Source of the DNA: Patescibacteria group bacterium
Lineage (GTDB): Bacteria; Patescibacteriota; Patescibacteriia; UBA10025; JAHIVO01
DNA length: 64,000 nucleotides
Reading direction: 5' to 3'
Assembly (NCBI GenBank): GCA_041660605.1
Contig: JBAZWB010000001.1
Coordinates: forward strand, 137,295-201,294
Part shown: piece after piece, positions 1 to 64,000 of the stretch
How the letters are laid out: each line of letters begins with the position of its first letter
How positions within the stretch are numbered: the stretch's first letter is position 1
Position numbers and translations under genes: made by a program
The notes under the pieces: generated by a model
The model's database searches: none
What the model was told of the DNA's origin: nothing
The model's input: only the letters and a program-made list of their open reading frames with translations

Positions 1-1
1 T

Positions 2-181
2 AAAGTCAAGCTGAAAGTCAAACAAGCGCCGCCGGGCATCCGCGGAGATACGGCTCAGGGATCCGTTACCAAAAGAGTTACTCTGGAAAACGGCTATGAA
101 GTTGACACTCCGCTTTTCATCAAAGAAGGGGAGATAGTTGAAGTAAACACGGAAACAGGCAAATACGTCGGCAAGGCATAA
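2..181 (+). CDS. efp: Elongation factor P, C-terminal fragment (gene starts upstream of window)
   Basis: Frame-2 translation ...GDTAQGSVTKRVTLENGYEVDTPLFIKEGEIVEVNTETGKYVGKA* matches the EF-P C-terminal OB domain pattern; stop TAA at 179-181. Confidence 0.7.
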   Translation, partial: KVKLKVKQAPPGIRGDTAQGSVTKRVTLENGYEVDTPLFIKEGEIVEVNTETGKYVGKA

Positions 182-244
182 TTTTTTGGATAAGTAAAAT
201 AAAAACCCACTTCGTTAGAAGCGGATTTTTTATAATAAATGATT

Positions 245-1378
245 TTAGGCTAGGCCAATCTTTTTCTTGATCTTCAGCAGGTTTCTGACGGCCTGTACTC
301 TGGCTTTTTTGCTGCCCTGCTTGAGGATATTCTCTATTTCTTTCGGATTTTTTACCAGTTCCGCCCTTTTCTTGCGGAATTTTACAAAAGCGGGGTATTT
401 AACGATTTTTTCCGTCAATAATTTTTTGTATTCAGAGAATTTTATGTTGCCGCCGCTAAGCTCATCAACAAATTTGCGCCTGTCCCTGGTTTCGGTGAAA
501 ATATACAATAACATGTAGAAATTGAAGATGGCCATGAAGGTTTTGAAGTTTTTCTGGCCCAGACGGTTAGCAATGGCGCTCAGGTCTTTTTCAACTTTAA
601 CGCCTTTTTCCGGCGGGTATTTTGCAGCCATATCCTTAAATTCCGTGTTAATTTCCTTGGTATTTCTTAAAAATTCCGTAATCACATGCCGTTCCGTGCC
701 GGTGGCCGTAGGCATGGCTTTTATTTTATTCTCAATTTCCGCCGGCGAATCCGCCAGGGCGATGTATGATTTCGGCCCCAGGCTCTTACTCATTTTTTTG
801 GTCGGATCAATCAGGCTCATGATTTTCGGGGTGGGCGTGATTTTGTCTTTTGGTTCGATAAGGATTTTTCCGTAGCGGGAGTTGAAACTGCGGGCAATTT
901 CCCTGGTCAGCTCCAGATGAGGGAGCTGGTCATAGCCGACCGGCACTACTTCTGCATTATATAGCAGGATATCAGCCGCCATCAGAACCGGATAATCCAT
1001 CAGCCCCATATTAACATTATTGGCAAAACGCTCTGATTTTTCCTTGAATGTCGGCACCCGTTCCAGCCAGGCAACCGGCGTTGTGCAGTTCAGTATCCAG
1101 GCCAGGTCAGTATGTTCCGGCACGAATGACTGCAGCATGACAATGCTTTTCTTGGGATCCAGACCGCAAGCCAGAAAATCAACCGCCGTATCAAAAACGC
1201 GCTGCTCCAGTTCTTTCGGATCAGGGCCCTCCGTCAGCGCGTGATAATCAACGATGGCGAAAATACAGTCGTGCGTTTTGTCTTTCTGCAGCTCAATCCA
1301 CGATTGGATGGCGCCGAAGTAGTTGCCGATATGCAATTGTCCTGACGGCTGGATACCGGAAAAAACGATGTGTTTCAT
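245..1378 (-). CDS. trpS: Tryptophanyl-tRNA synthetase
   Basis: Class I aaRS HIGH-type motif (QPSGQLHIGNY) and KMSKS motif present; 377 aa with a C-terminal extension. Confidence 0.9.
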   Translation of the reverse strand: MKHIVFSGIQPSGQLHIGNYFGAIQSWIELQKDKTHDCIFAIVDYHALTEGPDPKELEQRVFDTAVDFLACGLDPKKSIVMLQSFVPEHTDLAWILNCTTPVAWLERVPTFKEKSERFANNVNMGLMDYPVLMAADILLYNAEVVPVGYDQLPHLELTREIARSFNSRYGKILIEPKDKITPTPKIMSLIDPTKKMSKSLGPKSYIALADSPAEIENKIKAMPTATGTERHVITEFLRNTKEINTEFKDMAAKYPPEKGVKVEKDLSAIANRLGQKNFKTFMAIFNFYMLLYIFTETRDRRKFVDELSGGNIKFSEYKKLLTEKIVKYPAFVKFRKKRAELVKNPKEIENILKQGSKKARVQAVRNLLKIKKKIGLA

Positions 1379-1596
1379 AGGTTTTATTAGGTAGCTTATG
1401 GTTTATAGCTTATAGCTCTAGGGGATTTATGAAAGTAATCGTGAAATAATTATAGGCTATTTTCCATATGCTATAAGCCATCTATTAATTATTATACCAC
1501 ATTACTCCAGATTGGGATTTTTTGCAATAAAAAAGAAGGCGGATGCTGTCCATCCACCTTCAGCCAAGTTATATGTAACTATATTTTTCAGCAGTC

Positions 1597-2034
1597 TCAG
1601 ACGACGGCTTGGCTGCTGAAAAATTCGAAATGAACTCTGATGCCGGCTTGAGGTAATGCCTTGTCTATTTCTTCAACTATGTGTTGAAGACTGGCATAAA
1701 CTATTGGCACTACTGATGCGGGAATTGCATCCGCATAATCCGTTGTACCCCACCATCCCGTATTTGGCGTGTCCAGCTTATCATTATGGATTTCCCCGGT
1801 AAGAAACCCCTTGTGGTGTGAAATGGAAAAAACATATTCACCAAATGGAATTTCGAGAATGATCTGACCGAATTTCCATTTGTTGCCTTTGATCACCGCG
1901 GATTTGCTAAGCAGCGACTCGACGGATGTAAGAATCCGCGTGATGACCTTCCTCTTCCGGTCAATTTCCTCGCACCCTCGAACGAAGCGTTCGCAGTCAA
2001 TCTTTTCAGTTGACATTTCAGTTCTCCTTTCCAT
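1597..2034 (-). CDS. Hypothetical protein (145 aa)
   Basis: Intact ORF, no motif recognised. Confidence 0.4.
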   Translation of the reverse strand: MERRTEMSTEKIDCERFVRGCEEIDRKRKVITRILTSVESLLSKSAVIKGNKWKFGQIILEIPFGEYVFSISHHKGFLTGEIHNDKLDTPNTGWWGTTDYADAIPASVVPIVYASLQHIVEEIDKALPQAGIRVHFEFFSSQAVV

Positions 2035-2246
2035 GTCTGGAAAAGCCTGTCGACTATTACGTTGTCTGTAGAATTATAACTTGGCTTTAAACGTGCAAAT
2101 TGATTTATTTAAGCAAATAATTCAGTAAGTGTCAATTGAACTAATGAGTTGTAAATTGCAGGTTTAAAATAGAAATCGCTTTGTTAGTGGTGGCTTTTTA
2201 TTAATTTTTTTGAGAAAACAGATTCTGCTTGAGTATATTTACATTG

Positions 2247-2276
2247 TTGACTTCATGAGTTTAAATAGTGTATAGT
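2247..2276 (+). promoter_or_regulatory. Sigma70-like promoter (TTGACT-N18-TATAGT) upstream of the 2308 gene, followed by a GGAGGTG RBS
   Basis: Sequence read directly; spacing is consistent with a -35/-10 pair. Confidence 0.45.
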
Positions 2277-2307
2277 AGAAAACTAACTTTGACAATTTGG
2301 AGGTGGC

Positions 2308-2820
2308 ATGAACTATTTGATAGAATTTTTTGCTTTAACTCGTGAACATGATGGATCATCCGCTGTTTGGCGCTGTCGGAATGAGCGTTTAAATGGCCAA
2401 GCGCCTTTTTTTCAGAAAGTGCTGGGTACGCAAGTGCAAATATGCAGCCGTCCGAGCGGTCTGGGCGGTTTGCCGGTAGGTGCGTTTGTGCCGACACGGC
2501 GTCCAGCCGGCCTGATTGGCATTACCCGATCCGGTCTGTGCGTGTATAGTGACTGTGATCAGGCTAATCCCGCGCCAGCGGGTAGGTTGCATCAGCGCCC
2601 GGATAAGGTGCGCAGCGGTTTACTGGACGGATCCACTGGTGAAGTAGTAGCGCTGTTTCTGGATGAGCATGAAGCAGCCGAAGCCGCAAAGCAGTCTGGG
2701 GTATTGCCTCTGGACCAGCGCTGGCACAGGCAGACCAGGGAAACGCTTGAGGCCATTGGCCTTAACCATCCGATCTTTATTTCGTCGGATCGCGATTTTC
2801 AGGAGGTTTTTTCCGTCTAA
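2308..2820 (+). CDS. Hypothetical protein (170 aa), GC-rich relative to neighbours
   Basis: ORF with good promoter and RBS; composition visibly more GC-rich than the flanking genes; no recognisable motif. Confidence 0.5.
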   Translation: MNYLIEFFALTREHDGSSAVWRCRNERLNGQAPFFQKVLGTQVQICSRPSGLGGLPVGAFVPTRRPAGLIGITRSGLCVYSDCDQANPAPAGRLHQRPDKVRSGLLDGSTGEVVALFLDEHEAAEAAKQSGVLPLDQRWHRQTRETLEAIGLNHPIFISSDRDFQEVFSV

Positions 2821-2973
2821 GCTTTCGCTGTTTTTAGAAGTGGGCGTGTCCAGTTTCCGGACACGCTTTTTTATTATTTTAAATTTTTTTTTGTGCCTGT
2901 TAAGAGTTTTTAATTATACAAACAAGCGCACCCACAGAGGGGTGCGCTTGGAGCGGTTATTATAAGGTTTGAT

Positions 2974-4686
2974 TTATACTTCTATCACAACCGGTAGCAC
3001 CATCGGCCTTCTCTGAGTTTTTGTAAACAGGAATTGTCCGATGTCGTCGCGGATCTTATTTTTGATGTACTGCTCGTCAGCTTCGGCGCGCGGTTCGCGT
3101 TCTTTAAATATCGCTTGTACTTTCTTTTTAGTCTGTTCCAATAGCTGTTTGTTCTGCTTGACATAAATGAAGCCACGGGAAATAATGTCCGGCGCATTGA
3201 GGATGTCTCCTGTTTTAGAATCTACGGTAACGATAATGACAAACATGCCGTCAGCCGCCAGCATCTGCCGGTCGCGCAGAACCACATTTGAAACGTCTCC
3301 GACCCCCAGGCCATCGACAAAAACATAATGCGAAGGGGCTTTTTGGGGAGACAGGTTCGCACCATTTTTGCTTATTTCCAAAATAGAACCGTTATCCAGA
3401 ACAAAAATATGATTTTTCGGATAGCCCCGGCGGACCACCAGTTTTTCCGCCTCCTTGAGGAAATAATGGTTGGCATAGACGGGCAGGAAATACGTGGGCT
3501 TGATTTGCTTGACGACTTCCACCAGGTCAGCGGCGTTGCTGTGCCCGCTGGAATGGACATCCATAATATCCGTATGTATGACATTGTCGCACAGTCGGTA
3601 TAAATTATCTTTTAGCCGCTGGATAGTCCGCTCATTACCGGGTATTACGGAAGACGAAAAGATAACCGTATCGTTTTTCTTTATTTTGATAAAACGATGG
3701 TTGTTGCTGATGATACGGGAAAGCACCGCCCGCGGCTCACCCTGGGCGCCGGTGCAGACGACCAGCACTTTGCGGTCGGGATATTTGTGTATCTGATCAA
3801 CGGTGATCAGCGAGCCTTTTTTAGTTTTAATGTATCCCAGCTGTCTGGCTACTTCCACATTGACTTTCATGCTGTAGCCATCCAGTGCTACTTTTTTTCC
3901 TACTTTTTGCGCCTGGTCCAGCACCCATCTGATTCTTTCCAGCTGTGAGGAAAAAGTGCCGATGATGATGCGTCCGGGCGCCTGTTCCATCAGCCTCTGC
4001 AGATTCTGGTACATTATTTTTTCCGGAGTCCTTTCTTTATTGGCCGTGGAACCCAGACTTTCCAGCATTAGTATGGTTGGTTTAGGTAATCCGGCCAGGC
4101 GGTTATAGGTGACAGGATTCCGATCCAGAGGGTCTCTCTCGTAAGTCCAATCACCGGGGTGGATAATAGTGCCCTGCGGAGTCTGCAGAATAACGCCGAT
4201 AGCATCCATGATAGAATGATCAACCTGAAAGAAATTAGCCGTGAATTTTCCCAGCCTAATATTCTGGTTAAGATTTTTGATATTGATCGTATGCAGCCGC
4301 TTGGATGCCCCTTTTTTATAATCTTCCACGCGATGTTTTATCATAGCCAGCGTCAGTGGCCGGCCGATAATCGTCGGATTATTCAGCCTTTCTAGGAGAA
4401 TCGGAGCCGCGCCGATATGGTCCAGATGTCCGTGGGAAAAAATAACCCCTCTGATATTTTTTTCCTTGCCGCGCAGATAGGCGATATTGGGAATTATATA
4501 ATCAATGCCGGGCATGTCTTCTTCCGGGAACTGTACGCCCATATCCAGAATTACAATATCGTTGCCGTATTCGAACACGGTCATATTGCGGCCGACTTCT
4601 TCCTGGCCGCCGAGTGGGATGATCCGCAGGCGGTTATCCTGATGCTGCGGTTGTCTGATTTTTTTAGTTTGTTTTTTTTGTATCAT
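2974..4686 (-). CDS. rnj: Ribonuclease J (beta-CASP metallo-beta-lactamase RNase)
   Basis: HxHxDH motif (SHGHLDHIGA), beta-CASP and RMMBL-like C-terminal region; 570 aa. Confidence 0.9.
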   Translation of the reverse strand: MIQKKQTKKIRQPQHQDNRLRIIPLGGQEEVGRNMTVFEYGNDIVILDMGVQFPEEDMPGIDYIIPNIAYLRGKEKNIRGVIFSHGHLDHIGAAPILLERLNNPTIIGRPLTLAMIKHRVEDYKKGASKRLHTINIKNLNQNIRLGKFTANFFQVDHSIMDAIGVILQTPQGTIIHPGDWTYERDPLDRNPVTYNRLAGLPKPTILMLESLGSTANKERTPEKIMYQNLQRLMEQAPGRIIIGTFSSQLERIRWVLDQAQKVGKKVALDGYSMKVNVEVARQLGYIKTKKGSLITVDQIHKYPDRKVLVVCTGAQGEPRAVLSRIISNNHRFIKIKKNDTVIFSSSVIPGNERTIQRLKDNLYRLCDNVIHTDIMDVHSSGHSNAADLVEVVKQIKPTYFLPVYANHYFLKEAEKLVVRRGYPKNHIFVLDNGSILEISKNGANLSPQKAPSHYVFVDGLGVGDVSNVVLRDRQMLAADGMFVIIVTVDSKTGDILNAPDIISRGFIYVKQNKQLLEQTKKKVQAIFKEREPRAEADEQYIKNKIRDDIGQFLFTKTQRRPMVLPVVIEV

Positions 4687-4872
4687 ATATTTTTAAAAAT
4701 TTCCAATTTCCAAGCTCTAATTTCTAATCAATTTTTTAATATCTAATGCTAATAATGCCCAATTTAAACGTTTAATTATTGGATATTGGGGTTTGGTTAG
4801 GTATTAGAAATTTGTCATTAGAAATTCAAATAGGTTTTGGATTTCGTATTTTGAGATTAGAATTTAATTATT

Positions 4873-4945
4873 TGATGCCGGAGACCCCGTACAATTCGCT
4901 TCGCTCATGTACGGGGCAGGGAGCCCCGCTAGTCAGCGGGATCTC
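4873..4945 (+). repeat. Hairpin element: 12-nt tgatgccggaga (4873-4884, copy of 5208-5219) followed by CCCCGTACA-ATTCGCTTCGCTCA-TGTACGGGG hairpin and a second CCCGCT-agtc-AGCGGG hairpin
   Basis: Perfect 9-bp inverted repeat around a CGCTTCGCTC core; same core and flank logic at 30175-30213 and 63359-63435. Confidence 0.6.
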
Positions 4946-5207
4946 ATCATTTTATTAAGTTATTGTTTTCGAGAATCTCCGCAAAAGGCGGGATGCGTCA
5001 TCTGGTAATCAATTTTAGGGGTTATAATGGGCGAAAGAGGAGTCGCCACGCCCGCTTCGACGCAGCTGCGTCTGCAGCGAGTCGGGCGGGAACCTCCACG
5101 GGATTGCTCCCACACGGCCCTGCCACCGCCATACGGCGGGGTCCCACCTCCATTTGATTGAAAATATTGTAGCGGGAAACCGTGTGTATTGCTATTGTAA
5201 ATTTTAA

Positions 5208-5262
5208 TTGGTGCCGGAGAGAGGAATTGAACCTCCAAGCCCTTGCGGGCACACGGCCCTCC
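5208..5262 (-). other. tRNA-like 3' fragment (variable arm, T-arm, acceptor 3' strand, encoded CCA); no matching 5' half found
   Basis: Minus strand reads ...GCCCGCAAGGGCTTGGAGGTTCAATTCCTCTCTCCGGCACCA. T-arm and ACCA end are clear, but no 5' acceptor or D-arm could be folded in the 124 nt before tRNA-Leu. Confidence 0.35.
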
Positions 5263-5332
5263 GCCTTTGCCCTCATTATATTCGGGCTATGGCGGACAGG
5301 TGAACAGTGCGCTTCGTGCCTGCCTGTGCCTA

Positions 5333-5416
5333 TGCCGAGAAGAGGACTCGAACCTCCATGGGCTTGCGCCCGCTAGCTCCTGAAGCTAGTGCGTCTACCA
5401 AATTCCGCCATCTCGG
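5333..5416 (-). tRNA. tRNA-Leu (anticodon CAG), type II with long variable arm, CCA not encoded
   Basis: Manual fold: acceptor GCCGAGA/TCTCGGC, D-arm GCGG..CGC, anticodon stem CTAGC/GCTAG with loop TTCAGGA, variable arm CGGGCGCAAGCCC, T-arm GGAGG-TTCGAGT-CCTCT. Confidence 0.85.
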
Positions 5417-5487
5417 CTCAGACATAGGTAGGCAGGTTTGCTAACTTGTCCCGTCGAATGACGGGGTTTCACCACTCCGGCAGAAAA

Positions 5488-7320
5488 TTACTGCCAACCC
5501 AATTTAACTTTTATATACCTGTCCTCGATGCCGTTAAAGCGATCGGAGGGTATAGTTATAGGTATATCCTTAATACCTTTAATTTTTTTTGCTGCACCAT
5601 AATTATAATACGGGCTGTAGAGAAAGACTGCGGGAACATCTTCGGCGATAATGTTTTGGAAATCTATGTAGTCCTTCGCCCGATCATCCAAATTATCGGT
5701 TTTTCTGGCTTCTTCGAGTAATTTATCCGCGTCTTTATTATAATAGTTTGATAAATTCAATCCACCGGAAACGCTTTGGCTGGAGTGCCAGAATGGATAA
5801 GGGTCGGGATCGGCGCCTAATATTTCACCGTATAAAAAAGCCTCGTAGGCCCTGGGCTTGATGACTTCCTTATCAATGCGCAGGGGATTCATAATTTTCA
5901 GTTCAATGCCGACGCCGATATTTTCCCAGTTCTCACGCAGGATATCGGCAGTTTTCAGATATTCAGGCTGGTCAACGGTGGTCAGGGAAAATTTAAGTTC
6001 GTTCCCGTCTTTTTGCCTCAGACCGCCTCCTTCAGGCACTTTCCAGCCGGCGTCGTTGAGTATCTGTTCAGCCTTGGCTTTATCAAAATCGTATTTTTTT
6101 ATATCCGGGTTATAGCCTAGAAAACCCTCAAGTATCGGCCCGTTAATGATCTGGCCTTCGTTACTAAGCGCTTCCTGCAAGATCCGGTTTCTATCAGTGG
6201 CGTAGGCCAGCGCCTGCTTTATTTCTTTTACCTTCAGCAGAGGATTTTTTTGGTTAAAAAATATGGCGGTATATTGCGGCAGCCGGAGAGAATAATTTAC
6301 AATATCCTTGTTTTTCCCGAGTGAACCGCTGTAATCTTTTGGGATATAGCTGATGCCGTCAACTTTATTATTTTGCAGAGAGCTGAGCGCGGATTCGAAG
6401 TCAGGATAAAATTTGAAAGTAATTTTTTCGATATAAGGTTTCTGATTGTAATAATCAGGATTCAGAGTCAGTAAATATGATTTTATCGTTCCAGACTGGT
6501 CTTTTACCAGTTCACTGAATTTGTACGGCCCGGAACCGATCGGTTTGGTATTATATTCCGCCAGACGGAAGTTGCTGGCAGTGACATCGCTCCAGATATG
6601 CGCCGGCAAGATGCCGATCGTCAAGTTTGAAAGAAACGGAGAAAATGGTTCATCCAGGCCGAAAGAAACAGTATAGTCATCAACTCTATTTATCGTTACA
6701 CCCTGGAAACTGGCGTAATAAGGGCTGTTAAAATCCGCTTCTTTGATGGTTTCATAAGTATAAACCACGTCGTCGGCCATCAGCGGATTGCCGTTCTGCC
6801 ATTTGACGTCCTGACGGAGATGTATGGTGTAGGTTTTTTTATCTTCTGAAATTTCATAATTCTGGGCCAAATCAGGCAGAAGCTTGAGGTTTTTATCGTA
6901 GCGGAATAATCCCGAGTAAACCAGCCGGGCGATATCGCGATCAATGTCATTCTGGGCCAGAATAGGATTGATATATGATGGCTGGCCAATCAGCGCTTCA
7001 CTGTAGCTACCGCCTGCTTTTGGCAGGTAAATAACGTGGCGCTGGTAAAAGCGAACCACTAAAAATCCGAGACTGGCGATAATCAATAAAAGCAGTACGC
7101 GGATAACTACCGCCTCCTTTTTTGTCAGGTATTTGGGTATATATTGCAGCTGCTGCCAGTTTGGGAAACGCTGCTTAGCCATGGAAAAAACGAGTTTTTT
7201 GTCCAAGTCAGTCTGTTCGGAAACAATTTCCGGTGTTTTTACCTGGCTATTGTCTGACTTTTGTCTTTTCCGAAAGATGTTTTTAGCCTGCGAAAATATT
7301 TTTGATACGTTCAGTTTCAA
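5488..7320 (-). CDS. ABC transporter substrate-binding protein, family 5 (oligopeptide/dipeptide-type), N-terminal membrane anchor
   Basis: 610 aa, N-terminal TM segment, SBP_bac_5-like sequence pattern through the mature domain. Confidence 0.7.
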   Translation of the reverse strand: MKLNVSKIFSQAKNIFRKRQKSDNSQVKTPEIVSEQTDLDKKLVFSMAKQRFPNWQQLQYIPKYLTKKEAVVIRVLLLLIIASLGFLVVRFYQRHVIYLPKAGGSYSEALIGQPSYINPILAQNDIDRDIARLVYSGLFRYDKNLKLLPDLAQNYEISEDKKTYTIHLRQDVKWQNGNPLMADDVVYTYETIKEADFNSPYYASFQGVTINRVDDYTVSFGLDEPFSPFLSNLTIGILPAHIWSDVTASNFRLAEYNTKPIGSGPYKFSELVKDQSGTIKSYLLTLNPDYYNQKPYIEKITFKFYPDFESALSSLQNNKVDGISYIPKDYSGSLGKNKDIVNYSLRLPQYTAIFFNQKNPLLKVKEIKQALAYATDRNRILQEALSNEGQIINGPILEGFLGYNPDIKKYDFDKAKAEQILNDAGWKVPEGGGLRQKDGNELKFSLTTVDQPEYLKTADILRENWENIGVGIELKIMNPLRIDKEVIKPRAYEAFLYGEILGADPDPYPFWHSSQSVSGGLNLSNYYNKDADKLLEEARKTDNLDDRAKDYIDFQNIIAEDVPAVFLYSPYYNYGAAKKIKGIKDIPITIPSDRFNGIEDRYIKVKLGWQ

Positions 7321-7340
7321 TTTAAACAGTGATTAATAAT

Positions 7341-7601
7341 TTATTGACGGATCAAAATATTCGCTACGGCCACTCCAAAGAATAAAATACTTATCACAAT
7401 GGTGACCACGAAAAGAGATTTTTCAAAACCCCGCTTCGTCCGATAAACGTTTCCGTCACCCCCTAAGGCAGTGGAAAGACCGGCGCCCTGGTTTTGCAGT
7501 AAAATTACCGTCACCAGCAGACCGGCGAGTACAATCTGCGCAATATTTAGAATGTTTTGCATATAAAAAAATATAGCTCTAAGCTTAGTATAAGGTATCA
7601 A
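7341..7601 (-). CDS. secG: Preprotein translocase subunit SecG (true start possibly at 7556, MQNIL...)
   Basis: Small two-TM protein with LLQ.QGAGL...GG pattern typical of SecG. Confidence 0.7.
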   Translation of the reverse strand: MIPYTKLRAIFFYMQNILNIAQIVLAGLLVTVILLQNQGAGLSTALGGDGNVYRTKRGFEKSLFVVTIVISILFFGVAVANILIRQ

Positions 7602-7636
7602 ATTACAGGCCTTTTGTCAAGAAAGGCCTGAACTGG

Positions 7637-7774
7637 TTATTTCCCGGCTCTTTTTATTATAATTTTTTGCAGCTTTTTCACGCTGGCTCCGGAGACTTTC
7701 ATCCGGATTTTTTTCCGCCTGGATTTTTGCTGGTTTTTTCTCTCTATCTCTCTCTGCAATTTTTCGTAATCCAT
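7637..7774 (-). CDS. Small highly basic ORF (45 aa, MDYEKLQREIERKNQQKSRRKKIRMKVSGASVKKLQKIIIKRAGK) 2 nt downstream of the uvrC stop
   Basis: Translated by hand from the minus strand; missing from the ORF track because it is under 60 aa; function unknown. Confidence 0.25.
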   Translation of the reverse strand: MDYEKLQREIERKNQQKSRRKKIRMKVSGASVKKLQKIIIKRAGK

Positions 7775-7776
7775 TT

Positions 7777-9561
7777 TTATAAGTATTCCTTAATGATTTT
7801 TACCAGTTTTTTCCCGGCAATTTTTCCCAGTTCCACCACGGAGGCGCCGGCGATTCCCTGGGTTGAACTGAAATGGGCCAGAAGTTTTTTCTTGGTTTTC
7901 GGCCCCAGCCCGGGGATTTCATCAAGGATTGATTTTTTAATTTCTTTGCCATGTTCTTTGCGAAAAAAGGCAATAGCAAAACGATGCGCCTCATCCCGCA
8001 GCCGCTGGATCAGGAAAAGGGCCGGGGAGTCAGGAGGGAAATTTACCGGCATCTCCCGGTCAGGCAGATAGATGTTCTCATGTTTTTTTGCCAGAGCCAC
8101 TGTCGGTATTTGGCGCCCAATAGCTTTTATCACTGTATTAAGCTGGCCTCGGCCGCCATCCAGAATTACCAGATCGGGTCTTGGCCACGGCCCCCTCATC
8201 CCAACCTTCTCCCCCGCAGGGGGAGAAGGGGGCAGTTTAAGGTGACCAAAACGGCGTTTGAGCATTTCCGCCAGCATCGCCGTGTCATTGGCCCCTTTGA
8301 CGCTTTTTATCTTAAATTTGCGGTACCATTTTTTATCAGGGCGGCCGTCGGTAAAAACAATCATGGAGCCAACCGGATTCTGGCCCTGAATGTTAGAAAT
8401 ATCATAAGTTTCAATGCGCCTGGGAATATGGGGTAAAGACAATAATTTTTTAAATTGCTCCAGCGCGATTTTTGTTTGAGTCTTTTCTTTTTCCCAGGAT
8501 GCTTTTTGCTGTTCCAGATAGCCTACGGCATTCTCAACTCCCAGTTCAAGATATTTTTTCTTTGTTCCTTTTTGGGGAACGATTATTCTAACTCCGAAAG
8601 TATTTTCGATAATTTTTTGGTCAGCCAGCTTTAGAGGCAAAATAATTTCCCCGGGCAGGTCGGTGGTTTGGGGGTAGTATCTTTCTAGGAAGGCCTGAAT
8701 GATCTCCCCTTCAGTCTGGCTGGCAATATTTTTCAAAATGAAATTCTGCTTGTTCAGAAGTATTCCCTGCCTGATGATGAAAAGGTTGATGCAGGCCAGT
8801 TCACGATTTTGTGCCAGGCTGACGATATCCTGGTTCTCCCGTTTGGCTGAGACGACAATCTGTTTTTCCATCAGCCTTTTGATTGACTGTATCTGGTCGC
8901 GGCAGGTGGCGGCTTTTTCGTATTGCCGGTTATGCGAAGCACGGGCCATTTTTTTCCCCAGCTCCTCGGCAATCATCCGGTACTCGCCTTTGAGAAATTT
9001 AATAATATTATTAATGTTTAATCTGTACTCACGCGGGTCACTGGGGCCCAGCAGCTGCGGATACCTTTTAACCAGGAAGTTCAAATGATATTTAGACGCC
9101 GAACGGGAAAAATTACGATGCGGAAAAAGCTTGCGCAGCAGGCGCAAAGTCTGCCTAACCGAACCGGCTGAGACGTAAGGGCCGAAATATCTGGCTTTAT
9201 CCCAGCTGATTCTCCTGACCGTAAAGACGCGCGGGAATTCCTCATCCAGCGATATTTTAATATATAAAAAGTTCTTGTCATCCTTCAAATCAATATTAAA
9301 CGGCGGCTGGCGCTTTTTTATCAGATTTGACTCTAGGAGCAGGGCTTCTGACGGCGAGGTGGTAATAATAAATTCCAGTTTGGAAATTTTTTCCACCATC
9401 AATTGCTTTTGCGGCGTCAGCTGGCTGGTCTGCCGGAAATATGAAGAAATGCGGTCTTTTAATTTTGTCGCTTTGCCAATATAAAGTATGCTGTCATTTA
9501 CATCTTTGAAGATATAAACTCCGGGTTTTTTGGGTATTTTTTGCAGGCTGATTTTTTTCAT
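7777..9561 (-). CDS. uvrC: Excinuclease ABC subunit C (start moved to MKKISLQKIPKKPGVYIF)
   Basis: GIY-YIG N-terminal motif (GVYIFKD...ILYIGKA), UvrC central and HhH C-terminal regions. Confidence 0.9.
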   Translation of the reverse strand: MKKISLQKIPKKPGVYIFKDVNDSILYIGKATKLKDRISSYFRQTSQLTPQKQLMVEKISKLEFIITTSPSEALLLESNLIKKRQPPFNIDLKDDKNFLYIKISLDEEFPRVFTVRRISWDKARYFGPYVSAGSVRQTLRLLRKLFPHRNFSRSASKYHLNFLVKRYPQLLGPSDPREYRLNINNIIKFLKGEYRMIAEELGKKMARASHNRQYEKAATCRDQIQSIKRLMEKQIVVSAKRENQDIVSLAQNRELACINLFIIRQGILLNKQNFILKNIASQTEGEIIQAFLERYYPQTTDLPGEIILPLKLADQKIIENTFGVRIIVPQKGTKKKYLELGVENAVGYLEQQKASWEKEKTQTKIALEQFKKLLSLPHIPRRIETYDISNIQGQNPVGSMIVFTDGRPDKKWYRKFKIKSVKGANDTAMLAEMLKRRFGHLKLPPSPPAGEKVGMRGPWPRPDLVILDGGRGQLNTVIKAIGRQIPTVALAKKHENIYLPDREMPVNFPPDSPALFLIQRLRDEAHRFAIAFFRKEHGKEIKKSILDEIPGLGPKTKKKLLAHFSSTQGIAGASVVELGKIAGKKLVKIIKEYL

Positions 9562-9729
9562 AGCTGATAGAATTATAACATAGTCGGCGGGTATTGGTAT
9601 TGACAAAAGCCAATGTCCATGCTAATATTGCCAGTTATTTCTCCACGCACTTTTTTATTTTCAAGTTAATCGAAGAAGTCAGGCTTCTTCGGCATTTTTT
9701 TCACAATTTTCAATTCTGGAGGCGGTGTT

Positions 9730-10386
9730 ATGAGTCTCAAGGTTCAGGCAGTATTGGCAAAGCCGGCAAGCGAAACCAGGCGTGGCCGCGTAGCTCATGG
9801 AGTGAACTACGGCAAGAATTACGTTTTCGTGGACAGCCATGCTTCACGTTGGAGCGATGGGGTCGGTGAATTCGCCATTAATCTCGATGGGCATGGGGAG
9901 GCGATCGATTATCAGGCAGTTTTGACCTGGCGTCCGGGCGAAGCAACTGATCGATACCTGGTGCCCCTGATACCTACCTCTGATGGCTTCGCGGTTCTCC
10001 CGGCTTTCAATATGCCGCATAGTGGGTACGATTTCCACTGCTACAGTTTTTGCGGCAGGATCGACCAGGGGGAGAGCAAGTCGCCGATGTATTTGCCTAT
10101 GTATCTGGTAGCTGTGTATAGCGACGGCTATGTACAGATCGATCGGTACGAAATTGACCGCGGCAACATTGTCAGCAACGGGGATATCCGTGTTATCAGA
10201 GTGAAAGAAGATCGCATCTATCAGTCGGCCCATGTGCAGACTAACACCCACCTGCTCCAGTTGGATTTGCCGGGCGCTACGTCAGCCATGGCAAAGTACA
10301 TCCTGGCAGCCTGGCAGACGGTTTGTGGTGATGCCCAGCCTGAAAGGGTTGGCAAGTCTCACCGACGCAGCAGAAATGCGGCCTGA
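9730..10386 (+). CDS. Hypothetical protein (218 aa), GC-rich
   Basis: Promoter-like TTGACA upstream, RBS GGAGG; overlapping antisense ORF 9844-10251 judged less likely; no motif recognised. Confidence 0.5.
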   Translation: MSLKVQAVLAKPASETRRGRVAHGVNYGKNYVFVDSHASRWSDGVGEFAINLDGHGEAIDYQAVLTWRPGEATDRYLVPLIPTSDGFAVLPAFNMPHSGYDFHCYSFCGRIDQGESKSPMYLPMYLVAVYSDGYVQIDRYEIDRGNIVSNGDIRVIRVKEDRIYQSAHVQTNTHLLQLDLPGATSAMAKYILAAWQTVCGDAQPERVGKSHRRSRNAA

Positions 10387-10477
10387 TGGTCGCCAACGGT
10401 CCGGTCTTAGCAATAAGATCGGACCGCCTTTTTTTAGTAGGTAATAAAAAGTTAAATGTTAATAGACTAATAGTATT

Positions 10478-10546
10478 ACGTTCTGCTCTATTGACCGAGA
10501 TTTCTCCGCTCCTCTTCGGCTACGCTCAGAGTCGGTCGAAATGACA
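10478..10546 (+). repeat. Solo copy of the structured repeat family (acgtt..tgct...cgagatttctcc-N-tcggtcgaaatgaca) also present at 25.3, 26.0 and 29.6 kb
   Basis: About 52 nt nearly identical to 25297-25346 and 25469-25520. Confidence 0.8.
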
Positions 10547-10612
10547 ATCGTTCAGCCATATAATAAAGGTAACTGTTTGAAAGGCACTTGTCCGGGGTAC
10601 TCCTATTATCTC

Positions 10613-10641
10613 TTGACCGATCTTGACACGGGGTGTATAAT
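10613..10641 (+). promoter_or_regulatory. Sigma70-like promoter TTGACC-N17-TATAAT upstream of uvrA
   Basis: Read directly; exact 17-nt spacer. Confidence 0.5.
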
Positions 10642-10678
10642 GGCTTTCGTATCTTTAACCTGTGGATATTTTTTTATA

Positions 10679-13522
10679 ATGAAAAATAGTGTAGACAAAA
10701 TAATAATTCGCGGTGCCCGGGTGCACAACCTGAAGAATATTGACGTTGACATACCGCGCGATAAATTAGTGGTGATCACCGGCATCTCCGGTTCAGGAAA
10801 ATCATCACTGGCTTTTGATACTATTTATGCTGAAGGCCAGCGTCGGTATGTGGAATCCCTTTCCGCTTATGCCCGGCAGTTTTTAGGCTTAATGGACAAG
10901 CCGGATGTTGATTTGATTGAGGGCTTGTCGCCCGCCATTTCCATTGATCAGAGATCTACTTCGCATAACCCCCGGTCCACCGTCGGCACAGTAACGGAGA
11001 TATATGATTACCTGCGATTGTTATTCGCTAGGGTGGGCAAGCCGCACTGCCCGCAATGCGGCCGGCTGGTCAACAAGCAGTCTATTGAGCAGATTGCCGT
11101 TAGTGTTGCCAGCTTGGCGTCCGGATCCCAATTCATGATTTTAGCGCCGGTTATCCGCGACCAGAAAGGCGAGCACAAAAAAATTATTTCCGAAGTGCGC
11201 AAGGCCGGATACGTGCGCGTGCGCTTTGACAAGGAGATGTATTCGGTCGAGGAAGCGGAAGACCTGAGAGTAGATAAAAATAAAAAGCACAATCTGGAAG
11301 TGGTGGTTGACCGCCTGACCAATGATGGCAGCCTGGATAAAAAGAGGCTGAATGAGTCATTGGAAGCGGCGCTGGACCTGGGCGACGGCCTGGTTATCAT
11401 TCAGGTAAATGGAAAAAAGGAAGACCTGCTTTTTTCCCAGAATTATTCCTGCCCGCACTGCAATATCAGTTTGCCGCCGATTGAACCAAGAAATTTTTCA
11501 TTTAATAGCCCTCACGGCGCCTGCCCGGATTGCACCGGCCTGGGCACCCGCCTGGAAATAGATCCGCAGCTGGTCATTCCCAACCCCCGGCTGACTATTG
11601 CCGAGGGCGCCATCCGTCCGTGGTCCAGAACTTCCTCCAACCAGGCCTGGTATCTGCGGTTTCTGGAAGGCGTGGCCCAGGAGCATGGTTTTTCCCTGGA
11701 CGTACCGGTTGCAGATTTGACCAAGAAACAGCTGGACATGGTTTTAAACGGCACCGGCAACAAAGAATATACCATGGAATACTCCAGCGACCGGTTCAGC
11801 GGTGAATTCACCAGAAATTTCGAGGGCGTGATGCCGAACCTGATGCGCCGCTATAAGGAAACACAGTCAGATTATATACGGGCCGAGATTGAAAGGTACA
11901 TGCGCGTGCTGCTTTGCCCGACCTGCCACGGCAAGAGGCTGAAACCGGAAGCGCTGTCAGTTAAAATTGCCAATATCTCCATTGCCGACGTCGCCGCCAT
12001 GACGGTTGACCTGGCGCGCGGGTTTTTTAATACCCTGAAGCTGGAAACAACCAAGGAAAAAGCCATTGCCAAGCAGATCCTGAAAGAAATCTCCGCGCGC
12101 CTCACTTTCCTGCACAACGTCGGTCTTGATTATTTAAGCCTGGACCGGGCGGCCCAGACTTTAGCCGGCGGCGAAGCCCAGCGCATCCGTTTGGCTACCC
12201 AGATCGGCTCTTCTTTAGTTGGCGTGGTTTATATATTAGACGAGCCTTCCATCGGACTTCACCAGCGCGACAATGAAAAATTGATCAGCACTTTAATTGC
12301 TTTGAAAGAATTGGGCAATACCGTAATAGTCGTTGAACACGATGAGGGCACTATTTTAGCTTCGGATTACGTTATTGATATCGGTCCGGGCGCTGGCGAG
12401 CACGGCGGCAAAGTTGTGGCCTGCGGCACTCCGATAGAATTGAAAAAAAACAAGAATTCCCTGACCGGGGCGTACTTATCCGGCCGCAAAAAAATCGTCG
12501 CGCCGAAAAAATACCGCCCGGGCAACGGCAAGAACCTGACTATCCGCGGCGCCAGCGAATTCAACCTGAAAAATATTGACGTGAAAATTCCCCTGGGCAA
12601 ATTTGTCTGCATCACCGGCGTTTCCGGCTCGGGCAAATCCACATTAATGACGGAAATTCTGGCGAAATCTTTATCCCAAAAATTTTACCAATCCAAGGAC
12701 GTGCCGGGAAAGCACAAAGCCATAGACGGCACGGAAAATCTTGATAAGGTCATTAATATCGACCAGTCGCCGATCGGCCGCACGCCCCGCTCCAACCCCG
12801 CCACTTATACCGGCGTTTTTACCTATATCCGGGATTTGTTCTCGCAGGTGCCGGAAGCCCGCATCCGCGGCTATTCTCCGGGACGCTTCAGCTTCAACGT
12901 CGTGGGCGGACGCTGTGAAGCCTGCCAGGGCGACGGTTTAGTCAAAATAGAAATGCAGTTCCTGCCGGATGTCTATGTGGAATGCGAAGAATGCAAGGGC
13001 CGGCGCTACAACCAGCAGGCCCTGGAAATTCATTATAAAAGCAAGAATATTTCCGAGATCCTTAATATGACGGTGGAAGAGGCGATGGAATTTTTTGAGA
13101 ATCTGCCGCCGATCCATAATAAGCTAAAAACTTTGCACGAAGTCGGTTTGGGCTATATCCATCTCGGCCAGTCAGCCACGACCTTATCCGGCGGCGAAGC
13201 CCAGCGCATCAAGCTGGCGACTGAATTATCCCGCCGTGCGACGGGCAAGACTTTGTATATCCTGGATGAGCCGACCACCGGCCTGCACTTCGAGGACGTG
13301 AAAAGGCTGTTAAACGTTTTAAACAAGCTGGTGGACAAGGGCAATACGGTGCTGGTGATTGAGCATAACCTGGACGTTATCAAGTCCGCTGACTGGATAG
13401 TTGATCTGGGACCGGAAGGCGGGAGCAAGGGCGGGGAAATCGTGGCTCAGGGCACACCGAGGGAAGTAGCTAAAGTAAAAAAAAGCTATACCGGTTACTT
13501 CCTACAAGGCATGCTGGATTAG
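10679..13522 (+). CDS. uvrA: Excinuclease ABC subunit A (start at [14 protein letters not shown]; the track ORF starts 46 codons earlier at an ATG inside the repeat)
   Basis: Two ABC ATPase modules with Walker [13 protein letters not shown] / [10 protein letters not shown], zinc-finger cysteine pairs (CPQC, CPTC, CEAC), LSGGE signatures. Confidence 0.95.
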
Positions 13523-13606
13523 CTAGCTATTTATATTTTTAAAATCACCCCTTATCTTTTTGACAAGGCGGGCTTATTGTATTAAGATTCCGGTAATGGA
13601 TTTTTA

Positions 13607-13954
13607 ATGGAGGTATGGAGTATGTTCTTTGCAGCGATTGGTTTAGCCGCTTTAATTTCCTGCGTGGTGGCTATGTATAGGGACCAGAGTAAAATAATGG
13701 GGATTCTTCTGATATTTGCAATTGTGGCGACGGTGGTATTTTCATTCTGGGATGACCTGTATTTTTTACTGGTAATGTTCAACTATAAGGCACCGGAGGC
13801 AGCTATTATTTCAGTGGTGGTATCAGGTTTTTCCGTTATGTCGCTGGTGGCGCTGCGGCTTTACAACCAATCACGTGAGACGCGTCTGGTTGGCGGACTG
13901 GTTTCGCAGGTGTTCCTTTCTATTGCTTTCGTTTTTTTGCGCGCGGCAGTTTGA
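13607..13954 (+). CDS. Small integral membrane protein (about 4 TM), hypothetical
   Basis: Hydrophobic segments; promoter-like TTGACA-N17-TAAGAT upstream. Confidence 0.5.
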   Translation: MEVWSMFFAAIGLAALISCVVAMYRDQSKIMGILLIFAIVATVVFSFWDDLYFLLVMFNYKAPEAAIISVVVSGFSVMSLVALRLYNQSRETRLVGGLVSQVFLSIAFVFLRAAV

Positions 13955-13983
13955 AATTAACTGCCCATTCGGTCAGATTATCG

Positions 13984-14012
13984 GGGACGACTTGTATCGT
14001 CCTCTTTTTTTT
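13984..14012 (+). terminator. Rho-independent terminator (GGGACGA-cttgta-TCGTCC plus T9)
   Basis: GC-rich stem followed by a run of T immediately after the 13607-13954 gene. Confidence 0.6.
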
Positions 14013-14032
14013 ATCCTCACTATATATCACCG

Positions 14033-14059
14033 TAGAAGCTAAATAGGATTTAGCTTCTA
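14033..14059. repeat. Perfect 12-bp-arm palindrome TAGAAGCTAAAT-agg-ATTTAGCTTCTA, related to the 17.9 kb palindromes
   Basis: Shares the GCTAAAT-AGG-ATTTAGC core and the following ctacgcgg with the 17900/17961 elements. Confidence 0.6.
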
Positions 14060-14148
14060 CGCGGCGGGGTATGTAAGTGGAGGAGAATAAAAAAGAGGGC
14101 ACCTCATAGAGGGTCCTCTGGTTTTCGTTAGACATAATGAATGGGCTG

Positions 14149-14448
14149 TTACGGCGTGGCCTTTGCCTTGGGATCGCGGAAAGGGAGATCCCGTGACTGA
14201 CAAAAACCCCGGAGAAATTCGTAGAACCTGTCTTCGTCATCCTCATGCACGCTTGCTTTAATGTGCCAACCGCTTGGATGATTGTAGTAGCTGTCAACGG
14301 CCTTAATCCTTCTAATACCCTCGCGGCCACCCTCAACAGCGAATGCCTGGCCGAACTCCATTATGAATTCTCCGAAGTACTTCTCGGGAATGACCACCTC
14401 CAACCTGATGTGGCGCGAGTAAATGCTTACCTCGCTTTGATCCGACAT
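14149..14448 (-). CDS. Hypothetical protein (99 aa)
   Basis: ORF only; overlaps the alternative frame 13920-14336; weak call. Confidence 0.3.
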   Translation of the reverse strand: MSDQSEVSIYSRHIRLEVVIPEKYFGEFIMEFGQAFAVEGGREGIRRIKAVDSYYNHPSGWHIKASVHEDDEDRFYEFLRGFCQSRDLPFRDPKAKATP

Positions 14449-14561
14449 GACTATCCTCCACTTGTTGAATAGGTTAAAAATACTTTATTTTTTAAATTTA
14501 CTACTTTAATCGGCTGGTGTCAACACTTTTAATAAGGCCATGAAAAGGCTATAATATTCAC

Positions 14562-15485
14562 ATGACCGCAGTTGAAAAAGCTATTTTATCGGCTATTTGC
14601 TATTTTGATGTTTTCGACTATCCATTAACCCTGATGGAGATTTGGAAATGGCTTTTTTTCCAAGAGGGTGCGCAAAAAACAACTCTGGCAGAGGTTGAAG
14701 AAATTCTGCAGAGCAGCAAGTTATTGGGAGAAAAACTGGAAACAAAGAACGGATTTTATTTTTTGCGCGGCAGAGAGGAGATTGTTAATCGTCGGCTGGA
14801 GCGTTACCGTTTGGCAGAGGATAAATATGAGCGCGCCGTGAGAATCATAAAATATTTGCGCTGGATGCCTTTTGTTAAAATAATTGCCATTTGCAATACC
14901 CTCGCGTACAGCAACAGCCGCCGCGAGGGGGACATTGATTTATTCATCATTACCAGCCCGCGGCGGGTGTGGCAGGCGCGCTGGTGGGTGACCGGCTTTT
15001 TAAAACTTTTTAACCTGCGGCCAACCCTGCAAAAAACGCAGGACACTTTTTGCGCCAGCTTTTTCATTGATAAGAATAATCTTAACCTGGAAATTTTTAA
15101 AGTCGCCGACGATATTTACCTGCCGTATTGGATCGTCCAGCTGTATCCGGTTTATGACGAGGGCTTATATAATGATTTCGAAACCCAAAACGCCTGGGTG
15201 CGCAAAAAAATTCCGAATTGGATCCCGGCCAGCACTGTGCCCCGGCGCACTGTTGCTCCCGCCGGCTGGTTGAAAAGCGTTTATACCGGATTTTTCACTT
15301 TACTGCCGGAGAGTTTTTTCAAGAAACAACAGATGCACATTATGCCAGAAAAACTTAGGGAGGCGGCTAATAAAGATACCCGCGTAATTATTAACGACGG
15401 TGTTTTAAAATTTCACGATAACGACCGGCGCCGCCTTTATTATGAAAGCTGGAAAAAAAGACTTAATCAAGCTTATGGCCAGTAA
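14562..15485 (+). CDS. Hypothetical protein with a possible nucleotidyltransferase-fold motif (SNSRREGDIDLFII)
   Basis: GS...DxD-like motif; otherwise unrecognised; 307 aa. Confidence 0.45.
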   Translation: MTAVEKAILSAICYFDVFDYPLTLMEIWKWLFFQEGAQKTTLAEVEEILQSSKLLGEKLETKNGFYFLRGREEIVNRRLERYRLAEDKYERAVRIIKYLRWMPFVKIIAICNTLAYSNSRREGDIDLFIITSPRRVWQARWWVTGFLKLFNLRPTLQKTQDTFCASFFIDKNNLNLEIFKVADDIYLPYWIVQLYPVYDEGLYNDFETQNAWVRKKIPNWIPASTVPRRTVAPAGWLKSVYTGFFTLLPESFFKKQQMHIMPEKLREAANKDTRVIINDGVLKFHDNDRRRLYYESWKKRLNQAYGQ

Positions 15486-16812
15486 ACTGGAAAAAATCGT
15501 CAGCTACGCCTTTTACCTGTTTATTTTTTTATTGCCCTGGCAGACGCGGTGGATATGGCATCAGGGTTTTCTTAACGGCGGGGCGTGGGAATACGGCACG
15601 CTCAGCCTGTACGGAGTGGATATTCTTTTTGTCCTGATATTTCTGGTTAGTATCTTTTTACCGCGGCCAAAAAAGCCGAGACACGGTGTCTTTTTAATGA
15701 TCATCGCCGGTCTAGCGCTGGTCAGTTTTATTTCCATAATTTATTCGCAGAACCGCGAAGTTTCCTGGTATTATTTCCTTAAACTGGCAGAGGCGGTACT
15801 ATTGGTTGTTTATGTTTTGCGCCAGCCGCTGCACTGGAGAAAAATAAGCCTGGCTTTTATTTCTGCCGGAGTCATCCAGGCCGTGCTGGGCATTTACCAG
15901 TTTTTTACCCAGAGCGTCTTCGCCTCCAAATGGCTGGGCATGGCCGCCCAGTCGCCTGACCAGATAGTTGGGGAGTCAGTGGTGGCCACTTCCGCCGGAC
16001 GGTGGTTGCGCGCCTACGGTTCTTTTCCGCATCCCAACATACTGGCCGGCTTCCTGGTGGTCTGCCTGATTTTTTTGATCGGCTACCTGTTCATCATCAG
16101 GGCGCATTTACGCGTCCGCGTCTGGCAGATAGTGCTGACGGTCAGCGCCTTTGTGGTGACGGCTTTCGGCTTGATTCTGACCTTTTCGCGCGCGGCCTGG
16201 CTGGTATTCGGTGTTTGCCTGCTCTTCTGCCTGCTGATCGCCTGGCTGCAGAAAAATAAATTCAGAGTGAGGATATTACTGGAGATTTTTGCCTGGCTGA
16301 TAATGCTGGCGGTTTTTAGTTATGTACAGCTGCCGGAATTGTGGCACACGCGCCTGACCGCCACTGGCCGTTTGGAAACCATGTCGTTAACGCAAAGAAC
16401 CGAGCAATATTCGCAGGCGGAAACGGTTTTGAATAAATACTGGACTTACGGCGCCGGACTGGGAAGCTACACTTATGCCCTTTATCAGAATCATTCATCG
16501 TTGGAGGCCTGGGATTATCAGCCAGTACATAATATTTACATTTTGGCAGCTGCAGAAATCGGGGTTTTTGGCGGCCTGCTGATTTTATTGTTGGCGATGG
16601 AATTTTTCCGGCAGGCTTTTGTTATTCACTGGAAAAAACTTGACGAGGACCAGTGGTTTTTCGTTTACACGATTGCTTTTTTGGCTTTGCTGCTGCTCGG
16701 GTTTTTTGACCATTATTTATGGACCATGTCATTTGGAGTGCTGTTTTTCTGGCTGATATTCGGTTTGTGGCTGAAGCGGTTGCGCAGAGTTACCGATAAA
16801 AGTCGGGATTAG
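15475..16812 (+). CDS. O-antigen ligase / Wzy-type polymerase-like polytopic membrane protein
   Basis: At least 10 TM segments; Wzy_C-like region (TFSRAAWL... and PVHNIYILAAAEIGVFGG, the H-N-x-Y-L ... E-x-G motif). Confidence 0.65.
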   Translation: MASKLEKIVSYAFYLFIFLLPWQTRWIWHQGFLNGGAWEYGTLSLYGVDILFVLIFLVSIFLPRPKKPRHGVFLMIIAGLALVSFISIIYSQNREVSWYYFLKLAEAVLLVVYVLRQPLHWRKISLAFISAGVIQAVLGIYQFFTQSVFASKWLGMAAQSPDQIVGESVVATSAGRWLRAYGSFPHPNILAGFLVVCLIFLIGYLFIIRAHLRVRVWQIVLTVSAFVVTAFGLILTFSRAAWLVFGVCLLFCLLIAWLQKNKFRVRILLEIFAWLIMLAVFSYVQLPELWHTRLTATGRLETMSLTQRTEQYSQAETVLNKYWTYGAGLGSYTYALYQNHSSLEAWDYQPVHNIYILAAAEIGVFGGLLILLLAMEFFRQAFVIHWKKLDEDQWFFVYTIAFLALLLLGFFDHYLWTMSFGVLFFWLIFGLWLKRLRRVTDKSRD

Positions 16813-16823
16813 TAATCCCGACT
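16801..16823. repeat. Palindrome AGTCGGGATTA-g-TAATCCCGACT overlapping the stop codon; a second copy lies at 18126-18148
   Basis: Perfect 11-bp arms; two copies in the window. Confidence 0.7.
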
Positions 16824-16836
16824 TAGAAAATAAAAA

Positions 16837-16862
16837 AACGGACAACCAAGGGGTTGTCCGTT
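16837..16862. terminator. Hairpin AACGGACAACC-aagg-GGTTGTCCGTT between convergent genes (possible bidirectional terminator)
   Basis: 11-bp perfect stem; weak T tract. Confidence 0.4.
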
Positions 16863-16880
16863 AATAGTTTGTGCTGTTTG

Positions 16881-17699
16881 TTAGAGCAATTGCTCATGCT
16901 CAAATATTCGTTGAATGAAGGCGTTTTTTGTTCTCATCAATCGGGTGATAGCCACCGCTTTATCGAGGAGATTCATGCGTTTGAAGACGCCATAGGTCAT
17001 TATGGTGGCGAGATCATAGCCGATTTCGTTCGGTTCACCACCCAGGTTTTCCAGCGGATATCGTTCGCTGTAAATCGCCGTGATTATCTTCTGGATGTCT
17101 TTTTGCCTGTGAGTGTCTCCTTGGCGCCCGGCGAAGAAAAAGGCTTTGCTGATCCACTCCTCAATGGCTGACGAAAGCAATTCGCGGATATTCTTTTCCG
17201 GTCTTATTTCACTGGAATTAGTGGGATACGCACGGAAATGTTTCATCATTATAATGATGATGGCGTCTGGCAGGTCTTTCTCAAACTTGGCGCGTTGTTT
17301 GAAATAGTTATCGCGCCAGACCGCCGCAAACATAAGCGCCACAGGCAGGGCATGAATAAAATCCGTAATATCCGGTTTATTCTCTCTGTCCTTTTCCGTT
17401 CTGCCAAACGGCTTCATCAAAGTTGCCATCCAGATATCGGCAGTGACGGGATTTTCCAGCAACACAGCCAGAATAGCTCTGGCGATCACCAGAGGATTCT
17501 TGCAGTTCAGGCAGGCTTCAAGAAATTTCTTCGGTCCTTCCACGGTTTCTTGCAGAGTGCAATTGCTTAGGGCGCCGAATGTCCAGCCCAACAGGGGATC
17601 TGGAGTGGCCGCATCCATTTTTGGAAATTCAACCACAGGTGAGCTTTGGTTGACCCGGAAAGAGCCATAAAGTACCTGGCTCACTAATTGTTCGTCCAT
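16881..17699 (-). CDS. Hypothetical protein (272 aa)
   Basis: ORF only. Confidence 0.45.
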   Translation of the reverse strand: MDEQLVSQVLYGSFRVNQSSPVVEFPKMDAATPDPLLGWTFGALSNCTLQETVEGPKKFLEACLNCKNPLVIARAILAVLLENPVTADIWMATLMKPFGRTEKDRENKPDITDFIHALPVALMFAAVWRDNYFKQRAKFEKDLPDAIIIIMMKHFRAYPTNSSEIRPEKNIRELLSSAIEEWISKAFFFAGRQGDTHRQKDIQKIITAIYSERYPLENLGGEPNEIGYDLATIMTYGVFKRMNLLDKAVAITRLMRTKNAFIQRIFEHEQLL

Positions 17700-17897
17700 T
17701 TTTTGCTCCTTTCGAAGCGTGACTCTTCCTTTCGGAATAGCTGCGTCCCTTTCGGGCGCGATGGTTATAAGGTACAGTGAATTTGTAAACGTGCGTTAGC
17801 TAAACTTAATGCGATTGGCTGATATTGTCAAGTAATAATTATTGCCCCATCCGCATTTCCTGGTAAATCACTTGAATGACAATTTATGCAAGAAAAG

Positions 17898-17990
17898 CGG
17901 CTAATAAATAGGGATTTATTAGCTACGCGATATTATAACGTATCTGCTTCCAAAAAAACGGCTAATAAATAGGGATTTATTAGCTACGCG
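17898..17990. repeat. Two direct copies (17898-17929, 17959-17990) of cggCTAATAAAT-AGGG-ATTTATTAGctacgcg, each a perfect 10-bp-arm palindrome
   Basis: Read directly; lies in the divergent intergenic region between 16881-17699(-) and groES. Confidence 0.7.
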
Positions 17991-18125
17991 GATTTTTTCG
18001 TTGCGTCTATTTTTTAACCGTGTGAAGTCCAAATTTATTTGGGCTTACGTGTTTCTCCATATCTAAGCTAAGTCATCTCACGCTTAAGCGCGGGTAGGGC
18101 AGGCAATTAATTAGCAAACCTGCAA

Positions 18126-18148
18126 AGTCGGGATTATTAATCCCGACT
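18126..18148. repeat. Palindrome AGTCGGGATTA-t-TAATCCCGACT (second copy)
   Basis: Same element as 16801-16823. Confidence 0.7.
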
Positions 18149-18189
18149 CAAACTCCAAGAACTTGTGGATAACCTAATTATCGCTTGAC

Positions 18190-18218
18190 TTGACTTCGGA
18201 TATATCATTATATACAAT
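18190..18218 (+). promoter_or_regulatory. groESL promoter TTGACT-N17-TACAAT
   Basis: Read directly. Confidence 0.55.
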
Positions 18219-18230
18219 AAATACTACGAC

Positions 18231-18257
18231 TTAGCACTCTAAAGGTAAGAGTGCTAA
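18231..18257 (+). promoter_or_regulatory. CIRCE operator (HrcA binding site) TTAGCACTC-N9-GAGTGCTAA
   Basis: Perfect match to the CIRCE consensus, between the promoter and groES. Confidence 0.85.
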
Positions 18258-18310
18258 TTTAAGCCAAAAAATTAGTATCATTAGCTAAATAATCATTAAA
18301 AAGAAAAAAT

Positions 18311-18586
18311 ATGAATTTGAAACCATTGGGCGATAGAATAATCGTCAAGCCGGTAACCGAGGAAGAAGTGACTAAATCAGGCATTGTGCTGCCCGACACC
18401 GTTGAGAAAGAAAAAAAAGAAGAGGGCGAAGTGGTGGCTGTCGGCGACGGCGAAAAAATAAAAAAGCTGGGACTGAAAAAAGGCGACAAGGTTATTTTCG
18501 GCAAGTATTCCGGCGAAGAAGTAAAATTAGAAAAAATTGAGTATAAGGTTTTGAAAGAAGAAGACGTGCTGGCGAAGATTGAATAG
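18311..18586 (+). CDS. groES: Co-chaperonin GroES
   Basis: 91 aa, MNLKPLGDRIIVKP... canonical. Confidence 0.95.
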   Translation: MNLKPLGDRIIVKPVTEEEVTKSGIVLPDTVEKEKKEEGEVVAVGDGEKIKKLGLKKGDKVIFGKYSGEEVKLEKIEYKVLKEEDVLAKIE

Positions 18587-18738
18587 TTAGTGGTAAGTAG
18601 AAAGTTGTAGGAAGAAGGAAAAGAAGAAAGAAGTATGTAGAAAGTCTTATACCTAACATCCTTTTTCCAAACTTACTTCTTTAAACTTTAAACTAAAGAC
18701 CAATTTCGAAATTATACATTATTCATTATAAATCTTAA

Positions 18739-20400
<1,662 letters not shown>

Positions 20401-20857
20401 GAATTTCGGAAAACCCTTTTAGAAAGTGTTTTCCGATACCTTTCGCAAAATATTTGTATCGCTCGGTTCGGGACCCACGAGACCCGCAACCTCGCGATGA
20501 TCAGGAATAATAATCACCTGCACCTTTTAATATAAATTATAAACAAAGCTCCTGGTTTTCACTGGGAGTTTTGTTGTTTATGAAGGCGTTTGCGATTTAT
20601 TTAATTAAAAAAACCACTCCAAGGGGAGCGTTATAAAATTGATTGACAAACTACAATTTATTTGGTATCGTAAAAAACTTGCTCATTGACAAAGCAAGAC
20701 GCATCAAATATCGCGGCTAATGCCGTGCGGAGCAAGGTACCGAAGTCACGCCTTACTCCAGCGAAGGATTTCCCTTTGATAGATGCGCGACCTTACGGCT
20801 CACGTATTTCGGCCTACATGAAATAGGGTAGGAAGTTCAGGGTGAGAAGGAGGATTT

Positions 20858-21691
20858 ATGTCAGATTTTCTTGTTACCACTAGGCTCACGCTCAATGCCT
20901 GTTTTAGGTCACACTGGCATTGTCATGAATCCATAACGTATGGCAATGTTACAGATCAGTGTCGAGCTGATTTGGGGCAAAACGCCCTTGACGTTCCAGA
21001 GTGTCCAACTGAGGAATGGTGTGAAGCGCGAGGCGGGAGTAGTCATTTCGTATTTATTCCAGTTTTTTGCAAAGCCTGCAATGTGTGGACATTCCACGCA
21101 TACTCGAATTTTGGTGGGGACGCCTACTATAAGTGGAAAACATTCCGATTTTGGCAGTTTGGCGACTCATCGTCAGTTGACTTCAGGTTCGTTGCGAGCT
21201 ATCATAGCGAAAAACCATTTTGCGGTATTATTGAAATGGTTGTTCGTTTTGGCTGGCGGCTTCGAAAATCTATTCATTTTAGGTTTCCGATTACAGAATT
21301 TTCAAATACGCCATGTTTCTCGTTCAAGGCTGCTTTGCTAAAGTCGTTTCTTTACAACTCTACTTTAGTTGAAGGGAGTAGTAGGCGATTCGCAAAACTA
21401 TGTCAATTTTCTCAAGATGAGGCATTGCAGAATTTTTTCCCTCAGCTGGCGGGTTATGAAAGTAAAGCCGAACTGTTGAAGCGAAATGCAATTGCGACGG
21501 TATTTGATCTTCACCGACTGAAGGATAGCATCCAGGCCCCATCGTTGCAGTTGACGCGCGAGGTATTACAGCGCGCAGTATTGGATTACGACCCAGAATC
21601 GCGTAAAATATTCCTCGACGCAGGTATTCCGTTACCGGAATCGGGGCAATCGCAAACTGGAGAAATCCGCGGAACAAACGTTCCTGGCTGA
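20858..21691 (+). CDS. Hypothetical Cys/Trp/Phe-rich protein (277 aa)
   Basis: Strong RBS AGGAGG and TTGACA-N17-TATCGT promoter upstream; no motif recognised. Confidence 0.45.
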   Translation: MSDFLVTTRLTLNACFRSHWHCHESITYGNVTDQCRADLGQNALDVPECPTEEWCEARGGSSHFVFIPVFCKACNVWTFHAYSNFGGDAYYKWKTFRFWQFGDSSSVDFRFVASYHSEKPFCGIIEMVVRFGWRLRKSIHFRFPITEFSNTPCFSFKAALLKSFLYNSTLVEGSSRRFAKLCQFSQDEALQNFFPQLAGYESKAELLKRNAIATVFDLHRLKDSIQAPSLQLTREVLQRAVLDYDPESRKIFLDAGIPLPESGQSQTGEIRGTNVPG

Positions 21692-21848
21692 TAGCTACCA
21701 AAGTTCATTTTATCCCGGGATTGAGGAAACTCAGTCCCGATTTTTTATGTATTTAAAGAACTATTCTAATAAAAAATTGTTCTAAGCAATTAGTTTGTCA
21801 AAACACATTTAATAACCTATAATTCAGTCAGAAGATTAAATCAAAAAT

Positions 21849-22346
21849 ATGCCGGAAATTATCCAGGAAAAAAATGACAATATTTCTGCGGATAATGACG
21901 CCTTGATCGCGGGCAAAAGCCCGTCGTTTTACTGGCAGGCCAGCCGCTGGTTTGCCTTGCTTTTAGTTGTACTGGAAGCATTGAATATCAAGTTTGATTT
22001 TTTCAAATACGCGGAGTGGGTGATTATTGTGGCGGTTTTTGCTGTTTTTGCCTTTTGGCTGCAAACTCGCAGGCGAATCAGTCTGACCGCGGCCCTGGTT
22101 GCCGGCGTTTTTCTGGGCGTTATTTCCGGTTTATTGCTGGCAATTTTTGACATTATTTGGTATCATCAATGGTGGTACCTGCTGAATCTTATCAGAATGC
22201 CATTTATAAACACGGCGGTGGGGGCAGCGACTATATTAGTTTTCTATCTATTGATTCAAAGTTTAAAAAACAATAAAATTTTTAAAGCCTCGAAAGGGGG
22301 TGGCAATTATGGAGGAAAAGAAACCAACTACAGTAAATACCGATAG
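21849..22346 (+). CDS. Hypothetical membrane protein (about 4 TM)
   Basis: Hydrophobicity pattern. Confidence 0.5.
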   Translation: MPEIIQEKNDNISADNDALIAGKSPSFYWQASRWFALLLVVLEALNIKFDFFKYAEWVIIVAVFAVFAFWLQTRRRISLTAALVAGVFLGVISGLLLAIFDIIWYHQWWYLLNLIRMPFINTAVGAATILVFYLLIQSLKNNKIFKASKGGGNYGGKETNYSKYR

Positions 22347-22611
22347 CAATTTAATGGGCGCTTTATCGTATGTCTGGATACTCAGCGTGGTGATGTTGAT
22401 CATAAAAAAGGACGATGAATTCGTGAAATTTCATGCCAAACAGGGTTTGATTCTTTTTATCGCGTCTTTTATCGGCGTAGTACCGGTGATCGGCTGGGCA
22501 ATCTGGCTGGTGGTAGTGGTCCTGGATATCGTCGGATTTATCAAAGCTTTATCGGGTGAGAGATACAAAATGCCGGTTATCGGCGACATCGCTGGCAAAA
22601 TTAAACTATAA
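22300..22611 (+). CDS. Small membrane protein, DUF4870/Tic20-like (tentative)
   Basis: Pattern GALSYVWILSVV ... KFHAKQGLILFI ... GWAIWLVVVVLDIV recalled as typical of that family; overlaps the upstream ORF. Confidence 0.4.
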   Translation: MAIMEEKKPTTVNTDSNLMGALSYVWILSVVMLIIKKDDEFVKFHAKQGLILFIASFIGVVPVIGWAIWLVVVVLDIVGFIKALSGERYKMPVIGDIAGKIKL

Positions 22612-22714
22612 ATATTACCGTTTAATAAGATAATATTACAAAGAGTCCGATTTTAATATTCGGGCTTTTTGTGTTATAATTATAGAAAGATTATTATTTA
22701 TTAACTATTTTTTT

Positions 22715-25117
22715 ATGGCAAAAAAAATGAACAGGCAGATAAAAACAATTCTTTGGTTTAATGAAATCGGCATCAAAGATGTGCCCCTGGTTGGCGGCAA
22801 AAACGCTTCCCTGGGTGAAATGTACCGCAATCTGGTGCAGAAAGGCGTATTGGTACCCAACGGCTTCGCCATTACGGCCAGCGCTTATTTTTATTTAATA
22901 AAAGAAGCGGGCATCATGCAGCGCATACGCCAGATATTATCCGACCTGAATACCAAGAGTCTGAAAAATTTAATGGTACGCGGCGCAAAGGTTCGTCAGA
23001 CGATTTTACACGCTGAAATACCGGCGGATTTAAAACAGGAAATCGTCGTTTCCTATAGAAAATTAGAAAAAAAATACGGGAAGAACTGCGATGTAGCGGT
23101 TCGTTCTTCTGCAACAGCTGAAGATCTACCCGATGCTTCGTTCGCCGGACAGCAGGAGACCTATCTGAACATCCGCGGCGAGAAGGCACTGCTGGAAGCC
23201 TGCAAAAAATGTTTTGCCTCTTTATTTACCAACCGCGCTATTTCTTACCGCGTAGACAAAGGCTTTGACCATTTCAAAATCGGCCTGTCCATCGGCGTGC
23301 AGAAAATGGCTCGTTCGGACAAGGCCTGCTCCGGCGTGATGTTTTCCATTGATACCGAATCAGGATTTAAAAATGCAGTATTGATAAACGGTTCCTGGGG
23401 GCTAGGTGAAAATATCGTGCAGGGCGCGGTTACTCCGGATGAATTCTATATTTTCAAACCCACGCTGGATAAATACAAGCCGATTTTAACGAGAAAGCTG
23501 GGCACCAAGCTTATAAAAATGGTGTACAGCACCGGCGCGCAGCCGACTAAGAATATTCCCACTACTACCGAGGAAAGGAATAAATACGTTTTAACGGACA
23601 AGGAAATTCTACAGCTGGCCAAATGGGCGGTAGTCATTGAAAAACATTACAAAAAACCCATGGACATGGAATGGGCTAAGGATGGAGTTGATAATAAGCT
23701 TTATATTGTACAAGCGCGCCCGGAAACCGTGCAGTCCCAGCGCGACATGTCCGTTCTGGAAGAATATCAGCTGGGCAAGAAGGGGAAAGTGCTGGCAGTC
23801 GGTTCGCCGGTTGGAGCGAAGATTGGATCCGGCACTGCGCGGGTAATCTTTGACGTAAAAAATATTAGCGAATTTAAAAAAGGCGAGGTGCTAGTTACCG
23901 ATATGACGGATCCGGACTGGGAGCCGATCATGAAAATCGCCTCGGCCATTATAACTAACCGCGGCGGACGTACCTGCCACGCGGCCATCATTTCCCGCGA
24001 ACTCGGCATTCCCTGCATCGTCGGTACCGGTAACGCCACTCGCCTGATAAAAACCGGCCGCAAAGTAACCGTTTCCTGCGCCGAAGGCGAGGAAGGCTAT
24101 GTTTATGACGGCATTATGCCTTATAAAGTGAAAAGGACTAATCTGAAAAAGCTAGGCCGCCCGCGCACCAAGATTATGATGAATATCGGCACTCCGGAAA
24201 TGGCTTTCAGCCAGAGCTTCATACCGAATGACGGCGTGGGTTTGGCGCGCGAGGAATTTATCATTTCCAGCTATATCAAAATTCATCCGCAGGCTTTATT
24301 AAAATATCCAAGATTGAAAGATAAGAAAGCTGTTAAGCAGATCGCTGAACTTACCGCTATGTATAAAAATAAACCGCAATATTATGTAGATAAACTGGCC
24401 TCTGGCCTGGCCTTGATTGGCGCGGCTTTCTACCCCAAGGACGTGATTTTCCGCCTGGCTGATTTCAAATCCAATGAATATGCTAACCTTATCGGCGGCA
24501 AGGAATTTGAACCGGTAGAGGACAATCCTATGATCGGCTGGCGCGGTGCTTCCCGCTATTACGACGAGAATTACAAGGCGGCTTTCGCCCTGGAGTGCCA
24601 GGCTTTTAAGAAAGTCCGTGACGGAATGGGTCTCCATAACATCAAAGTAATGGTACCGTTCTGCCGTACGGTGGAGGAAGGCAAGAAAGTTATCGCGGAA
24701 ATGGCTAAAAACGGGCTGAAACACGGCGAAAAGGGTTTGGAAATATATGTGATGTGCGAAATACCCTCCAATGTCATTATCGCCGAGGAGTTCTGCAAAA
24801 TTTTTGATGGGTTTTCCATCGGCACCAATGATTTAACCCAGTTAACCCTGGGAGTTGACCGCGATTCAGAGCTGGTCGCCCATGTCTATGACGAACGCAA
24901 TCTGGCGGTGAAAAGGCTGGTCTCGGGAATTATCAGGGCGGGTAAAAAATATCACCGCAAGGTTGGTATCTGCGGTCAGGCGCCGTCTGATTATCCGGAA
25001 TTCGCCAGGTTTATCACCAAAGAGGGCATTGACAGTATGTCATTAAATCCTGATACGATAATTAAAACCACCATTGATATTATCAAGACGGAGAAGTCGC
25101 TGAAAAAGAGAAAATAA
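22715..25117 (+). CDS. ppsA: Phosphoenolpyruvate synthase (pyruvate, water dikinase)
   Basis: 800 aa; ATP-grasp N-terminal region, mobile phospho-His domain (GGRTCHAAIISRELGIPCIVG), PEP-utilizing C-terminal barrel. Confidence 0.9.
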   Translation: MAKKMNRQIKTILWFNEIGIKDVPLVGGKNASLGEMYRNLVQKGVLVPNGFAITASAYFYLIKEAGIMQRIRQILSDLNTKSLKNLMVRGAKVRQTILHAEIPADLKQEIVVSYRKLEKKYGKNCDVAVRSSATAEDLPDASFAGQQETYLNIRGEKALLEACKKCFASLFTNRAISYRVDKGFDHFKIGLSIGVQKMARSDKACSGVMFSIDTESGFKNAVLINGSWGLGENIVQGAVTPDEFYIFKPTLDKYKPILTRKLGTKLIKMVYSTGAQPTKNIPTTTEERNKYVLTDKEILQLAKWAVVIEKHYKKPMDMEWAKDGVDNKLYIVQARPETVQSQRDMSVLEEYQLGKKGKVLAVGSPVGAKIGSGTARVIFDVKNISEFKKGEVLVTDMTDPDWEPIMKIASAIITNRGGRTCHAAIISRELGIPCIVGTGNATRLIKTGRKVTVSCAEGEEGYVYDGIMPYKVKRTNLKKLGRPRTKIMMNIGTPEMAFSQSFIPNDGVGLAREEFIISSYIKIHPQALLKYPRLKDKKAVKQIAELTAMYKNKPQYYVDKLASGLALIGAAFYPKDVIFRLADFKSNEYANLIGGKEFEPVEDNPMIGWRGASRYYDENYKAAFALECQAFKKVRDGMGLHNIKVMVPFCRTVEEGKKVIAEMAKNGLKHGEKGLEIYVMCEIPSNVIIAEEFCKIFDGFSIGTNDLTQLTLGVDRDSELVAHVYDERNLAVKRLVSGIIRAGKKYHRKVGICGQAPSDYPEFARFITKEGIDSMSLNPDTIIKTTIDIIKTEKSLKKRK

Positions 25118-25275
25118 ATTCAGTTTAAATTTTAAACCGGTTGCTATATGGCAGCCGGTTTTTCATTTAATCCTGATGGTTTTTAGTCGTGGTTTTGTTG
25201 CAATCAGCTGTGCCTGTTGTATTGACTAAAGGTTTTAAACGGGAGGCTAGCGGAGACATATTGGTTAAAAACCGC

Positions 25276-25645
25276 TTACGTTGCTAATCTTTAATCGAGA
25301 TTTCTCCACTCCTCTTCGGCTACGCTCAGAGTCGGTCGAAATGACAGACGTTTGTTCTGGTAAAACCCTTATGACAGGCACTTACGTTTGTCGCCTCGAC
25401 CGATCCCGTCATCCTTCGGTGAGTGGTAGGAGTCCCCGTTGGACACAACTAACGTTGCTAATCTTCAACCGAGATTTCTCCGCTCCTCTTCGGCTACGCT
25501 CAGAGTCGGTCGAAGTGACACACGCCGATGGATTATCAACACCGAGCTACAAACTCAACCAACGCCTGTCACCTCGACCGAGTCACGCGGAGCGTGATGA
25601 GTGGAGAGGTCTCTGTAAATGCCACCTCACTCATTCATACCACCC
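25276..25645. repeat. Array of structured modular repeats (two tandem units containing cgagatttctcc...tcggtcgaa[a/g]tgaca plus tgtcNcctcgaccga inverted modules) that abuts and overlaps the 3' end of the GIY-YIG gene
   Basis: Internal tandem copies at 25297-25346 and 25469-25520; homologous to 10478-10546, 26015-26300 and 29569-29925. Confidence 0.8.
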
Positions 25646-25924
25646 CTCGCTCAAATCATTCCAACAGGGATTCATATTATTAATTAACCATTCTTTTTTT
25701 CCCCGTCGCCACCGTTTTATTTGTTTTTCCCTTTGTATCGCCACAAAAATATCGTCATGCACTTCGTAATACACTAGCTTGTTAACATTATACTTATTAG
25801 TAAAACCAGGATTTACTTTAGTCTTATGTTGCCAAACCCGACTTTCAAGATTTGAAGTCACCCCGACATACAAAACATTCTTTCTTTTATTAGTCAAAAT
25901 ATAAACGTAATATTGCCTTGCCAT
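25631..25924 (-). CDS. Small GIY-YIG nuclease-domain protein (YhbQ/UPF0213-like, 97 aa)
   Basis: YYVYILTN...LYVGVT..L..R..QH motif. Confidence 0.8.
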   Translation of the reverse strand: MARQYYVYILTNKRKNVLYVGVTSNLESRVWQHKTKVNPGFTNKYNVNKLVYYEVHDDIFVAIQREKQIKRWRRGKKEWLINNMNPCWNDLSEGWYE

Positions 25925-26014
25925 AATAAAAATTCCTTCCGTTTGGGGAAGGCTATGCTGTTATGCTACTACTTTTTCGAATGTTGTCAAATACTACCAG
26001 CATTTTTTATTCAA

Positions 26015-26300
26015 GCCGAGATTTCTCCACTCCCACCGCTTGCGCGGCGGTCGGTCGAAATGACAGACGTTTGTTCAGGTAAAACCCTAATGACTGGCAT
26101 TCACGCTTGTCATGTCGACCCCCTCGACTACGCCCCTTCGATAAACTCAGAGGCTACGCTCGGGGCAGGCTTTACGGAGACATCTCTGTTAATTACCACC
26201 CACGTTATTCGCCCTAATCGAGATTTCTCGACGAAGTTTACCCTGAGCATAGCCGATGTGCTCGAAGTGACAAATATGGCGGATAAAAAAAGAAACGGTT
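26015..26300. repeat. Second locus of the modular repeat family, including an inverted copy of the ccccgagcgtagcc...ggggcgtagtcgaggg module and a terminal AACGGTTGC/GCAACCGTT hairpin
   Basis: Shares cgagatttctc, tcggtcgaaatgacagacgtttgtt, gtgacaaNNtggcggataaaaa with loci B and D; one module is the reverse complement of its copy in locus D. Confidence 0.8.
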
Positions 26301-26726
26301 GCTTTCTAGGGCAACCGTTCTGTAGGTGTAAAAATCCAATACTAAAGGAAGCTATTAATCTCGGCTAGAGACTAATAGACTCCCGGACTTGGTCGTCAAG
26401 TGAACCTAGAGGGGAAAAATCTTTTCCAGTCCAGTGCTCCCTTGGTAGGGATATGTATGCCATCCCATGCAACTTTTAGCCGGGCGGCACACACTAGGCA
26501 CACAAAGCTCCTGCAGAGGAGCAGACCAATGTCCGGGAAGGATCGATGCAGCAAATTAATGTACATAGATTTCCCTCCACGGTTATTCTTCAATTAGGAT
26601 AGCAGTTGCATTTTATTTGTCAATTTTTTAACGAATTATTACTGGCAATTACGCTTGACTTAAGGCCTGGACTTTGTTAGGATTTTTTAATTAGTTCTTT
26701 GATATCATAACAAATGGAGACAGAAA

Positions 26727-29045
26727 ATGACGCAAATTGTCGGTTTCGAGTTTGAGGAAGTAGTAGTAGTCGCGGAAAGCCCACACGATATTTTTTCTCC
26801 CCAGCTGCGCAAAGCCGGCATCAAATACAAAAGATGTTCGGAACGCGAGGCGCGGGAGTTAATACTCGGAGATTCTGCGCTTATCATTGTCGTGAATTTA
26901 GGCGCTGAAAAAGTAGGCGAGCGGTTAAGAGCTCTATTTCCCCGAGCGCAGGTAGTTGTCTGTACCGGCGGCGAGAAGGTTTTTGATCCGCGGGTAGTCG
27001 TAGTGCACGGGAAAGGCGAGCATGACCTGCACCGCTTTTCCGACTGGGGAGGCTTTATCAGGCTTATTGGCCAACGGTTAAAGCCGCTGCCCAGGATTTT
27101 CACGCCGGTTCCCGGAGGGCACGACCTGTTTACTTATCTTCAGCCGGAGGAAGATGACTATGCGTACTGTCCGCAAGGGCTCAGCGACGCTTCCGGCACT
27201 ATGCTGAATATGTCCATAGTTTATCTGCGCTGGTACCGGCAGTGGCTGGAGGATGTCAGCAAAATTTCTTTTGATTGCCACTTCAGTTTTTCCGGCAAGA
27301 AAAGAAAAGTCAGGCGCGTGACGGTGCTGGTGGATGAAGTGACATTTATTCATCTTGGGCTGCCGATTTTCCACGAGGAAGACCGGGTGACATTCTTTGA
27401 CTCTGGCGGCAACGAGCACCGGGCTATTGTTGAGCGCATCGGCGATGAAGAAATGAAACTGTATTTTCCGGAAGAGTTGGACCGTTTTGTCGCGGAAGAT
27501 CTGGTTTTTTTCCAGAGAGATGTGGACAACGGCCTGATTGAGGCGCAACTGCAGCTTTGCGAGAATTTTACCACGGGCATGATTGCCAATTATTCCCTTC
27601 CCTGGCTAGTGGCTACCGGCCAGTACAGAAATCAGCAGGCTGACCCGCAAGATAGAGTTTGCTTGCCTGAACGTGAATGGCGCAGGCTGTCCCAGGACCG
27701 TTCGCAGTGTTTGGCCCTGGTTGACATGGTTGGGACGGCTAATTTGGTTTTTACCAATGGACCAGCCGGTACGGGCAAGACTTTCGTTATCTCGCAAGCC
27801 ATACCCCAAAATATCAGTCGCAGGAAAGTCACGCTAGTGCTATCCCATTCCAACAGGGGACTGGATAATATGATAGCCGCCATTGCCAAGCGGTTTACTG
27901 ATCATCGTCTTATTTATCGCCTGGGCAATAGCCAGGATAGCGTGGCTCCAGAGGCACTGCCTTTTCACCGGAGCCAGCGCTTCCGCGGTCCTGACGATAG
28001 GCCGTATCCAGAGGCACGGCAGGCTATGGAGGAGACTCGTAACATTTTGGAGCAATTAGATTTTGGCGACGGCATTGTCATTGGGTGCACCTTGACCTCG
28101 TTCTGGCTGGATAAGACGATGCTAGCTTTGCAGAAGAGCGGGATCCGGTTCCAGGTCGCTTATGTGGACGAAGCTTCGCGCTGCTATTTCTTTGAGCTGC
28201 TGCCTATCCTGCGCGCGGTGGCGGAAAAAGTCATTTTTGTCCTTGATCCCGAACAGCTGGGCAATATCGGCTTGTCTCCCCAGGCTAAGGATCACTTGGT
28301 GCAAAAAGGTTTTGAACCCGGGCAAATTGACGAATTCTTGGCAGGCTGGCCGGCCAGTGTCATTAAGAAGCGCCTGCTTAATTCCAGGATGCTGACAGTC
28401 AACAGGCGTTCCTTGCCTGTGATTTGCCGGCTGGTTAGTGAGGTTTTTTACGACGGTGAGCTTGAATCCGGACGTTTTGATCCGAATAATTCCGGGCAGG
28501 TTATTTTCTACGATACGGCCGCCGCGCAGGATAAGGGCCAGGAACGGCATCACAAATCTTTCAAGAATAGGCGTGAGGCTAATATAGCCGTTAGCTATGT
28601 TGTTAAACGCCTGGCTGCCGGCACAGCGCCAGATCAGATTGGGATTATTACTCCTTACCGGGGACAGATCGGCCTGATCCGGGGCAAGCTACGGCAAGAA
28701 TTGCTTTTTAACGACAAGCTGAAAGCGGTTCGCCAGCGGTATAACATTAACGCTGAAACTATTGATGCCATAGCCACTGCCATGGTGGATACGGTGGATG
28801 CTTTCCAGGGATCAGAGCGGACAGAGATAATCCTAAGCTTCGTCCGCTCAAATGACGAAGGCGACGTGGGTTTCAACCGCTTCGTCAACCGTTTATTGGT
28901 GGCGTTCTCGCGAGCCCGCAACCGCCTGGTGATAATCGGGGATACGCAGACTTTCCTGGCTTCGGAATTTCCAGAAGTGGTCAGGATATTCAAGCAGGTA
29001 ATTGAGTACGTGAAAAAGTATGGTACATACGTGGAGGTAAAATAA
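26727..29045 (+). CDS. Superfamily-1 helicase, Upf1/DNA2-like (AAA_11/AAA_12-type), with an unrecognised N-terminal region of about 330 aa
   Basis: Walker A FTNGPAGTGKTF, Walker B-like VDEASRC, C-terminal VDAFQGSER...NRLLVAFSRARNRLVIIGD; GC-richer than surroundings. Confidence 0.75.
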   Translation: MTQIVGFEFEEVVVVAESPHDIFSPQLRKAGIKYKRCSEREARELILGDSALIIVVNLGAEKVGERLRALFPRAQVVVCTGGEKVFDPRVVVVHGKGEHDLHRFSDWGGFIRLIGQRLKPLPRIFTPVPGGHDLFTYLQPEEDDYAYCPQGLSDASGTMLNMSIVYLRWYRQWLEDVSKISFDCHFSFSGKKRKVRRVTVLVDEVTFIHLGLPIFHEEDRVTFFDSGGNEHRAIVERIGDEEMKLYFPEELDRFVAEDLVFFQRDVDNGLIEAQLQLCENFTTGMIANYSLPWLVATGQYRNQQADPQDRVCLPEREWRRLSQDRSQCLALVDMVGTANLVFTNGPAGTGKTFVISQAIPQNISRRKVTLVLSHSNRGLDNMIAAIAKRFTDHRLIYRLGNSQDSVAPEALPFHRSQRFRGPDDRPYPEARQAMEETRNILEQLDFGDGIVIGCTLTSFWLDKTMLALQKSGIRFQVAYVDEASRCYFFELLPILRAVAEKVIFVLDPEQLGNIGLSPQAKDHLVQKGFEPGQIDEFLAGWPASVIKKRLLNSRMLTVNRRSLPVICRLVSEVFYDGELESGRFDPNNSGQVIFYDTAAAQDKGQERHHKSFKNRREANIAVSYVVKRLAAGTAPDQIGIITPYRGQIGLIRGKLRQELLFNDKLKAVRQRYNINAETIDAIATAMVDTVDAFQGSERTEIILSFVRSNDEGDVGFNRFVNRLLVAFSRARNRLVIIGDTQTFLASEFPEVVRIFKQVIEYVKKYGTYVEVK

Positions 29046-29568
29046 GTAAAAAAATAGGGTGGCTGTGGCAAACAGTCACCCTTTAGTTTTTTGGTCAGGT
29101 CCAAGCTTTATTAAATGCCTTGCAAGTTGCATATAATATTTTTGCCTATACCCCTTCGAATGCCATCAGTGAGGTAAGGAAGCCAGTTAACGTAAGCGTT
29201 AACCTAGTAAAAGGACCGGACCCCTCTTCGAACTCCACCGTGGGTCTTCGCCGTAGTCAACTGCTCATCGCCGTCATGACATATATGATAAGAAGACCAT
29301 TGGCCGTGCAACCACCTACGAATTGCACTGACCAGCTGCCTGCTCCCAGAGAGATTTTCTCTCTTGAACAGGGGCGGAATTGAAGAGGAAATGAACCCTG
29401 CTGGGACTATCCCAAAAGCGAACCTTTGAGAAAGTAGCATTAGAGAACCTCCTCCCTATTCCAGAAATGTAACCGTCCGTACACTAGGCACTGCGACTGT
29501 TACGTGCATATCTTAGCAGAATAAATAATACTGTCAAGGGATTTTTAATGAATTTGAACTCACGCGAT

Positions 29569-29925
29569 TGTCTCCTCGACCGATCCCGTCATCCGTCAGG
29601 GGAGTGGCGGGAACCTCCGTTAAACATAACTAACTTTGTTAATCTCCAAGTCGAGATTTCTCCATTCGTCCTCGTTCCACTCGGGCTCAGTCGAAATGAC
29701 ATGCGTTTTTTGACGACAAACAACACTTGATAAAACCACCCACGTCTGTCATGTCGACCGAGTTACGCGTAGCGTGATGAGCGGAGACATCTCGGTTAAA
29801 CACCACCTCAGCCAGCCCTAACCGAGATTTCTCCATTCAATCTGCCCCGAGCGTAGCCTCTGAGTTTATCGAAGGGGCGTAGTCGAAGGGCTCGAGGTGA
29901 CAAGCGTGGCGGATAAAAAGAGGCG
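29569..29925. repeat. Third large locus of the modular repeat family
   Basis: Contains tgtcNcctcgaccgatcccgtcatcc, aactaacNttgNtaatct..cgagatttctcc, tcagtcgaaatgaca and ggtgacaagcgtggcggataaaaag modules. Confidence 0.8.
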
Positions 29926-30145
29926 GCAATCGTATAAGTTCCATTGGCATGAACCCCCCTTGTTTTATAATCAAAGGGTGGTATGATATACTGATTTTAG
30001 GCATTTTTTAACAAAAAGATGCAGAGGTGAGTTTAACTACGTTTTTTAAGAAGCTGCATCTAAAGTGCAATCAAAGCGGAGAGGTCGCCCCGCCTCCGTA
30101 AAAACTCCGGCGGGGCAGGCATAGTGTAATATATTTCATCAGAAT

Positions 30146-30213
30146 GGAGGGATCGCATAGTTGGTCTAGTGCGCACGCCCCGAAGAATACTCGCTTCGCT
30201 CGTATCTACGGGG
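30146..30213 (+). pseudogene. Partial duplicate of the tRNA-Ser 5' end (29 nt, 30146-30174, 2 mismatches) fused to a CCCCG...CGCTTCGCTC...CGGGG hairpin element (30175-30213)
   Basis: ggagggatcgcatagttggtctagtgcgc versus ggaagggtcgcatagttggtctagtgcgc of the intact tRNA 90 nt downstream. Confidence 0.7.
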
Positions 30214-30267
30214 TAAACTTGGAAAGTAGTTTTTAAAAAAGCAGATATTATTTATTGGGCTCGGAGC

Positions 30268-30356
30268 GGAAGGGTCGCATAGTTGGTCTAGTGCGCTTGC
30301 TTGGAAAGCAAGTAAAGGCCAAAAGCCTTTCGCGAGTTCGAATCTCGCCCCTTCCG
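30268..30356 (+). tRNA. tRNA-Ser (anticodon GGA), type II, CCA not encoded
   Basis: Manual fold: acceptor GGAAGGG/CCCTTCC, D-arm GCAT..GTGC, anticodon stem CTTGC/GCAAG with loop TTGGAAA, variable arm AAAGGC-caaaa-GCCTTT, T-arm GCGAG-TTCGAAT-CTCGC. Confidence 0.8.
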
Positions 30357-30384
30357 CTCCGGATCTTATTAGATAGTATAGTTG

Positions 30385-30480
30385 GTTTTAAGTTCGCCAC
30401 GTCATCCTGTCATCCGACAGGACATATCCGACGTGGCGCCCCGAGTTTATCTTGGGGCGAATCTTTACCCCGCTGAATAG
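30385..30480. repeat. Nested hairpins (GCCACGTC..CCTGTC-atccga-GACAGG..GACGTGGC; CCCCGCT-gaat-AGCGGGG) and a terminal 17-nt segment that is the inverted repeat of 30137-30153
   Basis: tccctccgttctgatga (30464-30480) is the reverse complement of tcatcagaatggaggga (30137-30153) with 1 mismatch. Confidence 0.55.
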
Positions 30481-30889
30481 CGGGGCCTTTCCCTCCGTTC
30501 TGATGAAGTAAACCGCAGGTTTGAATCTTACAACAATAATTTGATTTATGCGAAATTAAATCATTTTAATCATTATAGCCGCAATGATTTTAGAAGCTTT
30601 AGTGTTAACCGTGATTATATTTTCAGACACCTCTTACGTGATCCAAATTATTGAATCAAAAGAAGAATACAAAGAACTCTCAATTCCAAACAGTGGTTAT
30701 CTTTAAGAATAGCCGGCAAGTTTTAGTTAAAAAAATATTTTTTTCTAATTTTGACACTAATCTTATAAAAAACTATAATTAAAGCACGTAATCCTTAATA
30801 AAATAGCGGATCAGAGCAAAACCGATATTGCATTATAATATGACATGAAAAGCGCTGAAAAAAAGTTACAAAATATTTAATCAACAAAT

Positions 30890-32905
30890 ATGAATGAGAA
30901 TTTTAAGGCGATAGAGGACTGGATAGCGCAAGCCCGCACTGCCGGTCTTTCTGACAATCAAATTTCAGATCAGCTTCGCAACAGCGGCTGGCAGGAAAGC
31001 CAAATTGCACAATTTATCAAGAATGAAGTTTCCGGAGTTTCTCACCCGGGCACACCCGCCCGAGATTACACTTTCCCAGTGAAGGGTATGAAAAATGTCG
31101 GCACTTCTGCGACGGAACTAAGGCAAAAGCCCTGGCTTTTACGGCACACCGCGTTATTATTCGGGGTGCTTGGGGGCATTCTCATCATTGGCGGTACTGC
31201 CTTTGCCGCGGTACAAGGATATATTCAAATTCCATTTATTTCTAATAGCAATAAACTGCTGACCCAGGCAATAAAACGCCTGGAAACCGTGGAAAGCGGC
31301 GAATTCGGCATTGTTTTCAGCATTGCTACTGAACCGCGCACTCCAGATGCAGTTCCATGGCCAAAAAATTCGAATATAGATGAGGGTATGGATGATTTTT
31401 CCCTAGATTTTACTGATATGATCCCGGCCGATGTCGCGCTTGAAGGCGTCATCACCACATTTATGAATACAGATTCCGCTGATTTGCAGAAACTCCGCGG
31501 CATTCTTACAGCAAAGGGCTCTTACCGCAGCTCAGGTACGACAATGAGCATGGACTTAGAGGCAAGGATCGTTGATGGACTGGGCTACCTTCTCGTGCGG
31601 CAATTTCCCGCCCTTCCTTTTGTGGATACCAGTCCATTCGTTGGAAAGTGGATATCACTGAATACAAAGGGGGATTCAACTGCGGATGATTTTCTTAGCG
31701 CCTATACGCCTGATAATGTAAATGTGTCAGAGGAATCAAAAAAGGTAAAAATTGAGGCAGCAGCTATTTTCCGGCTAGCGCTCTCCACGAAGGCTCTCTC
31801 TGCCGCAAACAGCGGTAGCGAGAAGCTGGACGGGCACGCTACGAAAAAAATTACCCTGACGATTAACCCTGAAAAAATTCCTGCGTTCCTGGCGGCTTAC
31901 CGTGATGATGCTGACAAGCGAGGCGTCTCCACGGCGTATGTCGATGAAACCCTGCAAGAATTAAAAGATCCGAAATACCTCGAACTTATCCGGGCAATGG
32001 CGAGCAACCTGCGCATTACAGTCTGGATCGACAGTGCGGATCATACTCCCCGAAAAGCCGAGTACTCGCAAATTATAGTACCAGATGAGACTGCCACGAA
32101 CTTCAAGGATAAACAGATCCATGCGACATTTGGATTCACGCTTGATCATGTCAATGAACAGCCTAACGTCGAAGCGCCAAAGGACGCTGTTACGCTTGAA
32201 ACAGTTCTTGAGCCGGTGTTAGCTGGACCTCGCGCTAAGTCCCGGAACGCACAGCGCAAATCCGATATTGGACAATTGAGGACCGCGCTTATTCTGTATT
32301 ATGATGATAATACCCACTACCCAAAAGATATAAATGAGGTGGCCGAAAAACCAAATCAGACTATCAGCCAGATGCCTGTCCCGCCATTGCCAAATGAGAT
32401 ATATGCGTACACTCCCACAGAAGACCTTTCGGGTTTTACTATCTGTGCAACTCTCGAGGATGTAGGGGAGGGCGCAGGGAAATACTGTTATGACCAGGCC
32501 GGAATTTTAACAGAAACTCCCGGAAACTCATTGGCTGGCCCGACGGATTTATTTTCTGAGCCAGGGCAAAGAAATGAAAAACGATTAGCAGACCTAAAAA
32601 AACTTCGGGAAGGGGTTTTGCTTTTCTATGATTATGAAAATCAAATGCCAAAATCATATACGGATCTGCTGAGGCATACCCCGCCTGTTATTGAGGGCGT
32701 CGCGCCGCCAGTACAAGGTGAAATGTATAAATACACCCTGTTAGATGGCGTAAAACGGGACTTCAGCGTATGCGCGGATTTTGAAAACTCAGTAGAATAT
32801 GAAGCTGGTCAGTATTGCTTTGAAACCGCAAAACCGAATGCCCTTATCCAAAAAGGCGTAAATGGCGGCATTGACATTGAAATTGTGGGTGATTATAACA
32901 GCTAG
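30890..32905 (+). CDS. Membrane-anchored protein (671 aa) with two tandem pseudopilin/type-IV-pilin head-like motifs in the C-terminal half
   Basis: TM segment around aa 88-110; SRNAQRKSDIGQLRTALILYYDDNTHYP and QRNEKRLADLKKLREGVLLFYDYENQMP resemble the region just after the N-terminal helix of Parcubacteria-type pilins (recalled consensus ARDARR.ADLKQIQTALELYYDDNGSYP). Confidence 0.6.
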   Translation: MNENFKAIEDWIAQARTAGLSDNQISDQLRNSGWQESQIAQFIKNEVSGVSHPGTPARDYTFPVKGMKNVGTSATELRQKPWLLRHTALLFGVLGGILIIGGTAFAAVQGYIQIPFISNSNKLLTQAIKRLETVESGEFGIVFSIATEPRTPDAVPWPKNSNIDEGMDDFSLDFTDMIPADVALEGVITTFMNTDSADLQKLRGILTAKGSYRSSGTTMSMDLEARIVDGLGYLLVRQFPALPFVDTSPFVGKWISLNTKGDSTADDFLSAYTPDNVNVSEESKKVKIEAAAIFRLALSTKALSAANSGSEKLDGHATKKITLTINPEKIPAFLAAYRDDADKRGVSTAYVDETLQELKDPKYLELIRAMASNLRITVWIDSADHTPRKAEYSQIIVPDETATNFKDKQIHATFGFTLDHVNEQPNVEAPKDAVTLETVLEPVLAGPRAKSRNAQRKSDIGQLRTALILYYDDNTHYPKDINEVAEKPNQTISQMPVPPLPNEIYAYTPTEDLSGFTICATLEDVGEGAGKYCYDQAGILTETPGNSLAGPTDLFSEPGQRNEKRLADLKKLREGVLLFYDYENQMPKSYTDLLRHTPPVIEGVAPPVQGEMYKYTLLDGVKRDFSVCADFENSVEYEAGQYCFETAKPNALIQKGVNGGIDIEIVGDYNS

Positions 32906-33378
32906 TAATGTTCATGATCAGCGCCGATTAATTGTCTGGCAACAGTCCAGTATCTTCTGAAACAAATGACGGATCAGGGTTATTATTAGTATAATTTCTC
33001 ACCTTCAGTTGGGCTGTATACTGGAAATAAAAATAATTCAAGAGGGCGGGGCATTTACGCCTGGCTAGAGTTTTTGAGTTTTCTTAATGCGCATAAAAAT
33101 ATTTATCATATTCTGACTAATGAATTTTATTATATTTTTTATAGAGCAATAGCGGGATACCCTATAAGCCGTAATTAAAAGATAGTTTTCCGTGATAAGA
33201 CTGGACAAGTCGCTGCTTTTTTGGTATACTTATGGTAGTATTGTTGTTAAGTTAATGGTATTTTTTAGCTTAGATTAGTAAAAATAATAATAAAAAAGTC
33301 TGATATCATAGCCTTCTGGGAAATCAAAGCAGTCTATTCTAGACAAAAAAAGAAGCGTTATTATTAGGCAGAAGCGTT

Positions 33379-36300
33379 GTGACTTTACAACGATTTTTCA
33401 ACAAAAACACGCCTAATTGGCTGACAAAACCAAAAAGGGGTAATAGGGGGAAAGAAATTGATTTTAAAAGCTATCCTGCGTTACTCACCATTGAGCAGGT
33501 TGGTGAGATTTTTAATATTCACGCAAACACCGTACGCAATTGGGACCGAACAGGCAAGCTTAAGGCGGTGAGAATGGGCAGCAGGCGTGACAGACGCTAT
33601 CCAAAAGAAATGGTGCAAAAAATATATCTGGAAATGCACCCAAAGGAAACGGAAGATAAAAAGGAATCAAACGAAAAGACAGCTTTACCTGCTCCGGAAG
33701 TCAGCAAATACATAATTCAACCCGGTTTTTCTTTTAATAAAATACGCCTGCTGTTAATCAGCAAGCGGTTTACTGTTTTTGTTTACTCCGTAATCATGGT
33801 GGCCGTAGCTTTTGTAACTGTTCAGGTTTCCTTTTTTGCTTATGTTTATACTATTCGTGCCGAGGAAAAGCCTCCGGAAGAATATACTCTGACCATTAAT
33901 CCTACTGTGGTAAAAGGCTGGCAAAATCCGGATAAGGCAAAAGAGATTGAAACCAAGACGAATTCTCCCATAAGTGATTTTACGGAAAAAAATGCCGCGA
34001 TTTTTCACAATAAGCCGGTAGTGTCGCCGACTGAAGCGCCAGCTGTCCCAATAAAAGCGGAAGAAGTTTTGCCGGCGGCTAACACTAACCATGAGACTAT
34101 AACTGACACCAATGTAAATATAAACACCGCTGTCCCACCCCCCAGTCCAGAGCCACCGCCAGCCAATTCTAATCTGAATCAGGCAGTCACGCCGGCCAAT
34201 ACCAATGTTAATGTAAATACAAATACCAACAGCAATAGCAATGCTAATGCGAATACTAATTCTGAGAGCGTTAACACTAATAGTGAGAATACCAATACCA
34301 ACTTAAATTCCAATTCCAACGCTAATACGGGGGTGGAATCTGATCTGAATGCAAATACTAATACCTCCGTACCTGTTGAGGGACAGCCGCAGGTTAAAGT
34401 TTTAGGCGAGGAAACCAGCCAGGTAGGCGAGGTAATAGAAACGGCGCAGGAGAATATTTTTGAAGCCAGCGGCTATGCCTTTCCCGATACGGTACCGGAA
34501 TTGGCGAAATTAAAAAGCGTGAAAATAATATACTCCCTGGCCGCTGATACTTATCCGGACAACGAGGACGTCATTACTTTGAGCTACTCCCTGGATAACG
34601 GGGATTCCTGGCAAACGGCGGATTCATTCGCCCTGCTGGATAATGTCAGTAACAGCACCCACGGCGGTTATTGGGAGGTATCTTTAAATAATATTGATAT
34701 AAAAGATTTTGCAAAGATCCGCGCACGCGTTTCTTATAACGCCGTACCTAGTGATAAAGACGCAAAAGCTTACCTCGATGGCATAATTCTGGAAGCGGTA
34801 GTCAAAAATCCTGAACCGGCCGTAGTTGAGATTCAAAACAGCGTTGAAATAGAAAAGACAGACGTCAAAATTGACGAGCAGCCGGTCGTCAGCGTGGCTG
34901 TCGAGCAGGAAAGTTTTTTCTCTTTTATTGGGGCAGCTTCACAGACGCGCGAAGTCAAGGACATTGAGCTGGTGGATCCTTCCGGTGAAGCTATCAAGGA
35001 GGTAAATTATGACCTGCAGGAAGTGCAGGAAGGAAAAACAATAAAAGCTGAATATGCGATTCAAACCGATAATTTTGACAAACCCGGACGCTATCAAGTA
35101 AAAATGCAGATAGAGCAGGACGGAGTTACCGAAGAAGTGACGCAGGAATTCAACTGGGGCGTATTGGCTATAAATCCCGACCAGTCTATTTACCAGGCGG
35201 GACAGCCAGCCATGCTCTCTATCGGCGTGCTGGATGAAACCGGAAATATGGTCTGCGACGCGGATGTCACCCTGGAGATTACCAATCCAGACGGAGAAGT
35301 GACCATAAAAAAAACCAGCGATGGCGGAATAACCGTCAGCCAGTACTGCACTTATAAAGGAGAATTCAAGGGTCCGGACTATTATACAGATTACATTCCG
35401 TCAGTCCCCGGTACTTATAAAATGAAATTATCGGCTACACATCACAGCGGCACCAATGTCATAAATGACAGTTTTGAAGCGCAATTATTCCCTGAATACA
35501 CCATCAAGCGGACCGGACCAACCCGCGTCTTCCCATATATTTATCAGCCTATGGTCCTGGAGGTAACTGCCCAAAAAGATTTTGAGGGAGAAATCACGGA
35601 AGTGGTGCCGGATGTTTTTGAAGTAAAAGACACCGATGACGCTCAGATGCGCAGGTTTACGAGCGGCACAGTAATATACAAGGAAATAGTTTGGCAGCGT
35701 GCTTTGGCCGCGGGGCAGACGATGAAATTAAGTTATAATTTCAAAACCCCGGAAAAAAGTCCGGCACTCTATTTCGTGGGTCCGGCCAGGGTAGGCGACT
35801 GGAATGAGGGGCGCGAGTGGCAGATGGCCATTGATGTGACTTATATGTACGTCCTGGCTAAGAACGCCTCTGCGCCGAGCGGATGGACTGACGATACGGC
35901 CACTTTTGATAATAAATATTTACGTGGCGCGGCGACGTTCAGCTCAACCGGTGGCGGTGCCGCGACGCACGCTCCCACGATCCACCATAATAATGTAAAT
36001 CCCTCCACTGATGCTGCTGGTACCACCTGTACACGCCGTTGCGGTGCCGTGGCGACTCTTGCCCATACTCATACGTCCAGTAACCCAACGATCGGTGATG
36101 CCAGTAATGATCCCGCTTATCACACTTTTTATGTCTGGAAAAACAATACCGGCGTCCCGGCCAATATCCCCCAGAATGCCTTTGGCTTTTTTGATGCCAA
36201 CCCGGGCGGTTCCTGGACACGACTTAGCGCGGCCGACAGCCGTTTAGTCAAACTGGACAATTCGCATACAACCGGCGGTACTGATACGCATTCACATACG

Positions 36301-39300
36301 GTCACCTGGCAGTCACTCGCTGCCGCCAGCGGTAGTTCAAGCTCGCTTGACCCTCTTTTAGGAGATGGTACTGCGGCTAGCGTACATGGGCATTTTGCGC
36401 CAGCGTTTGGATCCACGGATTCGCAAACATCCGTTCCCCAGTATGTGACGACCTTGATTTATGAGCAAACGAACGCCACTCCGCCAGCCATTCCGACCGG
36501 TTATATTGGATTGTTTGATGCCGATCCAGGCGCGGGCTGGACAGTGATTTCTGACGGTGCACTTGAGGACTACTACCAGAGATTTATCCGCGGCGATGCC
36601 ACGACTGAAGGTACCAAGGCCGGCGCAAATACAACCGACCACGCAGAAGTAACGAGCGGTGCTTCGGACGCGCCTGACACAAATGCGCTCGGCAGCGTTG
36701 GAACGGTTTATTCCGGCCCTAACCATACGCATACCATCACCACCGGCTTTAATACCGAGGACCATACGCCTTCGTATGTTGACTTTGTGGTAGCGCAATA
36801 CACTGGTGCATCATCGACAATCAATCTTTCCGGCGTGGCATATCAGGAAAATGAGAGCAGTCCGATTAACGGAAGTTCAGTCAATAAAACAGTAAATTTA
36901 CTGGTTAATGGAGCGGCCACTGCCTGCGGCGGAGCGGCCTGCACTGATGAAATAACGACGTCGGACGGCGCCTGGGCCATTACCGGCATAACAGCCGTGA
37001 GCGGTGACATTATCACCGTTTTCCTAAATGACGAGACGGAAGAAGGCACGACGGTATTTAAAAGCGACGGCGTGACCCAGACGAATATAAATATATTCCA
37101 AAACGCGGTTATCGTGCGCAATGATACCGGTACTTCCATTACTAATGCCAATCTTGAGAGCGGCGACCGGGATGCCGGCGATAATGATATTAAGTTTGAT
37201 GTTTCTTCCAGTAATGTCACGGTTGATTCCGGCTTTGAACTGCATGTCTGGACGGGCGATACGTATGACCCGGGAGGTACGGTCTCAACTAACGCGACTG
37301 GCGGCGACGTGCATGTGGATGACAGCGCTACAATATACTTCGATACTGCCACGAGCCAGGTCGGACTCGGAACCATAGTCGATGCCAGCGCGACGCTCAA
37401 CCTTGACGCGGCCACCACTTTTGGCGGCGATGTCACTATAAATTCTACCGGCACCTGGAATAACACAACTGCAAACCTGTCACTGACTATCCCAGGCAGT
37501 TTGCAGAATAATGGCACATTTAACGCCGGTACAGGCACCTATACTTTTAACGGAGCAACCAAGACATTCAGCGGCACGACCGCGACTACCATTCCTAGCG
37601 TGTCGGTTTCCGGCACATTGCAGAATAACGGTACTTTAACCGTCTCATCGGCATTGGCTGGCGGAGGCACCTTGACTAATGGCGCTACCGGCGCCTTGCA
37701 TATTGATGTGGCCGCCGCCAGTCTGACCTTAACAACTCTGACCGCCTCGGCTTCCGGCAATACGGTGGACTACGGCTATGCCGGTGCACAGACGGTAAAA
37801 GCTGTTACTTATCACCATCTATCCTTCAGTGGCAGCGGGGCCAAAACCTTGACCAGCTTAACTACGGTCAATGGTGATCTTACCTGGAGCGGCACGGCCA
37901 CCGGCACCAGCGCCTCTAGCCTGATTGTCGGCGGGAATCTGGTTATCAACGACACTGCCAATTTTTCCGCCGGTGCCGTGAACCTGACTGTCATGGGCAC
38001 CACGAGCATTACCGGTACGCTGACTTTTAATTCTAGCACTGGTACGAAGATACTGACCGGCGCCGTGACCATTAATGCCAATGGCACCTGGACTAATTCC
38101 GGCAATTCAGCTTTGTGGTTTAAAGGCGGGCTGACTAATAACAGCGCCAATACCTTCACCGCCGGCTCTGGTGCCTATGCTTTTTACACAAACGATCAGG
38201 CTATCGGCGGCACCAACGCCATCTCTATTCCCAATGTGAACGTTCCCACCATTACTTTGACTAATAACGGCACGCTCACCGTGACGACGCAGCTCACTGG
38301 TTCTGGAGGCATAACAAATTCCGCAACCGGCGCCCTTCATATTGATGCTGCCAGCTTTTCCTTGACCACCCTGACTGCCTCGGCCTCCGGCAATACCGTG
38401 GACTATGGCTATGCCGGCGTGCAAACTGTCCACGACAACACTTATCACCACCTGACCTTGAGCGGCAGCGGAGATAAGACAATGACTACGAATACGCGGA
38501 CTATCGGCGGCAATCTCACCTTGAGCGGTACGGCGACGGCGACTACCAATGCCTCAGGTACGACGACAGTGACCGGGGATGTTATTATCAATACCGGGAC
38601 GACGCTCACTGTGGCTGTAGCTTTTGTAGTCAATGGCGGTGATATTACGGGTGACGGTACGCTGACTTATACCGGTACGCCGATTATCTATCTCAATGGA
38701 ACCGGTAACCTTGGTGGCGCGACCGCCTGGACATTCTACAGTTTAAATTTAGCTGCCAGCGGTGGAACAGCGACGACGACGGCAATCGGTGCCGGACAAA
38801 TAACGATCGCGTCCACTCTGACGCTGGTCTACTATTATAATGCGGGAAACGACACGGAAAGTTTCCACCACCTGAACGCCGGGCCAAAGACCTGGACATT
38901 GAGCGGGTCGGGCACGCCATTCATTAAAAATGCAACATTTACGCCAGCTACCTCGACATTCATCTACTCAGGGACAGGGAGCACAAATATCACGGGGGCG
39001 ACCTACAATAACCTCACCTTGCAGCCTTCTTCTGGCACCCCGACCTATACTCTTGCAGATAGTACGGCGTACACAATTGGCGGTAACCTGGTCATGAGTT
39101 CAACCGCAAATTTAACAGTATCCGCTGGAACGTCCATAATTACCATGACTGGTACCTCCAATACCATCACCGGTGGCGGACAGACGATTTACGACCTGAC
39201 CATCAATCCTGCCACTGCCGGGACTATTACGTTGCAGACCTCCGGGCTGACGTTGACGCGCAATTTGATTGTTTCTAGCGGCGATATCTTCTCCGTTGGT

Positions 39301-42300
39301 GCCATCGCCCTGACTGTGACTGGTACTTCCACCATTACTGGTACGATCAATATTACCAGTGCTACTGGCACCAAGATATTTACCGGCCTGGTGACCGTCA
39401 GCACGACCACCGGTGTCTGGAATAATTCCGGCAATTCAGCCGTGACCTTCCGTGGCGGGATAACCAATAATAATACCTTCACCGCAGGCAGTGGCGTGCA
39501 TACCTTTGATACCAACAGCCAAGCCCTGACTGGAACCTTTTCCATCCCCAGCGTGACCGTGACCAGCCCTACCACCCTGACCAATGACGGCACGCTCACC
39601 ATATCAACGGCCCTGTCCGGAACTGGAGGCCTGACAAACAGTGCCACGGGCACATTGAATATCGGCGGCACGTCCGGTATCACCACGATTACTGCCTCAG
39701 CTTCCGGCAATACGGTGAACTATACCGGCGGCGTGCAGACCGTCCACATTAATACCTATCACCATCTAACCCTGAGCGGCAGTGGCGCGAAAACCATGAC
39801 CAGTGTACAAACAGTAAATGGAAATTTGACGCTCTCCGGTACGGTGACGGCAACTATCAGCTCCTCATTTGGCGTGGGGCTAGATGTAATTATCAATACA
39901 GGGACGACACTTACCGTAGCCGCTCAATTAATTGTTAGTGGCGGGGATATTACGGGTGACGGCACGATGACGTATACCGGAACGCCGACGGTCTATCTGA
40001 TCGGTACCGGTAGTTTCGGAGGCGCGAATGCCTGGAGCTTCTATAATTTGACTTTTGCTATCTCAAGTGGTGCAGCAACGACGACCACGGCAACCGGCGC
40101 CGGGCAAATAACGGTCGCCTCCGTCCTGGCATTGTCATATTGGTTCAATGGAGACAGTGATGTAAACCATTACTTGGATGCTGGCTCAAAGACATGGACG
40201 CTGTCAGGCAGCGGCACGCCGTTTCCTTATAACAGAGCTTATGCGCAATTAATTCCCAATGCCTCGACATTCATATACAGCGGAACAAGCGCGACGAATG
40301 TCCGGTACGCGCCCTACAATAACCTCACTCTGTCCGGCGCCGCGACCTATACCCAGTTGACAGGAGGCTGTACCGTGTCCGGCGCTTTGAATGTGGCTAA
40401 TGGCGCTACTTTTTCTATTCCTACTAGTATGACGGTAACAAATTCCGGGACATTCACGCTTAACACCTCTGGTACCGTGAGTGGGGCGGGAACCGTAAAA
40501 TTTACCAGTACTTCGGCTGGTCCGGGGACGGGCGGTACGCTTAGCGCGGTTGTCCAGTATGATTCATCAGGCGGAAGTATCGCCAGCACCACCTTTGACG
40601 CGCGCACCTACGTAGGGGCAGTGGATATTTATGGTAATAATTCCTCCAATTCAGTCACGGCGGCGTCTGGCACATACACGTTTTCGGGAAATTTAAGCAT
40701 TACGCAAGACGGCACCGGCACGACTACCCTGGATCTTAATACCAGCGATCCCACAGTCGGCGTTACCGGCACGACTACTATTGATGCCAGCACCATTCTC
40801 TCGGCTTCCAGCGCCAGCGCTATGTCCCTAGGCGATGATTTTACCAATAACGGCACTTTCACCCACAACAGCGGAAGCGTTGCTCTGACCACTACCGCCA
40901 CAGCGACTATCACGGGCAATACTACTTTCAATAACTTGTCAGTCAGCGGCATCGGCGCCGCCAAGACGATTACTTTCACCGCCAGTTCGGTCACGACAGT
41001 CGTCGGCACCTGGACTGTCACCGGTACGGCCGGTAATCTTATCACCCTCCAATCCTCCAGCTCGCCGACCCAGTGGACGATCAATCCGACCGTCGCTTCG
41101 GTTAGTTATGTTCAGGTATCGGATTCTAATAATACCGGTGTTGCTTTCTGCGCCACCTATTCCACTGATACGGGGGATAATAATACCAACTGGTCAGTCA
41201 GCTCCGGCGGCGTCTGCACTACTATCAATGTCTCCGGCACCATTTATACCGACGAGGGTTCCACTGTTTATAACTGCTCCAGTAACAATCTAACAGTCAG
41301 GATCAAGGTAAACGGCGTCGGTTCCTATTCAGCTGACTGTACGGCGGCTGGCGGCACCTTTGCTGTCAGTAACGTCTCCGTCGGCGCCATCAATGATGTT
41401 GTGACTGTCTTCCTGGACAACGAGACGCCCAATGCCGTTACCATTACTAAGACTGCTGACACTACGTCTAATCTTACTGATATTAATTTATATCAGAATA
41501 AGGCTATTGTCCGGCACGAAAGCGCATCGGCCATTACCAACGCTAACCTTGACCAATATGATTTTGCCAATGAAGGGAGTGACGGCGATATAGGTTTTAC
41601 CGTTACCACAAACAATATTACAGTTGCCTCCGGCTGGGAGCTGCATGTCTGGACCGGCAAGACATATAATCCGGGCGGTACGGTAGCGACCAACGCCACT
41701 GGCGGCGATCTGCATGTGGACGATTCCGGCGTCTTTACCACGGGCGGCACGACGACTGTCGGTGCAAACCTAGCCATTGATACCGGTGCTACCATGACTG
41801 CCGGCGCTTACGACCTGACCGTAACTGGCACGACGGGTATTACTGGCACCATGACCATATCATCTGCTACTGGCACGAAGATATTGACCGGCTCTGTGAC
41901 CGTAAATTCCGGCGGCACCTGGACGAATTCCGGCAATTCCAATGTGGAGTTCCAGGGTGGTTTGACTAATAACAGCGCCAATACATTTACCGCCGGCACC
42001 GGTGGCTATGCCTTTGATACGAATAGCCAGGCCATTGGCGGTACCAACGCCATTTCTATTCCCAGCGTGACTGTGACTGGCGTTACCCTAACCAATAACG
42101 GTACGCTCACGGTGACGACAGCATTGGCTGGCTCTGGTGGCATCACCAATGCAACAACCGGCGCGCTCCATATAGATGTCGCAGCGGCCAGCTTTACCCT
42201 GACCACGCTCACTGCTTCTGCCTCCGGCAATACCGTGGATTACGGCTATGCCGGTGCGCAGACCGTGAAGGCGACCACTTACCATCACTTGATCTTGAGC

Positions 42301-45300
42301 ACCAGTGGGGCAAAGACCATGACTAATGTAACGACGATCAATGGCAATCTCACCATGACCGGTACCGTCACAGCCTCCACGAGCACCTCGGGCCAAACCA
42401 CGGTGGCCGGCGACGTCAGCATCGGTACGGGGACGACCCTGACCGTGGATACGGCGAATCTGGTGGTCAATGGCGGTGACATCACTGGTGACGGTACGTT
42501 GACATATAATGGTACACCGACGGTATCACTTGATGGGAACGGCAGTTTCGGTGGGAATACCGCCTGGTCATTCTGGAATCTTACGTTCGCTGATGCAGCG
42601 TGTGCCACATTATATTCGAACGCGACAGGCAGTGGTGGGATAACGGTCAATAATGTCATGACCACCGCAAGTCAGCCCGGGGCGTGCATAGAAGTTGATG
42701 AAGTCAGTAATGCACATGACCTATACGCCGGATCAAAGACCTGGACGATCGCCGGCAGCGGCACGTCGTACGTGAAGAATAGGGGAGTATTGACGCCGGA
42801 AACCTCGACTTTCATTTACAGCGGTACTGGTTCAACGACAGTTGCCCTTGGACCGTATAATAATCTCACCTTACAGCCCTCGACCGGCACACCGACGTAT
42901 ACGCTGCAGAATTCCACGTACTCAATCGGCGGCAACCTGGTTATTGTGCCGGATATCACAGCCGGCACCTCTACCGTTAATATGACCGGCACTTCCAACA
43001 CCATCACGGGTGGCGGGCGGTCAATATATAACCTGACCATTAATCCAGCGACAGCCGGCACGATTACTTTGCAGACCTCCGGGCTGACGGTGGCTCACAA
43101 CTTGATTGTTTCCAGCGGCGATATTTTTTCTGTTGGCGCGGTGGACCTGACGGTGACCGGCACCTCCACAATCACCGGTACGCTCACTTTATCGTCTGCC
43201 ACTGGCACGAAGATTTTTACCGGCCTGGTGACGGTCAGCACGACCACCGGTACCTGGAACAATTCCGGCAATTCAGCTATAACATTCCAGGGCGGGCTGA
43301 CCAATAATAATGTATTTACAGCCGGTACCGGTGTCTATACCTTCGATACCAATGACCAGGCCATCGGCGGCACCAGCACTATCGCCATTCCCAGCGTAAC
43401 CGTGACTACTATTACCCTGACCAATAATGGCACTCTTACCGTCACCACGGCGCTGGCCGGTACCGGCGGCATTACGAACGACACAACTGGTTCACTCCAT
43501 ATAGACGTGGCGGCAGCCAGCTTAACTCTGACGACCCTTACCGCTACCGCTTCCGGCAATACGGTTGATTATGGGTATGCCGGCGCGCAGACCGTCCACG
43601 ACAACAGTTATCACCACCTGACCTTGAGCGGCAGCGGAGACAAGACCATGCCCGCCGGCACTAAGAATATAGGCGGTAATTTGACTTTGAGCGGTACCGC
43701 GACCGCTACTACATATAGCGGAGTAGGCACAACATCAGTAACCGGCGATGTCAGTATTGGTACGGGAACAACATTGACCATCGCTAAAGACATACTCGTC
43801 AGTGGCGGGGACATTACCGGTGACGGGAACTTGACATACATTAATACGCCGATTGTTTATCTGTCCGGTGCTGGTAACTTCGGTGGTGCGACCAATTGGA
43901 GCTTCTATGATTTGATTTTTTCTATCAGCAGCAGTCCAAACACAACGACCACGGCGATAGGCGCAGGACAGATAACGGTCGCGTCAGTTCTGACAATTAG
44001 CAGTTGGAATGATGGATTTGGGGAGACATATTATCATAATCTGGACGCTGGCTCAAAGACCTGGACTTTGAGCGGATCCGGTACGCCGTTTACTGGAAAT
44101 GCGACACTGACGCCAAGTGCCTCGACCTTCGTTTACAGCGGGACAAGCGCAACGACAGTCGACGCAGGACCTTACTACAACCTCAGCCTGCAGCCCGCCT
44201 CTCCGCCGGACTATGTGATCTATACCATCGGGGACACCACAGTCGGCGGCAATCTCGTCATGAGCACGCTTGCGCAAAAATTAATTACCCAAGTTGGAAC
44301 TTCCACAGTTACCATGACGGGCACCTCCAATACTATCACCAGCGGTGGTCAGTCATTATACAATCTGACCATTAACCCAAGTTCAGCAGGCACCATCACG
44401 GTGCAAACTGACGATTTCCAGGTGGATGGCGCGCTTGACATCGCTGATAACGATACATTCTCCATCCCTACGGGCCGCACGGTTACCAGCATTGGGGCGA
44501 TCACCTTGAATACGTCCGGTACGGTAAGCGGAGCGGGAACGCTATCCTTAGATTATCGTTCGACTGGCCTAGGGACTGGCGGTACGGTGAGCTGCATCGT
44601 CCGGTTTGACACGACCAGTGCGAGTATTGGAGCCGGTACGTTTGACGCCCGCACGTATGGTGGCTTGGTACAATTGTATAATAATCAGCAGACATTAGAT
44701 CGGGTGATTACCGCACCGGCTACTGGCACGTTTGTATTCAGCGGAGGCCTCACGATGAGGGTTAATAATCAGTACGGAGAGCTGACAGCCGATTTTGACG
44801 ATACGACTGACCCGACGGTCACGGTGACAGGCAGCGTTACGATTCCTGCGGGCGGCACATTCCTGGCACCTAGCAGTACGACGCTATCCGTTGGCGCGAG
44901 CTTCTCAAACTCCGGTACCTTCACCCACAACTCCGGCACGGTGGCCCTGACTACCTCGGCGGCCGCGACAATAACAGGCAATACCACCTTTAATAACCTG
45001 TCAGTGACCGGCATCGGCGCAGCCAAGGCCATCACCTTCACCGGCAGTTCAGTGACGACGGTGGCCGGCACCTGGACCGTTACCGGCACGGCCGGCAACC
45101 TGATCACCCTGCAGTCCTCGGATACCAATAACTGGACTATCAACCCTGCGGCCGCCTCGGTTTCCTACGCCAGCATCTCCCGGTCAACTAATACCGGCAT
45201 CTCGTTCTGCGCCATTTATTCTACCAATGGCGGCAATAATGCCGGATGGAATATCTCAATCGGGCCTATTTGTGAGTCAGTTTCCATTACGGGGATCATC

Positions 45301-48300
45301 TATACGGATGAAGGGTCGACGTTATATAATTGCGCATCGAATAATCTGACTATTGCCGTCAAGGTTAATGGTTATGGTACGTACAGCAGTACCTGTACAA
45401 CCGCTGACGGGGAATATGTATTAAGTGACGTGATGGTTGATGGGACCAATGATGTGCTGACTGTTTTTCTGAATAATGAAACGCCAAACGCCGTAGCCGT
45501 CTCAAAAATTGCCGATACGCCAGCGGGTATTAATAATTTAAATCTGTACCAGGATAAAGTAATCGTCCGGCACGAAAGCTCTTCAGCCATGACCAATGCG
45601 AATCTGGACAAGTATGATTTCGTCAACGAAGGCAGTGACGGCGATATAGGGTTTACTGTCACGACTAATAATATTACCGTGGCCTCCGGCTGGGAGCTGC
45701 ACGTCTGGACTGGCGATACGTATGACCCGGGCGGTACGGTTACGACCAACGCGACCGGCGGTGATCTGCACGTGGACGATAGTGCGGTAGTCTATCTGGA
45801 TACGGCTACTAATGCCATTGGCCGGGATATTCTGGTTGACGGTAGCGCCACCCTGAACATTGATGCTGATACGACCGTCTCCGGCGGCGATATCACCATT
45901 TCAGGAAGCGGGGCGACGGTTACAAAATCCACCGGCACGCCAACTGTGACAATTACCGGCACCGGCAGTATCGGCGGCGGCACGACGCCCTCAATAAGCT
46001 TTTACAGCCTGACCGTCGGCACGGCTACAGCCGCCAGCACGACAGCTGCAAATAATATTTCTGTTACCAATACCCTTAATGTCGATACCAGCGATTCTTT
46101 GGCTATTGCCTCGGGAATGACTGTCACACATAGCGGCGCCACCCTGACTTTGAATGGCACGATATCCGGCGCTGGGCGCTTAACCTATAAGAGCTCCACG
46201 GCTTTCCCGACCGGCGGTACCATTTCTTCAATATTACGCTTTGATTCCTCGTCTAATAATCAAGATTTGAGTTCGCGGACCTATGGCGGTAACGTGGAAA
46301 TTTACGGCAACAACGCATCAAATATTGTTACGGCAGCATCAGGTACTTATACAATCAGTGGTAGCTTGACCACAAGCCAGGATGGGACAGGCGCTACCGC
46401 GTTGGATTTGAATGCCAACGCCCCCAATCTGACGGTCAATGGCGCGTTGACCGTCGGTGCTAATACGATCCTCAGCTCCACTGCCAACATACTAGATGTG
46501 AAGGGTAATCTAACTAATAATGGAACATTTTCTAATAACGGCGGCACGGTACGCCTCAGTGGCACTTCACAGCAGACCATGTCCGGCTCCTGGAATGGGG
46601 CTCAACTTGCCGACCTGACAGTTACCAATAATTCCGGGTCTGATCCGGATACCAGTCCATCAGTTATTTTTTCCTCCTCAGTTTCACTTAATGGCACCTT
46701 TACTGCCGCTACCGGCGGAACCAAGCTAAGGTTCAACACTGGCATCACTTTTTGGGCTTATGGCTTGACCCTAACGGGTTCAGCCGGCAATCTGGTTTAC
46801 CTGCGCAGTTCCACGTCGGGTACGGAAGTGACTTTTGAATACGGCGGTTTGGCCCAGAGCGTCACCTATGCTGATGTCAAAGACATGGACAATGGTGGTG
46901 GTACCGTCATAAACGCCACCGGAACCGGTAACGTCAATTCCGGCAATAATACCAACTGGGACTTCGGCTCTATCCGCGTAGCTGGTACGATTTATTCCAA
47001 TGACGGAGTAACGCCCTATAACTGCAGTTCGGACAATTTGACTATCAAGGTTTCGACGAATGGCGGGGCGGTTAATTCCGGCACCTGCACGGCAGCCAAC
47101 GGCACATTTGTCATGACTAATATAACTAAGCCCGGTGCCATAGACCAGCCAATTGCCCTGTTAATTGACAGCGGGGAAACACCGCAGGCGACTTCTGTCA
47201 CGTTGGCAGCCAGTACCCTTGGTGACGCGAATATGGATTTATACCAGAACCGACTGATTATTGACTCCGAGACCGGTACCACAATGACCGATATTTTATT
47301 GGATACAGCGGACAACAGCGGTGATGCCGGAATACGTTACGCTATTGCCAGCGGTAACCTAAGCGTGTCGAGCGGGCTCGGCTTGTGGGTATGGACTGGG
47401 AAGAACTTTACCCCCGGCGGGACAGTCACTACGCCGGCGTCCGGCACTGCTGCCGGAGGCGCTGGAGATGTCAATATTGCAGCCAGCGCGACGCTTAATA
47501 TGGCTGCCAACGCGCTTTCAGTCGGCGGCGATTTTACTAACAGTGGAACATTTACTATAACTTCAGGCCAGGCAACGACATTTACCGCCACGGGTACCGA
47601 TTTCGCGATTGACGACGGTACGGCAACTTTTCAGAATATTATTTTTAATGGTTCCGGCGGAGGCTGGTCATTTAGTTCAGCGGTAACCTTGTCAGGTGAT
47701 TTGACGATGACTGCCGGCATGCTTTCCGGCACCAGCGACATCACCGTCAATGGGAACGACATTACCGGCAATGGCACTATTAATTTAACGGGTGGCACGG
47801 TTTCCCTGCCGGATACCGGCAGTCTGGGAGGGGATGCGGCCTGGACGTTTTATAATCTTTCCCTGACTCAGGCAAGTTTTACTGATAAAACAACCACTGC
47901 CATCGGCAGCGGCAGTATCACTGTCAGCAATGTTTTAAGAGGCTATAGTGCTTATGACGCGGGTAGCGACCATGATTATTTCCATATTCTCGCGGCAGGG
48001 TCGAAAACGTGGATACTGTCAGGCACCGGCACTCCATTTGCGAATGGCGGTCTTCTCGTCGGCGATACTTCTACGTTCCGCTATACCGGCAACGGGGCGA
48101 CTAATATCGCTTCTGCCGAGGATGCTACTACGAATTATTATTATAACTTAGAGCTAAAACCATCCGGTACCGCCACTTATACCCTGCCTGACGCAATTGT
48201 TAGCACGCCCCAGCGAGTGAACGGCAATCTGATAATTGGCAACGGCACTAATTCAGTTACCGTCGATGGCACGACGAATAATCCATATTATAATATCGGC

Positions 48301-51300
48301 GGCAATGTTACCTGTACTACGGGTGCTGGGACGAATACTGTCCAAACCGGCACTGCTACCTGGGCCATCGCGGGTGATTTTGATCTCTCGAATTGCGACG
48401 TATTTACCGCGACTGCGGGGAACACTATTACGCTTTCCGGCACGAGCAAAACCTACACGCATAATAACCTGGCCGGCAACCCCTATAATTTGAATATTAC
48501 TGGCACGATTGCCGAATCAACGCCCGGCACCAACTATATTGATAATAACCTAACTATCAGCGGTACATTCACCAGCACGGCGGCTACTCTAGGCGTTGGC
48601 AATACTTTTACTAATAATGGTACGTTTAACGCGAATAATGGCGATGTTGTCTTCAGCGGCAGCAGCGGTATAATTGCCGGTTCCAGCACTACGACTTTCT
48701 TCGGCCTTTTCGTCCAGCCTACCGGCAGCGGCACGGTGACGGTCAATGGCTCCAATCCTACGGTAACGGACGACCTTTCTGTCGCTACCGGAGACACCCT
48801 CTCAATAAGCAGCGGGCAAATATTATCGCATACCGGCGGTACGATTGACCTGCTTGGAATAATGTCAGGCGACGGCCTGTTACGAATTACTAACGGATCG
48901 AGTGGTCCTGGCACGACCGGCACTCTCAATGTTGATGTGCGCTATGAAAATGGCATATCGGAGACCACGCTTGATGCCAGGACTTATGGCGGGGATGTGG
49001 AATTTTATATTGATTCTGAGGCTTTAATGTCAGCATCATCCCGGATGGCCAGCGGCACTTATAATTTCAATGGCAATTTGTACATAAATGCCGTCAATAA
49101 CGCCAATATTTCTTTAGAGGGGAATTTTAATAATCCAACGGTTAATGTCACCGGTAATATTGATTTTCTCGGATCGGGTCCTGGAATGGAAATCATCCAG
49201 ACAGGCACCGGCACCTGGACGGTCGGTGGAAATATCGATTTTACTGATGGCACTTATACGGCAACAACGGGAAATACGCTGACCATGAACGGCGCAGACG
49301 CCACTATTAATACCGGCGGCAATAGTTTGTATAATTTCAGCACTTCAGGCACCGGCATTATCACTACCGCATCTGCCATTACAGTGACTAATGATGTGAG
49401 TATCGGCACTGGCAGCACATTGCGCGCCAATACAGATACCAGCGTAGCGGGTGATTTGACTGGCGATGGCACGCTGACTTACACCAGCGGCACGCCTACG
49501 GTCACTATGTCTAATACAGGCAATATTGGCGGTGCGACAGCCTGGACATTTTACAATTTGACGCTGTCTGCTGATGCCTCCAGCGATTACACGACTACCG
49601 CTGCTGGCATCGGCAACATTAACATTGATAATGTTTTAACCACCGAATCGGCTGACTGCGGCGTGGACTGTTTTCGTTATCATTACCTTAATGGCGGGCT
49701 GAAGACCTGGACGCTCACTGGTTCCGGTACGCCGTTTATAAATAATGGATCATTGACGCCGGCAAGCTCTACCTTTGTTTTTTCAGGAACGTCAGCCACA
49801 ACTGTTGCCGGAGCGACGTACAATAATTTATTGCTCCTGCCGCCGAGCGGTACGCCAACCTATACGTTGGCCGGATCGCAATATATTGCCGGCGATTTTT
49901 CAATGGCGGCTGGACTAACCATGGATGCCGGTGCGTATACGGTTACGATGGCCGGCACAAACAACAGCATCATCAGTAACGGTCAAACACTGTATAATTT
50001 AACGATCGATCCGGCGACGACCGGCACTATTACTGTACAGACAGGCAATCTGACAGTCTCAAACAATCTGCGAATTGAAGCGGGCGATACTCTGGCCATC
50101 GACAACGGCGTGACGCTGGCCCACACCGGGAATGATTTGATCATCTTGGACAGCGCGAGTACGATTGCGGGTCCCGGCCGGCTGACTTACCGCAGCGCCA
50201 CGGCGTTTCCCACTGATGGTACGTTATCAGCTGGCCTGATCCTGCGGCTGGATACGACTAGTACCAACCAGACGATGAGCAGCCGGACTGATTATCAGCT
50301 GGTGGAAATCGACAACAGCGGAGCCACCGGCGGCCGGACGGTAACCATAGGTTCGGGTACTGCGCAGACCGTTACTACGTCGGGCGCTTTGTCCGTCCTG
50401 TCTTCCGGTAGCGGTTCAGTTGAGTTGGCGGGAGCGACATATAATCCAGCGGTCAATATCGGGGGAGACCTGAGCTACACGGCGGGAGGAGGGACGAAGA
50501 CCATAACGACCGGGACTGGCACCTGGACCGTTTCCGGCAATGTCAATCTGACTAATGGCACCTTTACCAAAAGCACCGGCCATACGCTTGTTATGAACGG
50601 TTCTTCTAAGACGCTTACTTCGGCTGCACAGATATTGGAGAACCTGACGCTTTCCGGCACCATTACGCTGGCTAATGCCACCCACACAGTCAATGGCAGC
50701 CTGACGTTAAGCGGAACGGTAACTGCCGGATCCTCTAATGTAACCATGACGGGTACGTCGAATACTATCGTCGGTGGTGGAAATATTTTAAGTACATTGA
50801 CCATAAATCCTTCATCCACCGGTACAATCACGTTACAGACCTCTGACTTAACTGTTTCCGGGACGCTGAGTGTTGCCGCAGACGATACATTGAGCATTGA
50901 TACCAGTCGCACTGTGACTGCTGTAGATACGTTAGTCATTAATGGCACCATTTCAGGCGCCGGACGTTTAACATTCAAGGGCTATACCTTCCCGGGTACC
51001 GGCACCGTGAGCTCAATCGTCCGGATGGACGCGACCGATGCCGGCTCAGGCCAGAATATCGGCGCCCGGACATTCGGCGGCTTAGTTGAGATATATAATA
51101 ATTCCGCCAGCAGTAACCGGATTGTTTCTCTGCAAAGCGGTACGTTCAATTTCAGCGGCGATGTCAATCTTACCGCCGCCAACAATCAAAATGTAACCCT
51201 CGATGGTTCGGGTAATGATTCCACCGTCAACATCACTGGTAACCTTGATTTCACTGGAGCAGGCTCCGGCAGTGAAATTATCGCTTCCGGCACCGGCACT

Positions 51301-53412
51301 TGGACTATTTCTGGCAATATTGATTTTACTGACGGGACTTACACGGCCACAGCAGACAATATTCTCAAGATGAACGGAACAGCTAAGGCCATCACTTCCG
51401 CCAGCAATGCCTTAAGTAAATTTGAAGTCTCCGGCGGCAGCGTTTCTACTGCAGATGCCTTGTTGGTCAATAAAACGCTCAATATTTCTGGCGGGGGATT
51501 TACGCAGGCAGCCAATGCCAACCTTACCGTGTATGGCAATTTTACGATCGCTATTGGCACGACATTCACCAACGCCTCGGGCACCGGCATCCTCATCTTA
51601 GACGGCAACCCCACGGCCAATACTTTCACGGATAACTCGTCCCCAAAACAGAACATGGGTGACGTACAAATTGGCTTGTCGCCGGGTACCACGGATCTAG
51701 CCAGCGATATGATCGCTAAGAAGTTGACGATTAACGATGGCGACATATTCAACACTAATGGTTATGATCTAAACATTGGTATCGGAGGGATTATTGTCGC
51801 TGCTGATGGTGGCTCAGGCGGAGGCACATTGGATGTTGACGATGACGTGGAAACAGACGGTACGGTTATGGAAACAGACGGCATCTTTGACTTAAAAAGT
51901 GGCGGTGATTTATTAAACAGCGGTGGGACAAACGTGGGTTCCTTGCTGAAATTTACCATGCCGGCAGCCTTAGCTGACGTAACCAGTGATTTAATAACTG
52001 CTGGCACTGGCTCGCTATATGATCTTGAAGTTGATGACGGAGCCGGAGATTATAATTTAATCGTTGAAGTTGAGGATCCATTGGATGTGGATAATAATAT
52101 TAACATTACTGGCGGTATTTTAGATACGAAAACCGGTGAGAGTAACGCTATTACTATTGGCGGCAGTTGGGCCAACAGCGATACGTTTACTGCCCGGTCT
52201 GGTACTGTGACGTTTGACGCAACGTCAGGCACGAAGACCGTAAACCCCGGAACGTCTCCTTTTTATGTGCTTACCTTTAACGGTGTTGGCGGCACCTGGC
52301 AACCGACCACTAATACGGTTACGGTGTCCAGTAATCTGAATGTTACCAACGGTACAGTGGACAACGAAACCAACGACCAGATCCTGGATATTGGCGGAAA
52401 TGTGGCTATCAGTTCTGGCGGAGTACTGCAGGCTTCCTCAACCGCCAGCTTTACTGTCGCTGGCAACTGGGCAAACAGCGGCGATTTCACTGATGGCACC
52501 GGGACAGTCACGCTCGATGGTACGGCGCAGCAGACGCTCTCCGGCCAGCTGACAGGCGCGAATGATCGCTTCTATAACCTGACGGTTACTAACGCGGGCG
52601 CTGCTGACCCTGACGTCATCTTTGATGCCAGCGCTGATACGGATAATAACTTCACGGCCGCAACGGCGGGTACGCAGCTTCAGTTCAAAGCTGGCAGTAC
52701 TTATGCGTTTGACAATATCGCCCTGGACGGCCAGGCAGCGGGTACCAGAGTTTTCCTGCGCTCTTCGTCATTGGGCACGCAGTGGAATATAAATGTCTCC
52801 GGTTCGCGTTCAGTCTCCAACACTAACGTGCGCGATTCATACGCCTGCGGCCAGCCGCCCGATATAGACGCCTCCGACGGCACGAATTTTGACGCTACCA
52901 ATAATAATTGCTGGTTCATTAATTCACTGACTTTTTCGATATCAGATGTAGCCATCGGTTTCGGTCCGCTGGGAGCCGGGGGAGCCCGCTGGGCGACCGG
53001 CGATGGCAATGGCACTGGCGCGCAGCCGGCCGTAGGCAGCGGAGCCCATGAATTGACTATCAGCAGCAATTCAGACAATGGTTACGCCATTACTTACTAC
53101 GGCACGACCCTGACTGGCGAGCATGGCACTATCAGCAATGCCACCATTGCCGGTGATGGCAATGGTATACCGGGGACTGAGCAGTTTGCGCTGTCAGCTT
53201 CTGCCTCTGGCGATGCGGTTATCCCCGTTGACTATCGGTATAGCAGCAATAACTATGGTTTTGTTGAAAATTCGCTCACTACATTAGTCTCTGAATCCGG
53301 GCCAACAGCTTCAGAAACAATTGATCTATATTATATAGCTAATATTGCGACGCAAACCGAAGCCGGAGAATATAGTACAGCAATAATATATATTGCCACC
53401 GCAACTTTCTAA
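33379..53412 (+). CDS. Giant surface protein (6677 aa): N-terminal excisionase-type HTH plus TM helix, Asn/Thr-rich linker, Ig-like and Thr/Gly/Ser/Asn-rich beta-helix-like super-repeats, C-terminal SCPU/Csu-pilin-like domain
   Basis: Single uninterrupted ORF of 20 kb. Repeated modules ASASGNTVDYGYAGAQTV..YHHL.LSGSG.KT (5 copies), ELHVWTGDTYDPGGTV.TNATGGD.HVDD (3-4 copies), SGTIYTDEGS..YNC.SNNLT..VKVNG (3 copies). Confidence 0.85.
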   Translation: MTLQRFFNKNTPNWLTKPKRGNRGKEIDFKSYPALLTIEQVGEIFNIHANTVRNWDRTGKLKAVRMGSRRDRRYPKEMVQKIYLEMHPKETEDKKESNEKTALPAPEVSKYIIQPGFSFNKIRLLLISKRFTVFVYSVIMVAVAFVTVQVSFFAYVYTIRAEEKPPEEYTLTINPTVVKGWQNPDKAKEIETKTNSPISDFTEKNAAIFHNKPVVSPTEAPAVPIKAEEVLPAANTNHETITDTNVNINTAVPPPSPEPPPANSNLNQAVTPANTNVNVNTNTNSNSNANANTNSESVNTNSENTNTNLNSNSNANTGVESDLNANTNTSVPVEGQPQVKVLGEETSQVGEVIETAQENIFEASGYAFPDTVPELAKLKSVKIIYSLAADTYPDNEDVITLSYSLDNGDSWQTADSFALLDNVSNSTHGGYWEVSLNNIDIKDFAKIRARVSYNAVPSDKDAKAYLDGIILEAVVKNPEPAVVEIQNSVEIEKTDVKIDEQPVVSVAVEQESFFSFIGAASQTREVKDIELVDPSGEAIKEVNYDLQEVQEGKTIKAEYAIQTDNFDKPGRYQVKMQIEQDGVTEEVTQEFNWGVLAINPDQSIYQAGQPAMLSIGVLDETGNMVCDADVTLEITNPDGEVTIKKTSDGGITVSQYCTYKGEFKGPDYYTDYIPSVPGTYKMKLSATHHSGTNVINDSFEAQLFPEYTIKRTGPTRVFPYIYQPMVLEVTAQKDFEGEITEVVPDVFEVKDTDDAQMRRFTSGTVIYKEIVWQRALAAGQTMKLSYNFKTPEKSPALYFVGPARVGDWNEGREWQMAIDVTYMYVLAKNASAPSGWTDDTATFDNKYLRGAATFSSTGGGAATHAPTIHHNNVNPSTDAAGTTCTRRCGAVATLAHTHTSSNPTIGDASNDPAYHTFYVWKNNTGVPANIPQNAFGFFDANPGGSWTRLSAADSRLVKLDNSHTTGGTDTHSHTVTWQSLAAASGSSSSLDPLLGDGTAASVHGHFAPAFGSTDSQTSVPQYVTTLIYEQTNATPPAIPTGYIGLFDADPGAGWTVISDGALEDYYQRFIRGDATTEGTKAGANTTDHAEVTSGASDAPDTNALGSVGTVYSGPNHTHTITTGFNTEDHTPSYVDFVVAQYTGASSTINLSGVAYQENESSPINGSSVNKTVNLLVNGAATACGGAACTDEITTSDGAWAITGITAVSGDIITVFLNDETEEGTTVFKSDGVTQTNINIFQNAVIVRNDTGTSITNANLESGDRDAGDNDIKFDVSSSNVTVDSGFELHVWTGDTYDPGGTVSTNATGGDVHVDDSATIYFDTATSQVGLGTIVDASATLNLDAATTFGGDVTINSTGTWNNTTANLSLTIPGSLQNNGTFNAGTGTYTFNGATKTFSGTTATTIPSVSVSGTLQNNGTLTVSSALAGGGTLTNGATGALHIDVAAASLTLTTLTASASGNTVDYGYAGAQTVKAVTYHHLSFSGSGAKTLTSLTTVNGDLTWSGTATGTSASSLIVGGNLVINDTANFSAGAVNLTVMGTTSITGTLTFNSSTGTKILTGAVTINANGTWTNSGNSALWFKGGLTNNSANTFTAGSGAYAFYTNDQAIGGTNAISIPNVNVPTITLTNNGTLTVTTQLTGSGGITNSATGALHIDAASFSLTTLTASASGNTVDYGYAGVQTVHDNTYHHLTLSGSGDKTMTTNTRTIGGNLTLSGTATATTNASGTTTVTGDVIINTGTTLTVAVAFVVNGGDITGDGTLTYTGTPIIYLNGTGNLGGATAWTFYSLNLAASGGTATTTAIGAGQITIASTLTLVYYYNAGNDTESFHHLNAGPKTWTLSGSGTPFIKNATFTPATSTFIYSGTGSTNITGATYNNLTLQPSSGTPTYTLADSTAYTIGGNLVMSSTANLTVSAGTSIITMTGTSNTITGGGQTIYDLTINPATAGTITLQTSGLTLTRNLIVSSGDIFSVGAIALTVTGTSTITGTINITSATGTKIFTGLVTVSTTTGVWNNSGNSAVTFRGGITNNNTFTAGSGVHTFDTNSQALTGTFSIPSVTVTSPTTLTNDGTLTISTALSGTGGLTNSATGTLNIGGTSGITTITASASGNTVNYTGGVQTVHINTYHHLTLSGSGAKTMTSVQTVNGNLTLSGTVTATISSSFGVGLDVIINTGTTLTVAAQLIVSGGDITGDGTMTYTGTPTVYLIGTGSFGGANAWSFYNLTFAISSGAATTTTATGAGQITVASVLALSYWFNGDSDVNHYLDAGSKTWTLSGSGTPFPYNRAYAQLIPNASTFIYSGTSATNVRYAPYNNLTLSGAATYTQLTGGCTVSGALNVANGATFSIPTSMTVTNSGTFTLNTSGTVSGAGTVKFTSTSAGPGTGGTLSAVVQYDSSGGSIASTTFDARTYVGAVDIYGNNSSNSVTAASGTYTFSGNLSITQDGTGTTTLDLNTSDPTVGVTGTTTIDASTILSASSASAMSLGDDFTNNGTFTHNSGSVALTTTATATITGNTTFNNLSVSGIGAAKTITFTASSVTTVVGTWTVTGTAGNLITLQSSSSPTQWTINPTVASVSYVQVSDSNNTGVAFCATYSTDTGDNNTNWSVSSGGVCTTINVSGTIYTDEGSTVYNCSSNNLTVRIKVNGVGSYSADCTAAGGTFAVSNVSVGAINDVVTVFLDNETPNAVTITKTADTTSNLTDINLYQNKAIVRHESASAITNANLDQYDFANEGSDGDIGFTVTTNNITVASGWELHVWTGKTYNPGGTVATNATGGDLHVDDSGVFTTGGTTTVGANLAIDTGATMTAGAYDLTVTGTTGITGTMTISSATGTKILTGSVTVNSGGTWTNSGNSNVEFQGGLTNNSANTFTAGTGGYAFDTNSQAIGGTNAISIPSVTVTGVTLTNNGTLTVTTALAGSGGITNATTGALHIDVAAASFTLTTLTASASGNTVDYGYAGAQTVKATTYHHLILSTSGAKTMTNVTTINGNLTMTGTVTASTSTSGQTTVAGDVSIGTGTTLTVDTANLVVNGGDITGDGTLTYNGTPTVSLDGNGSFGGNTAWSFWNLTFADAACATLYSNATGSGGITVNNVMTTASQPGACIEVDEVSNAHDLYAGSKTWTIAGSGTSYVKNRGVLTPETSTFIYSGTGSTTVALGPYNNLTLQPSTGTPTYTLQNSTYSIGGNLVIVPDITAGTSTVNMTGTSNTITGGGRSIYNLTINPATAGTITLQTSGLTVAHNLIVSSGDIFSVGAVDLTVTGTSTITGTLTLSSATGTKIFTGLVTVSTTTGTWNNSGNSAITFQGGLTNNNVFTAGTGVYTFDTNDQAIGGTSTIAIPSVTVTTITLTNNGTLTVTTALAGTGGITNDTTGSLHIDVAAASLTLTTLTATASGNTVDYGYAGAQTVHDNSYHHLTLSGSGDKTMPAGTKNIGGNLTLSGTATATTYSGVGTTSVTGDVSIGTGTTLTIAKDILVSGGDITGDGNLTYINTPIVYLSGAGNFGGATNWSFYDLIFSISSSPNTTTTAIGAGQITVASVLTISSWNDGFGETYYHNLDAGSKTWTLSGSGTPFTGNATLTPSASTFVYSGTSATTVDAGPYYNLSLQPASPPDYVIYTIGDTTVGGNLVMSTLAQKLITQVGTSTVTMTGTSNTITSGGQSLYNLTINPSSAGTITVQTDDFQVDGALDIADNDTFSIPTGRTVTSIGAITLNTSGTVSGAGTLSLDYRSTGLGTGGTVSCIVRFDTTSASIGAGTFDARTYGGLVQLYNNQQTLDRVITAPATGTFVFSGGLTMRVNNQYGELTADFDDTTDPTVTVTGSVTIPAGGTFLAPSSTTLSVGASFSNSGTFTHNSGTVALTTSAAATITGNTTFNNLSVTGIGAAKAITFTGSSVTTVAGTWTVTGTAGNLITLQSSDTNNWTINPAAASVSYASISRSTNTGISFCAIYSTNGGNNAGWNISIGPICESVSITGIIYTDEGSTLYNCASNNLTIAVKVNGYGTYSSTCTTADGEYVLSDVMVDGTNDVLTVFLNNETPNAVAVSKIADTPAGINNLNLYQDKVIVRHESSSAMTNANLDKYDFVNEGSDGDIGFTVTTNNITVASGWELHVWTGDTYDPGGTVTTNATGGDLHVDDSAVVYLDTATNAIGRDILVDGSATLNIDADTTVSGGDITISGSGATVTKSTGTPTVTITGTGSIGGGTTPSISFYSLTVGTATAASTTAANNISVTNTLNVDTSDSLAIASGMTVTHSGATLTLNGTISGAGRLTYKSSTAFPTGGTISSILRFDSSSNNQDLSSRTYGGNVEIYGNNASNIVTAASGTYTISGSLTTSQDGTGATALDLNANAPNLTVNGALTVGANTILSSTANILDVKGNLTNNGTFSNNGGTVRLSGTSQQTMSGSWNGAQLADLTVTNNSGSDPDTSPSVIFSSSVSLNGTFTAATGGTKLRFNTGITFWAYGLTLTGSAGNLVYLRSSTSGTEVTFEYGGLAQSVTYADVKDMDNGGGTVINATGTGNVNSGNNTNWDFGSIRVAGTIYSNDGVTPYNCSSDNLTIKVSTNGGAVNSGTCTAANGTFVMTNITKPGAIDQPIALLIDSGETPQATSVTLAASTLGDANMDLYQNRLIIDSETGTTMTDILLDTADNSGDAGIRYAIASGNLSVSSGLGLWVWTGKNFTPGGTVTTPASGTAAGGAGDVNIAASATLNMAANALSVGGDFTNSGTFTITSGQATTFTATGTDFAIDDGTATFQNIIFNGSGGGWSFSSAVTLSGDLTMTAGMLSGTSDITVNGNDITGNGTINLTGGTVSLPDTGSLGGDAAWTFYNLSLTQASFTDKTTTAIGSGSITVSNVLRGYSAYDAGSDHDYFHILAAGSKTWILSGTGTPFANGGLLVGDTSTFRYTGNGATNIASAEDATTNYYYNLELKPSGTATYTLPDAIVSTPQRVNGNLIIGNGTNSVTVDGTTNNPYYNIGGNVTCTTGAGTNTVQTGTATWAIAGDFDLSNCDVFTATAGNTITLSGTSKTYTHNNLAGNPYNLNITGTIAESTPGTNYIDNNLTISGTFTSTAATLGVGNTFTNNGTFNANNGDVVFSGSSGIIAGSSTTTFFGLFVQPTGSGTVTVNGSNPTVTDDLSVATGDTLSISSGQILSHTGGTIDLLGIMSGDGLLRITNGSSGPGTTGTLNVDVRYENGISETTLDARTYGGDVEFYIDSEALMSASSRMASGTYNFNGNLYINAVNNANISLEGNFNNPTVNVTGNIDFLGSGPGMEIIQTGTGTWTVGGNIDFTDGTYTATTGNTLTMNGADATINTGGNSLYNFSTSGTGIITTASAITVTNDVSIGTGSTLRANTDTSVAGDLTGDGTLTYTSGTPTVTMSNTGNIGGATAWTFYNLTLSADASSDYTTTAAGIGNINIDNVLTTESADCGVDCFRYHYLNGGLKTWTLTGSGTPFINNGSLTPASSTFVFSGTSATTVAGATYNNLLLLPPSGTPTYTLAGSQYIAGDFSMAAGLTMDAGAYTVTMAGTNNSIISNGQTLYNLTIDPATTGTITVQTGNLTVSNNLRIEAGDTLAIDNGVTLAHTGNDLIILDSASTIAGPGRLTYRSATAFPTDGTLSAGLILRLDTTSTNQTMSSRTDYQLVEIDNSGATGGRTVTIGSGTAQTVTTSGALSVLSSGSGSVELAGATYNPAVNIGGDLSYTAGGGTKTITTGTGTWTVSGNVNLTNGTFTKSTGHTLVMNGSSKTLTSAAQILENLTLSGTITLANATHTVNGSLTLSGTVTAGSSNVTMTGTSNTIVGGGNILSTLTINPSSTGTITLQTSDLTVSGTLSVAADDTLSIDTSRTVTAVDTLVINGTISGAGRLTFKGYTFPGTGTVSSIVRMDATDAGSGQNIGARTFGGLVEIYNNSASSNRIVSLQSGTFNFSGDVNLTAANNQNVTLDGSGNDSTVNITGNLDFTGAGSGSEIIASGTGTWTISGNIDFTDGTYTATADNILKMNGTAKAITSASNALSKFEVSGGSVSTADALLVNKTLNISGGGFTQAANANLTVYGNFTIAIGTTFTNASGTGILILDGNPTANTFTDNSSPKQNMGDVQIGLSPGTTDLASDMIAKKLTINDGDIFNTNGYDLNIGIGGIIVAADGGSGGGTLDVDDDVETDGTVMETDGIFDLKSGGDLLNSGGTNVGSLLKFTMPAALADVTSDLITAGTGSLYDLEVDDGAGDYNLIVEVEDPLDVDNNINITGGILDTKTGESNAITIGGSWANSDTFTARSGTVTFDATSGTKTVNPGTSPFYVLTFNGVGGTWQPTTNTVTVSSNLNVTNGTVDNETNDQILDIGGNVAISSGGVLQASSTASFTVAGNWANSGDFTDGTGTVTLDGTAQQTLSGQLTGANDRFYNLTVTNAGAADPDVIFDASADTDNNFTAATAGTQLQFKAGSTYAFDNIALDGQAAGTRVFLRSSSLGTQWNINVSGSRSVSNTNVRDSYACGQPPDIDASDGTNFDATNNNCWFINSLTFSISDVAIGFGPLGAGGARWATGDGNGTGAQPAVGSGAHELTISSNSDNGYAITYYGTTLTGEHGTISNATIAGDGNGIPGTEQFALSASASGDAVIPVDYRYSSNNYGFVENSLTTLVSESGPTASETIDLYYIANIATQTEAGEYSTAIIYIATATF

Positions 53413-53558
53413 TATTAGCCATTGTCTTTGACACATTAAAGTATTTATGATATACTATCTGCAGATAACGTGGTTAAATGTGGTTTTTCTCGGATTTTTT
53501 AATAAAACCGAAAAAATTAAATTAATATATAAAAATTAATAATTAAAATGAGCAAAAT

Positions 53559-54626
53559 ATGGTTAAACTAAAACGATTGTATGTCGTAATTTTAGCTCTT
53601 TTTTTAGTGGTAGCGTTTAACGTACCAGCCCTACCAGCCTGGGCTGCCAGTCTGTCTGATATGTCAGACACCTTGACTACGGCTGCTCAGAATACTGTTG
53701 CAAATCATACTATTCTCTTCACCACCCCGACTGGCGTTCCTGCAGGGCAGACAATCACCTTAACATTTGATACGGATTTTCAGGATCTGGCGGGTATCAC
53801 TGAGAATGACGTGGATATTGCCGATGACACCGTAGATTTAACAACTGCTGCCGACTGTACCGGCGCTGAACAGGCTAGCGTAGCCATGGCCAGCCCGACT
53901 TTAACGATTACCATCTGCGCTGGTGACGGTGGAGATATCGCGGCTGCCAGTAATGTAACTATTGAAATAGGTACTAATGCTACTGCCTCCGGTATTGGCG
54001 CTAATCAGATAAAGAATCCAGCCGCCGCGGAAACTTCCATGATTGCTTTAGCCGGCACGATGGCTGATTCCGGCACTCTTTCGGTAGTAACAATTGCAGA
54101 CGATAGCGTCGCGGTTACCGCCACGGTAAATCCTAGTATTACTTTTTCAATAACAGACACGGCTATTGGTTTTGGCGCTTTGACTTCAGCCAATGCCCGT
54201 TTTGCTACTGCAGATGGTAACGGCTCTGATACTGACAGCACCGCTGCCTTTACTATGGATGTATCCACAAATTCAACAAATGGTTATGCCATTACATATA
54301 ATGGTTCAACGCTGACTAGCGGAGCAGATACCATTACTGTAGCCAATATTACCAATGATGCAAATGGAACTGCTAATACGGAAGAGTTCGGCATGGGCTT
54401 GTCAGCCAGCGGAGACGCGACAGTTGCCGCTGCCTATGATCACAATGCGACAGCAGGCAATCGCGACTGGGCATTTATCGATGCCACGACCACCACGATT
54501 GTTTCCGAAAACGGCCCAACCGCCACGGAAACCATCAGCGCTTTCTTCCTGGCGAACATTTCCGGCAATACCGAAGCAGGCAGCTATTCAACCGCGATAA
54601 CCTATATTGCCACCGCCACTTTTTAG
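53559..54626 (+). CDS. Secreted protein (355 aa) whose C-terminal ~165 aa is homologous to the C-terminus of the giant protein
   Basis: Signal peptide (MVKLKRLYVVILALFLVVAFNVPALPAWAAS); C-terminus ...NGYAITYNGSTLTSG...EAGSYSTAITYIATATF versus giant ...NGYAITYYGTTLTGE...EAGEYSTAIIYIATATF. Confidence 0.8.
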   Translation: MVKLKRLYVVILALFLVVAFNVPALPAWAASLSDMSDTLTTAAQNTVANHTILFTTPTGVPAGQTITLTFDTDFQDLAGITENDVDIADDTVDLTTAADCTGAEQASVAMASPTLTITICAGDGGDIAAASNVTIEIGTNATASGIGANQIKNPAAAETSMIALAGTMADSGTLSVVTIADDSVAVTATVNPSITFSITDTAIGFGALTSANARFATADGNGSDTDSTAAFTMDVSTNSTNGYAITYNGSTLTSGADTITVANITNDANGTANTEEFGMGLSASGDATVAAAYDHNATAGNRDWAFIDATTTTIVSENGPTATETISAFFLANISGNTEAGSYSTAITYIATATF

Positions 54627-54708
54627 CCGTGAACAAGCTTTTTGCTCTTCCTAACCTTAGGTAAAGGATACAGGAGGGAGGGTAGACATAATTTAAATAA
54701 TTAACCCC

Positions 54709-55638
54709 ATGCTTATGTCGAAAAAAAATATTATCGCTTTCAGCGCTATCCTGTTCTTTGCCTTTTTGGTGCTGCCGAAGATTTCGGCTGCACTGGAAGT
54801 AACGCCCGCTATACGCGAGGTTGATCTGGCTAAGGGAGAGAAGACCGTGGTCATGATTGAACTGCAGAATGAGGCCACAGAAACCATGCAATTAAACACG
54901 CAGGTGGTCAATTTTACGGCTAAAGATGAGATTTCCGGCGAGCCGGAATACAATCTGACCGGTACGCCTACTGGTATTGCTACCTGGACTACTGTACAGG
55001 CAGGCCCGATAGTTATCCAGCCTTCCGGCAAAGTAGAAGTCCCGGTAACTTTTGATACGCCTGCCACTGCTACACCCGGCGGCCACTACGTCGGGGTGGT
55101 TTTTAGTTTTGTAGAATCTGCCGCTGCGGCAACCAATAACAGCCTGAAGATTGAGTCAAAAGTGGCAGTACCAATATTAGCGACTGTCGCGGGCAACTTT
55201 ACGGAAAGCGCCAGGATTGTTGCTTTCAAAACAAATAAGACTAATTATACTTCCGGCCCGGTTAAATTTACCCTGCGTTATGAAAATACCGGCGCTGTTC
55301 ACCTGAAGCCTACCGGTAAAGTCACCGTAACCAGCATGTTCGGCAAGGTGGTGAAGGAAGCTACCATTAATACCGAATTAAGCGCAGTCCTGCCGGGGAC
55401 TATCAGGCAGTATGACGTCGCCAGCTGGAAAGACCTAGGCAGTGCTTTTGGCAAATATACCGCCAAGGTCACTCTGACATCAAGCGGCGTAGTCACTAAT
55501 GACACTTACGATTTTTGGGTATTTTCAACCACCGGCATTGTTATCGCGGTTGTCATATTATTAGTGGTTATGATCCTGATAGTTTTACTGATTAAGGCTT
55601 TAACCAAGAAAAAAACAGAAGCCCCGGCTGCTAAATAG
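54709..55638 (+). CDS. Cell-surface protein with signal peptide, beta-rich ectodomain of about 260 aa, C-terminal TM anchor and Lys-rich tail (paralog 1)
   Basis: N-terminal signal peptide, C-terminal IVIAVVILLVVMILIVLLIKALTKKKTEAPAAK; shares PGGHY and NTGAVHLKPTGKVTV motifs with the next gene. Confidence 0.75.
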   Translation: MLMSKKNIIAFSAILFFAFLVLPKISAALEVTPAIREVDLAKGEKTVVMIELQNEATETMQLNTQVVNFTAKDEISGEPEYNLTGTPTGIATWTTVQAGPIVIQPSGKVEVPVTFDTPATATPGGHYVGVVFSFVESAAAATNNSLKIESKVAVPILATVAGNFTESARIVAFKTNKTNYTSGPVKFTLRYENTGAVHLKPTGKVTVTSMFGKVVKEATINTELSAVLPGTIRQYDVASWKDLGSAFGKYTAKVTLTSSGVVTNDTYDFWVFSTTGIVIAVVILLVVMILIVLLIKALTKKKTEAPAAK

Positions 55639-55653
55639 CTTTTATAATAAGTT

Positions 55654-56661
55654 TTGTGTATGCATTGCATTGTGAAAAAAATTAATTTTCGCCTGATCTT
55701 CCTTTTTGCATTTGTTGTCGTTGGGACTCTGCTTTTGGGAAATGGAGCGCAAGCCGTGACGCTTATTCCGCCGTCGTTGGAAATTGGCTTAAAACCGGGC
55801 GCTGAATATGACACAGTTATAAAGCTTTTTAACGAAACTTCAAATACCATCAGTTTATATACTGAAGTAACCAATTTTTCCGCTAAGGGAGAAACCGGTC
55901 AGCCGGAATTTGATTTTGGCGGTGAGCTAATCGGCCTGGCAAAATGGATAAACGTGGAAAAAGGCCCGATCGTCATTGAGCCGGGAAAACGTTATGAAGT
56001 TCCGGTGGCCATCAAGACTCCTGTTGACGCCGATCCGGGCGGCCATTATGCGACCTTGTTTTTCAGCTCTTCTCCTCCGGAAGAAGGCCAGCTGCGCATT
56101 GCCTCAAAGGTAGGTACGCTGATCCTAGCGCGAGTCGACGGGGAAATAAAGGAAGCAGGAAGCATCACTGAATTCAGCGCTAGCAAAAAAACTTTTTCGA
56201 GTCTGCCGGTTGAATTTACCATTCGCTTCAGTAATTCCGGAAATGTCCATCTGAAGCCCACAGGAAAGATTGCTGTAAAAAATATTTTTGGGAAGGAAAC
56301 AGTTTCTATTGATTTTAACGCCAGCAAAGGAGCCACTCTGCCAAATACCGTACGCATGTATCAGGCTACCTGGGACAAGGGGCTGATCATTGATAAATCG
56401 GGCAATGTCTGGTCAGATTTCTGGCAGGGTTACAGCAATGAAAAAAACAATTTTGCCCTGGGCAAATATACCGCTGAATTAAGCATTACTGCTGGTACGC
56501 TGGAGAGCGTCAAGGACACCGCTAAGGTGGGTTTCTGGGTATTGCCCTGGCACATGATGCTGGTCTGGGGCTTACTAGCGGTTTTAGCGGTATTATTGAT
56601 TATATTTTTGATCAAGAAATATAACGCATGGATATTAAAAAAAGCGAAATCACAGCAATAA
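55654..56661 (+). CDS. Cell-surface protein with signal peptide and C-terminal TM anchor (paralog 2)
   Basis: DPGGHYATLFF, NSGNVHLKPTGKIAV; C-terminal LLAVLAVLLIIFLIKKYN...KKAKSQQ. Confidence 0.75.
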   Translation: MCMHCIVKKINFRLIFLFAFVVVGTLLLGNGAQAVTLIPPSLEIGLKPGAEYDTVIKLFNETSNTISLYTEVTNFSAKGETGQPEFDFGGELIGLAKWINVEKGPIVIEPGKRYEVPVAIKTPVDADPGGHYATLFFSSSPPEEGQLRIASKVGTLILARVDGEIKEAGSITEFSASKKTFSSLPVEFTIRFSNSGNVHLKPTGKIAVKNIFGKETVSIDFNASKGATLPNTVRMYQATWDKGLIIDKSGNVWSDFWQGYSNEKNNFALGKYTAELSITAGTLESVKDTAKVGFWVLPWHMMLVWGLLAVLAVLLIIFLIKKYNAWILKKAKSQQ

Positions 56662-56664
56662 GTA

Positions 56665-57576
56665 ATGAAAAAATCGTGCCCGTCATCAGTTAAATATTTT
56701 CGTATACTTTACGTGTTTGTCCCGCTATTAGTATTGATAGCGGGATATTCATTTGCCGAAGCGCAAGTGTCGCGTCAGGTTACGGTCACGGCCACAGTGC
56801 CGGAAAAACCGCCCATAGAAGAGCCGGATACTATTGTAATTTTCCGCGGCATCGCTTACCCCTCATCCACGGTCACTATTAATCAGGACGGTTCGGCTAT
56901 TTCTATTATAACTACCAATACCCAGGCGCAATTTGACGTTTCAGCCAAGGTGGATCCGGGCACTTACACTTTCACCATTATCGGCGTGGATACTGACGGG
57001 GTTGAGGGCAAGGTTTCCAATTTTACTTTGATGCTTTCAGAAGGGACGACTACCACCATCAGCGGGATATTTCTAGGACCGACTATTTCCATTGACGATA
57101 CCGTCATCGGGCCCGGAGAAACCGCCACCCTGGCCGGCACTACGGTGCCTGACAGCGAGGTTAATGTTACCGTCAGCTCGATTGGTACGGCCGCCGCCGC
57201 CGGCGATCCCCAGATTGCCGTGCATATCGCCAGTGCTGATTCAAACGGCCGCTGGCTGCAGCTTTTAAATGCCGACGAAATGGAAGCGGGAGATTATGAA
57301 GCAAAGGCGCAGTCAACAGAACCGCAGAATCATGCGGTTTCTGAATTCAGTAAAATCGTCGGTTTCCAGGTACAGGGGCAGACAGAGCCTGACCAATGCG
57401 CCGGCGCCTTGCCGGGCGATATCAACTGCGATACTTTTGTCAATCTGGTGGATTTCAGTATTTTGCTTTTTTATTGGGACAGCTCCAGCCCGGCTAATCC
57501 GCGGGCCGACATAAATACCGACGGGGTCGTTAATATTATTGATTTTAGCATTATGCTTTTTTACTGGACTGGATAA
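56665..57576 (+). CDS. Secreted Ig-like-domain protein with a C-terminal dockerin (two Ca-binding-loop-like repeats)
   Basis: GDINCDTFVNLVDFSILLFYW and ADINTDGVVNIIDFSIMLFYW form a dockerin type I-like duplicated segment. Confidence 0.7.
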   Translation: MKKSCPSSVKYFRILYVFVPLLVLIAGYSFAEAQVSRQVTVTATVPEKPPIEEPDTIVIFRGIAYPSSTVTINQDGSAISIITTNTQAQFDVSAKVDPGTYTFTIIGVDTDGVEGKVSNFTLMLSEGTTTTISGIFLGPTISIDDTVIGPGETATLAGTTVPDSEVNVTVSSIGTAAAAGDPQIAVHIASADSNGRWLQLLNADEMEAGDYEAKAQSTEPQNHAVSEFSKIVGFQVQGQTEPDQCAGALPGDINCDTFVNLVDFSILLFYWDSSSPANPRADINTDGVVNIIDFSIMLFYWTG

Positions 57577-57580
57577 ATAT

Positions 57581-58711
57581 ATGACCAAAAAAAATATTAA
57601 AATTCTGATTTTTTCCTTAATCTTCATCGGCGCTTTTTTATTGGCCGGACGGGTCAGCGCGGCAACTCTTTCCATCCAGCCGTCGCAGGATGAATACGCC
57701 ATCGGAGAAACATTCATTGTCGAAGTGCATTTAAAAGGAGAAGGGGAAATTGTCAATGCGGTGAAAGCGACCATAACGTATCCCAGTGATTTATTGGAGG
57801 TGACGGAATTATCAAAAGGGGGTTCGTTTTTATCGCTTTGGGCGCAAGAGCCAGCCAATGAATCAAGCGGCGGAGTTATCAGTCTGGCTGGCGGGATACC
57901 GAACGGCAGTTATGTGGTAGATGGCAGAGTGCTGGCTATCACTTTCCGCACCATTGCTCCGGGCGGAGCGGAAATCGCTTTTGACCAGAACCAGACGGGC
58001 GTTTATCTGAATGACGGCCATGGTACGCCGGCAAATTTAACTCTGAAATCAGGCATCTTCAACATTGCCGATCGCACTAACGTGAAAATAACTTCACCGA
58101 CCCATCCTGACGAAGAGGCCTGGTACCAGAATAAAACATTTACGGTAAATTGGAGCCCGAAAGAAGGGGCGAAGTACAGCTACTTACTGACCAATGATCC
58201 TGATAAAGCCCCGGATGAAGTGCAGGAATTCGCCGAGGGCGTAGTAACATTCAAGGATTTGCCGGACGGAATTTCATATTTTATTTTAAATGAGCAACTC
58301 CCGGGAAAATCGTGGCAGATCGTGGGCAAACGGCGGGCGATGGTGGATACTGTCCTGCCCTCGCCGATTGAAACGATTGTCAGCCGGGACAGGACATTGT
58401 ATGATGGGAAATATTTCTTGATTTTTTCTGCCGTGGACAGGACTTCCGGCGTGGATCATTATGACATTATTGAAGATGGAAAGAAATCCAGCCATGCCGT
58501 TTCCCCCTACATTTTATCAGATCAAACAAGGCAGGAAATGATAGAGATTCGCGCTTTTGATAAAGCGGGTAACGTCAGAACCGCGGTTTTGGGGGACAAG
58601 AGGGGGAGCCTAGAGGAAGAGAGGGGTTTCACCATAGCCCTGCTGATGTTTATCGGCGCCTTAATTCTCTTGCTGGTTTTTGTTCTGGTTAGGACCAGGT
58701 CAAAAAAATAA
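57581..58711 (+). CDS. Cohesin-domain surface protein with C-terminal TM anchor (start moved to MTKKNIKIL)
   Basis: N-terminal ATLSIQPSQDEYAIGETFIVEVHLKGEGEIVNAVKATITYPSDLLEVTELSKGGSF is cohesin-like; C-terminal hydrophobic segment plus RTRSKK. Confidence 0.65.
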   Translation: MTKKNIKILIFSLIFIGAFLLAGRVSAATLSIQPSQDEYAIGETFIVEVHLKGEGEIVNAVKATITYPSDLLEVTELSKGGSFLSLWAQEPANESSGGVISLAGGIPNGSYVVDGRVLAITFRTIAPGGAEIAFDQNQTGVYLNDGHGTPANLTLKSGIFNIADRTNVKITSPTHPDEEAWYQNKTFTVNWSPKEGAKYSYLLTNDPDKAPDEVQEFAEGVVTFKDLPDGISYFILNEQLPGKSWQIVGKRRAMVDTVLPSPIETIVSRDRTLYDGKYFLIFSAVDRTSGVDHYDIIEDGKKSSHAVSPYILSDQTRQEMIEIRAFDKAGNVRTAVLGDKRGSLEEERGFTIALLMFIGALILLLVFVLVRTRSKK

Positions 58712-58722
58712 CAGACCAGATT

Positions 58723-61185
58723 ATGAGGAGGTTAATATTAATATTTTTTTTTGCAGCGGCCTTAGTTTTATTTTTGCCTGATTCCGCCTCGGCCGCCTCT
58801 TTATATCTAAGCCCGGCGAGCGCCAGCCATACGGTCGGCGACAGTTTTAACGTTACCGTCGGGGTAAATACCGCCAATGCCGCCATTAATTCCGCCATGG
58901 CGACAGTCTCTTTTACCAATGATTTGCTGGAAGTAACGTCGGTTTCGCAAACGGGAATTTTCAGCCTCTGGCCGGTAACACCGTCGTATTCCAATGGCAG
59001 CGGGACGGTCAGTTTTGCCGGCGGCCTGCCTAATCCCGGTTATAACGGATCTTCGGGAACCATTATATCCATAAGCTTCAAAGCAAAAGCAGTAGGCACG
59101 GCCAGGGCCAGCATCGGTTCGGCCAGTGTCCTGGCTAATGACGGATTTGGTACAAACGTCCTCACTTCTTCCGGCAGCGGTACGTATACGATAACCGCAG
59201 CCGCACAGCCAAAACCCGAGCCCGAGCCGGAACCGCAGCCTGAGCTTAAATTCCCGGATGTCCCGAAAATAACTTCATCAACGCATCCTGAGCAGGTATT
59301 TTGGTATTCTAATAATAATCCGTCATTTACCTGGAATAAGCAGGAGGGGGTGGTCGGCTTCAGTTATGCTTTTGATGATAGCTCAGGCACTGTACCCGAT
59401 AAAAATCGCGATTCAACATCTAATTCCATCAGTTATACCAGCACCGGCGATGGTGTCTGGTATTTTCACGTGCGCGCCCAAAATGCCGATGGCTGGGGAG
59501 ACACCGGGCATTATAAAGTGCAGATAGACACCGCCCCACCGCGGGCTTTTGCCATTGAGCTCTTGGACGGCAAGCGCACCACCGTGACCTCGCCCCGCCT
59601 GTCATTTTCCACTACAGATGATAAGTCAGGAGTGCACCATTACAGTTTATCAATAAATAGCCAGGCGCCAATCAGCATTGATGTCGGCAAGACCACGCCT
59701 TATACTCTGGCAAATCTGGCCGTTGGCGATTATAAAGTGGTCGCTACAGCTTATGACAACGCCAGCAACCAGACACAAGCGACTAATAATTTTACGATTT
59801 ATAAGCCCGAGGAAAAAACTCCGGAGGAGAAGAAAGAAGAAAAGGAAAAGTCCGAGGAAGTTCTGCCGCCGGTCGCAAAAACGCTAAAGAAAATTCAGGA
59901 GGCATTGCCGGCGCCTATCAGAAAAATTACGGAGCAGATCGGCAAAACTGTCCAGCAAATAAAAGAAAATGAAACAGTCAGTAAGACGGTGGACCGGGTC
60001 GTGCAGCCGGTAGTGGCCACTTCCGCGGTGGTAGCTGTCACCGGCCTGGCGGCAACAGCCGGCTCTACCCAGTTTTTCAATTTATTGTATTTATTCTTCC
60101 GTTTCGGCTATTTCTGGCTGGTGCCGATATCTTTCGGCAAAAAAAGGAAAGCCTGGGGCACTGTCTTCGACAGCCTGACCGGCCGGCCGATTTCCCGGGC
60201 AGTGGTGAGAATTTTTTCGCGCGAATTCAATAAGCTGCGTGAAAGCCAGATAACCGACAAGGAAGGCCGTTTCGGCTTTATCGTCGATGAGGGCGTGTAT
60301 TATCTGACCGTCACCCGCCCCGGCTATGTCTTCCCTTCGCACATATTGGAGACCGCGGCCATCAGCCAGTACATTAATATTTATCGGGGCAATACCATTA
60401 GTATTGATGATGGCAATAAGGGCACCTTGGCTTTGAATATCCCCGTTGATCCGAATATGAGGGAAATCAGCAGTGGCCGCGTAAATTGGCTGAAGATAAT
60501 CAGCTTTATTGGAAATCTGCTGGAAAAAATGAACACTCCGCTGTTGATTGGCGGTACGATATTAAGCTGGTTAGCCCTGATTATTGAGCCAAAATTGATA
60601 AATTACCTGCTACTGGGACTGTACGCCGCACTTTTGTTTTTAAGGTACATAACTGCCCGCCATTTAGGCCGTTCTTGGGGCGTGGTCAAGGATAAATATA
60701 CCGGTGCGCCGATCGAACAGGCGGTGGTCCGCATCTACAACGTGAATACCGGCAATCTCTTATGGACGCGCGTGACCAATCAGCAGGGCCAGTTCAATGG
60801 CTTGCTGTCGCCTGGCAGATATTATCTGGTAATAATAAAATACGGCTATCATATGTTCCAGAGCAAACCGGTGAATGTCTCCAGGAAACGCGGTTACATC
60901 AGGTTCACGGCTGAATTAATTTCCAAGAAAGCGCAGCTGCCGCCGGTCAGCGGCAAGGGCGACCAGGATATACACCTGGAATCGATTTCCGTCCCAGGTG
61001 CATACAAGGATAATACGGCACCGCGGCCGGTGCGCGAGGAAAACGTTTTTCAGCCGCCGGTGCCGCGGCGTCCGTCAGCCTCAGGCAAAAATGTTTTTGA
61101 ACCCCCTAAGCCTATAAACGGACTGGGGCAGTCCGGGAATCAAACAGCAGCGCCGAAAAGCCGCCGTTCGGCAAAAAAGAAATAA
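58723..61185 (+). CDS. Large surface protein: cohesin-like domain, shared ITSxTHP domain, Pro/Glu linker, polytopic TM region and two carboxypeptidase-regulatory-like (CarboxypepD_reg) domains
   Basis: SLYLSPASASHTVGDSFNVTVGVNT...ATVSFTNDLLEVTSVSQTG is cohesin-like; GTVFDSLTGRPISRAVVRIF...DKEGRFGF and GVVKDKYTGAPIEQAVVRIYN...NQQGQFNG are CarboxypepD_reg-like. Confidence 0.65.
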   Translation: MRRLILIFFFAAALVLFLPDSASAASLYLSPASASHTVGDSFNVTVGVNTANAAINSAMATVSFTNDLLEVTSVSQTGIFSLWPVTPSYSNGSGTVSFAGGLPNPGYNGSSGTIISISFKAKAVGTARASIGSASVLANDGFGTNVLTSSGSGTYTITAAAQPKPEPEPEPQPELKFPDVPKITSSTHPEQVFWYSNNNPSFTWNKQEGVVGFSYAFDDSSGTVPDKNRDSTSNSISYTSTGDGVWYFHVRAQNADGWGDTGHYKVQIDTAPPRAFAIELLDGKRTTVTSPRLSFSTTDDKSGVHHYSLSINSQAPISIDVGKTTPYTLANLAVGDYKVVATAYDNASNQTQATNNFTIYKPEEKTPEEKKEEKEKSEEVLPPVAKTLKKIQEALPAPIRKITEQIGKTVQQIKENETVSKTVDRVVQPVVATSAVVAVTGLAATAGSTQFFNLLYLFFRFGYFWLVPISFGKKRKAWGTVFDSLTGRPISRAVVRIFSREFNKLRESQITDKEGRFGFIVDEGVYYLTVTRPGYVFPSHILETAAISQYINIYRGNTISIDDGNKGTLALNIPVDPNMREISSGRVNWLKIISFIGNLLEKMNTPLLIGGTILSWLALIIEPKLINYLLLGLYAALLFLRYITARHLGRSWGVVKDKYTGAPIEQAVVRIYNVNTGNLLWTRVTNQQGQFNGLLSPGRYYLVIIKYGYHMFQSKPVNVSRKRGYIRFTAELISKKAQLPPVSGKGDQDIHLESISVPGAYKDNTAPRPVREENVFQPPVPRRPSASGKNVFEPPKPINGLGQSGNQTAAPKSRRSAKKK

Positions 61186-61321
61186 AAATTTCGTTCAGGC
61201 GTATTTAAATACATTATAATGCATAGTGGCAGATTATTTGCCCAAAAATATTGATTTATGTTAAAGTAGCTGTTAGATAAGCCGGTTTTTTGTACTATTT
61301 TAAAATCCCCAATGAACATTT

Positions 61322-62266
61322 ATGGCCATAGAAATGAGAAAAACCCGGATTGTGAATTTATTGAAAAAGTACCGGTTTGGGGCAATAGTCGGTTTTTACC
61401 GGATTAAAAAAGGCTTTGCCAATACAGTAATTGATTTATCAACAACCGCAGGGCGTTATATTTTAAAAATCGCGGAAAGAAACAATCCGGTTCGCGTCAG
61501 ATATGAGGTGGCTTTGCTGAATTTTATCAGGGGATTGCCTACGCCCCGGCCAATCGCCGCCAGTAACGGAAATTTTTTAAATAATTATAATAAAACAAAT
61601 AAAGCGTTTATTTATAAATATTTGCCCGGGCGGTTCGCCGGAGAATTGACTCCTGCGAGATTGAGAGCAGCGGGGATTTTTTTAGGGAAACTGCACAAAC
61701 AGACAAGGCGTTTTCACTCGCCGATCAAGCGGATGGAATTTTATAATATTACTCCGCAAAATTTAAAAGCGACAATTAAGAGGATCCGCCGGGGTCGCCA
61801 TCAGGAGGTAGTTCATCATCTGCCATATCTGGAACAAAACATTTTAAAATACGTTCCTTCAAAGAAGCTGCCCGCTGGCGCCATGCACATTGATTTTAAA
61901 CCGGAAAACGCCCTTTTTACCGGGCAGAAGCTGACTGGCGTAGTTGATTTTGATAACTCCTACAACGGGCCATTAGTGCTGGATTTAGCCAATACTATCA
62001 TGTGGTTTTGTTCGAAAAACGGCCGTTTCAACCTGAAAGCGGCGCTAATAATTTTTCGGTCATATCAGAGCGTCAGGGCATTAAATCAGTCAGAGAAAAG
62101 AAATTTTATTAAAGTTTTGCACTTTGCTTTTTTAAGCCACATATTGGTGGACATGTATCATCTGGCGCTGGGAAAATTGCCGCTGGGATATATCAGATGG
62201 GGAATAAAAAATTTACTGCTGACGGAAAAGGATCTTAAGGTAACCGACAAAGATTTTAAACTATAA
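61322..62266 (+). CDS. Aminoglycoside/choline/homoserine-kinase-type (APH fold) phosphotransferase
   Basis: HIDFKPENALF (catalytic HxDxxxxN) and VVDFDNSY (DFD) motifs. Confidence 0.65.
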   Translation: MAIEMRKTRIVNLLKKYRFGAIVGFYRIKKGFANTVIDLSTTAGRYILKIAERNNPVRVRYEVALLNFIRGLPTPRPIAASNGNFLNNYNKTNKAFIYKYLPGRFAGELTPARLRAAGIFLGKLHKQTRRFHSPIKRMEFYNITPQNLKATIKRIRRGRHQEVVHHLPYLEQNILKYVPSKKLPAGAMHIDFKPENALFTGQKLTGVVDFDNSYNGPLVLDLANTIMWFCSKNGRFNLKAALIIFRSYQSVRALNQSEKRNFIKVLHFAFLSHILVDMYHLALGKLPLGYIRWGIKNLLLTEKDLKVTDKDFKL

Positions 62267-62270
62267 AAAT

Positions 62271-63176
62271 ATGGGATACGCTGAAACGCGCTATAACATT
62301 GAAAGAAATCCCGAAATAAAAGAACAGGAACCGGACGTTCGCGTGCCGCTGGTTGACATTGTCAGGCACGGCGATACCGATTATAAAGAATTGCGTGACC
62401 CTAGTTTCAAATTTGATCCGCAGGCTCTGGATTTTAAACTTGATGCCGAGCACCTGGATTTGAACGAGCAGGGGATTGAAAATATTCTCCAGACTGCAAT
62501 GCAGCTGTGCCAGTCTATTGATAAAGAAAAAGAGGTCGTTATGTTGGTTTCCAGCCCGAATTACAGGGCGCAATCAAGCATCCTGCTTATAGAGAAAATT
62601 TTGCAGGAAAATGGCATCGATGTATTGAATTCTTCGGCAGCCAAGCAGGCAGGGGCAAGTAAAGGCATTAGGTTGGTTGGAAATTTGCGGCAGATTGAGC
62701 AACGAGACTCTAATTTCAATCCGACTTGGAGCGCTGAGGACAAGAAATACCGGGAAGAGGATCCGCAAAGACAGAAAATAAGCGCACGCGAAGCGCACAC
62801 GGAAATTGCCGCCCGACTAGGTAAAACCGTTCCCGAGATTTTTACCAGAGATCATGACCAGCTGGATTTGGATTTTAGAAAGTGGCTGCGCCACATGATA
62901 AACATTGATCAAAATTTTGATGAAAAAACTAAAAAAGTCATTGCTGGCCGGAGAATCAGATTAATCTGCGCGACTCACGAAGAAGTGCCTGAAAAGTTTA
63001 TGCAAGAAGCACTGGGTGTGGAGGGTAATTTAGCAAAAGGCCAGGTAATGGAGATAAACGCACAGAATAAACTATCACCGGGCGAAAAAACGGCAGCGCA
63101 GGTAAGCTTGTTTGAGAAAGGAGAGGCAAGAGGTGCGCAGGGCAAGATTTCCATTTCATATGATAAAAAGGAGTAA
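62271..63176 (+). CDS. Histidine-phosphatase-superfamily-like protein (tentative)
   Basis: N-terminal VPLVDIVRHGDTDY resembles the RHG catalytic motif; otherwise unrecognised. Confidence 0.4.
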   Translation: MGYAETRYNIERNPEIKEQEPDVRVPLVDIVRHGDTDYKELRDPSFKFDPQALDFKLDAEHLDLNEQGIENILQTAMQLCQSIDKEKEVVMLVSSPNYRAQSSILLIEKILQENGIDVLNSSAAKQAGASKGIRLVGNLRQIEQRDSNFNPTWSAEDKKYREEDPQRQKISAREAHTEIAARLGKTVPEIFTRDHDQLDLDFRKWLRHMINIDQNFDEKTKKVIAGRRIRLICATHEEVPEKFMQEALGVEGNLAKGQVMEINAQNKLSPGEKTAAQVSLFEKGEARGAQGKISISYDKKE

Positions 63177-63187
63177 ATTTTTTTAAT

Positions 63188-63435
63188 ATGGCACAAGCCC
63201 CATACCAGAGCTCACCTTTGGCTAGCTCCCATCGGGCCTGAGCCCTCAGGGCCGAAGGCAGGGTCATATGGTACGGGGTTAAAGAGCGGTAAAATGGCTT
63301 TTATACGATTATAAAAAGATTAAGTAAATAGATAAGCAATGGCACAGGATAATATCGACCCCGCACCAAAGCTCCCCTTCGACTCCGCTCCTTCAACAAG
63401 TTCAGGAGCTTCGCTCAGGGTCGCTTGATGCGGGG
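63188..63435 (+). repeat. Two decayed duplicates of the dnaG 5' end (63188-63197, 10 nt; 63339-63358, 20 nt), each fused to a CCCC...GGGG hairpin element (63198-63278; 63359-63435)
   Basis: atggcacaag / atggcacaggataatatcga versus the true start atggcacaagataatatcga at 63493; element 2 contains the CTTCGCTC core. Confidence 0.7.
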
Positions 63436-63492
63436 CTAGGTAGAACAATTATTGGTCTAAGGTTTTTCACAGATATAACAAATTATTATACT

Positions 63493-64000
63493 ATGGCACA
63501 AGATAATATCGAGGAAATTAAATCAAAAATTGATGTCGTTGATTTGATACAGGAGTACATCCAGGTCAAGCCGGCAGGCGCCAACAGTTTCAGGGCGCTC
63601 TGTCCGTTTCACCACGAAAAGACGCCGTCTTTCATGGTTTCACGGGACAAGCAGATCTGGCACTGCTTCGGCTGCGCCGAGGGCGGCGATATTTTCGGCT
63701 TTGTCATGAAGATGGAAGGCCTGGAATTTCCTGAGGCACTGCGCATCCTGGCGAAAAAAGCCGGCGTGCAGCTGAAATACCAGGATCCGGCGCAAAGTAA
63801 CCAAAAAACCAGGCTGATGGAGATCTGCAAATCGGCGGCATTTTTCTTCCATAAAATTTTATTGGATCACCCCAAGGCGGAATTTGTCCGGGAATATTTG
63901 AAGAAAAGAAAAGTACAGGAGCAGACAACGGAAGCCTGGCAGCTTGGCTACGCGCCTGACGCCTGGGAGACGCTCAACACTTATTTGACCGGCAAGGGGT
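63493..64000 (+). CDS. dnaG: DNA primase, N-terminal zinc-binding domain (partial, continues beyond window)
   Basis: CPFHHEKTPSF...WHCFGC zinc-ribbon motif. Confidence 0.85.
   Translation, partial: MAQDNIEEIKSKIDVVDLIQEYIQVKPAGANSFRALCPFHHEKTPSFMVSRDKQIWHCFGCAEGGDIFGFVMKMEGLEFPEALRILAKKAGVQLKYQDPAQSNQKTRLMEICKSAAFFFHKILLDHPKAEFVREYLKKRKVQEQTTEAWQLGYAPDAWETLNTYLTGKG

Follow-up and report, generated by a model that had tools for sequence, protein, structure and literature searches.

The 64-kb window analysed here comes from a Patescibacteria (CPR) MAG and contains a gene for a 6677-aa protein, whose neighbouring proteins are also on record in a 904,720-bp NCBI/JGI MAG contig ('Patescibacteria group bacterium', locus tags WCV50_045xx). 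We regard this giant, with confidence somewhat above even, as the tip adhesin of a Pam-type pilus. It takes the tip position in our best model because its C-terminal pilin domain would accept a donor strand and donate none. A giant beta-helix tip on a Pam pilus would be a variant without an earlier description.

Pam pili are chaperone-assisted, usher-less pili of monoderm CPR bacteria that are built by donor-strand exchange; their tip subunit is acceptor-only, the shaft subunits carry a linker and a C-terminal domain, the anchor combines an N-terminal strand with a TM segment, and the chaperones have a TM helix (bioRxiv 10.64898/2026.03.03.709456). The way in which CPR/Patescibacteria locate and attach to their hosts is a central question about them, and the first description of the Pam pilus dates from as late as 2026. 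The giant tip is a concrete candidate for the determinant of host specificity. Its recurrence in most of 27 related loci suggests that dedicated and rapidly evolving beta-helix tips exist in many lineages. About 2% of a genome of ~0.9 Mb is spent on this gene, and from this cost we argue that the fibre matters to the organism.

The reading frame and its assembly

33379..53412, + strand: megaprotein gene, GTG start, 6677 aa, proposed to be the giant tip adhesin in a Pam-type pilus

The first-pass annotation had reported a single 20-kb ORF in a CPR bacterium that fills nearly a third of the window. The ORF list and the translation show that this is real: the frame is unbroken, its sole stop is the terminal one, and it covers 31% of the window. 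An open frame of 6677 codons cannot have arisen by chance. The GTG start is supported by homologues that can be aligned from residue 1 (alignment A1). The ATG at codon 86, which other gene callers take as the start, was rejected because the HTH upstream of it is conserved in frame among the homologues. The protein is rich in Thr (17.2%), Gly (12.0%), Ser (9.7%), Ala (8.9%) and Asn (8.2%). The GC3 of the ORF is 0.55, the same as in housekeeping genes, and a foreign origin was rejected on this ground; the raised total GC stems from codon position 2, and its source is therefore the amino-acid composition.

Collapse or expansion of the repeats during assembly, the doubt raised earlier about this gene, could be addressed in two ways, one of which covers the whole gene and the other its 3' part. 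At the DNA level no two internal repeats share more than 76% identity, and exact repeats reach at most 33 nt, which is much shorter than reads or k-mers and makes assembly collapse unlikely. Positions 43559-64000 of the window are also 100% identical in a 203-kb ENA MEGAHIT contig and a 20-kb Logan contig, a comparison that covers the last 9.8 kb of the ORF, i.e. the 3' part only. With the divergence of the repeats and these independent assemblies of the 3' part, we rejected a collapse as unlikely.

Domains of the giant protein

33481..33618, + strand: N-terminal cytoplasmic HTH, excisionase/BldC-like (aa 35-80); Pfam HTH_17, 29.2 bits (cut-off 27)
33769..33849, + strand: the one strongly hydrophobic segment (aa 131-157), either a signal-anchor or the core of a signal peptide; hydropathy scan
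33859-33861, + strand: putative signal peptidase I site, conserved [IVA]-x-A ending at A161, which is invariant in alignment A1
34081..34398, + strand: Asn/Thr/Pro-rich low-complexity linker (aa 235-340), seen in the translation, of variable length among homologues
34399..35868, + strand: conserved N-module (aa 341-830), common to the giant relatives; alignment A1
35869..36804, + strand: His-rich region (aa 831-1142) with all four HxH motifs of the protein; regex count
36805..52878, + strand: repeat body (aa 1143-6500), right-handed parallel beta-helix of diverged repeats
36808..37350, + strand: recurrent ~180-aa module, copy 1; alignment A6, 40-69% identity
41209-41760, 45268-45810 and 46963-47490, + strand: other copies of this module; alignment A6
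52924..53409, + strand: Pam-type pilin domain, C-terminal (aa 6516-6677); NF058581, 57.8 bits (cut-off 55)

The C-terminal domain carries most of the argument. Its NF058581 score is borderline, with 57.8 bits for the last 200 aa and 54.0 bits for a 400-aa fragment, and the model was not reported in an NCBIfam scan of a 3477-aa piece of the giant. An HMM built for this analysis matches the domain with an E-value of 2.8e-39, and the C-terminal ~160 aa are 52% identical between the giant and the 355-aa pilin encoded by the next gene. These two proteins are the only carriers of the domain in the window, and there is no separate PamT-like gene. The PamT equivalog NF058579, with a cut-off of 240 bits, reached 25.9 bits for the giant C-terminus and 20.7 bits for the 355-aa pilin (g53559); in function the giant would correspond to PamT, but it is not a PamT orthologue. 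Among the best 150 of 353 cluster representatives of the family, the domain lies mostly at the extreme C-terminus, the proteins fall into two size classes (~320-390 aa and 700-3500 aa), and the closest relatives of the giant belong to the long class.

The domain had earlier been described as SCPU/Csu-pilin-like and shared with the neighbour. The sharing and the pilin character stand, while the family does not: the last 200 aa of the giant gave no Pfam match at E<=10 and g53559 gave no SCPU match. In the structural model of the domain, with moderate pLDDT of about 65-84, Foldseek found weak matches to the pilin domains of PapGII, FimF/G and CsuA/B (E 0.08-0.7); the likeness to CsuA/B is weak (6fq0_B, E 0.27, TMt 0.45). 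As far as the sequence can tell, this is the Pam pilin C-terminal domain of CPR bacteria, of the donor-strand type, and its resemblance to Csu, Pap and Fim is a weak fold match. A toxin-delivery (CdiA-like) reading was dropped, as the protein ends in a pilin domain instead of a toxin.

The repeat body, for which Thr/Gly/Ser/Asn-rich repeats forming a parallel beta-helix had been suggested, bears this out: it is a solenoid of short beta-strands with a fold match to known right-handed parallel beta-helices. The repeats within residues 1143-6500 are 30-78% identical at the protein level in a self-comparison of 150-aa fragments. From ~4650 aa of beta-helix with 22-28 residues per 4.8 A coil, we estimate a mature fibre length of ~80-100 nm. 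The modules proposed earlier as CarboxypepD_reg-like or Ig-like found no counterpart: aa 2600-2790, representing the recurrent ~180-aa module, had no Pfam match at E<=10 (PF13620 and Ig-like families included), and a profile of the four copies had no match in the PDB. In searches of Pfam, NCBIfam and PHROGs with the giant, both whole and in sub-segments, significance was reached by the HTH and the Pam C-terminal domain alone, and no SCPU, WxL, CarboxypepD_reg, beta-helix repeat, toxin or tail-fibre family was found. Pfam matches to MG2, Archease and P_ac_wall_RPT were discarded as sub-threshold noise; the MG2/Ig-like stretch lies inside the N-module and scores 29.5 bits, under the cut-off of 32.8.

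On the N-terminal side, a profile of the HTH matched Xis Gp37 (4j2n, 3.8e-6) and BldC (6amk, 1.6e-5; 6ama was also matched) in the PDB, and the NCBIfam BldC family model gave 27-29 bits against a cut-off of 77. The likeness is thus to the small MerR-like DNA-binding proteins BldC and Xis, whereas here the HTH is fused ahead of a secreted giant protein's signal/TM segment. The fusion is kept in P0001, P0002, P0004, P0024 and L013, and a stand-alone ORF of ~65-80 aa with the same HTH directly follows giant-less operons in L018, L023, L026 and L028. In most giant relatives an ordinary signal peptide takes the place of the megaprotein's TM segment. This segment's 27 residues are many for a signal peptide that is cut off, and it may therefore remain as an anchor. 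The N-module has phmmer matches in the giants of L011, L012, L013, L016, L021 and L032, stands ahead of an S8 peptidase domain in P0004, and had no match in sequence or profile searches of the PDB. The His-rich region had no family match in Pfam or PHROGs; its clustered HxH motifs may resemble the metal sites in phage tail-fibre tips, which we take as a lead only.

The operon and its relatives

53559..54626, + strand: 355-aa pilin (g53559), proposed shaft subunit; NF058581, 71.9 bits
54105-54128, + strand: putative donor motif SVAVTATV of the 355-aa pilin; motif regex
54138-54623, + strand: Pam C-terminal domain of the 355-aa pilin
54709..55638, + strand: chaperone-like protein 1 (g54709), signal peptide, two beta-sandwich domains and C-terminal TM helix; AF2 pLDDT 88.9
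55654..56661, + strand: chaperone-like protein 2 (g55654), paralogue with 38% identity and C-terminal TM helix; alignment A3, hydropathy, chaperone HMM
56665..57576, + strand: dockerin protein (g56665), proposed pilus terminator/adaptor; Dockerin_1, 29.9 bits (cut-off 22.9)
56779-56799, + strand: donor-like strand VTVTATV of the dockerin protein, just after the signal peptide
57415-57573, + strand: type I dockerin of the dockerin protein
57581..58711, + strand: cohesin-like protein with C-terminal TM helix (hydropathy), proposed membrane anchor; Cohesin, 20.5 bits (sub-threshold, cut-off 24.1)
58723..61185, + strand: 820-aa membrane protein, N-terminal ~340 aa homologous to the cohesin protein, TM segments, two CarboxypepD_reg domains (Pfam)

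The 355-aa pilin consists of a signal peptide, an N-domain, the donor motif and the Pam C-terminal domain. It has the right size for a shaft pilin, and the conserved VxVTATV stretch ahead of its domain reads as a candidate donor strand, an assignment made from the motif and by analogy. In the family the motif precedes the domain in 38/59 small proteins and in 1/47 large ones (Fisher p 1.8e-12). A motif-level search found none upstream of the giant's domain, so that by this measure the giant, like 46/47 of its large relatives, appears to hold an acceptor domain without linker or donor strand. By this regex 21/59 small proteins come out without the motif; fragments or tip-like proteins could account for them. 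In the PDB, neither sequence nor profile searches with g53559 and alignment A4 gave a match; PamA/B are apparently absent from the PDB copy searched, or too distant from g53559. Candidate partners of giant aa 6490-6677 are aa 175-355 of g53559 or the peptide DDSVAVTATVNPS.

The two proteins that follow resemble chaperones with a membrane anchor. The AF2 model of g54709 has its TM helix at 274-299, and its best Foldseek match is the E. faecium WxLIP 9i1y (5e-12), followed by 9i25 (2.4e-11), while CsuC, CfaA, Caf1M and FimC were matched at about 1e-8 to 3e-7 and RbmA was also among the fold matches; the E. faecium WxLIP entries include 'WxLIP bound to long WxL'. A profile of g54709 matched EfmWxLIP1 in the PDB at E 0.004, and Pfam WxLIP matches were weak and below the cut-off (E 0.017 and 0.13, WxLIP_PGBD included). 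We therefore read g54709, from its model, and its paralogue g55654 as probable PapD/FimC-like chaperones with a C-terminal TM helix. CPR bacteria are monoderm, and no usher family matched in Pfam among the 20 neighbouring proteins and the giant.

Cohesin and dockerin proteins were said earlier to flank the locus. They are present and belong to it, but both lie downstream of the giant (56665-58711) and not on either side. The mid-part of the dockerin protein has weak, sub-threshold Ig-like matches. Its N-terminal donor-like motif is found in 19/21 homologues of the dockerin protein as against 1/43 cohesin homologues. The predicted mature N-terminus of g56665 is QVSRQVTVTATVPEK. Orthologues of the cohesin-like protein in L004/L005 have an unmarked Cohesin match (E<=1e-5) on record, and the 820-aa membrane protein is homologous to the cohesin-like protein (g57539) at 3e-34 and conserved in synteny. 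No single protein combines an N-terminal strand with a C-terminal TM helix as a PamR-like anchor would; the donor-like strand sits on the dockerin protein and the TM anchors on the cohesin-type proteins.

Beyond the window, 27 loci were fetched from other species-level genomes, and most of them repeat the order of giant, pilin(s), chaperone(s), dockerin protein and cohesin proteins. The relatives come mostly from MAGs named Kerfeldbacteria or Paceibacterota. Collinear homologues in other genomes exist for the N-terminal, middle and C-terminal parts of the giant, and complete giants of 2300-3500 aa were found in L011, L013, L016, L032, P0016 and P0024. Three related contigs (L003, L004/L006, L005) end inside giant genes of their own.

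A pilus model and its alternatives

The model predicts an assembly order of acceptor-only tip, shaft with donor and acceptor, donor-only dockerin terminator and cohesin membrane anchor; all of its mechanistic steps are inferred. The giant would probably be exported by Sec through its single hydrophobic segment (aa 131-157) and cleaved after A161. Its pilin domain, an acceptor groove without a donor strand, would be capped on leaving the membrane by the membrane-anchored PapD/WxLIP-like proteins (54709-56661) and would then take the strand SVAVTATV that the 355-aa pilin donates. As more pilins join at the base they would drive the giant outwards, with the 355-aa pilin forming the shaft, the N-module at the far end of the fibre and the giant's pilin domain at the near end. 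The dockerin protein, with a donor strand only, at its mature N-terminus, would end the growth and dock the pilus base onto the predicted cohesin domains in both membrane proteins. The BldC/Xis-like HTH would remain in the cytoplasm and probably couple production or export of the giant to regulation of the operon. We put forward the pairing of dockerin and cohesin, termination by the dockerin protein and the role of the HTH as inference only, and the full picture, a pilus with a ~100-nm, 6677-aa beta-helix tip, a dockerin-cohesin base and a BldC-like factor in the signal peptide of the tip, is tentative and as a whole rather unlikely. If the HTH part is true, one HTH would stay behind in the cytoplasm with every tip that is exported, tethered to the membrane or later released, and the start of a pilus would in this way be tied to gene expression. 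Among the roles suggested in the first-pass annotation, an adhesin or host-attachment fibre is the best supported. The giant is probably not the 'central component' of the structure, as the 355-aa pilin should form the shaft and the giant should occur once, at the tip. The first-pass annotation made no mention of the HTH and TM segment at the N-terminus, of the pair of chaperone-like genes or of the connection to a pilus system already described.

The same genes could also serve a display system of the WxL type. The C-terminal domain would then be a surface-retention module into which the WxLIP-like proteins insert a strand permanently, the giant would stay attached directly to the surface of the cell that makes it, in the way suggested for the large WxL proteins of Firmicutes, and the 355-aa protein would be its 'small WxL' partner. 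The nearest structures to g54709 and its marginal profile and Pfam matches are indeed WxLIP, and a small and a large protein with a common C-terminal domain beside a two-domain TM protein are what WxL clusters contain (PMC10599100). We still consider this reading improbable: no WxL domain was matched in Pfam, and the shared domain fits the Pam pilin C model, which was founded on proteins with filaments that cryo-EM has solved (bioRxiv 10.64898/2026.03.03.709456). The small protein also has an extra N-domain and a conserved donor-like strand that is found again in the dockerin protein, and polymerisation and termination therefore fit better than static display. Distinctly less probable is a fibre that is never cleaved, in which the HTH-TM part is retained, the beta-helix projects from the cell, the distal pilin domain binds pilins or other cells, and the HTH acts as a ToxR/CadC-like membrane-tethered regulator sensing load or contact. 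The anchor-like length of the hydrophobic segment, the conserved HTH-TM fusion and the N-module before the S8 peptidase domain in P0004, as for a generic display stalk, agree with it. On the other hand, ordinary signal peptides stand at the N-terminus of most giant relatives instead, and the hydrophobic segment closes with the invariant small-residue pattern [IVA]-x-A. N-terminal anchoring would also loop the fibre, because the membrane-bound chaperones put strand exchange at the membrane, where the C-terminus emerges last.

That the ORF is a chimeric or repeat-expanded artefact, or a pseudogene, and not one protein, is very improbable. Giant genes do break assemblies, as the three truncated contigs indicate, and the second-assembly comparison is limited to the 3' part of the ORF. 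Against this stand the divergence of the DNA repeats with the short longest exact repeat, the identity of the 3' 9.8 kb in two other assemblies, a frame open over 20 kb, the collinear homologues of all three parts, the complete giants elsewhere and the native GC3. We give equally little credence to an S-layer or sheath in which many megaprotein copies tile the cell surface. The S-layer protein RsaA is the top Foldseek match, yet a non-significant one (E 1.5e-3), and nothing specific favours the S-layer-associated structure that had been listed as a candidate role.

When the tip-adhesin model is compared with the Pam pilus of Ca. [quoted passage not shown] An acceptor-only tip and a donor-only terminator are also common to both, here as predicted from motifs. 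The differences lie in the tip, a ~240-aa single-domain PamT versus a 6677-aa beta-helix fibre; in the base, an RbmA-like PamR versus a dockerin on the terminator and cohesin-type membrane anchors; in the HTH fused here ahead of the signal segment; and in the lineages, Saccharimonadia/Microgenomatia for Pam versus mostly Kerfeldbacteria- and Paceibacterota-named MAGs here. The Pam description does not mention giants, dockerin, cohesin, HTH or WxL (bioRxiv 10.64898/2026.03.03.709456).

The two-domain tip adhesins FimH, PapG and CsuE also join an N-terminal binding part to a strand-accepting, incomplete Ig-like pilin domain and are the first subunits incorporated, as proposed for the giant. The giant is ~20 times larger, has a beta-helix instead of a lectin domain and shares no sequence similarity with them; unlike chaperone-usher pili, its system has no outer membrane and no usher, and its chaperones are membrane-tethered. 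For the fibre itself, beta-helical adhesins and passengers (Vag8, pertactin, Ag43, TibA, EtpA/HMW1, L. reuteri SRRP) and phage tailspikes are close known systems, but they are exported or attached by type V/TPS secretion, sortase or the virion, and none has a terminal donor-strand pilin domain as the giant does. The base recalls the anchoring of cellulosomes, in that a secreted protein carries a type I dockerin with two Ca-binding repeats and adjacent genes encode membrane-anchored proteins with cohesin-like modules; here the presumed pair is embedded in a pilus operon without enzymes or scaffoldin.

WxL clusters of Firmicutes combine a small WxL protein, a large WxL protein and a WxLIP (DUF916, DUF3324 and TM) and so share the three-part logic of the giant locus (PMC10599100). 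The giant locus differs in having no WxL domain, and WxL proteins are described as peptidoglycan-bound, not polymerised, with no dockerin or cohesin partners reported. The likeness nevertheless may link the Pam chaperones to the WxLIP proteins of Firmicutes, and it hints that the Pam pili of CPR bacteria and the Firmicutes WxL clusters may have branched from a single ancient donor-strand system of monoderms. The locus also points to a family of small HTH regulators that goes with these operons.

The giant gene and its product

The gene (window positions) and its 6677-aa product, here called the giant (aa positions), have the following features.

33379..53412, + strand: giant gene, GTG start, 6677 codons, single terminal stop
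aa 35-80: HTH (Pfam HTH_17, 29.2 bits, cut-off 27)
aa 131-157: sole strong hydrophobic segment, by hydropathy
aa 235-340: low-complexity linker rich in Asn, Thr and Pro
aa 341-830: N-module, conserved in many giant relatives
aa 831-1142: His-rich region; the protein's four HxH motifs all lie here
aa 1143-6500: diverged repeats, mutual identity 30-78%
aa 6516-6677: C-terminal Pam pilin domain

The giant is almost certainly a real gene, and the uninterrupted frame reported by the first-pass annotation is borne out by its start, codon count and lone terminal stop. It comes from a Patescibacteria (CPR) MAG. The gene makes up about 2% of its 904,720-bp contig, its neighbours are on record as WCV50_045xx ('Patescibacteria group bacterium'), and T, G, S, A and N are enriched in the product. 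That annotation had also proposed an assembly check; window 43559-64000 was found to match an ENA MEGAHIT contig and a Logan contig base for base, a comparison that covers the 3' part of the ORF. Since DNA repeats within the ORF reach at most 76% identity and the longest exact one is 33 nt, a frame produced by collapse or expansion in a short-read assembler appears unlikely. With a GC3 of 0.55 the ORF is level with UvrA, GroEL and PPDK, and second codon positions account for its raised total GC; judged by composition, the gene is native to its genome. Three related assemblies have contigs that break off within the giant gene (L003 1-5085; L004/L006 1-6276; L005 1-6258). Giant genes of pam-like loci commonly break short-read assemblies, so their true length is under-reported in databases.

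The profile of the giant's N-terminus matched mycobacteriophage Xis Gp37 (4j2n, 3.8e-6) and Streptomyces BldC (6amk, 1.6e-5). The hydrophobic segment is preceded by basic residues, followed by an acidic stretch and closed by I-R-A(161), of which A161 is invariant across homologues. The HTH + TM layout is kept in the homologous proteins P0001, P0002 and P0004 at 40-47% identity, and occurs also in P0024 and in the Kerfeldbacteria giant of locus L013; because of this conservation the GTG start is preferred over the ATG at codon 86 chosen by another gene caller. At the TM position most other giants carry an ordinary signal peptide, and we infer that the segment is a signal-peptide core with a predicted cut after A161, although its 27-residue length is somewhat against this. 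Stand-alone HTH_17/BldC-like ORFs of about 65-80 aa were found in four giant-less loci, on the same strand and directly 3' of the pam-like operon:

L023 7232-7456: stand-alone HTH ORF
L028 6104-6352: stand-alone HTH ORF
L018 16823-17059: stand-alone HTH ORF
L026 16049-16273: stand-alone HTH ORF

They match giant aa 26-95 with E values of 1e-17 to 5e-17. The HTH is fused in the window, L013, P0001, P0002, P0004 and P0024 and separate in these four loci, a pattern that ties it to the pilus operon and tentatively suggests a regulatory role.

In the N-module only sub-threshold Ig/MG2 signals were found. In P0004 (1007 aa, partial) an S8 serine peptidase domain comes after the HTH-TM-N-module, in the place of the beta-helix repeats; on this arrangement the N-module may serve more generally as a stalk that displays or exports varied cargoes. 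A search of Pfam and PHROGs for a family match to the His-rich region (aa 831-1142) found none. Its HxH motifs cluster within about 220 aa (HTH 896, HSH 971, HGH 1003, HTH 1116; window 36064-36732, aa 896-1118), in a stretch conserved among homologues, and could form a putative metal-binding site close to the distal end.

The repeat body is, with high confidence, a beta-helix fibre. An AlphaFold2 model of aa 5480-6677 built with 26 homologues (pLDDT 82.4; above 90 across about 460 residues) is all-beta with strands of 3-5 residues, upholding the beta-helix claim of the annotation; the model takes in about 1000 aa of the repeat body, and the fold elsewhere is inferred from repeat homology. A module of about 180 aa occurs in four copies. 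Hydrophobic autocorrelation gave a weak period of about 7 and 21-28 residues, from which we estimate a rod of perhaps 80-100 nm.

A probable Pam-type locus

Pam, the donor-strand pilus of the CPR bacterium Ca. Mycosynbacter amalyticus, was described in a 2026 preprint by cryo-EM of its filaments. Its PamA/B pilins consist of an N-domain, a linker donor strand and a truncated Ig-like C-terminal domain; the tip, PamT, is acceptor-only; the chaperones PamC/D carry a TM helix at the C-terminus; the anchor, PamR, has an N-terminal strand and a TM helix; and there is no usher (10.64898/2026.03.03.709456). The NCBIfam model NF058581 (CPR_Pam_pilin_C, cut-off 55), from the same preprint, scored 71.9 bits on g53559, the 355-aa pilin encoded by the next gene, and 57.8 bits when run on the final 200 aa of the giant; no other protein within the 64-kb window bears the domain. 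An SCPU/Csu-like C-terminal domain had been proposed as common to both; the sharing holds (52% identity), while Pfam SCPU gave no match to the giant's C-terminal domain. In the AF2 model the giant's final ~170 residues show weak but consistent matches to the PapGII pilin domain, FimF/G, CsuA/B and FimA.

Exhaustive HMMER searching with the giant's final 188 aa yielded 353 cluster representatives. Among the 150 best listed, the domain lies nearly always at the extreme C-terminus, and the proteins fall into two size classes, about 320-390 aa and 700-3500 aa; among the matches listed, those closest to the giant are long. Full sequences of these relatives share one build, which opens with a signal peptide (or HTH + TM) and continues through N-module, variable middle and beta-helix repeats to the C-terminal domain. 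Most of the named homologues are Kerfeldbacteria; Parcubacteria, Paceibacterota, Microgenomatus and others also occur. Record titles of some operon-bearing MAGs (L006, L009, L011, L014, L017, L020, L024, L031) read 'uncultured Gammaproteobacteria' or 'Bdellovibrionales', P0004 is labelled Zixibacteria, and further homologues Nitrospirae or Planctomycetes; such labels on carriers of a CPR-type operon are likely wrong, or the bins contaminated.

Downstream, a signal peptide and a C-terminal TM helix are present in both chaperone-like proteins, g54709 and g55654. Cohesin/dockerin proteins, as first annotated, are indeed present: a type I dockerin was identified in g56665 (29.9 bits, cut-off 22.9), and g57539 is cohesin-like with a TM helix at its C-terminus. 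g57539 (57581-58711) and the N-terminal ~340 aa of the membrane protein g58723 (58723-61185) are homologous (3e-34); beyond these, g58723 has TM segments and CarboxypepD_reg domains. The pair becomes three genes in L009, L012, L013 and L027. The order giant, pilin(s), chaperone(s), dockerin protein, cohesin proteins is kept in most loci fetched from other genomes, some of which are without the giant gene; complete giants there measure 2300-3400 aa, others being cut at the 10-kb flank. That the giant belongs to a Pam-type locus is quite probable.

Models of assembly and display

In small pilins 'DDxVxVTATV' stands immediately before the domain start 'TFSISDxxIGFG'. With one regex, this motif was found in 38/59 small and 1/47 large proteins (Fisher p 1.8e-12), and not in the giant. 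It also follows the signal peptide of g56665 ('AQVSRQVTVTATVPEKPP') and occurs in 19/21 dockerin-protein homologues, compared with 1/43 cohesin and 6/39 chaperone homologues. We take VxVTATV as a putative donor strand. Under the Pam model, the giant, accepting a strand only, would be the tip; g53559, donating and accepting, would be the shaft subunit; and g56665, donating only, would end the pilus, its dockerin plugging into the membrane-anchored cohesins. By this analogy we lean towards a giant at the pilus tip, while anchoring through dockerin-cohesin pairing has slightly less than an even chance.

The main rival, a WxL-like static display of the giant by the membrane-anchored chaperone-like proteins, draws on the AF2 model of g54709 (pLDDT 88.9; two beta-sandwich domains, then the TM helix), whose top PDB matches were E. 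faecium WxLIP 9i1y (5e-12) and 9i25 ('bound to long WxL'), on the family profile matching EfmWxLIP1 at E 0.004, and on a likeness in locus logic to the WxL clusters of Firmicutes (PMC10599100). The lower-ranked matches were RbmA and then the chaperone-usher chaperones CsuC, CfaA, CupB2, Caf1M, DraB and FimC. Beside the pilin domain and the donor motif, static display is rather improbable. The tip placement would make the giant a functional likeness of the FimH/PapG-type two-domain adhesins.

When compared to the Pam system, the locus has in common the pilin domain and the TM-anchored chaperone-like proteins, the defining features of sequence and fold that could be tested. It differs in that the candidate tip is a giant beta-helix protein and not PamT (25.9 vs 240 bits), an HTH is fused to that candidate, a clear PamR is lacking, dockerin and cohesin partners occur, and its relatives come from other lineages. 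The preprint makes no mention of giants, dockerin, cohesin, HTH or WxL (10.64898/2026.03.03.709456). Giant surface proteins are already known in CPR, of up to 4163 aa in Vampirococcus (PMC8080830).

Surroundings of the locus

Repeats at window 25264-26292 and 29565-29922 bracket an SF1 helicase gene (26727-29045): an 87-nt direct repeat that occurs twice, a 35-nt family with four members, and 90-nt inverted arms (26102-26191 / 29819-29908, 88% complementary). The ORFs 25281-25769 and 25913-26368 overlap them and look spurious. At 30139-30174, 122 nt upstream of the tRNA-Ser(GGA) gene (30268-30357), lies a 36-nt sequence that copies, at 86% identity, the stretch across that gene's 5' end and could be a leftover of integration or duplication. 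The N-terminus of the upstream 671-aa protein (30890-32905) is cytoplasmic; a single TM segment (~aa 82-110) follows, and the C-terminal part holds two similar repeats that weakly resemble T2SSG (pseudopilin; Pfam E 0.11). Family assignment gave none for the protein.

A few kb 3' of related operons lies a second giant gene (L003 17100-17297; L004 17964-18518; L005 17946-18500), with products of 2705-3226 aa on record that have an N-terminal T4SS_pilin match and Big/Laminin_G domains. Related operons are also followed by a signal peptidase I gene (Peptidase_S26; L003 13591-14220, L004 14592-15236); in the window that place is taken by an APH kinase gene, followed by primase.

Follow-up and report, generated by a model that had tools for sequence, protein, structure and literature searches.

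An Xis/BldC-type helix-turn-helix domain fused in frame to a giant predicted surface protein of Patescibacteria

Comparable regulators and giant proteins

The classical C proteins of restriction-modification systems are XRE-type helix-turn-helix (HTH) dimers. They are small autoregulators whose genes lie immediately 5' of the large gene under their control, and they bind repeats beside their own promoter. RodZ, a small morphogenetic protein, consists of an XRE-type HTH that binds MreB, a transmembrane (TM) segment and a periplasmic domain. Patescibacteria (CPR) are tiny, mostly uncultivated and thought to live attached to hosts, and giant surface proteins are the first candidates to consider as their attachment factors.

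BldC of Streptomyces is a free cytoplasmic, MerR-like winged HTH (wHTH) protein of 68 aa (structures 6amk and 6ama). It binds 9-bp direct repeats head to tail and contacts DNA via T27, W31 and R47/R48 and a base-reading Arg30 (PMC5859096). The HTH described here has the same fold and size, likewise lacks the coiled coil and effector domain of MerR, and retains the equivalents of T27, W31 and R47/R48. Its candidate sites contain TAAGT cores that recur every 9-10 nt, comparable to the 9-bp repeats of BldC. Unlike BldC, it is fused to a membrane segment and an ectodomain of 6,500 aa, and its candidate motif is TGKTAAGT, whereas that of BldC is AATTnnnnC. Excisionases, in particular Xis of mycobacteriophage Pukovnik (gp37, 4j2n; profile TIGR01764), are the best match in both sequence and structure, but here the HTH is part of a surface protein.

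Transmembrane transcription regulators (TTRs) combine a DNA-binding domain and at least one TM segment in one protein, a definition that includes the protein described here with its predicted TM segment. The single-pass type is the commonest (Demey et al. 2023, PMC10269533). ToxR, TcpP and CadC have a cytoplasmic N-terminal DNA-binding domain, a single TM segment and an extracytoplasmic C-terminus, as predicted here. In ToxR-like proteins the wHTH is of the OmpR type and the periplasmic sensor is small, whereas the present protein carries an Xis/BldC-type wHTH and 6,500 aa of repeats, and its TM segment differs in having a conserved signal-peptidase-like motif. The main text of the TTR survey mentions neither Patescibacteria nor HTH_17 (PMC10269533). 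Giant genes described from Omnitrophota and others encode N-terminal C39 or S8 peptidase domains near signal peptides, and an HTH is not mentioned (West-Roberts et al. 2023, bioRxiv 10.1101/2023.11.21.568195). Their products are likewise repeat-rich, several thousand residues long, predicted to be extracellular and from uncultivated, probably host-associated organisms, but of a different phylum.

The window, i.e. the whole 64-kb stretch of DNA that was analysed, encodes a giant protein of this kind with an HTH at its N-terminus. Together with its relatives, the locus makes up a testable regulatory unit, consisting of a BldC/Xis-like HTH, an 8-9-nt motif at a fixed promoter position and a link to a giant protein, which is either encoded by the adjoining gene or, as in the window, part of the same polypeptide. 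By Rosetta-stone logic, the fused form argues that the regulator and the giant protein are partners. In the literature searched, of which the coverage was incomplete, we found no description of an HTH_17-TM-giant fusion or of the TGKTAAGT motif.

The in-frame fusion and its helix-turn-helix domain

The gene (33379-53412, forward strand) is a complete open reading frame encoding 6,677 aa (MFA6098034.1), titled 'helix-turn-helix domain-containing protein [Patescibacteria group bacterium]' at NCBI. The frame is open from GTG 33379 over all 6,677 codons, and there is no stop codon between the HTH and the hydrophobic segment that leads into the ectodomain, just as a preliminary description of this DNA had stated. 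GTG 33379 is the only canonical start 5' of the HTH, and an in-frame TAG 12 codons further 5' makes an earlier start impossible. ATT 33457, preceded by AGGGGG, is a putative alternative start. Automatic gene callers differ on the start codon, and one of them removes the HTH.

The preliminary description also considered a mis-called start, with the real start at MVQKIY (ATG 33610) or MHPKE (ATG 33634); the HTH codons would then be an untranslated remnant of a former regulator gene. The ENA gene call for the contig does begin at ATG 33634, 3' of the HTH, giving 6,592 aa, and GTG 33379 has no Shine-Dalgarno sequence and lies inside a weak hairpin (33375-33392). However, most genes of the window have AT-rich leaders without a Shine-Dalgarno sequence, which therefore cannot fix the start, and the ribosome-binding sites of the two internal ATGs are no better than that of the GTG. 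The orthologues start with ATG codons placed 5' of the HTH. The HTH codons, always in frame, show the highest conservation within the N-terminal 700 aa: their mean identity to the orthologues is 59%, whereas aa 341-700 reach 42% and the low-complexity spacer 12%. We consider a start downstream of the HTH very unlikely.

The idea that an indel in sequencing or assembly made one frame out of a small regulator gene and the giant gene, also suggested earlier, is barely credible. Two-gene arrangements exist in related Patescibacteria, but those loci encode a giant family other than the fused one. The ENA and Logan contigs are identical from 32906 to 34500, and the 6,677-aa product is also found on 904-kb contigs in NCBI and JGI. 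The orthologues from GTDB (18/18) are all fused in frame and stem from independent projects, including the complete chromosome CP181398.1. Because the HTH, the hydrophobic segment and the next module recur in frame across many independent genomes, chance is excluded, and the fusion of HTH, membrane segment and ectodomain is not an artefact.

The fused orthologues of the 18 GTDB species are 37-58% identical beyond the HTH (BlastP), and the same fused orthologue occurs in more than 12 further clusters at 50% identity. The query of the GTDB scan was A2, an alignment narrower than A1, on which the conservation given below is based. A word-index homology search with aa 1-174 gave no match, whereas exhaustive phmmer found homologues: its top 150 matches include 17 further proteins of 1,007-6,086 aa. 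The HTH is N-terminal in all of these except one N-truncated sequence, and each has a hydrophobic peak at about aa 60-185.

The protein begins with a basic extension (aa 1-29; 33379-33465) containing an R-F-F/W-type motif (LQRFF). This type of extension is found in the fused proteins and is missing from the standalone HTH genes. In line with this, the HTH motif begins 34-63 aa from the start in fused proteins vs 20-21 aa in the small ones. The HTH_17/MerR-like wHTH follows (aa 30-86; 33466-33636), with alpha1 at 38-45, the recognition helix at 49-58, the wing at 64-75 and alpha3 at 76-86. AlphaFold models it with a pLDDT of 95-97 and an alpha1-alpha2-beta-beta-alpha3 topology. Foldseek ranks two structures highest: 4j2n, which is Pukovnik Xis (target TM-score 0.82, rmsd 1.2 A), and 6amk, which is DNA-bound BldC (33-34% identity; target TM-score 0.86, rmsd 0.9-1.4 A). 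Pukovnik Xis is also matched by phmmer (E = 4e-4), and PHROGs excisionase families match the HTH as well.

The preliminary description called the N-terminus an excisionase/MerR-like HTH and quoted two peptides, both found verbatim in the translation. Profile searches bear out this assignment, including the profile match on which it had been made to depend. HTH_17 (PF12728) matches aa 35-80 with 34.6 bits for a 174-aa query and 29.4 bits for a 3,000-aa query, against a gathering threshold of 27 bits. MerR_1 scores 26.6 bits against a cut-off of 21.6, and PF00376 25.9 bits, under its 28.2. More specific families do not include the domain: the BldC family NF033787 (NCBIfam) scores 31.1 bits vs a cut-off of 77, and the excisionase profile TIGR01764 22.9 bits vs 28.8. 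Given the high fold similarity, the HTH may function in the manner of BldC while standing outside its family. It also departs from the classical MerR architecture: in the AlphaFold model, alpha3 (76-86) is followed by a low-complexity linker, and the next helix is a juxtamembrane one at 119. A Trans_reg_C match, as in the ToxR-like family, was not obtained; the domain is HTH_17/MerR-like.

The term excisionase is thus suitable for the fold but not for the genomic context. Among 29 neighbouring ORFs scanned, covering part of the small ORFs, there is no integrase family and no sign of a mobile element. The neighbours are chromosomal housekeeping genes, i.e. a TyrRS/TrpRS-type synthetase, RNase J, UvrA, UvrC, GroEL and PEP synthase.

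Fourteen residues of the HTH are invariant in A1 among sequences that are just 26-50% identical: P33, L36, H48, N50, T51, R53, W55, D56, L61, R65, G67, R69, D71 and R72. T51, W55 and R72/R73, corresponding to T27, W31 and R47/R48 of BldC, are invariant or nearly so, as is the basic wing made up of R65, R69, R72 and R73. The equivalent of the BldC Arg30 is N54, which is variable, while the adjoining R53 is invariant. On the basis of the model and its structural matches, we are confident that the domain is an Xis/BldC-type winged helix, and the conserved residues suggest that the N-terminal ~86 residues form a functional DNA-binding domain.

Membrane segment, putative signal peptidase site and ectodomain

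The HTH is followed by a poorly conserved linker of acidic and basic residues (aa 87-108; 33637-33702; 30% mean identity, low pLDDT). Next is a conserved juxtamembrane motif, SKYIIQPGFSFNKIRLLLI (aa 109-127; 33703-33759), trailed by a basic SKRF. Its mean identity to the orthologues is 49%, and its family form in A1 is KY[IV][IL]xPGFxFxK. A single hydrophobic segment comes after this (aa 128-158; 33760-33852; Kyte-Doolittle maximum 2.28), which AlphaFold models as a helix at 129-157 (pLDDT 87-92). The stretch aa 124-159 is the only strongly hydrophobic one in all 6,677 aa.

The preliminary description took this segment for a TM helix. The hydrophobic segment is there, but it also resembles a signal peptide with a preserved cleavage motif, a reading the earlier description did not contain. 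In brief, K121, R123, K129 and R130 would make up the n-region, followed by the hydrophobic core and a putative signal peptidase I site of the small-x-Ala type, I159-R160-A161 / E162 (33853-33864). A161 is invariant in 21 sequences of 26-50% identity, with I, V, A or T at position -3 in every case, and additional homologues repeat this pattern. Distant family members have textbook n-h-c signal peptides. The -3/-1 rule is permissive by itself. In the subclade of the window protein, the h- plus c-region is unusually long. The segment there is about 30 aa long, aromatic and well conserved, with a Gln in the middle, features that suit a permanent TM helix better than a signal peptide to be discarded. 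We predict either a Sec signal anchor here or a signal peptide of which the segment makes up the h- and c-regions, and signal peptidase I may cleave after A161.

Residues are basic before the hydrophobic segment and acidic after it. This positive-inside layout suggests that the HTH faces the cytoplasm and that approximately 6,500 residues are outside.

The first extracellular module (aa 162-215; 33862-34023) has the A1 pattern L.P....GW.....A..ID......F...NSA, in which G180, W181 and A187 are invariant and P175, N205, S206 and A207 nearly so. Then comes a low-complexity spacer (aa 216-340; 34024-34398) with many N, T and P residues, for which the 12% identity given above was found. A unique conserved region (aa ~341-1100; 34399-36678) is shared with the ectodomain homologues P0001-P0003 at 42-59% identity, all of them with an N-terminal PF12728, and, by BlastP, with the 18 fused orthologues; a weak MG2-like stretch at aa 601-648 is under the MG2 cut-off. 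The remainder is mostly internal repeats rich in Thr, Gly and Asn (aa ~1100-6500; 36679-52900). According to self-BLAST, they cover 79% of the protein, with copies that are 55-72% identical. A conserved C-terminal domain (53110-53409) without a TM segment ends in ...IYIATATF. The ...T.TF ending is shared with P0016, P0017, P0019, P0025, P0061, P0069, P0091, P0094 and P0159, and a C-terminal TM segment is absent from both the fused family and the giants of the two-gene loci.

Two-gene cassettes, promoter motif and possible autoregulation

Members of this HTH clade are encoded in other Patescibacteria by separate genes of 58-100 aa, and these usually stand immediately 5' of a gene for a large or giant secreted protein. 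In 38 of 55 cases, the gene that follows a standalone HTH gene within 250 nt encodes a product that has an N-terminal signal peptide and is 300 aa or longer, and many of these secreted proteins exceed 2,000-3,300 aa. The window gene is thus probably a fusion of a regulator and its target. The preliminary description had proposed looking for separate small HTH genes in relatives; they exist in other Patescibacteria, but only in non-orthologous cassettes, since the orthologues are all fused, and this speaks for a regulator-target fusion rather than an error. No HTH gene was found upstream of P0009, a homologue that lacks the HTH. Other members of the HTH_17 clade precede restriction-modification-like or helicase-like genes, and 12 of 14 small HTH genes in front of restriction-modification-like genes have TTGTAAACTTATGGTAAGT 21-37 nt 5' of their own start. 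In this they are like the C proteins; the difference is that the target considered here is a giant secreted protein, fused to its regulator in the window.

The gene is preceded by a promoter-like site (33202-33230, forward strand) with a -35 box TGGACA (33202-33207), a 17-nt spacer and an extended -10 box TG-n-TATACT (33225-33230). A consensus scan gave 10 of 12 matches plus the TG, and the fused orthologues are preceded by the same TTGGACA...TGcTATAAT arrangement. The predicted transcription start lies close to 33237. Downstream of this site lies TTGTTAAGT (33244-33252, forward strand), a motif conserved next to the promoter and a candidate operator for the HTH. It is the only perfect copy in the window, where its flanking repeats are degenerate, and no other copy lies near a promoter within the 64 kb. 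The motif block is invariant in alignment A3. It begins 12-14 nt after the -10 hexamer at all fused-family loci (15/15), the distance being 13 nt in the window.

The exact 9-mer TTGKTAAGT was found at most 400 nt upstream of the HTH ORF at 53 of 80 GTDB loci, with a density of 2.18 per kb upstream of the HTH vs 0.024 per kb elsewhere (~90-fold), and the relaxed form TGKTARGT occurs upstream of the HTH gene at 71 of the 80. TAAGT cores are spaced at 10 nt in 22 cases, while 0.1 are expected. Loci with the exact 9-mer tend to encode a secreted protein downstream (Fisher P = 1e-5), a P value that, like the others, is overstated because the loci are phylogenetically related. The HTH probably binds the TGKTAAGT element, to judge from this association; another factor could read the motif.

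Two other accounts of the motif were rejected. It is not a marker solely of giant-gene cassettes, since the relaxed form also precedes the restriction-modification-linked HTH genes; the motif therefore tracks the HTH and not the cargo. An RNA hairpin does not explain it in the fused family: RNAalifold gave no consensus pairs in 15 leaders, and variation in the 3' block is not matched by compensating changes in the 5' block, which is invariant. At some of the small-gene loci, the motif is part of a perfect TTGKTAAGT-N12-ACTTAMCAA palindrome.

Rather than binding DNA, the wHTH could be a cytoplasmic protein-protein or topogenic module that docks the N-terminus to a cytoplasmic partner, for example the cytoskeleton, a chaperone or a secretion ATPase, or just keeps the N-terminus inside. 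RodZ offers a precedent with the same order of HTH, basic juxtamembrane stretch, single TM segment and ectodomain, although its HTH belongs to a different superfamily and profile searches detected no sequence relationship. The conserved juxtamembrane motif, which has no obvious role in DNA binding, and the lack of conservation at the position of Arg30 would also fit. However, the closest relatives are the wHTH-only proteins of 58-100 aa, which have the same recognition helix and share the TAAGT-core motif. Such relatives, with the motif in two gene contexts, are the signature of a DNA-binding autoregulator. Together with the conserved basic wing, T51 and W55, this makes a module without DNA-binding function rather unlikely.

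Based on these observations, we suggest that the protein is probably an autoregulator of its own giant surface protein that is either tethered to the membrane or released by signal peptidase. Its most likely origin would be a two-gene cassette, widespread in the phylum, of a small HTH_17 gene and a gene for a giant secreted protein that became fused. The HTH would bind TGKTAAGT 13 nt downstream of its own -10 box and regulate its own costly synthesis. If the N-terminal tether is left uncleaved, the HTH may act from the membrane in the manner of ToxR. If signal peptidase I cuts after A161, each exported ectodomain would leave an HTH stub of approximately 160 aa, and feedback would be coupled to export. 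A membrane-tethered DNA-binding domain with a cytoplasmic face was among the possibilities listed in the preliminary description, and it is favoured by the Xis/BldC fold, the positive-inside layout and the fused orthologues in 18 GTDB species and many more clusters.

The protein could also be a one-component sensor like ToxR or CadC, in which the giant ectodomain signals through the TM segment to the HTH in response to, for example, host contact or mechanical load, and self-regulation is not the main task but the control of other genes is. The protein is by definition a single-pass TTR (PMC10269533), and in the subclade of the window protein the TM segment and juxtamembrane motif are strongly conserved (49-53% identity), with an invariant Gln, as would be expected for a signalling helix. 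In contrast, the only promoter-near copy of the motif in the window belongs to the gene itself, the standalone relatives keep the motif without having any sensor domain, and the 6,500 aa of repeats on a single TM helix include no evident ligand-binding module. We consider a sensor of this kind improbable. It overlaps with the tethered form of the autoregulator.

Going further than the autoregulator as such, we tentatively speculate that the HTH resides in a cleavable 'regulatory signal peptide' of ~160 residues, and that a BldC-like HTH with TGKTAAGT is a phylum-wide control cassette for giant surface proteins in Patescibacteria; this possibility is a good deal less certain. The stub would stay loosely bound to the membrane or be freed by a signal-peptide peptidase or site-2 protease and then bind its own promoter, so that transcription of the 20-kb gene would be metered by completed export events. 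If true, this would be an unusual transcription factor within a signal peptide, with expression coupled to protein export.

The leader has further features. A search of Rfam for a known RNA family gave just a sub-threshold L2-leader match at 33584-33662 with 18 bits vs a gathering score of 37.8, which we treat as chance, and seven related loci gave nothing in Rfam. A direct repeat, AGAAGCGTT (33351-33359 and 33370-33378, forward strand), abuts the GTG start; it is not conserved in the orthologues and may thus be due to chance. A second conserved leader block is found at 33268-33279 (forward strand; A3 columns 37-48). It reads GCTTAGATTAGT in the window, with the family consensus GCTAAnnTAAGC, and its positions C38, T39, A41, A46 and G47 are invariant in A3.

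Reading frame and fold of the N-terminal domain

The megaprotein is encoded by a single ORF of 6,677 codons on the forward strand, running from a GTG at 33379 to the stop at 53412. An in-frame TAG lies 12 codons upstream of the GTG, with no start codon in between. Both peptides quoted in the preliminary description match this ORF exactly, and the excisionase/MerR-type helix-turn-helix (HTH) that it placed at the N-terminus runs in frame, without a stop, into a hydrophobic segment. An identical 6,677 aa product is listed by NCBI and JGI, on contigs as long as 904 kb, and is named by NCBI 'helix-turn-helix domain-containing protein [Patescibacteria group bacterium]'. The feature is real, conserved and annotated only generically.

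Public gene calls differ in the start. The ENA call begins at ATG 33634 (MHPKE, 6,592 aa) and lacks the HTH, whereas the NCBI, JGI and Logan calls begin at GTG 33379 (6,677 aa). It had been proposed that the start was mis-called and really lies at MVQKIY or at MHPKE, as in the ENA call. This is contradicted by the conservation of the HTH, the highest of the regions compared: mean identity to 18 orthologues is 59% over aa 30-86, against 30% for the linker, 49% for the juxtamembrane motif, 53% for the hydrophobic segment, 37% for the first extracellular module, 12% for the low-complexity spacer and 42% for aa 341-700. A fusion created by sequencing or assembly error, also proposed, is contradicted by the ENA contig (203.5 kb) and a Logan contig from another accession, which equal the window base for base over the whole overlap, 32906-34500 included, and by the presence of the fusion in every orthologue.

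The GTG lies inside a weak terminator-like hairpin at 33375-33392 (CGTTGTG-ACTT-TACAACG, then ATTTTT), which might limit translation initiation or be due to chance. An in-frame ATT at 33457 (I27) is located 6 nt past AGGGGG, the best Shine-Dalgarno-like sequence of the region, at the position where standalone HTH proteins begin, and is a possible alternative start. Translation would begin at the GTG, or possibly at this ATT, and would include the HTH either way.

Pfam HTH_17 matches aa 35-80 with 34.6 bits (cut-off 27), and MerR_1 is also over its cut-off. NCBIfam matches to BldC, IS607 transposase, the excisionase model TIGR01764 and HspR are sub-threshold, and PHROGs matches are to 'DNA binding protein', excisionase and small-terminase families. 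By sequence, the nearest solved relatives are mycobacteriophage Pukovnik Xis gp37 and Streptomyces BldC. AlphaFold2, supplied with an alignment of the N-termini of 21 fused-family proteins, gave pLDDT 95-97 for aa 30-88 and 87-92 for a helix at 129-157; the rest is of low confidence, with a dip at 159-163. The modelled winged HTH (wHTH) consists of alpha1 (38-45), alpha2 (49-58), a beta-hairpin wing (64-75) and alpha3 (76-86), and the model of the N-terminus contains neither a coiled coil nor an effector domain. Foldseek against the PDB ranked Pukovnik Xis first (target TM-score 0.82, rmsd 1.2 A, 35% identity) and DNA-bound BldC next (target TM-score 0.86, rmsd 0.9-1.4 A); classical MerR proteins, RacA and small terminases rank below these. 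As modelled, the HTH is of the monomeric Xis/BldC subtype and not a classical MerR regulator. Membership was rejected for classical MerR regulators (coiled coil and effector domain missing), the BldC family (NCBIfam score), excisionases (no integrase among the 29 neighbouring ORFs scanned, score under cut-off) and the ToxR family (DNA-binding domain of another type).

In the alignment, the wHTH (aa 30-86) has 14 invariant positions: P33, L36, H48, N50, T51, R53, W55, D56, L61, R65, G67, R69, D71 and R72. It is preceded by a basic, variable extension (aa 1-29) with an R-F-F/W-type motif, found in the fused proteins and absent from standalone HTH genes. In BldC-DNA structures, T27, T29, K33 and W31 touch phosphates (PMC5859096). 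BldC T27, W31 and R47/R48 align with T51, W55 and R72/R73, which are invariant or nearly so, and BldC R30 aligns with the variable N54, beside the invariant R53. The general DNA-binding surface thus appears to be kept, while specificity must differ from that of BldC.

Fused orthologues and two-gene relatives

A search with part of the ectodomain (aa 331-1130) gave three Patescibacteria homologues (59, 51 and 42% identity), each with an N-terminal PF12728. With aa 1-174 as query, exhaustive phmmer returned 832 proteins at E <= 1e-3. The best 150 of these include 17 further proteins of 1,007-6,086 aa, in which the HTH is N-terminal save for one N-truncated match; hydrophobicity peaks near aa 60-185 in all 17, though less strongly in three. 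Among GTDB species representatives we found 219 related loci. A long HTH ORF is present in 20 of the best 80, and 18 of these 20 are homologous to the window protein well past the HTH, with 37-58% identity over up to 1,400 aa. One fused orthologue is located on a complete Candidatus Kerfeldbacteria chromosome. In every fused orthologue the frame stays open from the HTH through to the hydrophobic segment.

Other architectures were also recovered by phmmer. Proteins such as P0021 (325 aa) and P0022 (623 aa) are built of 3-8 tandem HTH_17 domains of the same type. The high-GC proteins P0055 (1,357 aa) and P0041 (2,107 aa), one of them named glycosyltransferase by JGI, come from other lineages and combine an N-terminal HTH_17 with a TM segment, without the GW/NSA module; HTH_17-TM fusions have therefore arisen more than once.

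The other 60 of the best 80 loci encode a standalone HTH of 58-126 aa. Of these, 55 have a same-strand ORF of 100 aa or more whose start is no further than 250 nt downstream, and for 38 of the 55 the product is 300 aa or longer and carries an N-terminal signal peptide; many such products exceed 2,000-3,300 aa or run beyond the fetched DNA. A cassette of a small HTH_17 gene and a gene for a giant secreted protein is thus common in Patescibacteria. It occurs with HTH genes of 58-100 aa among loci L023-L083, for example L037 (10232-20150), L065 (10167-19466) and L074 (10320-19796). The giants form a family of their own, unrelated to the window protein, and so far as we could tell this family has no name. 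Their signal peptides have a clear AXA site at the end, directly followed by a conserved mature N-terminus (slash, cleavage position) A/AIPKYINFQGKL or A/TGAPxIISYQGRL, which in L023-L083 extends as AIPKYINFQGKLT..S.G.NV.NG.Y.F.FK.YD or TGAPxIISYQGRLTD.SG.

The window family carries both parts in one polypeptide: HTH, linker, signal peptide keeping the AXA, and giant protein. We infer that the fused linker is about as long as the intergenic gaps of the two-gene loci. Judged from sequence, this would be a regulator-cargo connection of the Rosetta-stone type. The suggestion that relatives might carry a separate small HTH gene holds in part: split versions exist, but only as non-orthologous cassettes, and every orthologue is fused.

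The remaining standalone HTH genes lie upstream of helicase-like or restriction-modification-like genes, assigned by eye from N-terminal sequences. With the conserved site before their start codon (below), these genes resemble a controller-protein arrangement.

A candidate operator behind the promoter

The promoter TTGGACA-N17-TGcTATAAT is common to the fused orthologues; behind it come TTGKTAAGT, which is invariant, and a second block, GCTAAnnTAAGC. In the window, the -35 is at 33202-33207, the -10 at 33225-33230, the TTGTTAAGT motif at 33244-33252 and the second block at 33268-33279. In all 15 fused-family loci the 9-mer begins 12-14 nt past the -10 hexamer (exactly 13 nt in 11, the window among them), which places it over the predicted first transcribed bases.

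The exact 9-mer is found within 400 nt upstream of the HTH ORF in 53 of 80 loci, and the relaxed TGKTARGT in 71 of 80; the 80 loci are related, so these counts overstate independence. Densities are 2.18 per kb against 0.024 per kb in the other 1.15 Mb for the 9-mer, whose distant copies are mostly within coding sequence, and 3.18 against 0.094 per kb for the relaxed form. TAAGT cores at 10-nt spacing were observed 22 times, against 0.1 in shuffles. Several fused loci carry a TTGTTAAGT-TTGKTAAGT tandem, 9 nt apart, recalling the 9-bp head-to-tail repeats bound by BldC (PMC5859096). Some small-gene loci have TTGKTAAGT-N12-ACTTAMCAA instead. TTGTAAACTTATGGTAAGT is present 21-37 nt before the start codon in 12 of 14 same-clade HTH_17 genes tied to helicase- or restriction-modification-like genes (L042, L045, L047, L053-L055, L057, L059, L064, L073, L075 and L080), so the same core accompanies the same recognition helix ([VI]H[PA]NT[LVI]RNW) in two unrelated contexts.

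The simplest reading is that the motif is a candidate operator bound by the HTH, that is, autoregulation. One caveat is that the window has a single perfect copy of the motif. Fused-family leaders gave no conserved RNA structure with RNAalifold and no Rfam family. A RodZ-like role, in which the HTH binds protein, is possible, but hard to square with the standalone relatives and the motif they carry. A ToxR-like sensor acting on other genes would overlap with membrane tethering of the HTH; no other promoter-proximal copy of the motif was found in the window. Under autoregulation, the HTH would bind TGKTAAGT in its own promoter, at about +6 to +15, where repression is the most likely outcome. 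With a 20-kb gene that needs minutes for transcription and translation, a built-in brake is plausible.

A further caveat is that across the 64-kb window the relaxed motif occurs no more often than expected by chance. Of its four TGKTARGT matches there, two, 18591 (+) and 18651 (-), lie in the groES-groEL spacer (18587-18750), in a long imperfect inverted repeat with more TAAGT/ACTTA cores. Standalone HTH genes have long 5' leaders of 150-270 nt, with a second conserved block, AAGTCGAAACAAAAA, downstream of TTGKTAAGT in L021, L028, L032, L034, L044, L063 and L074, to which no Rfam family matched; these leaders might be structured or hold a small ORF.

Hydrophobic segment, export and ectodomain

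A Kyte-Doolittle scan found one strongly hydrophobic stretch in the 6,677 residues, aa 124-159. In the alignment, a weakly conserved linker (aa 87-108) leads to a conserved juxtamembrane motif, KY[IV][IL]xPGFxFxK[IV][KR]L, then basic residues (aa 109-127), and to the hydrophobic segment (aa 128-158). Basic residues precede the segment and acidic ones follow it (RAEEKPPEE), so by the positive-inside rule the HTH is predicted to be cytoplasmic and the remainder outside.

The segment resembles a signal peptide in sequence. In distant family members it is a textbook Sec signal peptide, for example RRPWVR-PVAVSAMIVAVLVAI-SSSQFAVA/DS and WSALA/QD. The window subclade has a longer segment (about 30 aa) that is aromatic and well conserved, with a mid-segment Gln, and still ends [IVA]-[RQ]-A/[EGD]. 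At I159-R160-A161/E162, A161 is invariant among sequences just 26-50% identical, and position -3 is always I, V, A or T. The -3/-1 rule is permissive when used alone; it is the invariant Ala in an otherwise variable stretch, with the comparison to unfused cassettes, that argues for a cleavage site. Signal peptidase cleavage after A161 is suggested tentatively.

We propose that the nascent HTH would fold in the cytoplasm and the hydrophobic segment engage the Sec machinery with the N-terminus inside. The segment might then stay as the only membrane anchor, with the HTH working from the membrane, or signal peptidase I might cut after A161 and leave one HTH stub per exported ectodomain. Either branch would give one regulator per giant protein.

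Transmembrane transcription regulators, defined by a DNA-binding domain and at least one TM, are widespread and mostly single-pass; the main text of their survey mentions neither HTH_17 nor Patescibacteria (PMC10269533). By definition the window protein belongs to them. In part of the giant-gene literature (bioRxiv 10.1101/2023.11.21.568195), N-terminal peptidase domains are described, not HTH domains. We found no literature description of the fusion, the two-gene cassette or the motif; coverage was incomplete, and this is absence of evidence only. The interest lies in a regulator fused to its probable target, with a conserved cleavage-like site between them and a candidate operator common across the phylum, and would rise if export-coupled release were demonstrated.

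The ectodomain begins with a conserved extracellular module (aa 162-215; P175, G180, W181, A187, N205, S206 and A207 in the alignment), after which come an N/T/P-rich spacer, a unique region that includes a weakly MG2-like stretch, and internal repeats extending over about 5,400 aa. These repeats (aa ~1100-6500; 36679-52900, forward strand) make up 79% of the protein; their copies share 55-72% identity, in some cases along alignments longer than 300 aa. Assembly tends to collapse sequence of this kind, and the real length of the protein may therefore not be the assembled one. The protein closes with a conserved domain (53110-53409, forward strand) ending in ...G.Y....T.....T.TF-COOH, with a terminal Phe, that is shared with the homologues P0016, P0017, P0019, P0025, P0061, P0069, P0091, P0094 and P0159. 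It contains no TM or sortase motif in the window protein or these nine homologues, and may serve for attachment to the cell wall or an S-layer.

The genes that follow the giant gene encode further domains: Big_13/Big_6-like Ig-like and dockerin-like (56665-57576), weakly cohesin-like (57539-58711) and CarboxypepD_reg (58723-61185), which suggests a cluster of surface-assembly proteins at 56665-61185.

Follow-up and report, generated by a model that had tools for sequence, protein, structure and literature searches.

An old block duplication underlies the long-period repeat of a giant Patescibacteria protein, a candidate tip fibre of a Pam-like pilus

The window, a 64,000-nt stretch of DNA from a Patescibacteria bacterium, contains a giant gene in which the same motifs return over several kilobases. 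This raises the question of whether these recurrences reflect a genuine long-period repeat, how such a repeat arose, and what the protein carrying it might do. The giant ORF (33379..53412, + strand) encodes 6,677 aa from a GTG start and has no internal stop. Its start codon is supported by orthologues that align from residue 5-8 onward, and an identical 6,677-aa protein is found in the representative protein set as P0123. From N- to C-terminus, the protein contains a helix-turn-helix (HTH) domain, a single transmembrane (TM) helix, an N-terminal unique region, a repeat shaft, and a Pam-type pilin domain, with the 37.2-47.5 kb region lying in the central shaft of this single gene. The explanation developed here, in which the repeat architecture is joined to a function as a pilus tip fibre, is considered probable as a whole.

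The motifs listed for this region in an earlier note are all present, each no more than 10 nt from the position given there. Exact copies of ELHVWTGDTYDPGGTV lie at nt 37237 and 45694, and copies with two and six substitutions at 41638 and 47380, respectively. SGTIYTDEG occurs at 41233, with the variants TGIIYTDEG at 45289 and AGTIYSNDG at 46981, while TASASGNTVDYGYAG(A/V)QTV occurs at 37741, 38374, 42211, and 43540, with the diverged copy TASASGNTVNYTGGVQTV near 39685. The spacing of the ELHVWTG motif is uneven (4,401, 4,056, and 1,686 nt). The pair of segments that had been offered as an example of divergence, 37741-37820 and 38374-38453, is identical at 62 of 80 nt and in the first 16 aa. 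A self dot-plot had been proposed as a check and, when run at the DNA and protein levels, revealed long-period diagonals. Chunked BLASTP of the protein against itself found matches offset by 1277-1352 aa with E-values as low as 1e-148, in agreement with a BLOSUM dot-plot. In the DNA, stretches of 0.2-1.2 kb are 65-78% identical, the offsets being 3831-3864 and 4056-4062 nt, with no inverted matches.

A module map of the shaft was obtained from HMMs built on internal copies of the giant. The K module (~157 aa) is beta-rich; the P module (442 aa) consists of the halves Pa and Pb and is tandemly duplicated; and the Q module (~280 aa) ends in an 'LRSS..W.I..V.Y..V.DS' cap. Scanning the giant with these HMMs identified four K domains, four full P modules with half and partial copies, and three full Q modules with partial copies, the four K domains anchoring units of 1,467, 1,351, 563, and ~1,990 aa. 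All modules lie on the + strand. K1 (36808..37287; aa 1144-1303; 224 bits) is followed by a half P module consisting of Pa only (37384..37920; aa 1336-1514; HMM positions 25-208 of 442; 182 bits). Super-repeat block A (37915..41733; aa 1513-2785) comprises P (37936-39258), P (39262-40542), Q (40369-41208), and K2 (41212-41688). Block B (41746..45789; aa 2790-4137), supported by global alignment to block A, comprises P (41767-43098), P (43099-44427), Q (44422-45264), and K3 (45268-45744). Together with K3, Q3 (46057..46965; aa 4227-4529; 387 bits) forms a short K-Q unit, and K4 follows (46957..47430; aa 4527-4684; 233 bits). The rest of the shaft (47431..52923; aa 4685-6515) is a diverged mosaic of Pb and Q fragments, recognized through partial P and Q HMM matches, which repeats internally at 30-49% identity with offsets of 266-720 aa and closes with the Q-type cap '..RVFLRSSSLGTQWNINVSG..V.NTNVRDS'. 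In searches of K, P, and Q against Pfam-A, NCBIfam, and PDB sequences, the repeat region yielded no above-threshold match; the best match of K, Phage_sheath_domII (E 0.015), was judged to be noise.

Blocks A and B share the order P-P-Q-K and are colinear over 1,260 aligned codons, with 67.1% amino acid and 66.3% nucleotide identity. One 63-aa indel shifts their offset from 3.83 kb in the P part to 4.06 kb in the Q-K part; a period of ~4.05 kb, as proposed earlier, describes the Q-K part but not the P part. Aligned by Smith-Waterman, blocks A and B score 4084, compared with 389 +/- 20 for residue shuffles and 851 +/- 89 for a control in which 22-aa blocks were kept intact during shuffling. Mere reuse of low-complexity motifs is ruled out by a score so far above both controls. 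Identity between the blocks at the three codon positions is 0.74/0.80/0.45. Among the repeat copies, pS is saturated at 0.58-0.82 and dN ranges from 0.22 to 0.72, with dN/dS ratios of ~0.14-0.27. Since synonymous sites are saturated and dN/dS does not exceed ~0.27, the copies are old and maintained, as the earlier note had held, and the two blocks have diverged to 67% amino acid identity under purifying selection since the duplication. The long-period repeat is therefore real, and consists of one old block duplication of ~1,300 residues set among older repeats.

The order of events can be read from the relationships among the copies. P copies in the same position are closest (P1-P1 68%, P2-P2 69%), other P pairs being 61-66% identical, and a four-taxon site count of 16 vs 9 vs 9 modestly favors block duplication over independent duplication; the case for a block duplication rests mainly on colinearity. 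K2 and K3 are mutual best matches at 69% identity, whereas K1 and K2 are just 44% identical. The P copies of the giant are 58-67% identical to one another and at most 39% identical to any other representative. K1, Q3, and K4 are instead each closer to a counterpart in another protein than to any copy within the giant: K1 best matches the K at aa 1054 of P0127 (67% identity), Q3 is 76% identical to the Q of the relative P0157, and K4 best matches the K at aa 2041 of P0157 (61%). K1 is the oldest K copy and orthologous to the first K of relatives. The tandem P-P pair formed first, and the whole P-P-Q-K block was then duplicated once in this lineage. This architecture and its history are regarded as very likely correct. 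A super-repeat built from ordered sub-modules had been anticipated in the earlier note and is borne out by blocks A and B, though of the super-repeats of ~1350 aa it described there are two large-block copies and not at least three. The claim of three equal units fails, as the third K-to-K interval spans 563 aa with no full P and the fourth unit is the diverged mosaic, and the K-first phase that it implied gives way to P-P-Q-K. Both the nested tandem duplication of the 442-aa P module and the pilus operon context described below go beyond that note.

Variation in the shaft extends to relatives. The K-domain family comprises ~1,500 representative proteins with 1-12 K domains each, and K-anchored units of variable content are a family trait. 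In the orthologues of L018/P0127 (4,118-4,128 aa) and L023 (~4,790 aa), similarity to the giant covers ~1,400 aa at the N-terminus and 900-1,400 aa at the C-terminus, but not the center. Both protein ends are conserved among orthologues, and the center differs by thousands of residues. Titin, nebulin, and giant bacterial adhesins are likewise composed of super-repeats in which modules stand in ordered groups and whole groups are duplicated. The giant resembles them in its hierarchical repetition and in a length that varies among homologues, but its modules are predicted beta-solenoids rather than Ig/Fn3 or alpha-helical, and it has only two top-level block copies. The general context of giant proteins has been described elsewhere (West-Roberts et al., bioRxiv 10.1101/2023.11.21.568195).

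The two ends of the protein bear on its function. At the N-terminus, a predicted cytoplasmic DNA-binding domain of the HTH_17/MerR/excisionase type (33481..33618, + strand; aa 35-80) matches Pfam HTH_17 with 30.7 bits (cutoff 27), while NCBIfam BldC/excisionase models match only below their cutoffs. Another 11 K-domain giants have this HTH region conserved at their N-terminus, and it is also conserved in 7 loci. A single hydrophobic segment, LLLISKRFTVFVYSVIMVAVAFVTVQVSFFAYVY (33754..33852, + strand; aa ~126-158, read from the translation), is a putative membrane anchor or long signal-anchor. At the C-terminus lies a Pam-type pilin domain (52924..53409, + strand; aa 6516-6677; NCBIfam NF058581, CPR_Pam_pilin_C), whose score is borderline against a cutoff of 55 (58.3 bits on the last 170 aa alone, 52.4 inside a 1,003-aa query). 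It is 51% identical to the C-terminus of the neighboring pilin (E 3e-48). Giants in L004, L008, L018, L019, L021, L023, and L026 likewise end in an NF058581-type domain, the C-termini of relatives scoring 33-81 bits.

The giant is the first gene of an operon on the + strand. It is followed by a 355-aa Pam-type pilin (53559..54626; NF058581 71.9 bits, cutoff 55) with a signal-peptide-like N-terminus, an N-terminal domain, and a C-terminal pilin domain, and then by two paralogous proteins of 309 and 335 aa (54709..56661; 37% identical, E 1e-57). In both of the latter, a beta-rich body lies between a signal-peptide-like N-terminus and a C-terminal TM helix with a basic tail; neither has a Pfam or NCBIfam match beyond weak hits to WxLIP_PGBD (E 0.017 and 0.13), and their architecture, which is that reported for the PamC/PamD chaperones, makes them chaperone-like candidates. 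According to Pfam, one of the remaining three genes (56665..61185) encodes a 303-aa protein with Ig and dockerin domains. The products of the other two are cohesin-like: one of 390 aa has a TM helix at its C-terminus, and one of 820 aa has several TM helices and a CarboxypepD_reg domain. DnaG primase is the next gene downstream, and the only sign of flanking ATP synthase genes is an 18-bit match to ATP synthase delta (62271-63176; cutoff 129). The same gene order occurs in L006, L008, L012, L019, L021, L023, and L039. It also applies as far as two further loci reach, up to and including the 303-aa homologue in L026 and the chaperone-like gene in L004. The pilus operon is conserved across Patescibacteria.

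The Pam pilus of CPR bacteria is built from the pilins PamA, PamB, and PamT with the chaperones PamC and PamD, which are PapD/FimC-like and have a C-terminal TM helix (Troman et al., bioRxiv 10.64898/2026.03.03.709456). PamT, at ~240 aa, has a single domain, Pam components are reported to have a simple N-terminal Sec signal peptide, and in donor-strand exchange a subunit fills the C-terminal domain of the following one with its linker strand (Troman et al., bioRxiv 10.64898/2026.03.03.709456). The present locus resembles this system in the truncated-Ig pilin domain on both the giant and the adjoining pilin, in an operon with two membrane-anchored chaperone-like proteins having a C-terminal TM helix, and in the signal-peptide-like N-termini of its pilin and chaperone-like proteins. 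Among the aligned sequences, a conserved 'D..V.VTATV.P' segment precedes the domain in eight of nine pilins and is apparently missing from all eight giants, in which respect the giants would resemble PamT; the next strand, 'S(L/I)TFSI', is common to both groups. The giant nonetheless differs from PamT in the ~6,500 aa, including the HTH and a TM helix, that precede its pilin domain, and the PamT equivalog NF058579 (cutoff 240 bits) scores 26.9 on its C-terminus and 20.7 on the pilin, far below cutoff. Unlike Pam components, it has the HTH and a hydrophobic segment ~125 aa from its start in place of a simple Sec signal peptide. Its operon differs in lacking an ATP-synthase neighborhood and, compared with the M. 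amalyticus Pam as described, in carrying dockerin and cohesin-like genes.

These likenesses point to the giant as a tip fibre or adhesin, variable in length, on a Pam-like pilus, a function to which roughly even chances are given. The giant would be exported, and its C-terminal pilin domain would accept a donor strand from the neighboring pilin, which would place it at the distal tip of a donor-strand pilus. FimH and PapG, the tip adhesins of the chaperone-usher pathway, are proteins of ~300 aa with a lectin domain that occur in Gram-negative bacteria and depend on an usher. What the giant shares with them is a likeness of layout, a part that binds receptors or is extended being fused to a pilin domain at the C-terminus. 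In FimH and PapG, it is this domain that takes up a donor strand and initiates the fibre (discussed in Troman et al., bioRxiv 10.64898/2026.03.03.709456). Block duplication would alter the length of the giant's shaft, estimated at ~80-110 nm if each coil takes ~25 aa and 0.48 nm, and joints or binding knobs are possible roles of the K domains. The HTH and TM anchor, if uncleaved, would tether the supposed tip to the cell.

It is unlikely, although this is the strongest of the alternatives, that the giant is an independent fibre or adhesin, anchored in the membrane through its N-terminal TM helix, and not a pilus subunit. Its pilin-like C-terminus would then be a cap, a distal nucleation site, or a remnant of fusion with the neighboring pilin. 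Retention of the HTH and single TM helix in relatives suggests that an anchor has been kept, and the 51% identity to the adjoining pilin could reflect local duplication or fusion. However, the C-terminal pilin domain is kept on giants in at least seven other genomes, the whole operon is syntenic, and in an alignment of eight giants and nine pilins, the pilin-domain subtype of the giant is that of the neighboring pilin within each genome. This conservation and co-variation favor a maintained interaction over a remnant.

Structure prediction addresses what the shaft itself may be. The AF2 model of P (pLDDT 86.8, pTM 0.86) and the Q part of a Q-K model, which represents Q3 (pLDDT 85-94), are all-beta with short strands, and both modules are predicted with high confidence to be beta-solenoids; the second half of K falls below pLDDT 50. 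The best PDB neighbors in Foldseek are autotransporter passenger beta-helices and phage tailspikes, although no match of the P and Q models reaches significance (TM-scores 0.2-0.34), P against Ag43 (7ko9) giving E 9e-3, probability 0.91, and TM-score 0.28. The closest structural neighbors of P, the passengers of Ag43, TibA, and pertactin, are surface adhesins with a long right-handed beta-solenoid. Autotransporters have a C-terminal beta-barrel translocator, whereas the giant has neither this nor sequence homology to them; no autotransporter domain was found in it with Pfam, and its C-terminus is the pilin domain instead. The likeness is one of fold class only, and the host is a monoderm-like CPR bacterium. 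It is very improbable that the beta-helices are catalytic, like tailspike or polysaccharide-lyase depolymerases, with the repeats multiplying modules that degrade a host envelope: the HK620 and Sf6 tailspikes and PL6 alginate lyases among the weak Foldseek neighbors are non-significant matches (E >= 0.4 for these classes, TM <= 0.25), no enzyme family is matched in Pfam or NCBIfam, the best neighbors of P are non-enzymatic, and Thr, Gly, Ser, and Asn make up 51% of the shaft, with just 121 Lys and Arg in 5,372 aa.

An origin of the long-period repeat in assembly error (chimeric or collapsed repeats) or in short motif reuse has a negligible probability and is refuted as far as sequence analysis allows. 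In its favor, the source is a metagenome assembly, the composition is strongly biased, and a k=31 Logan contig ends within the region, at 43611. Against it, the DNA copies are only 66% identical, the longest exact repeat, of 33 nt, lies exactly at that contig end and is so short that neither a k=141 assembly nor reads of 100 nt or more would be misled by it, the reading frame is intact over 20 kb, differences concentrate at third codon positions, the order-destroying shuffle falls far short of the observed score, and the module grammar is the same in relatives. Assembly collapse is not a concern because of the shortness of that exact repeat, which likewise bears out the earlier view that the copies are neither an assembly artefact nor recent slippage. 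The Logan assembly (run SRR6484324) is identical over 43611-63675, where both assemblies may share reads.

The distribution of the family appears to be restricted to CPR bacteria, as is that of Pam. GroEL from the giant's genome is 82-90% identical to Patescibacteria and Kerfeldbacteria sequences, placing its lineage near Kerfeldbacteria, in contrast to the Saccharimonadia or Microgenomatia of Pam. Of the 38 K-domain loci, most have names from Patescibacteria lineages; three are Omnitrophota and seven are 'uncultured Gammaproteobacteria' (TPA records whose labels are doubted). The first half of P is more widespread, with Pa-type arrays of ~210-228 aa in tandem occurring in MshQ-like (DUF6701) and T9SS surface proteins (>100 proteins, 40-61% identity) from Bacteroidota, Zixibacteria, Proteobacteria, Chloroflexota, and other phyla. 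K, Pb, and Q modules are absent from these proteins, as are the Pam pilin domain and the HTH, all of which the giant has. Some homologues carry the Pfam identifiers PF28238, PF28247, and PF28347, whose coverage possibly includes the Pa half-module. Among 120 listed Pa-related proteins, K domains were detected in only nine (P0037, P0038, P0063, P0078, P0089, P0096, P0106, P0111, and P0114); a subset of these shows the K-P-Q grammar, and those with an NCBI source name are Patescibacteria.

The giant, a 6,677-aa protein, is encoded by a single 20,034-nt open reading frame with a GTG start (33379-53412, forward strand), along which three motifs recur. ELHVWTG... is found at nt 37237, 41638, and 45694 and, in diverged form, at 47380, the SGTIYTDEG-like motif at nt 41233, 45289, and 46981, and TASASGNTVDYGYAG... 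at nt 37741, 38374, 42211, and 43540 and, again diverged, near 39685; all lie within 10 nt of where the earlier note had placed them. Masked-chunk self-BLASTP and a BLOSUM dot-plot of the protein reveal long diagonals offset by 1277-1352 aa (60-72% identity, E to 1e-148), with others nested among them at about 442 aa. In the DNA, identity between copies is 65-78%, all in direct orientation, and the offsets are 3831-3864 and 4056-4062 nt. Long-period diagonals are thus present at both levels, but the constant 4.05-kb period that had been proposed is rejected, as motif spacing and DNA offsets vary.

HMMs made from the giant's own internal copies resolve three module types in its repeat region, the shaft. 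The K module (about 157 aa, from SGTIYTDEG..YNC to ELHVWTG..PGG) has four copies, at aa 1144, 2612, 3964, and 4527. Module P (442 aa, with halves Pa and Pb) is complete four times, at aa 1520, 1962, 2797, and 3241; Pa stands alone at aa 1336, and Pb stands alone three times further downstream. Module Q (about 280 aa, with the cap motif LRSS..W.I..V.Y..V.DS at its end) is complete three times, at aa 2331, 3682, and 4227, and has partial copies reaching aa 6515. The K-to-K units measure 1,467, 1,351, 563, and about 1,990 aa. At the top level, exactly two copies exist in the phase P-P-Q-K, block A (aa 1513-2785) and block B (aa 2790-4137), which align over 1,260 codons with 67.1% amino acid and 66.3% nucleotide identity and a single 63-aa indel. 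Because of this indel, the offset rises from 3.83 kb across P to 4.06 kb across Q-K. The K copies set the phase, since identity is 69% between K2 and K3 and only 44% between K1 and K2; K1 comes closest to an orthologue's first K (67%). The observation in the earlier note is therefore confirmed and its interpretation partly supported: the super-repeat of ordered sub-modules is real, but its top-level copies number two rather than at least three.

Orthologues of the giant measure 4,118-4,128 aa (locus L018 and protein P0127) and about 4,790 aa (L023, Kerfeldbacteria MKparc4). Their alignment to it covers ~1,400 aa at the N-terminus and 900-1,400 aa at the C-terminus, so the ends are conserved while the centre varies in length, from 1,430 aa (L018/P0127) through 2,300 aa (L023) to 3,860 aa in the window giant. 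Another homologue, P0157, carries an orthologous K3-Q3-K4 segment (66% identity) about 2,490 aa nearer its N-terminus. The P expansion and block duplication are lineage-specific, though old, because the four window P copies are 58-67% identical to one another and at most 39% identical to P of any other representative. The shaft is a hierarchical, length-variable repeat with one ancient block duplication, and its fold is predicted to be a β-solenoid.

The layout of the protein, namely HTH, TM helix, shaft, and pilin domain, is conserved, as is its place first in a Pam-like operon. An HTH_17 domain (aa 35-80, forward strand; 30.7 bits) is followed by one hydrophobic helix, and this HTH_17/MerR/excisionase-type domain with its single TM helix (33481-33852) heads an otherwise extracellular giant of ~6.5 kaa. 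The HTH N-terminus of K-domain giants recurs in 11 representatives and 7 loci; the ENA gene call uses a later Met start (6,592 aa) and thereby loses it. Just outside the membrane anchor lies an Asn-rich low-complexity linker (NTNVNVNTNTNSNSNANANTN..., ~34069-34368). Further along the conserved N-terminal region, three ~110-aa His-rich repeats (P.GW...F.A.PG..W.., ~35840-36800) carry HTHT, THSHT, and NHTHT motifs; they have no Pfam match even at E ≤ 5 and could form a metal-binding or collar-like domain.

At the opposite end, the last ~160 aa match NCBIfam CPR_Pam_pilin_C (cutoff 55 bits; 58.3 bits alone and 52.4 in a longer query) and share 51% identity (E 3e-48) with the C-terminus of the pilin encoded by the next gene 3′ (355 aa, 71.9 bits to the same family). 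Pam is a CPR-specific donor-strand pilus first described in 2026, in the model of which PamT, consisting of the acceptor domain only, is placed at the tip (bioRxiv 10.64898/2026.03.03.709456). The pilin gene lies within 53559-61185, together with genes on the same forward strand for two paralogous chaperone-like proteins of 309 and 335 aa (54709-56661), then a 303-aa Ig and dockerin protein, and two cohesin-like proteins of 390 and 820 aa with an N-terminal domain in common, the larger being multi-TM with CarboxypepD_reg. The chaperone-like proteins, in which a signal-peptide-like N-terminus is combined with a C-terminal TM helix, have the architecture reported for the Pam chaperones PamC and PamD. 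For Pam, no pairing of cohesin with dockerin inside the pilus operon is described. Weak matches of the 309- and 335-aa proteins to WxLIP_PGBD (DUF916; E 0.017 and 0.13) were also seen, and their signal peptide, Ig-like, and C-terminal TM layout is found in proteins of Gram-positive WxL loci, so Pam-type chaperones and WxL-locus proteins may be linked. Upstream, a 671-aa protein (30890-32905) with no family match carries a TM helix at its N-terminus and, near its C-terminus, two copies of the pilin-like motif R..SD...L..A...YY.D...YP. Chromosomal genes lie on either side (TyrRS/TrpRS-type synthetase, RNase J, UvrA, UvrC, GroEL, and PEP synthase), and GroEL shares 90% identity with Patescibacteria sequences and 82% with one from Kerfeldbacteria.

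The same arrangement is found in relatives, for which hmmsearch was run with --max, as default filters missed K and pilin-domain matches in long biased ORFs. The Pam pilin domain ends the giants of loci L004, L008, L018, L019, L021, L023, and L026, and a pilin comes next in all of these except L018, whose locus stops just past the giant. The order giant, pilin, chaperone-like, dockerin, cohesin-like is kept in at least nine loci (L004 and L026 stop before the operon end). Within each genome, the pilin domains of the giant and of the neighbouring pilin are of the same subtype. A D..V.VTATV segment precedes the domain in eight of nine aligned pilins, and the giants appear to be without it.

CPR/Patescibacteria cells depend on host attachment, and we know of no adhesin or tip proposed for the Pam pilus beyond the small PamT. 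On the favoured reading, the giant would accept a donor strand and form the distal end of the pilus as a tip fibre or adhesin, whose reach duplications in the shaft would tune. A fuller scheme, in which the giant, with its shaft of roughly 100 nm, founds a donor-strand pilus as the tip subunit, duplication or loss of central-shaft blocks sets how far it reaches, and export or cleavage releases or re-localises the HTH, coupling fibre deployment to transcription, is speculative and on balance improbable. It is plausible that the fibre is instead kept tethered by its N-terminal anchor, since a role at the tip leaves the conserved HTH-TM N-terminus unexplained. A fibre whose central shaft grows and shrinks by whole-block duplication is a concrete candidate for the host-contact element and a natural experiment on the evolution of fibre length.

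AlphaFold2 models of P (pLDDT 86.8, pTM 0.86) and of the Q part of Q-K (pLDDT 85-94, from an alignment with colinear Q-K rows) are all-β, their strands short and evenly spaced in the manner of a β-solenoid, while K is β-rich but of low confidence and poorly resolved. BLOSUM autocorrelation of the shaft gave no clean coil period, the top lags being 21, 27-28, and 42. Assuming ~25 aa and 0.48 nm per coil, the shaft would be an estimated ~80-110 nm long. The repeat region matched no Pfam, NCBIfam, or PDB sequence, and no Foldseek match of the predicted models in the PDB was significant; P came nearest to Ag43 (E 9e-3, TM 0.28) and to the passengers of other autotransporters, with tailspikes, RsaA, and PL6 lyases ranking next. 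Enzymatic, tailspike-like β-helices are unlikely when weighed against these matches, none of them significant, and against a shaft composition in which Thr, Gly, Ser, and Asn make up 51%.

An artefact or low-complexity motif reuse is excluded as the source of the repeat: block A against block B gives a Smith-Waterman score of 4084, far above residue shuffles (389 ± 20) and shuffles preserving 22-aa pieces (851 ± 89), so the similarity is not compositional. Between copies, pS is saturated (0.58-0.82), dN is 0.22-0.72, and dN/dS is 0.14-0.27, and identity by codon position between the blocks is 0.74/0.80/0.45. Such values mark the duplications as old, as the earlier note had held, and the copies as under purifying selection; recent slippage or gene conversion is rejected. 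Same-position P copies of the two blocks are the most alike (68-69%, vs 61-66% for other pairs), and a four-taxon site count for block vs independent duplication (16 vs 9 vs 9) favours the block only modestly. Exact DNA repeats in the gene reach 33 nt at most (38442-38474 and 43608-43640), and because of this longest one short-k assemblies fragment near 43611: the contig of Logan, a second assembly at k=31, ends there and is otherwise identical to the window over 43611-63675. As far as these data allow, assembly collapse is excluded, and so is recent slippage.

A super-repeat alone is ordinary for giant adhesins; interest is raised, moderately, by its context: the K/P/Q family is large and unannotated, has a link to a new CPR pilus, and carries a predicted cytoplasmic HTH. 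The K-domain profile matches 1,477 representative proteins (E ≤ 1e-3) among 1.84 billion, with 1-12 K each and nearly all 1.2-7.7 kaa long. In the 147 proteins with the best scores, the K-to-K distance is most often 450-650 aa, corresponding to the short K-Q unit, and the window units of ~1,351 and ~1,467 aa fall at the long end of the range. Scanned GTDB species-representative genomes yielded 38 K-domain loci, mostly Patescibacteria; seven are labelled "uncultured Gammaproteobacteria", a label that is doubted, and three Omnitrophota. The window locus, at least seven fetched relatives of like layout, and the ~1,500 K-carrying representatives point to a large unannotated giant-fibre family, tied to the pilus through the common pilin domain in the window giant and those at least seven relatives, and K, P, and Q are three new domain families for annotation. 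Some relatives are near-perfectly periodic (L038 on Peribacteria contig CAYUBO010000006, L020, P0121, P0122, and P0124), with 7-12 K-Q units at a period of 520-650 aa, far more regular than the window giant. The Pa half-module (~215 aa) also occurs in tandem arrays across many phyla (homologues P0001-P0120), in MshQ-like (DUF6701), T9SS, and S8-peptidase-linked proteins, some of which carry the precomputed Pfam ids PF28238, PF28247, and PF28347, absent from the Pfam version searched.
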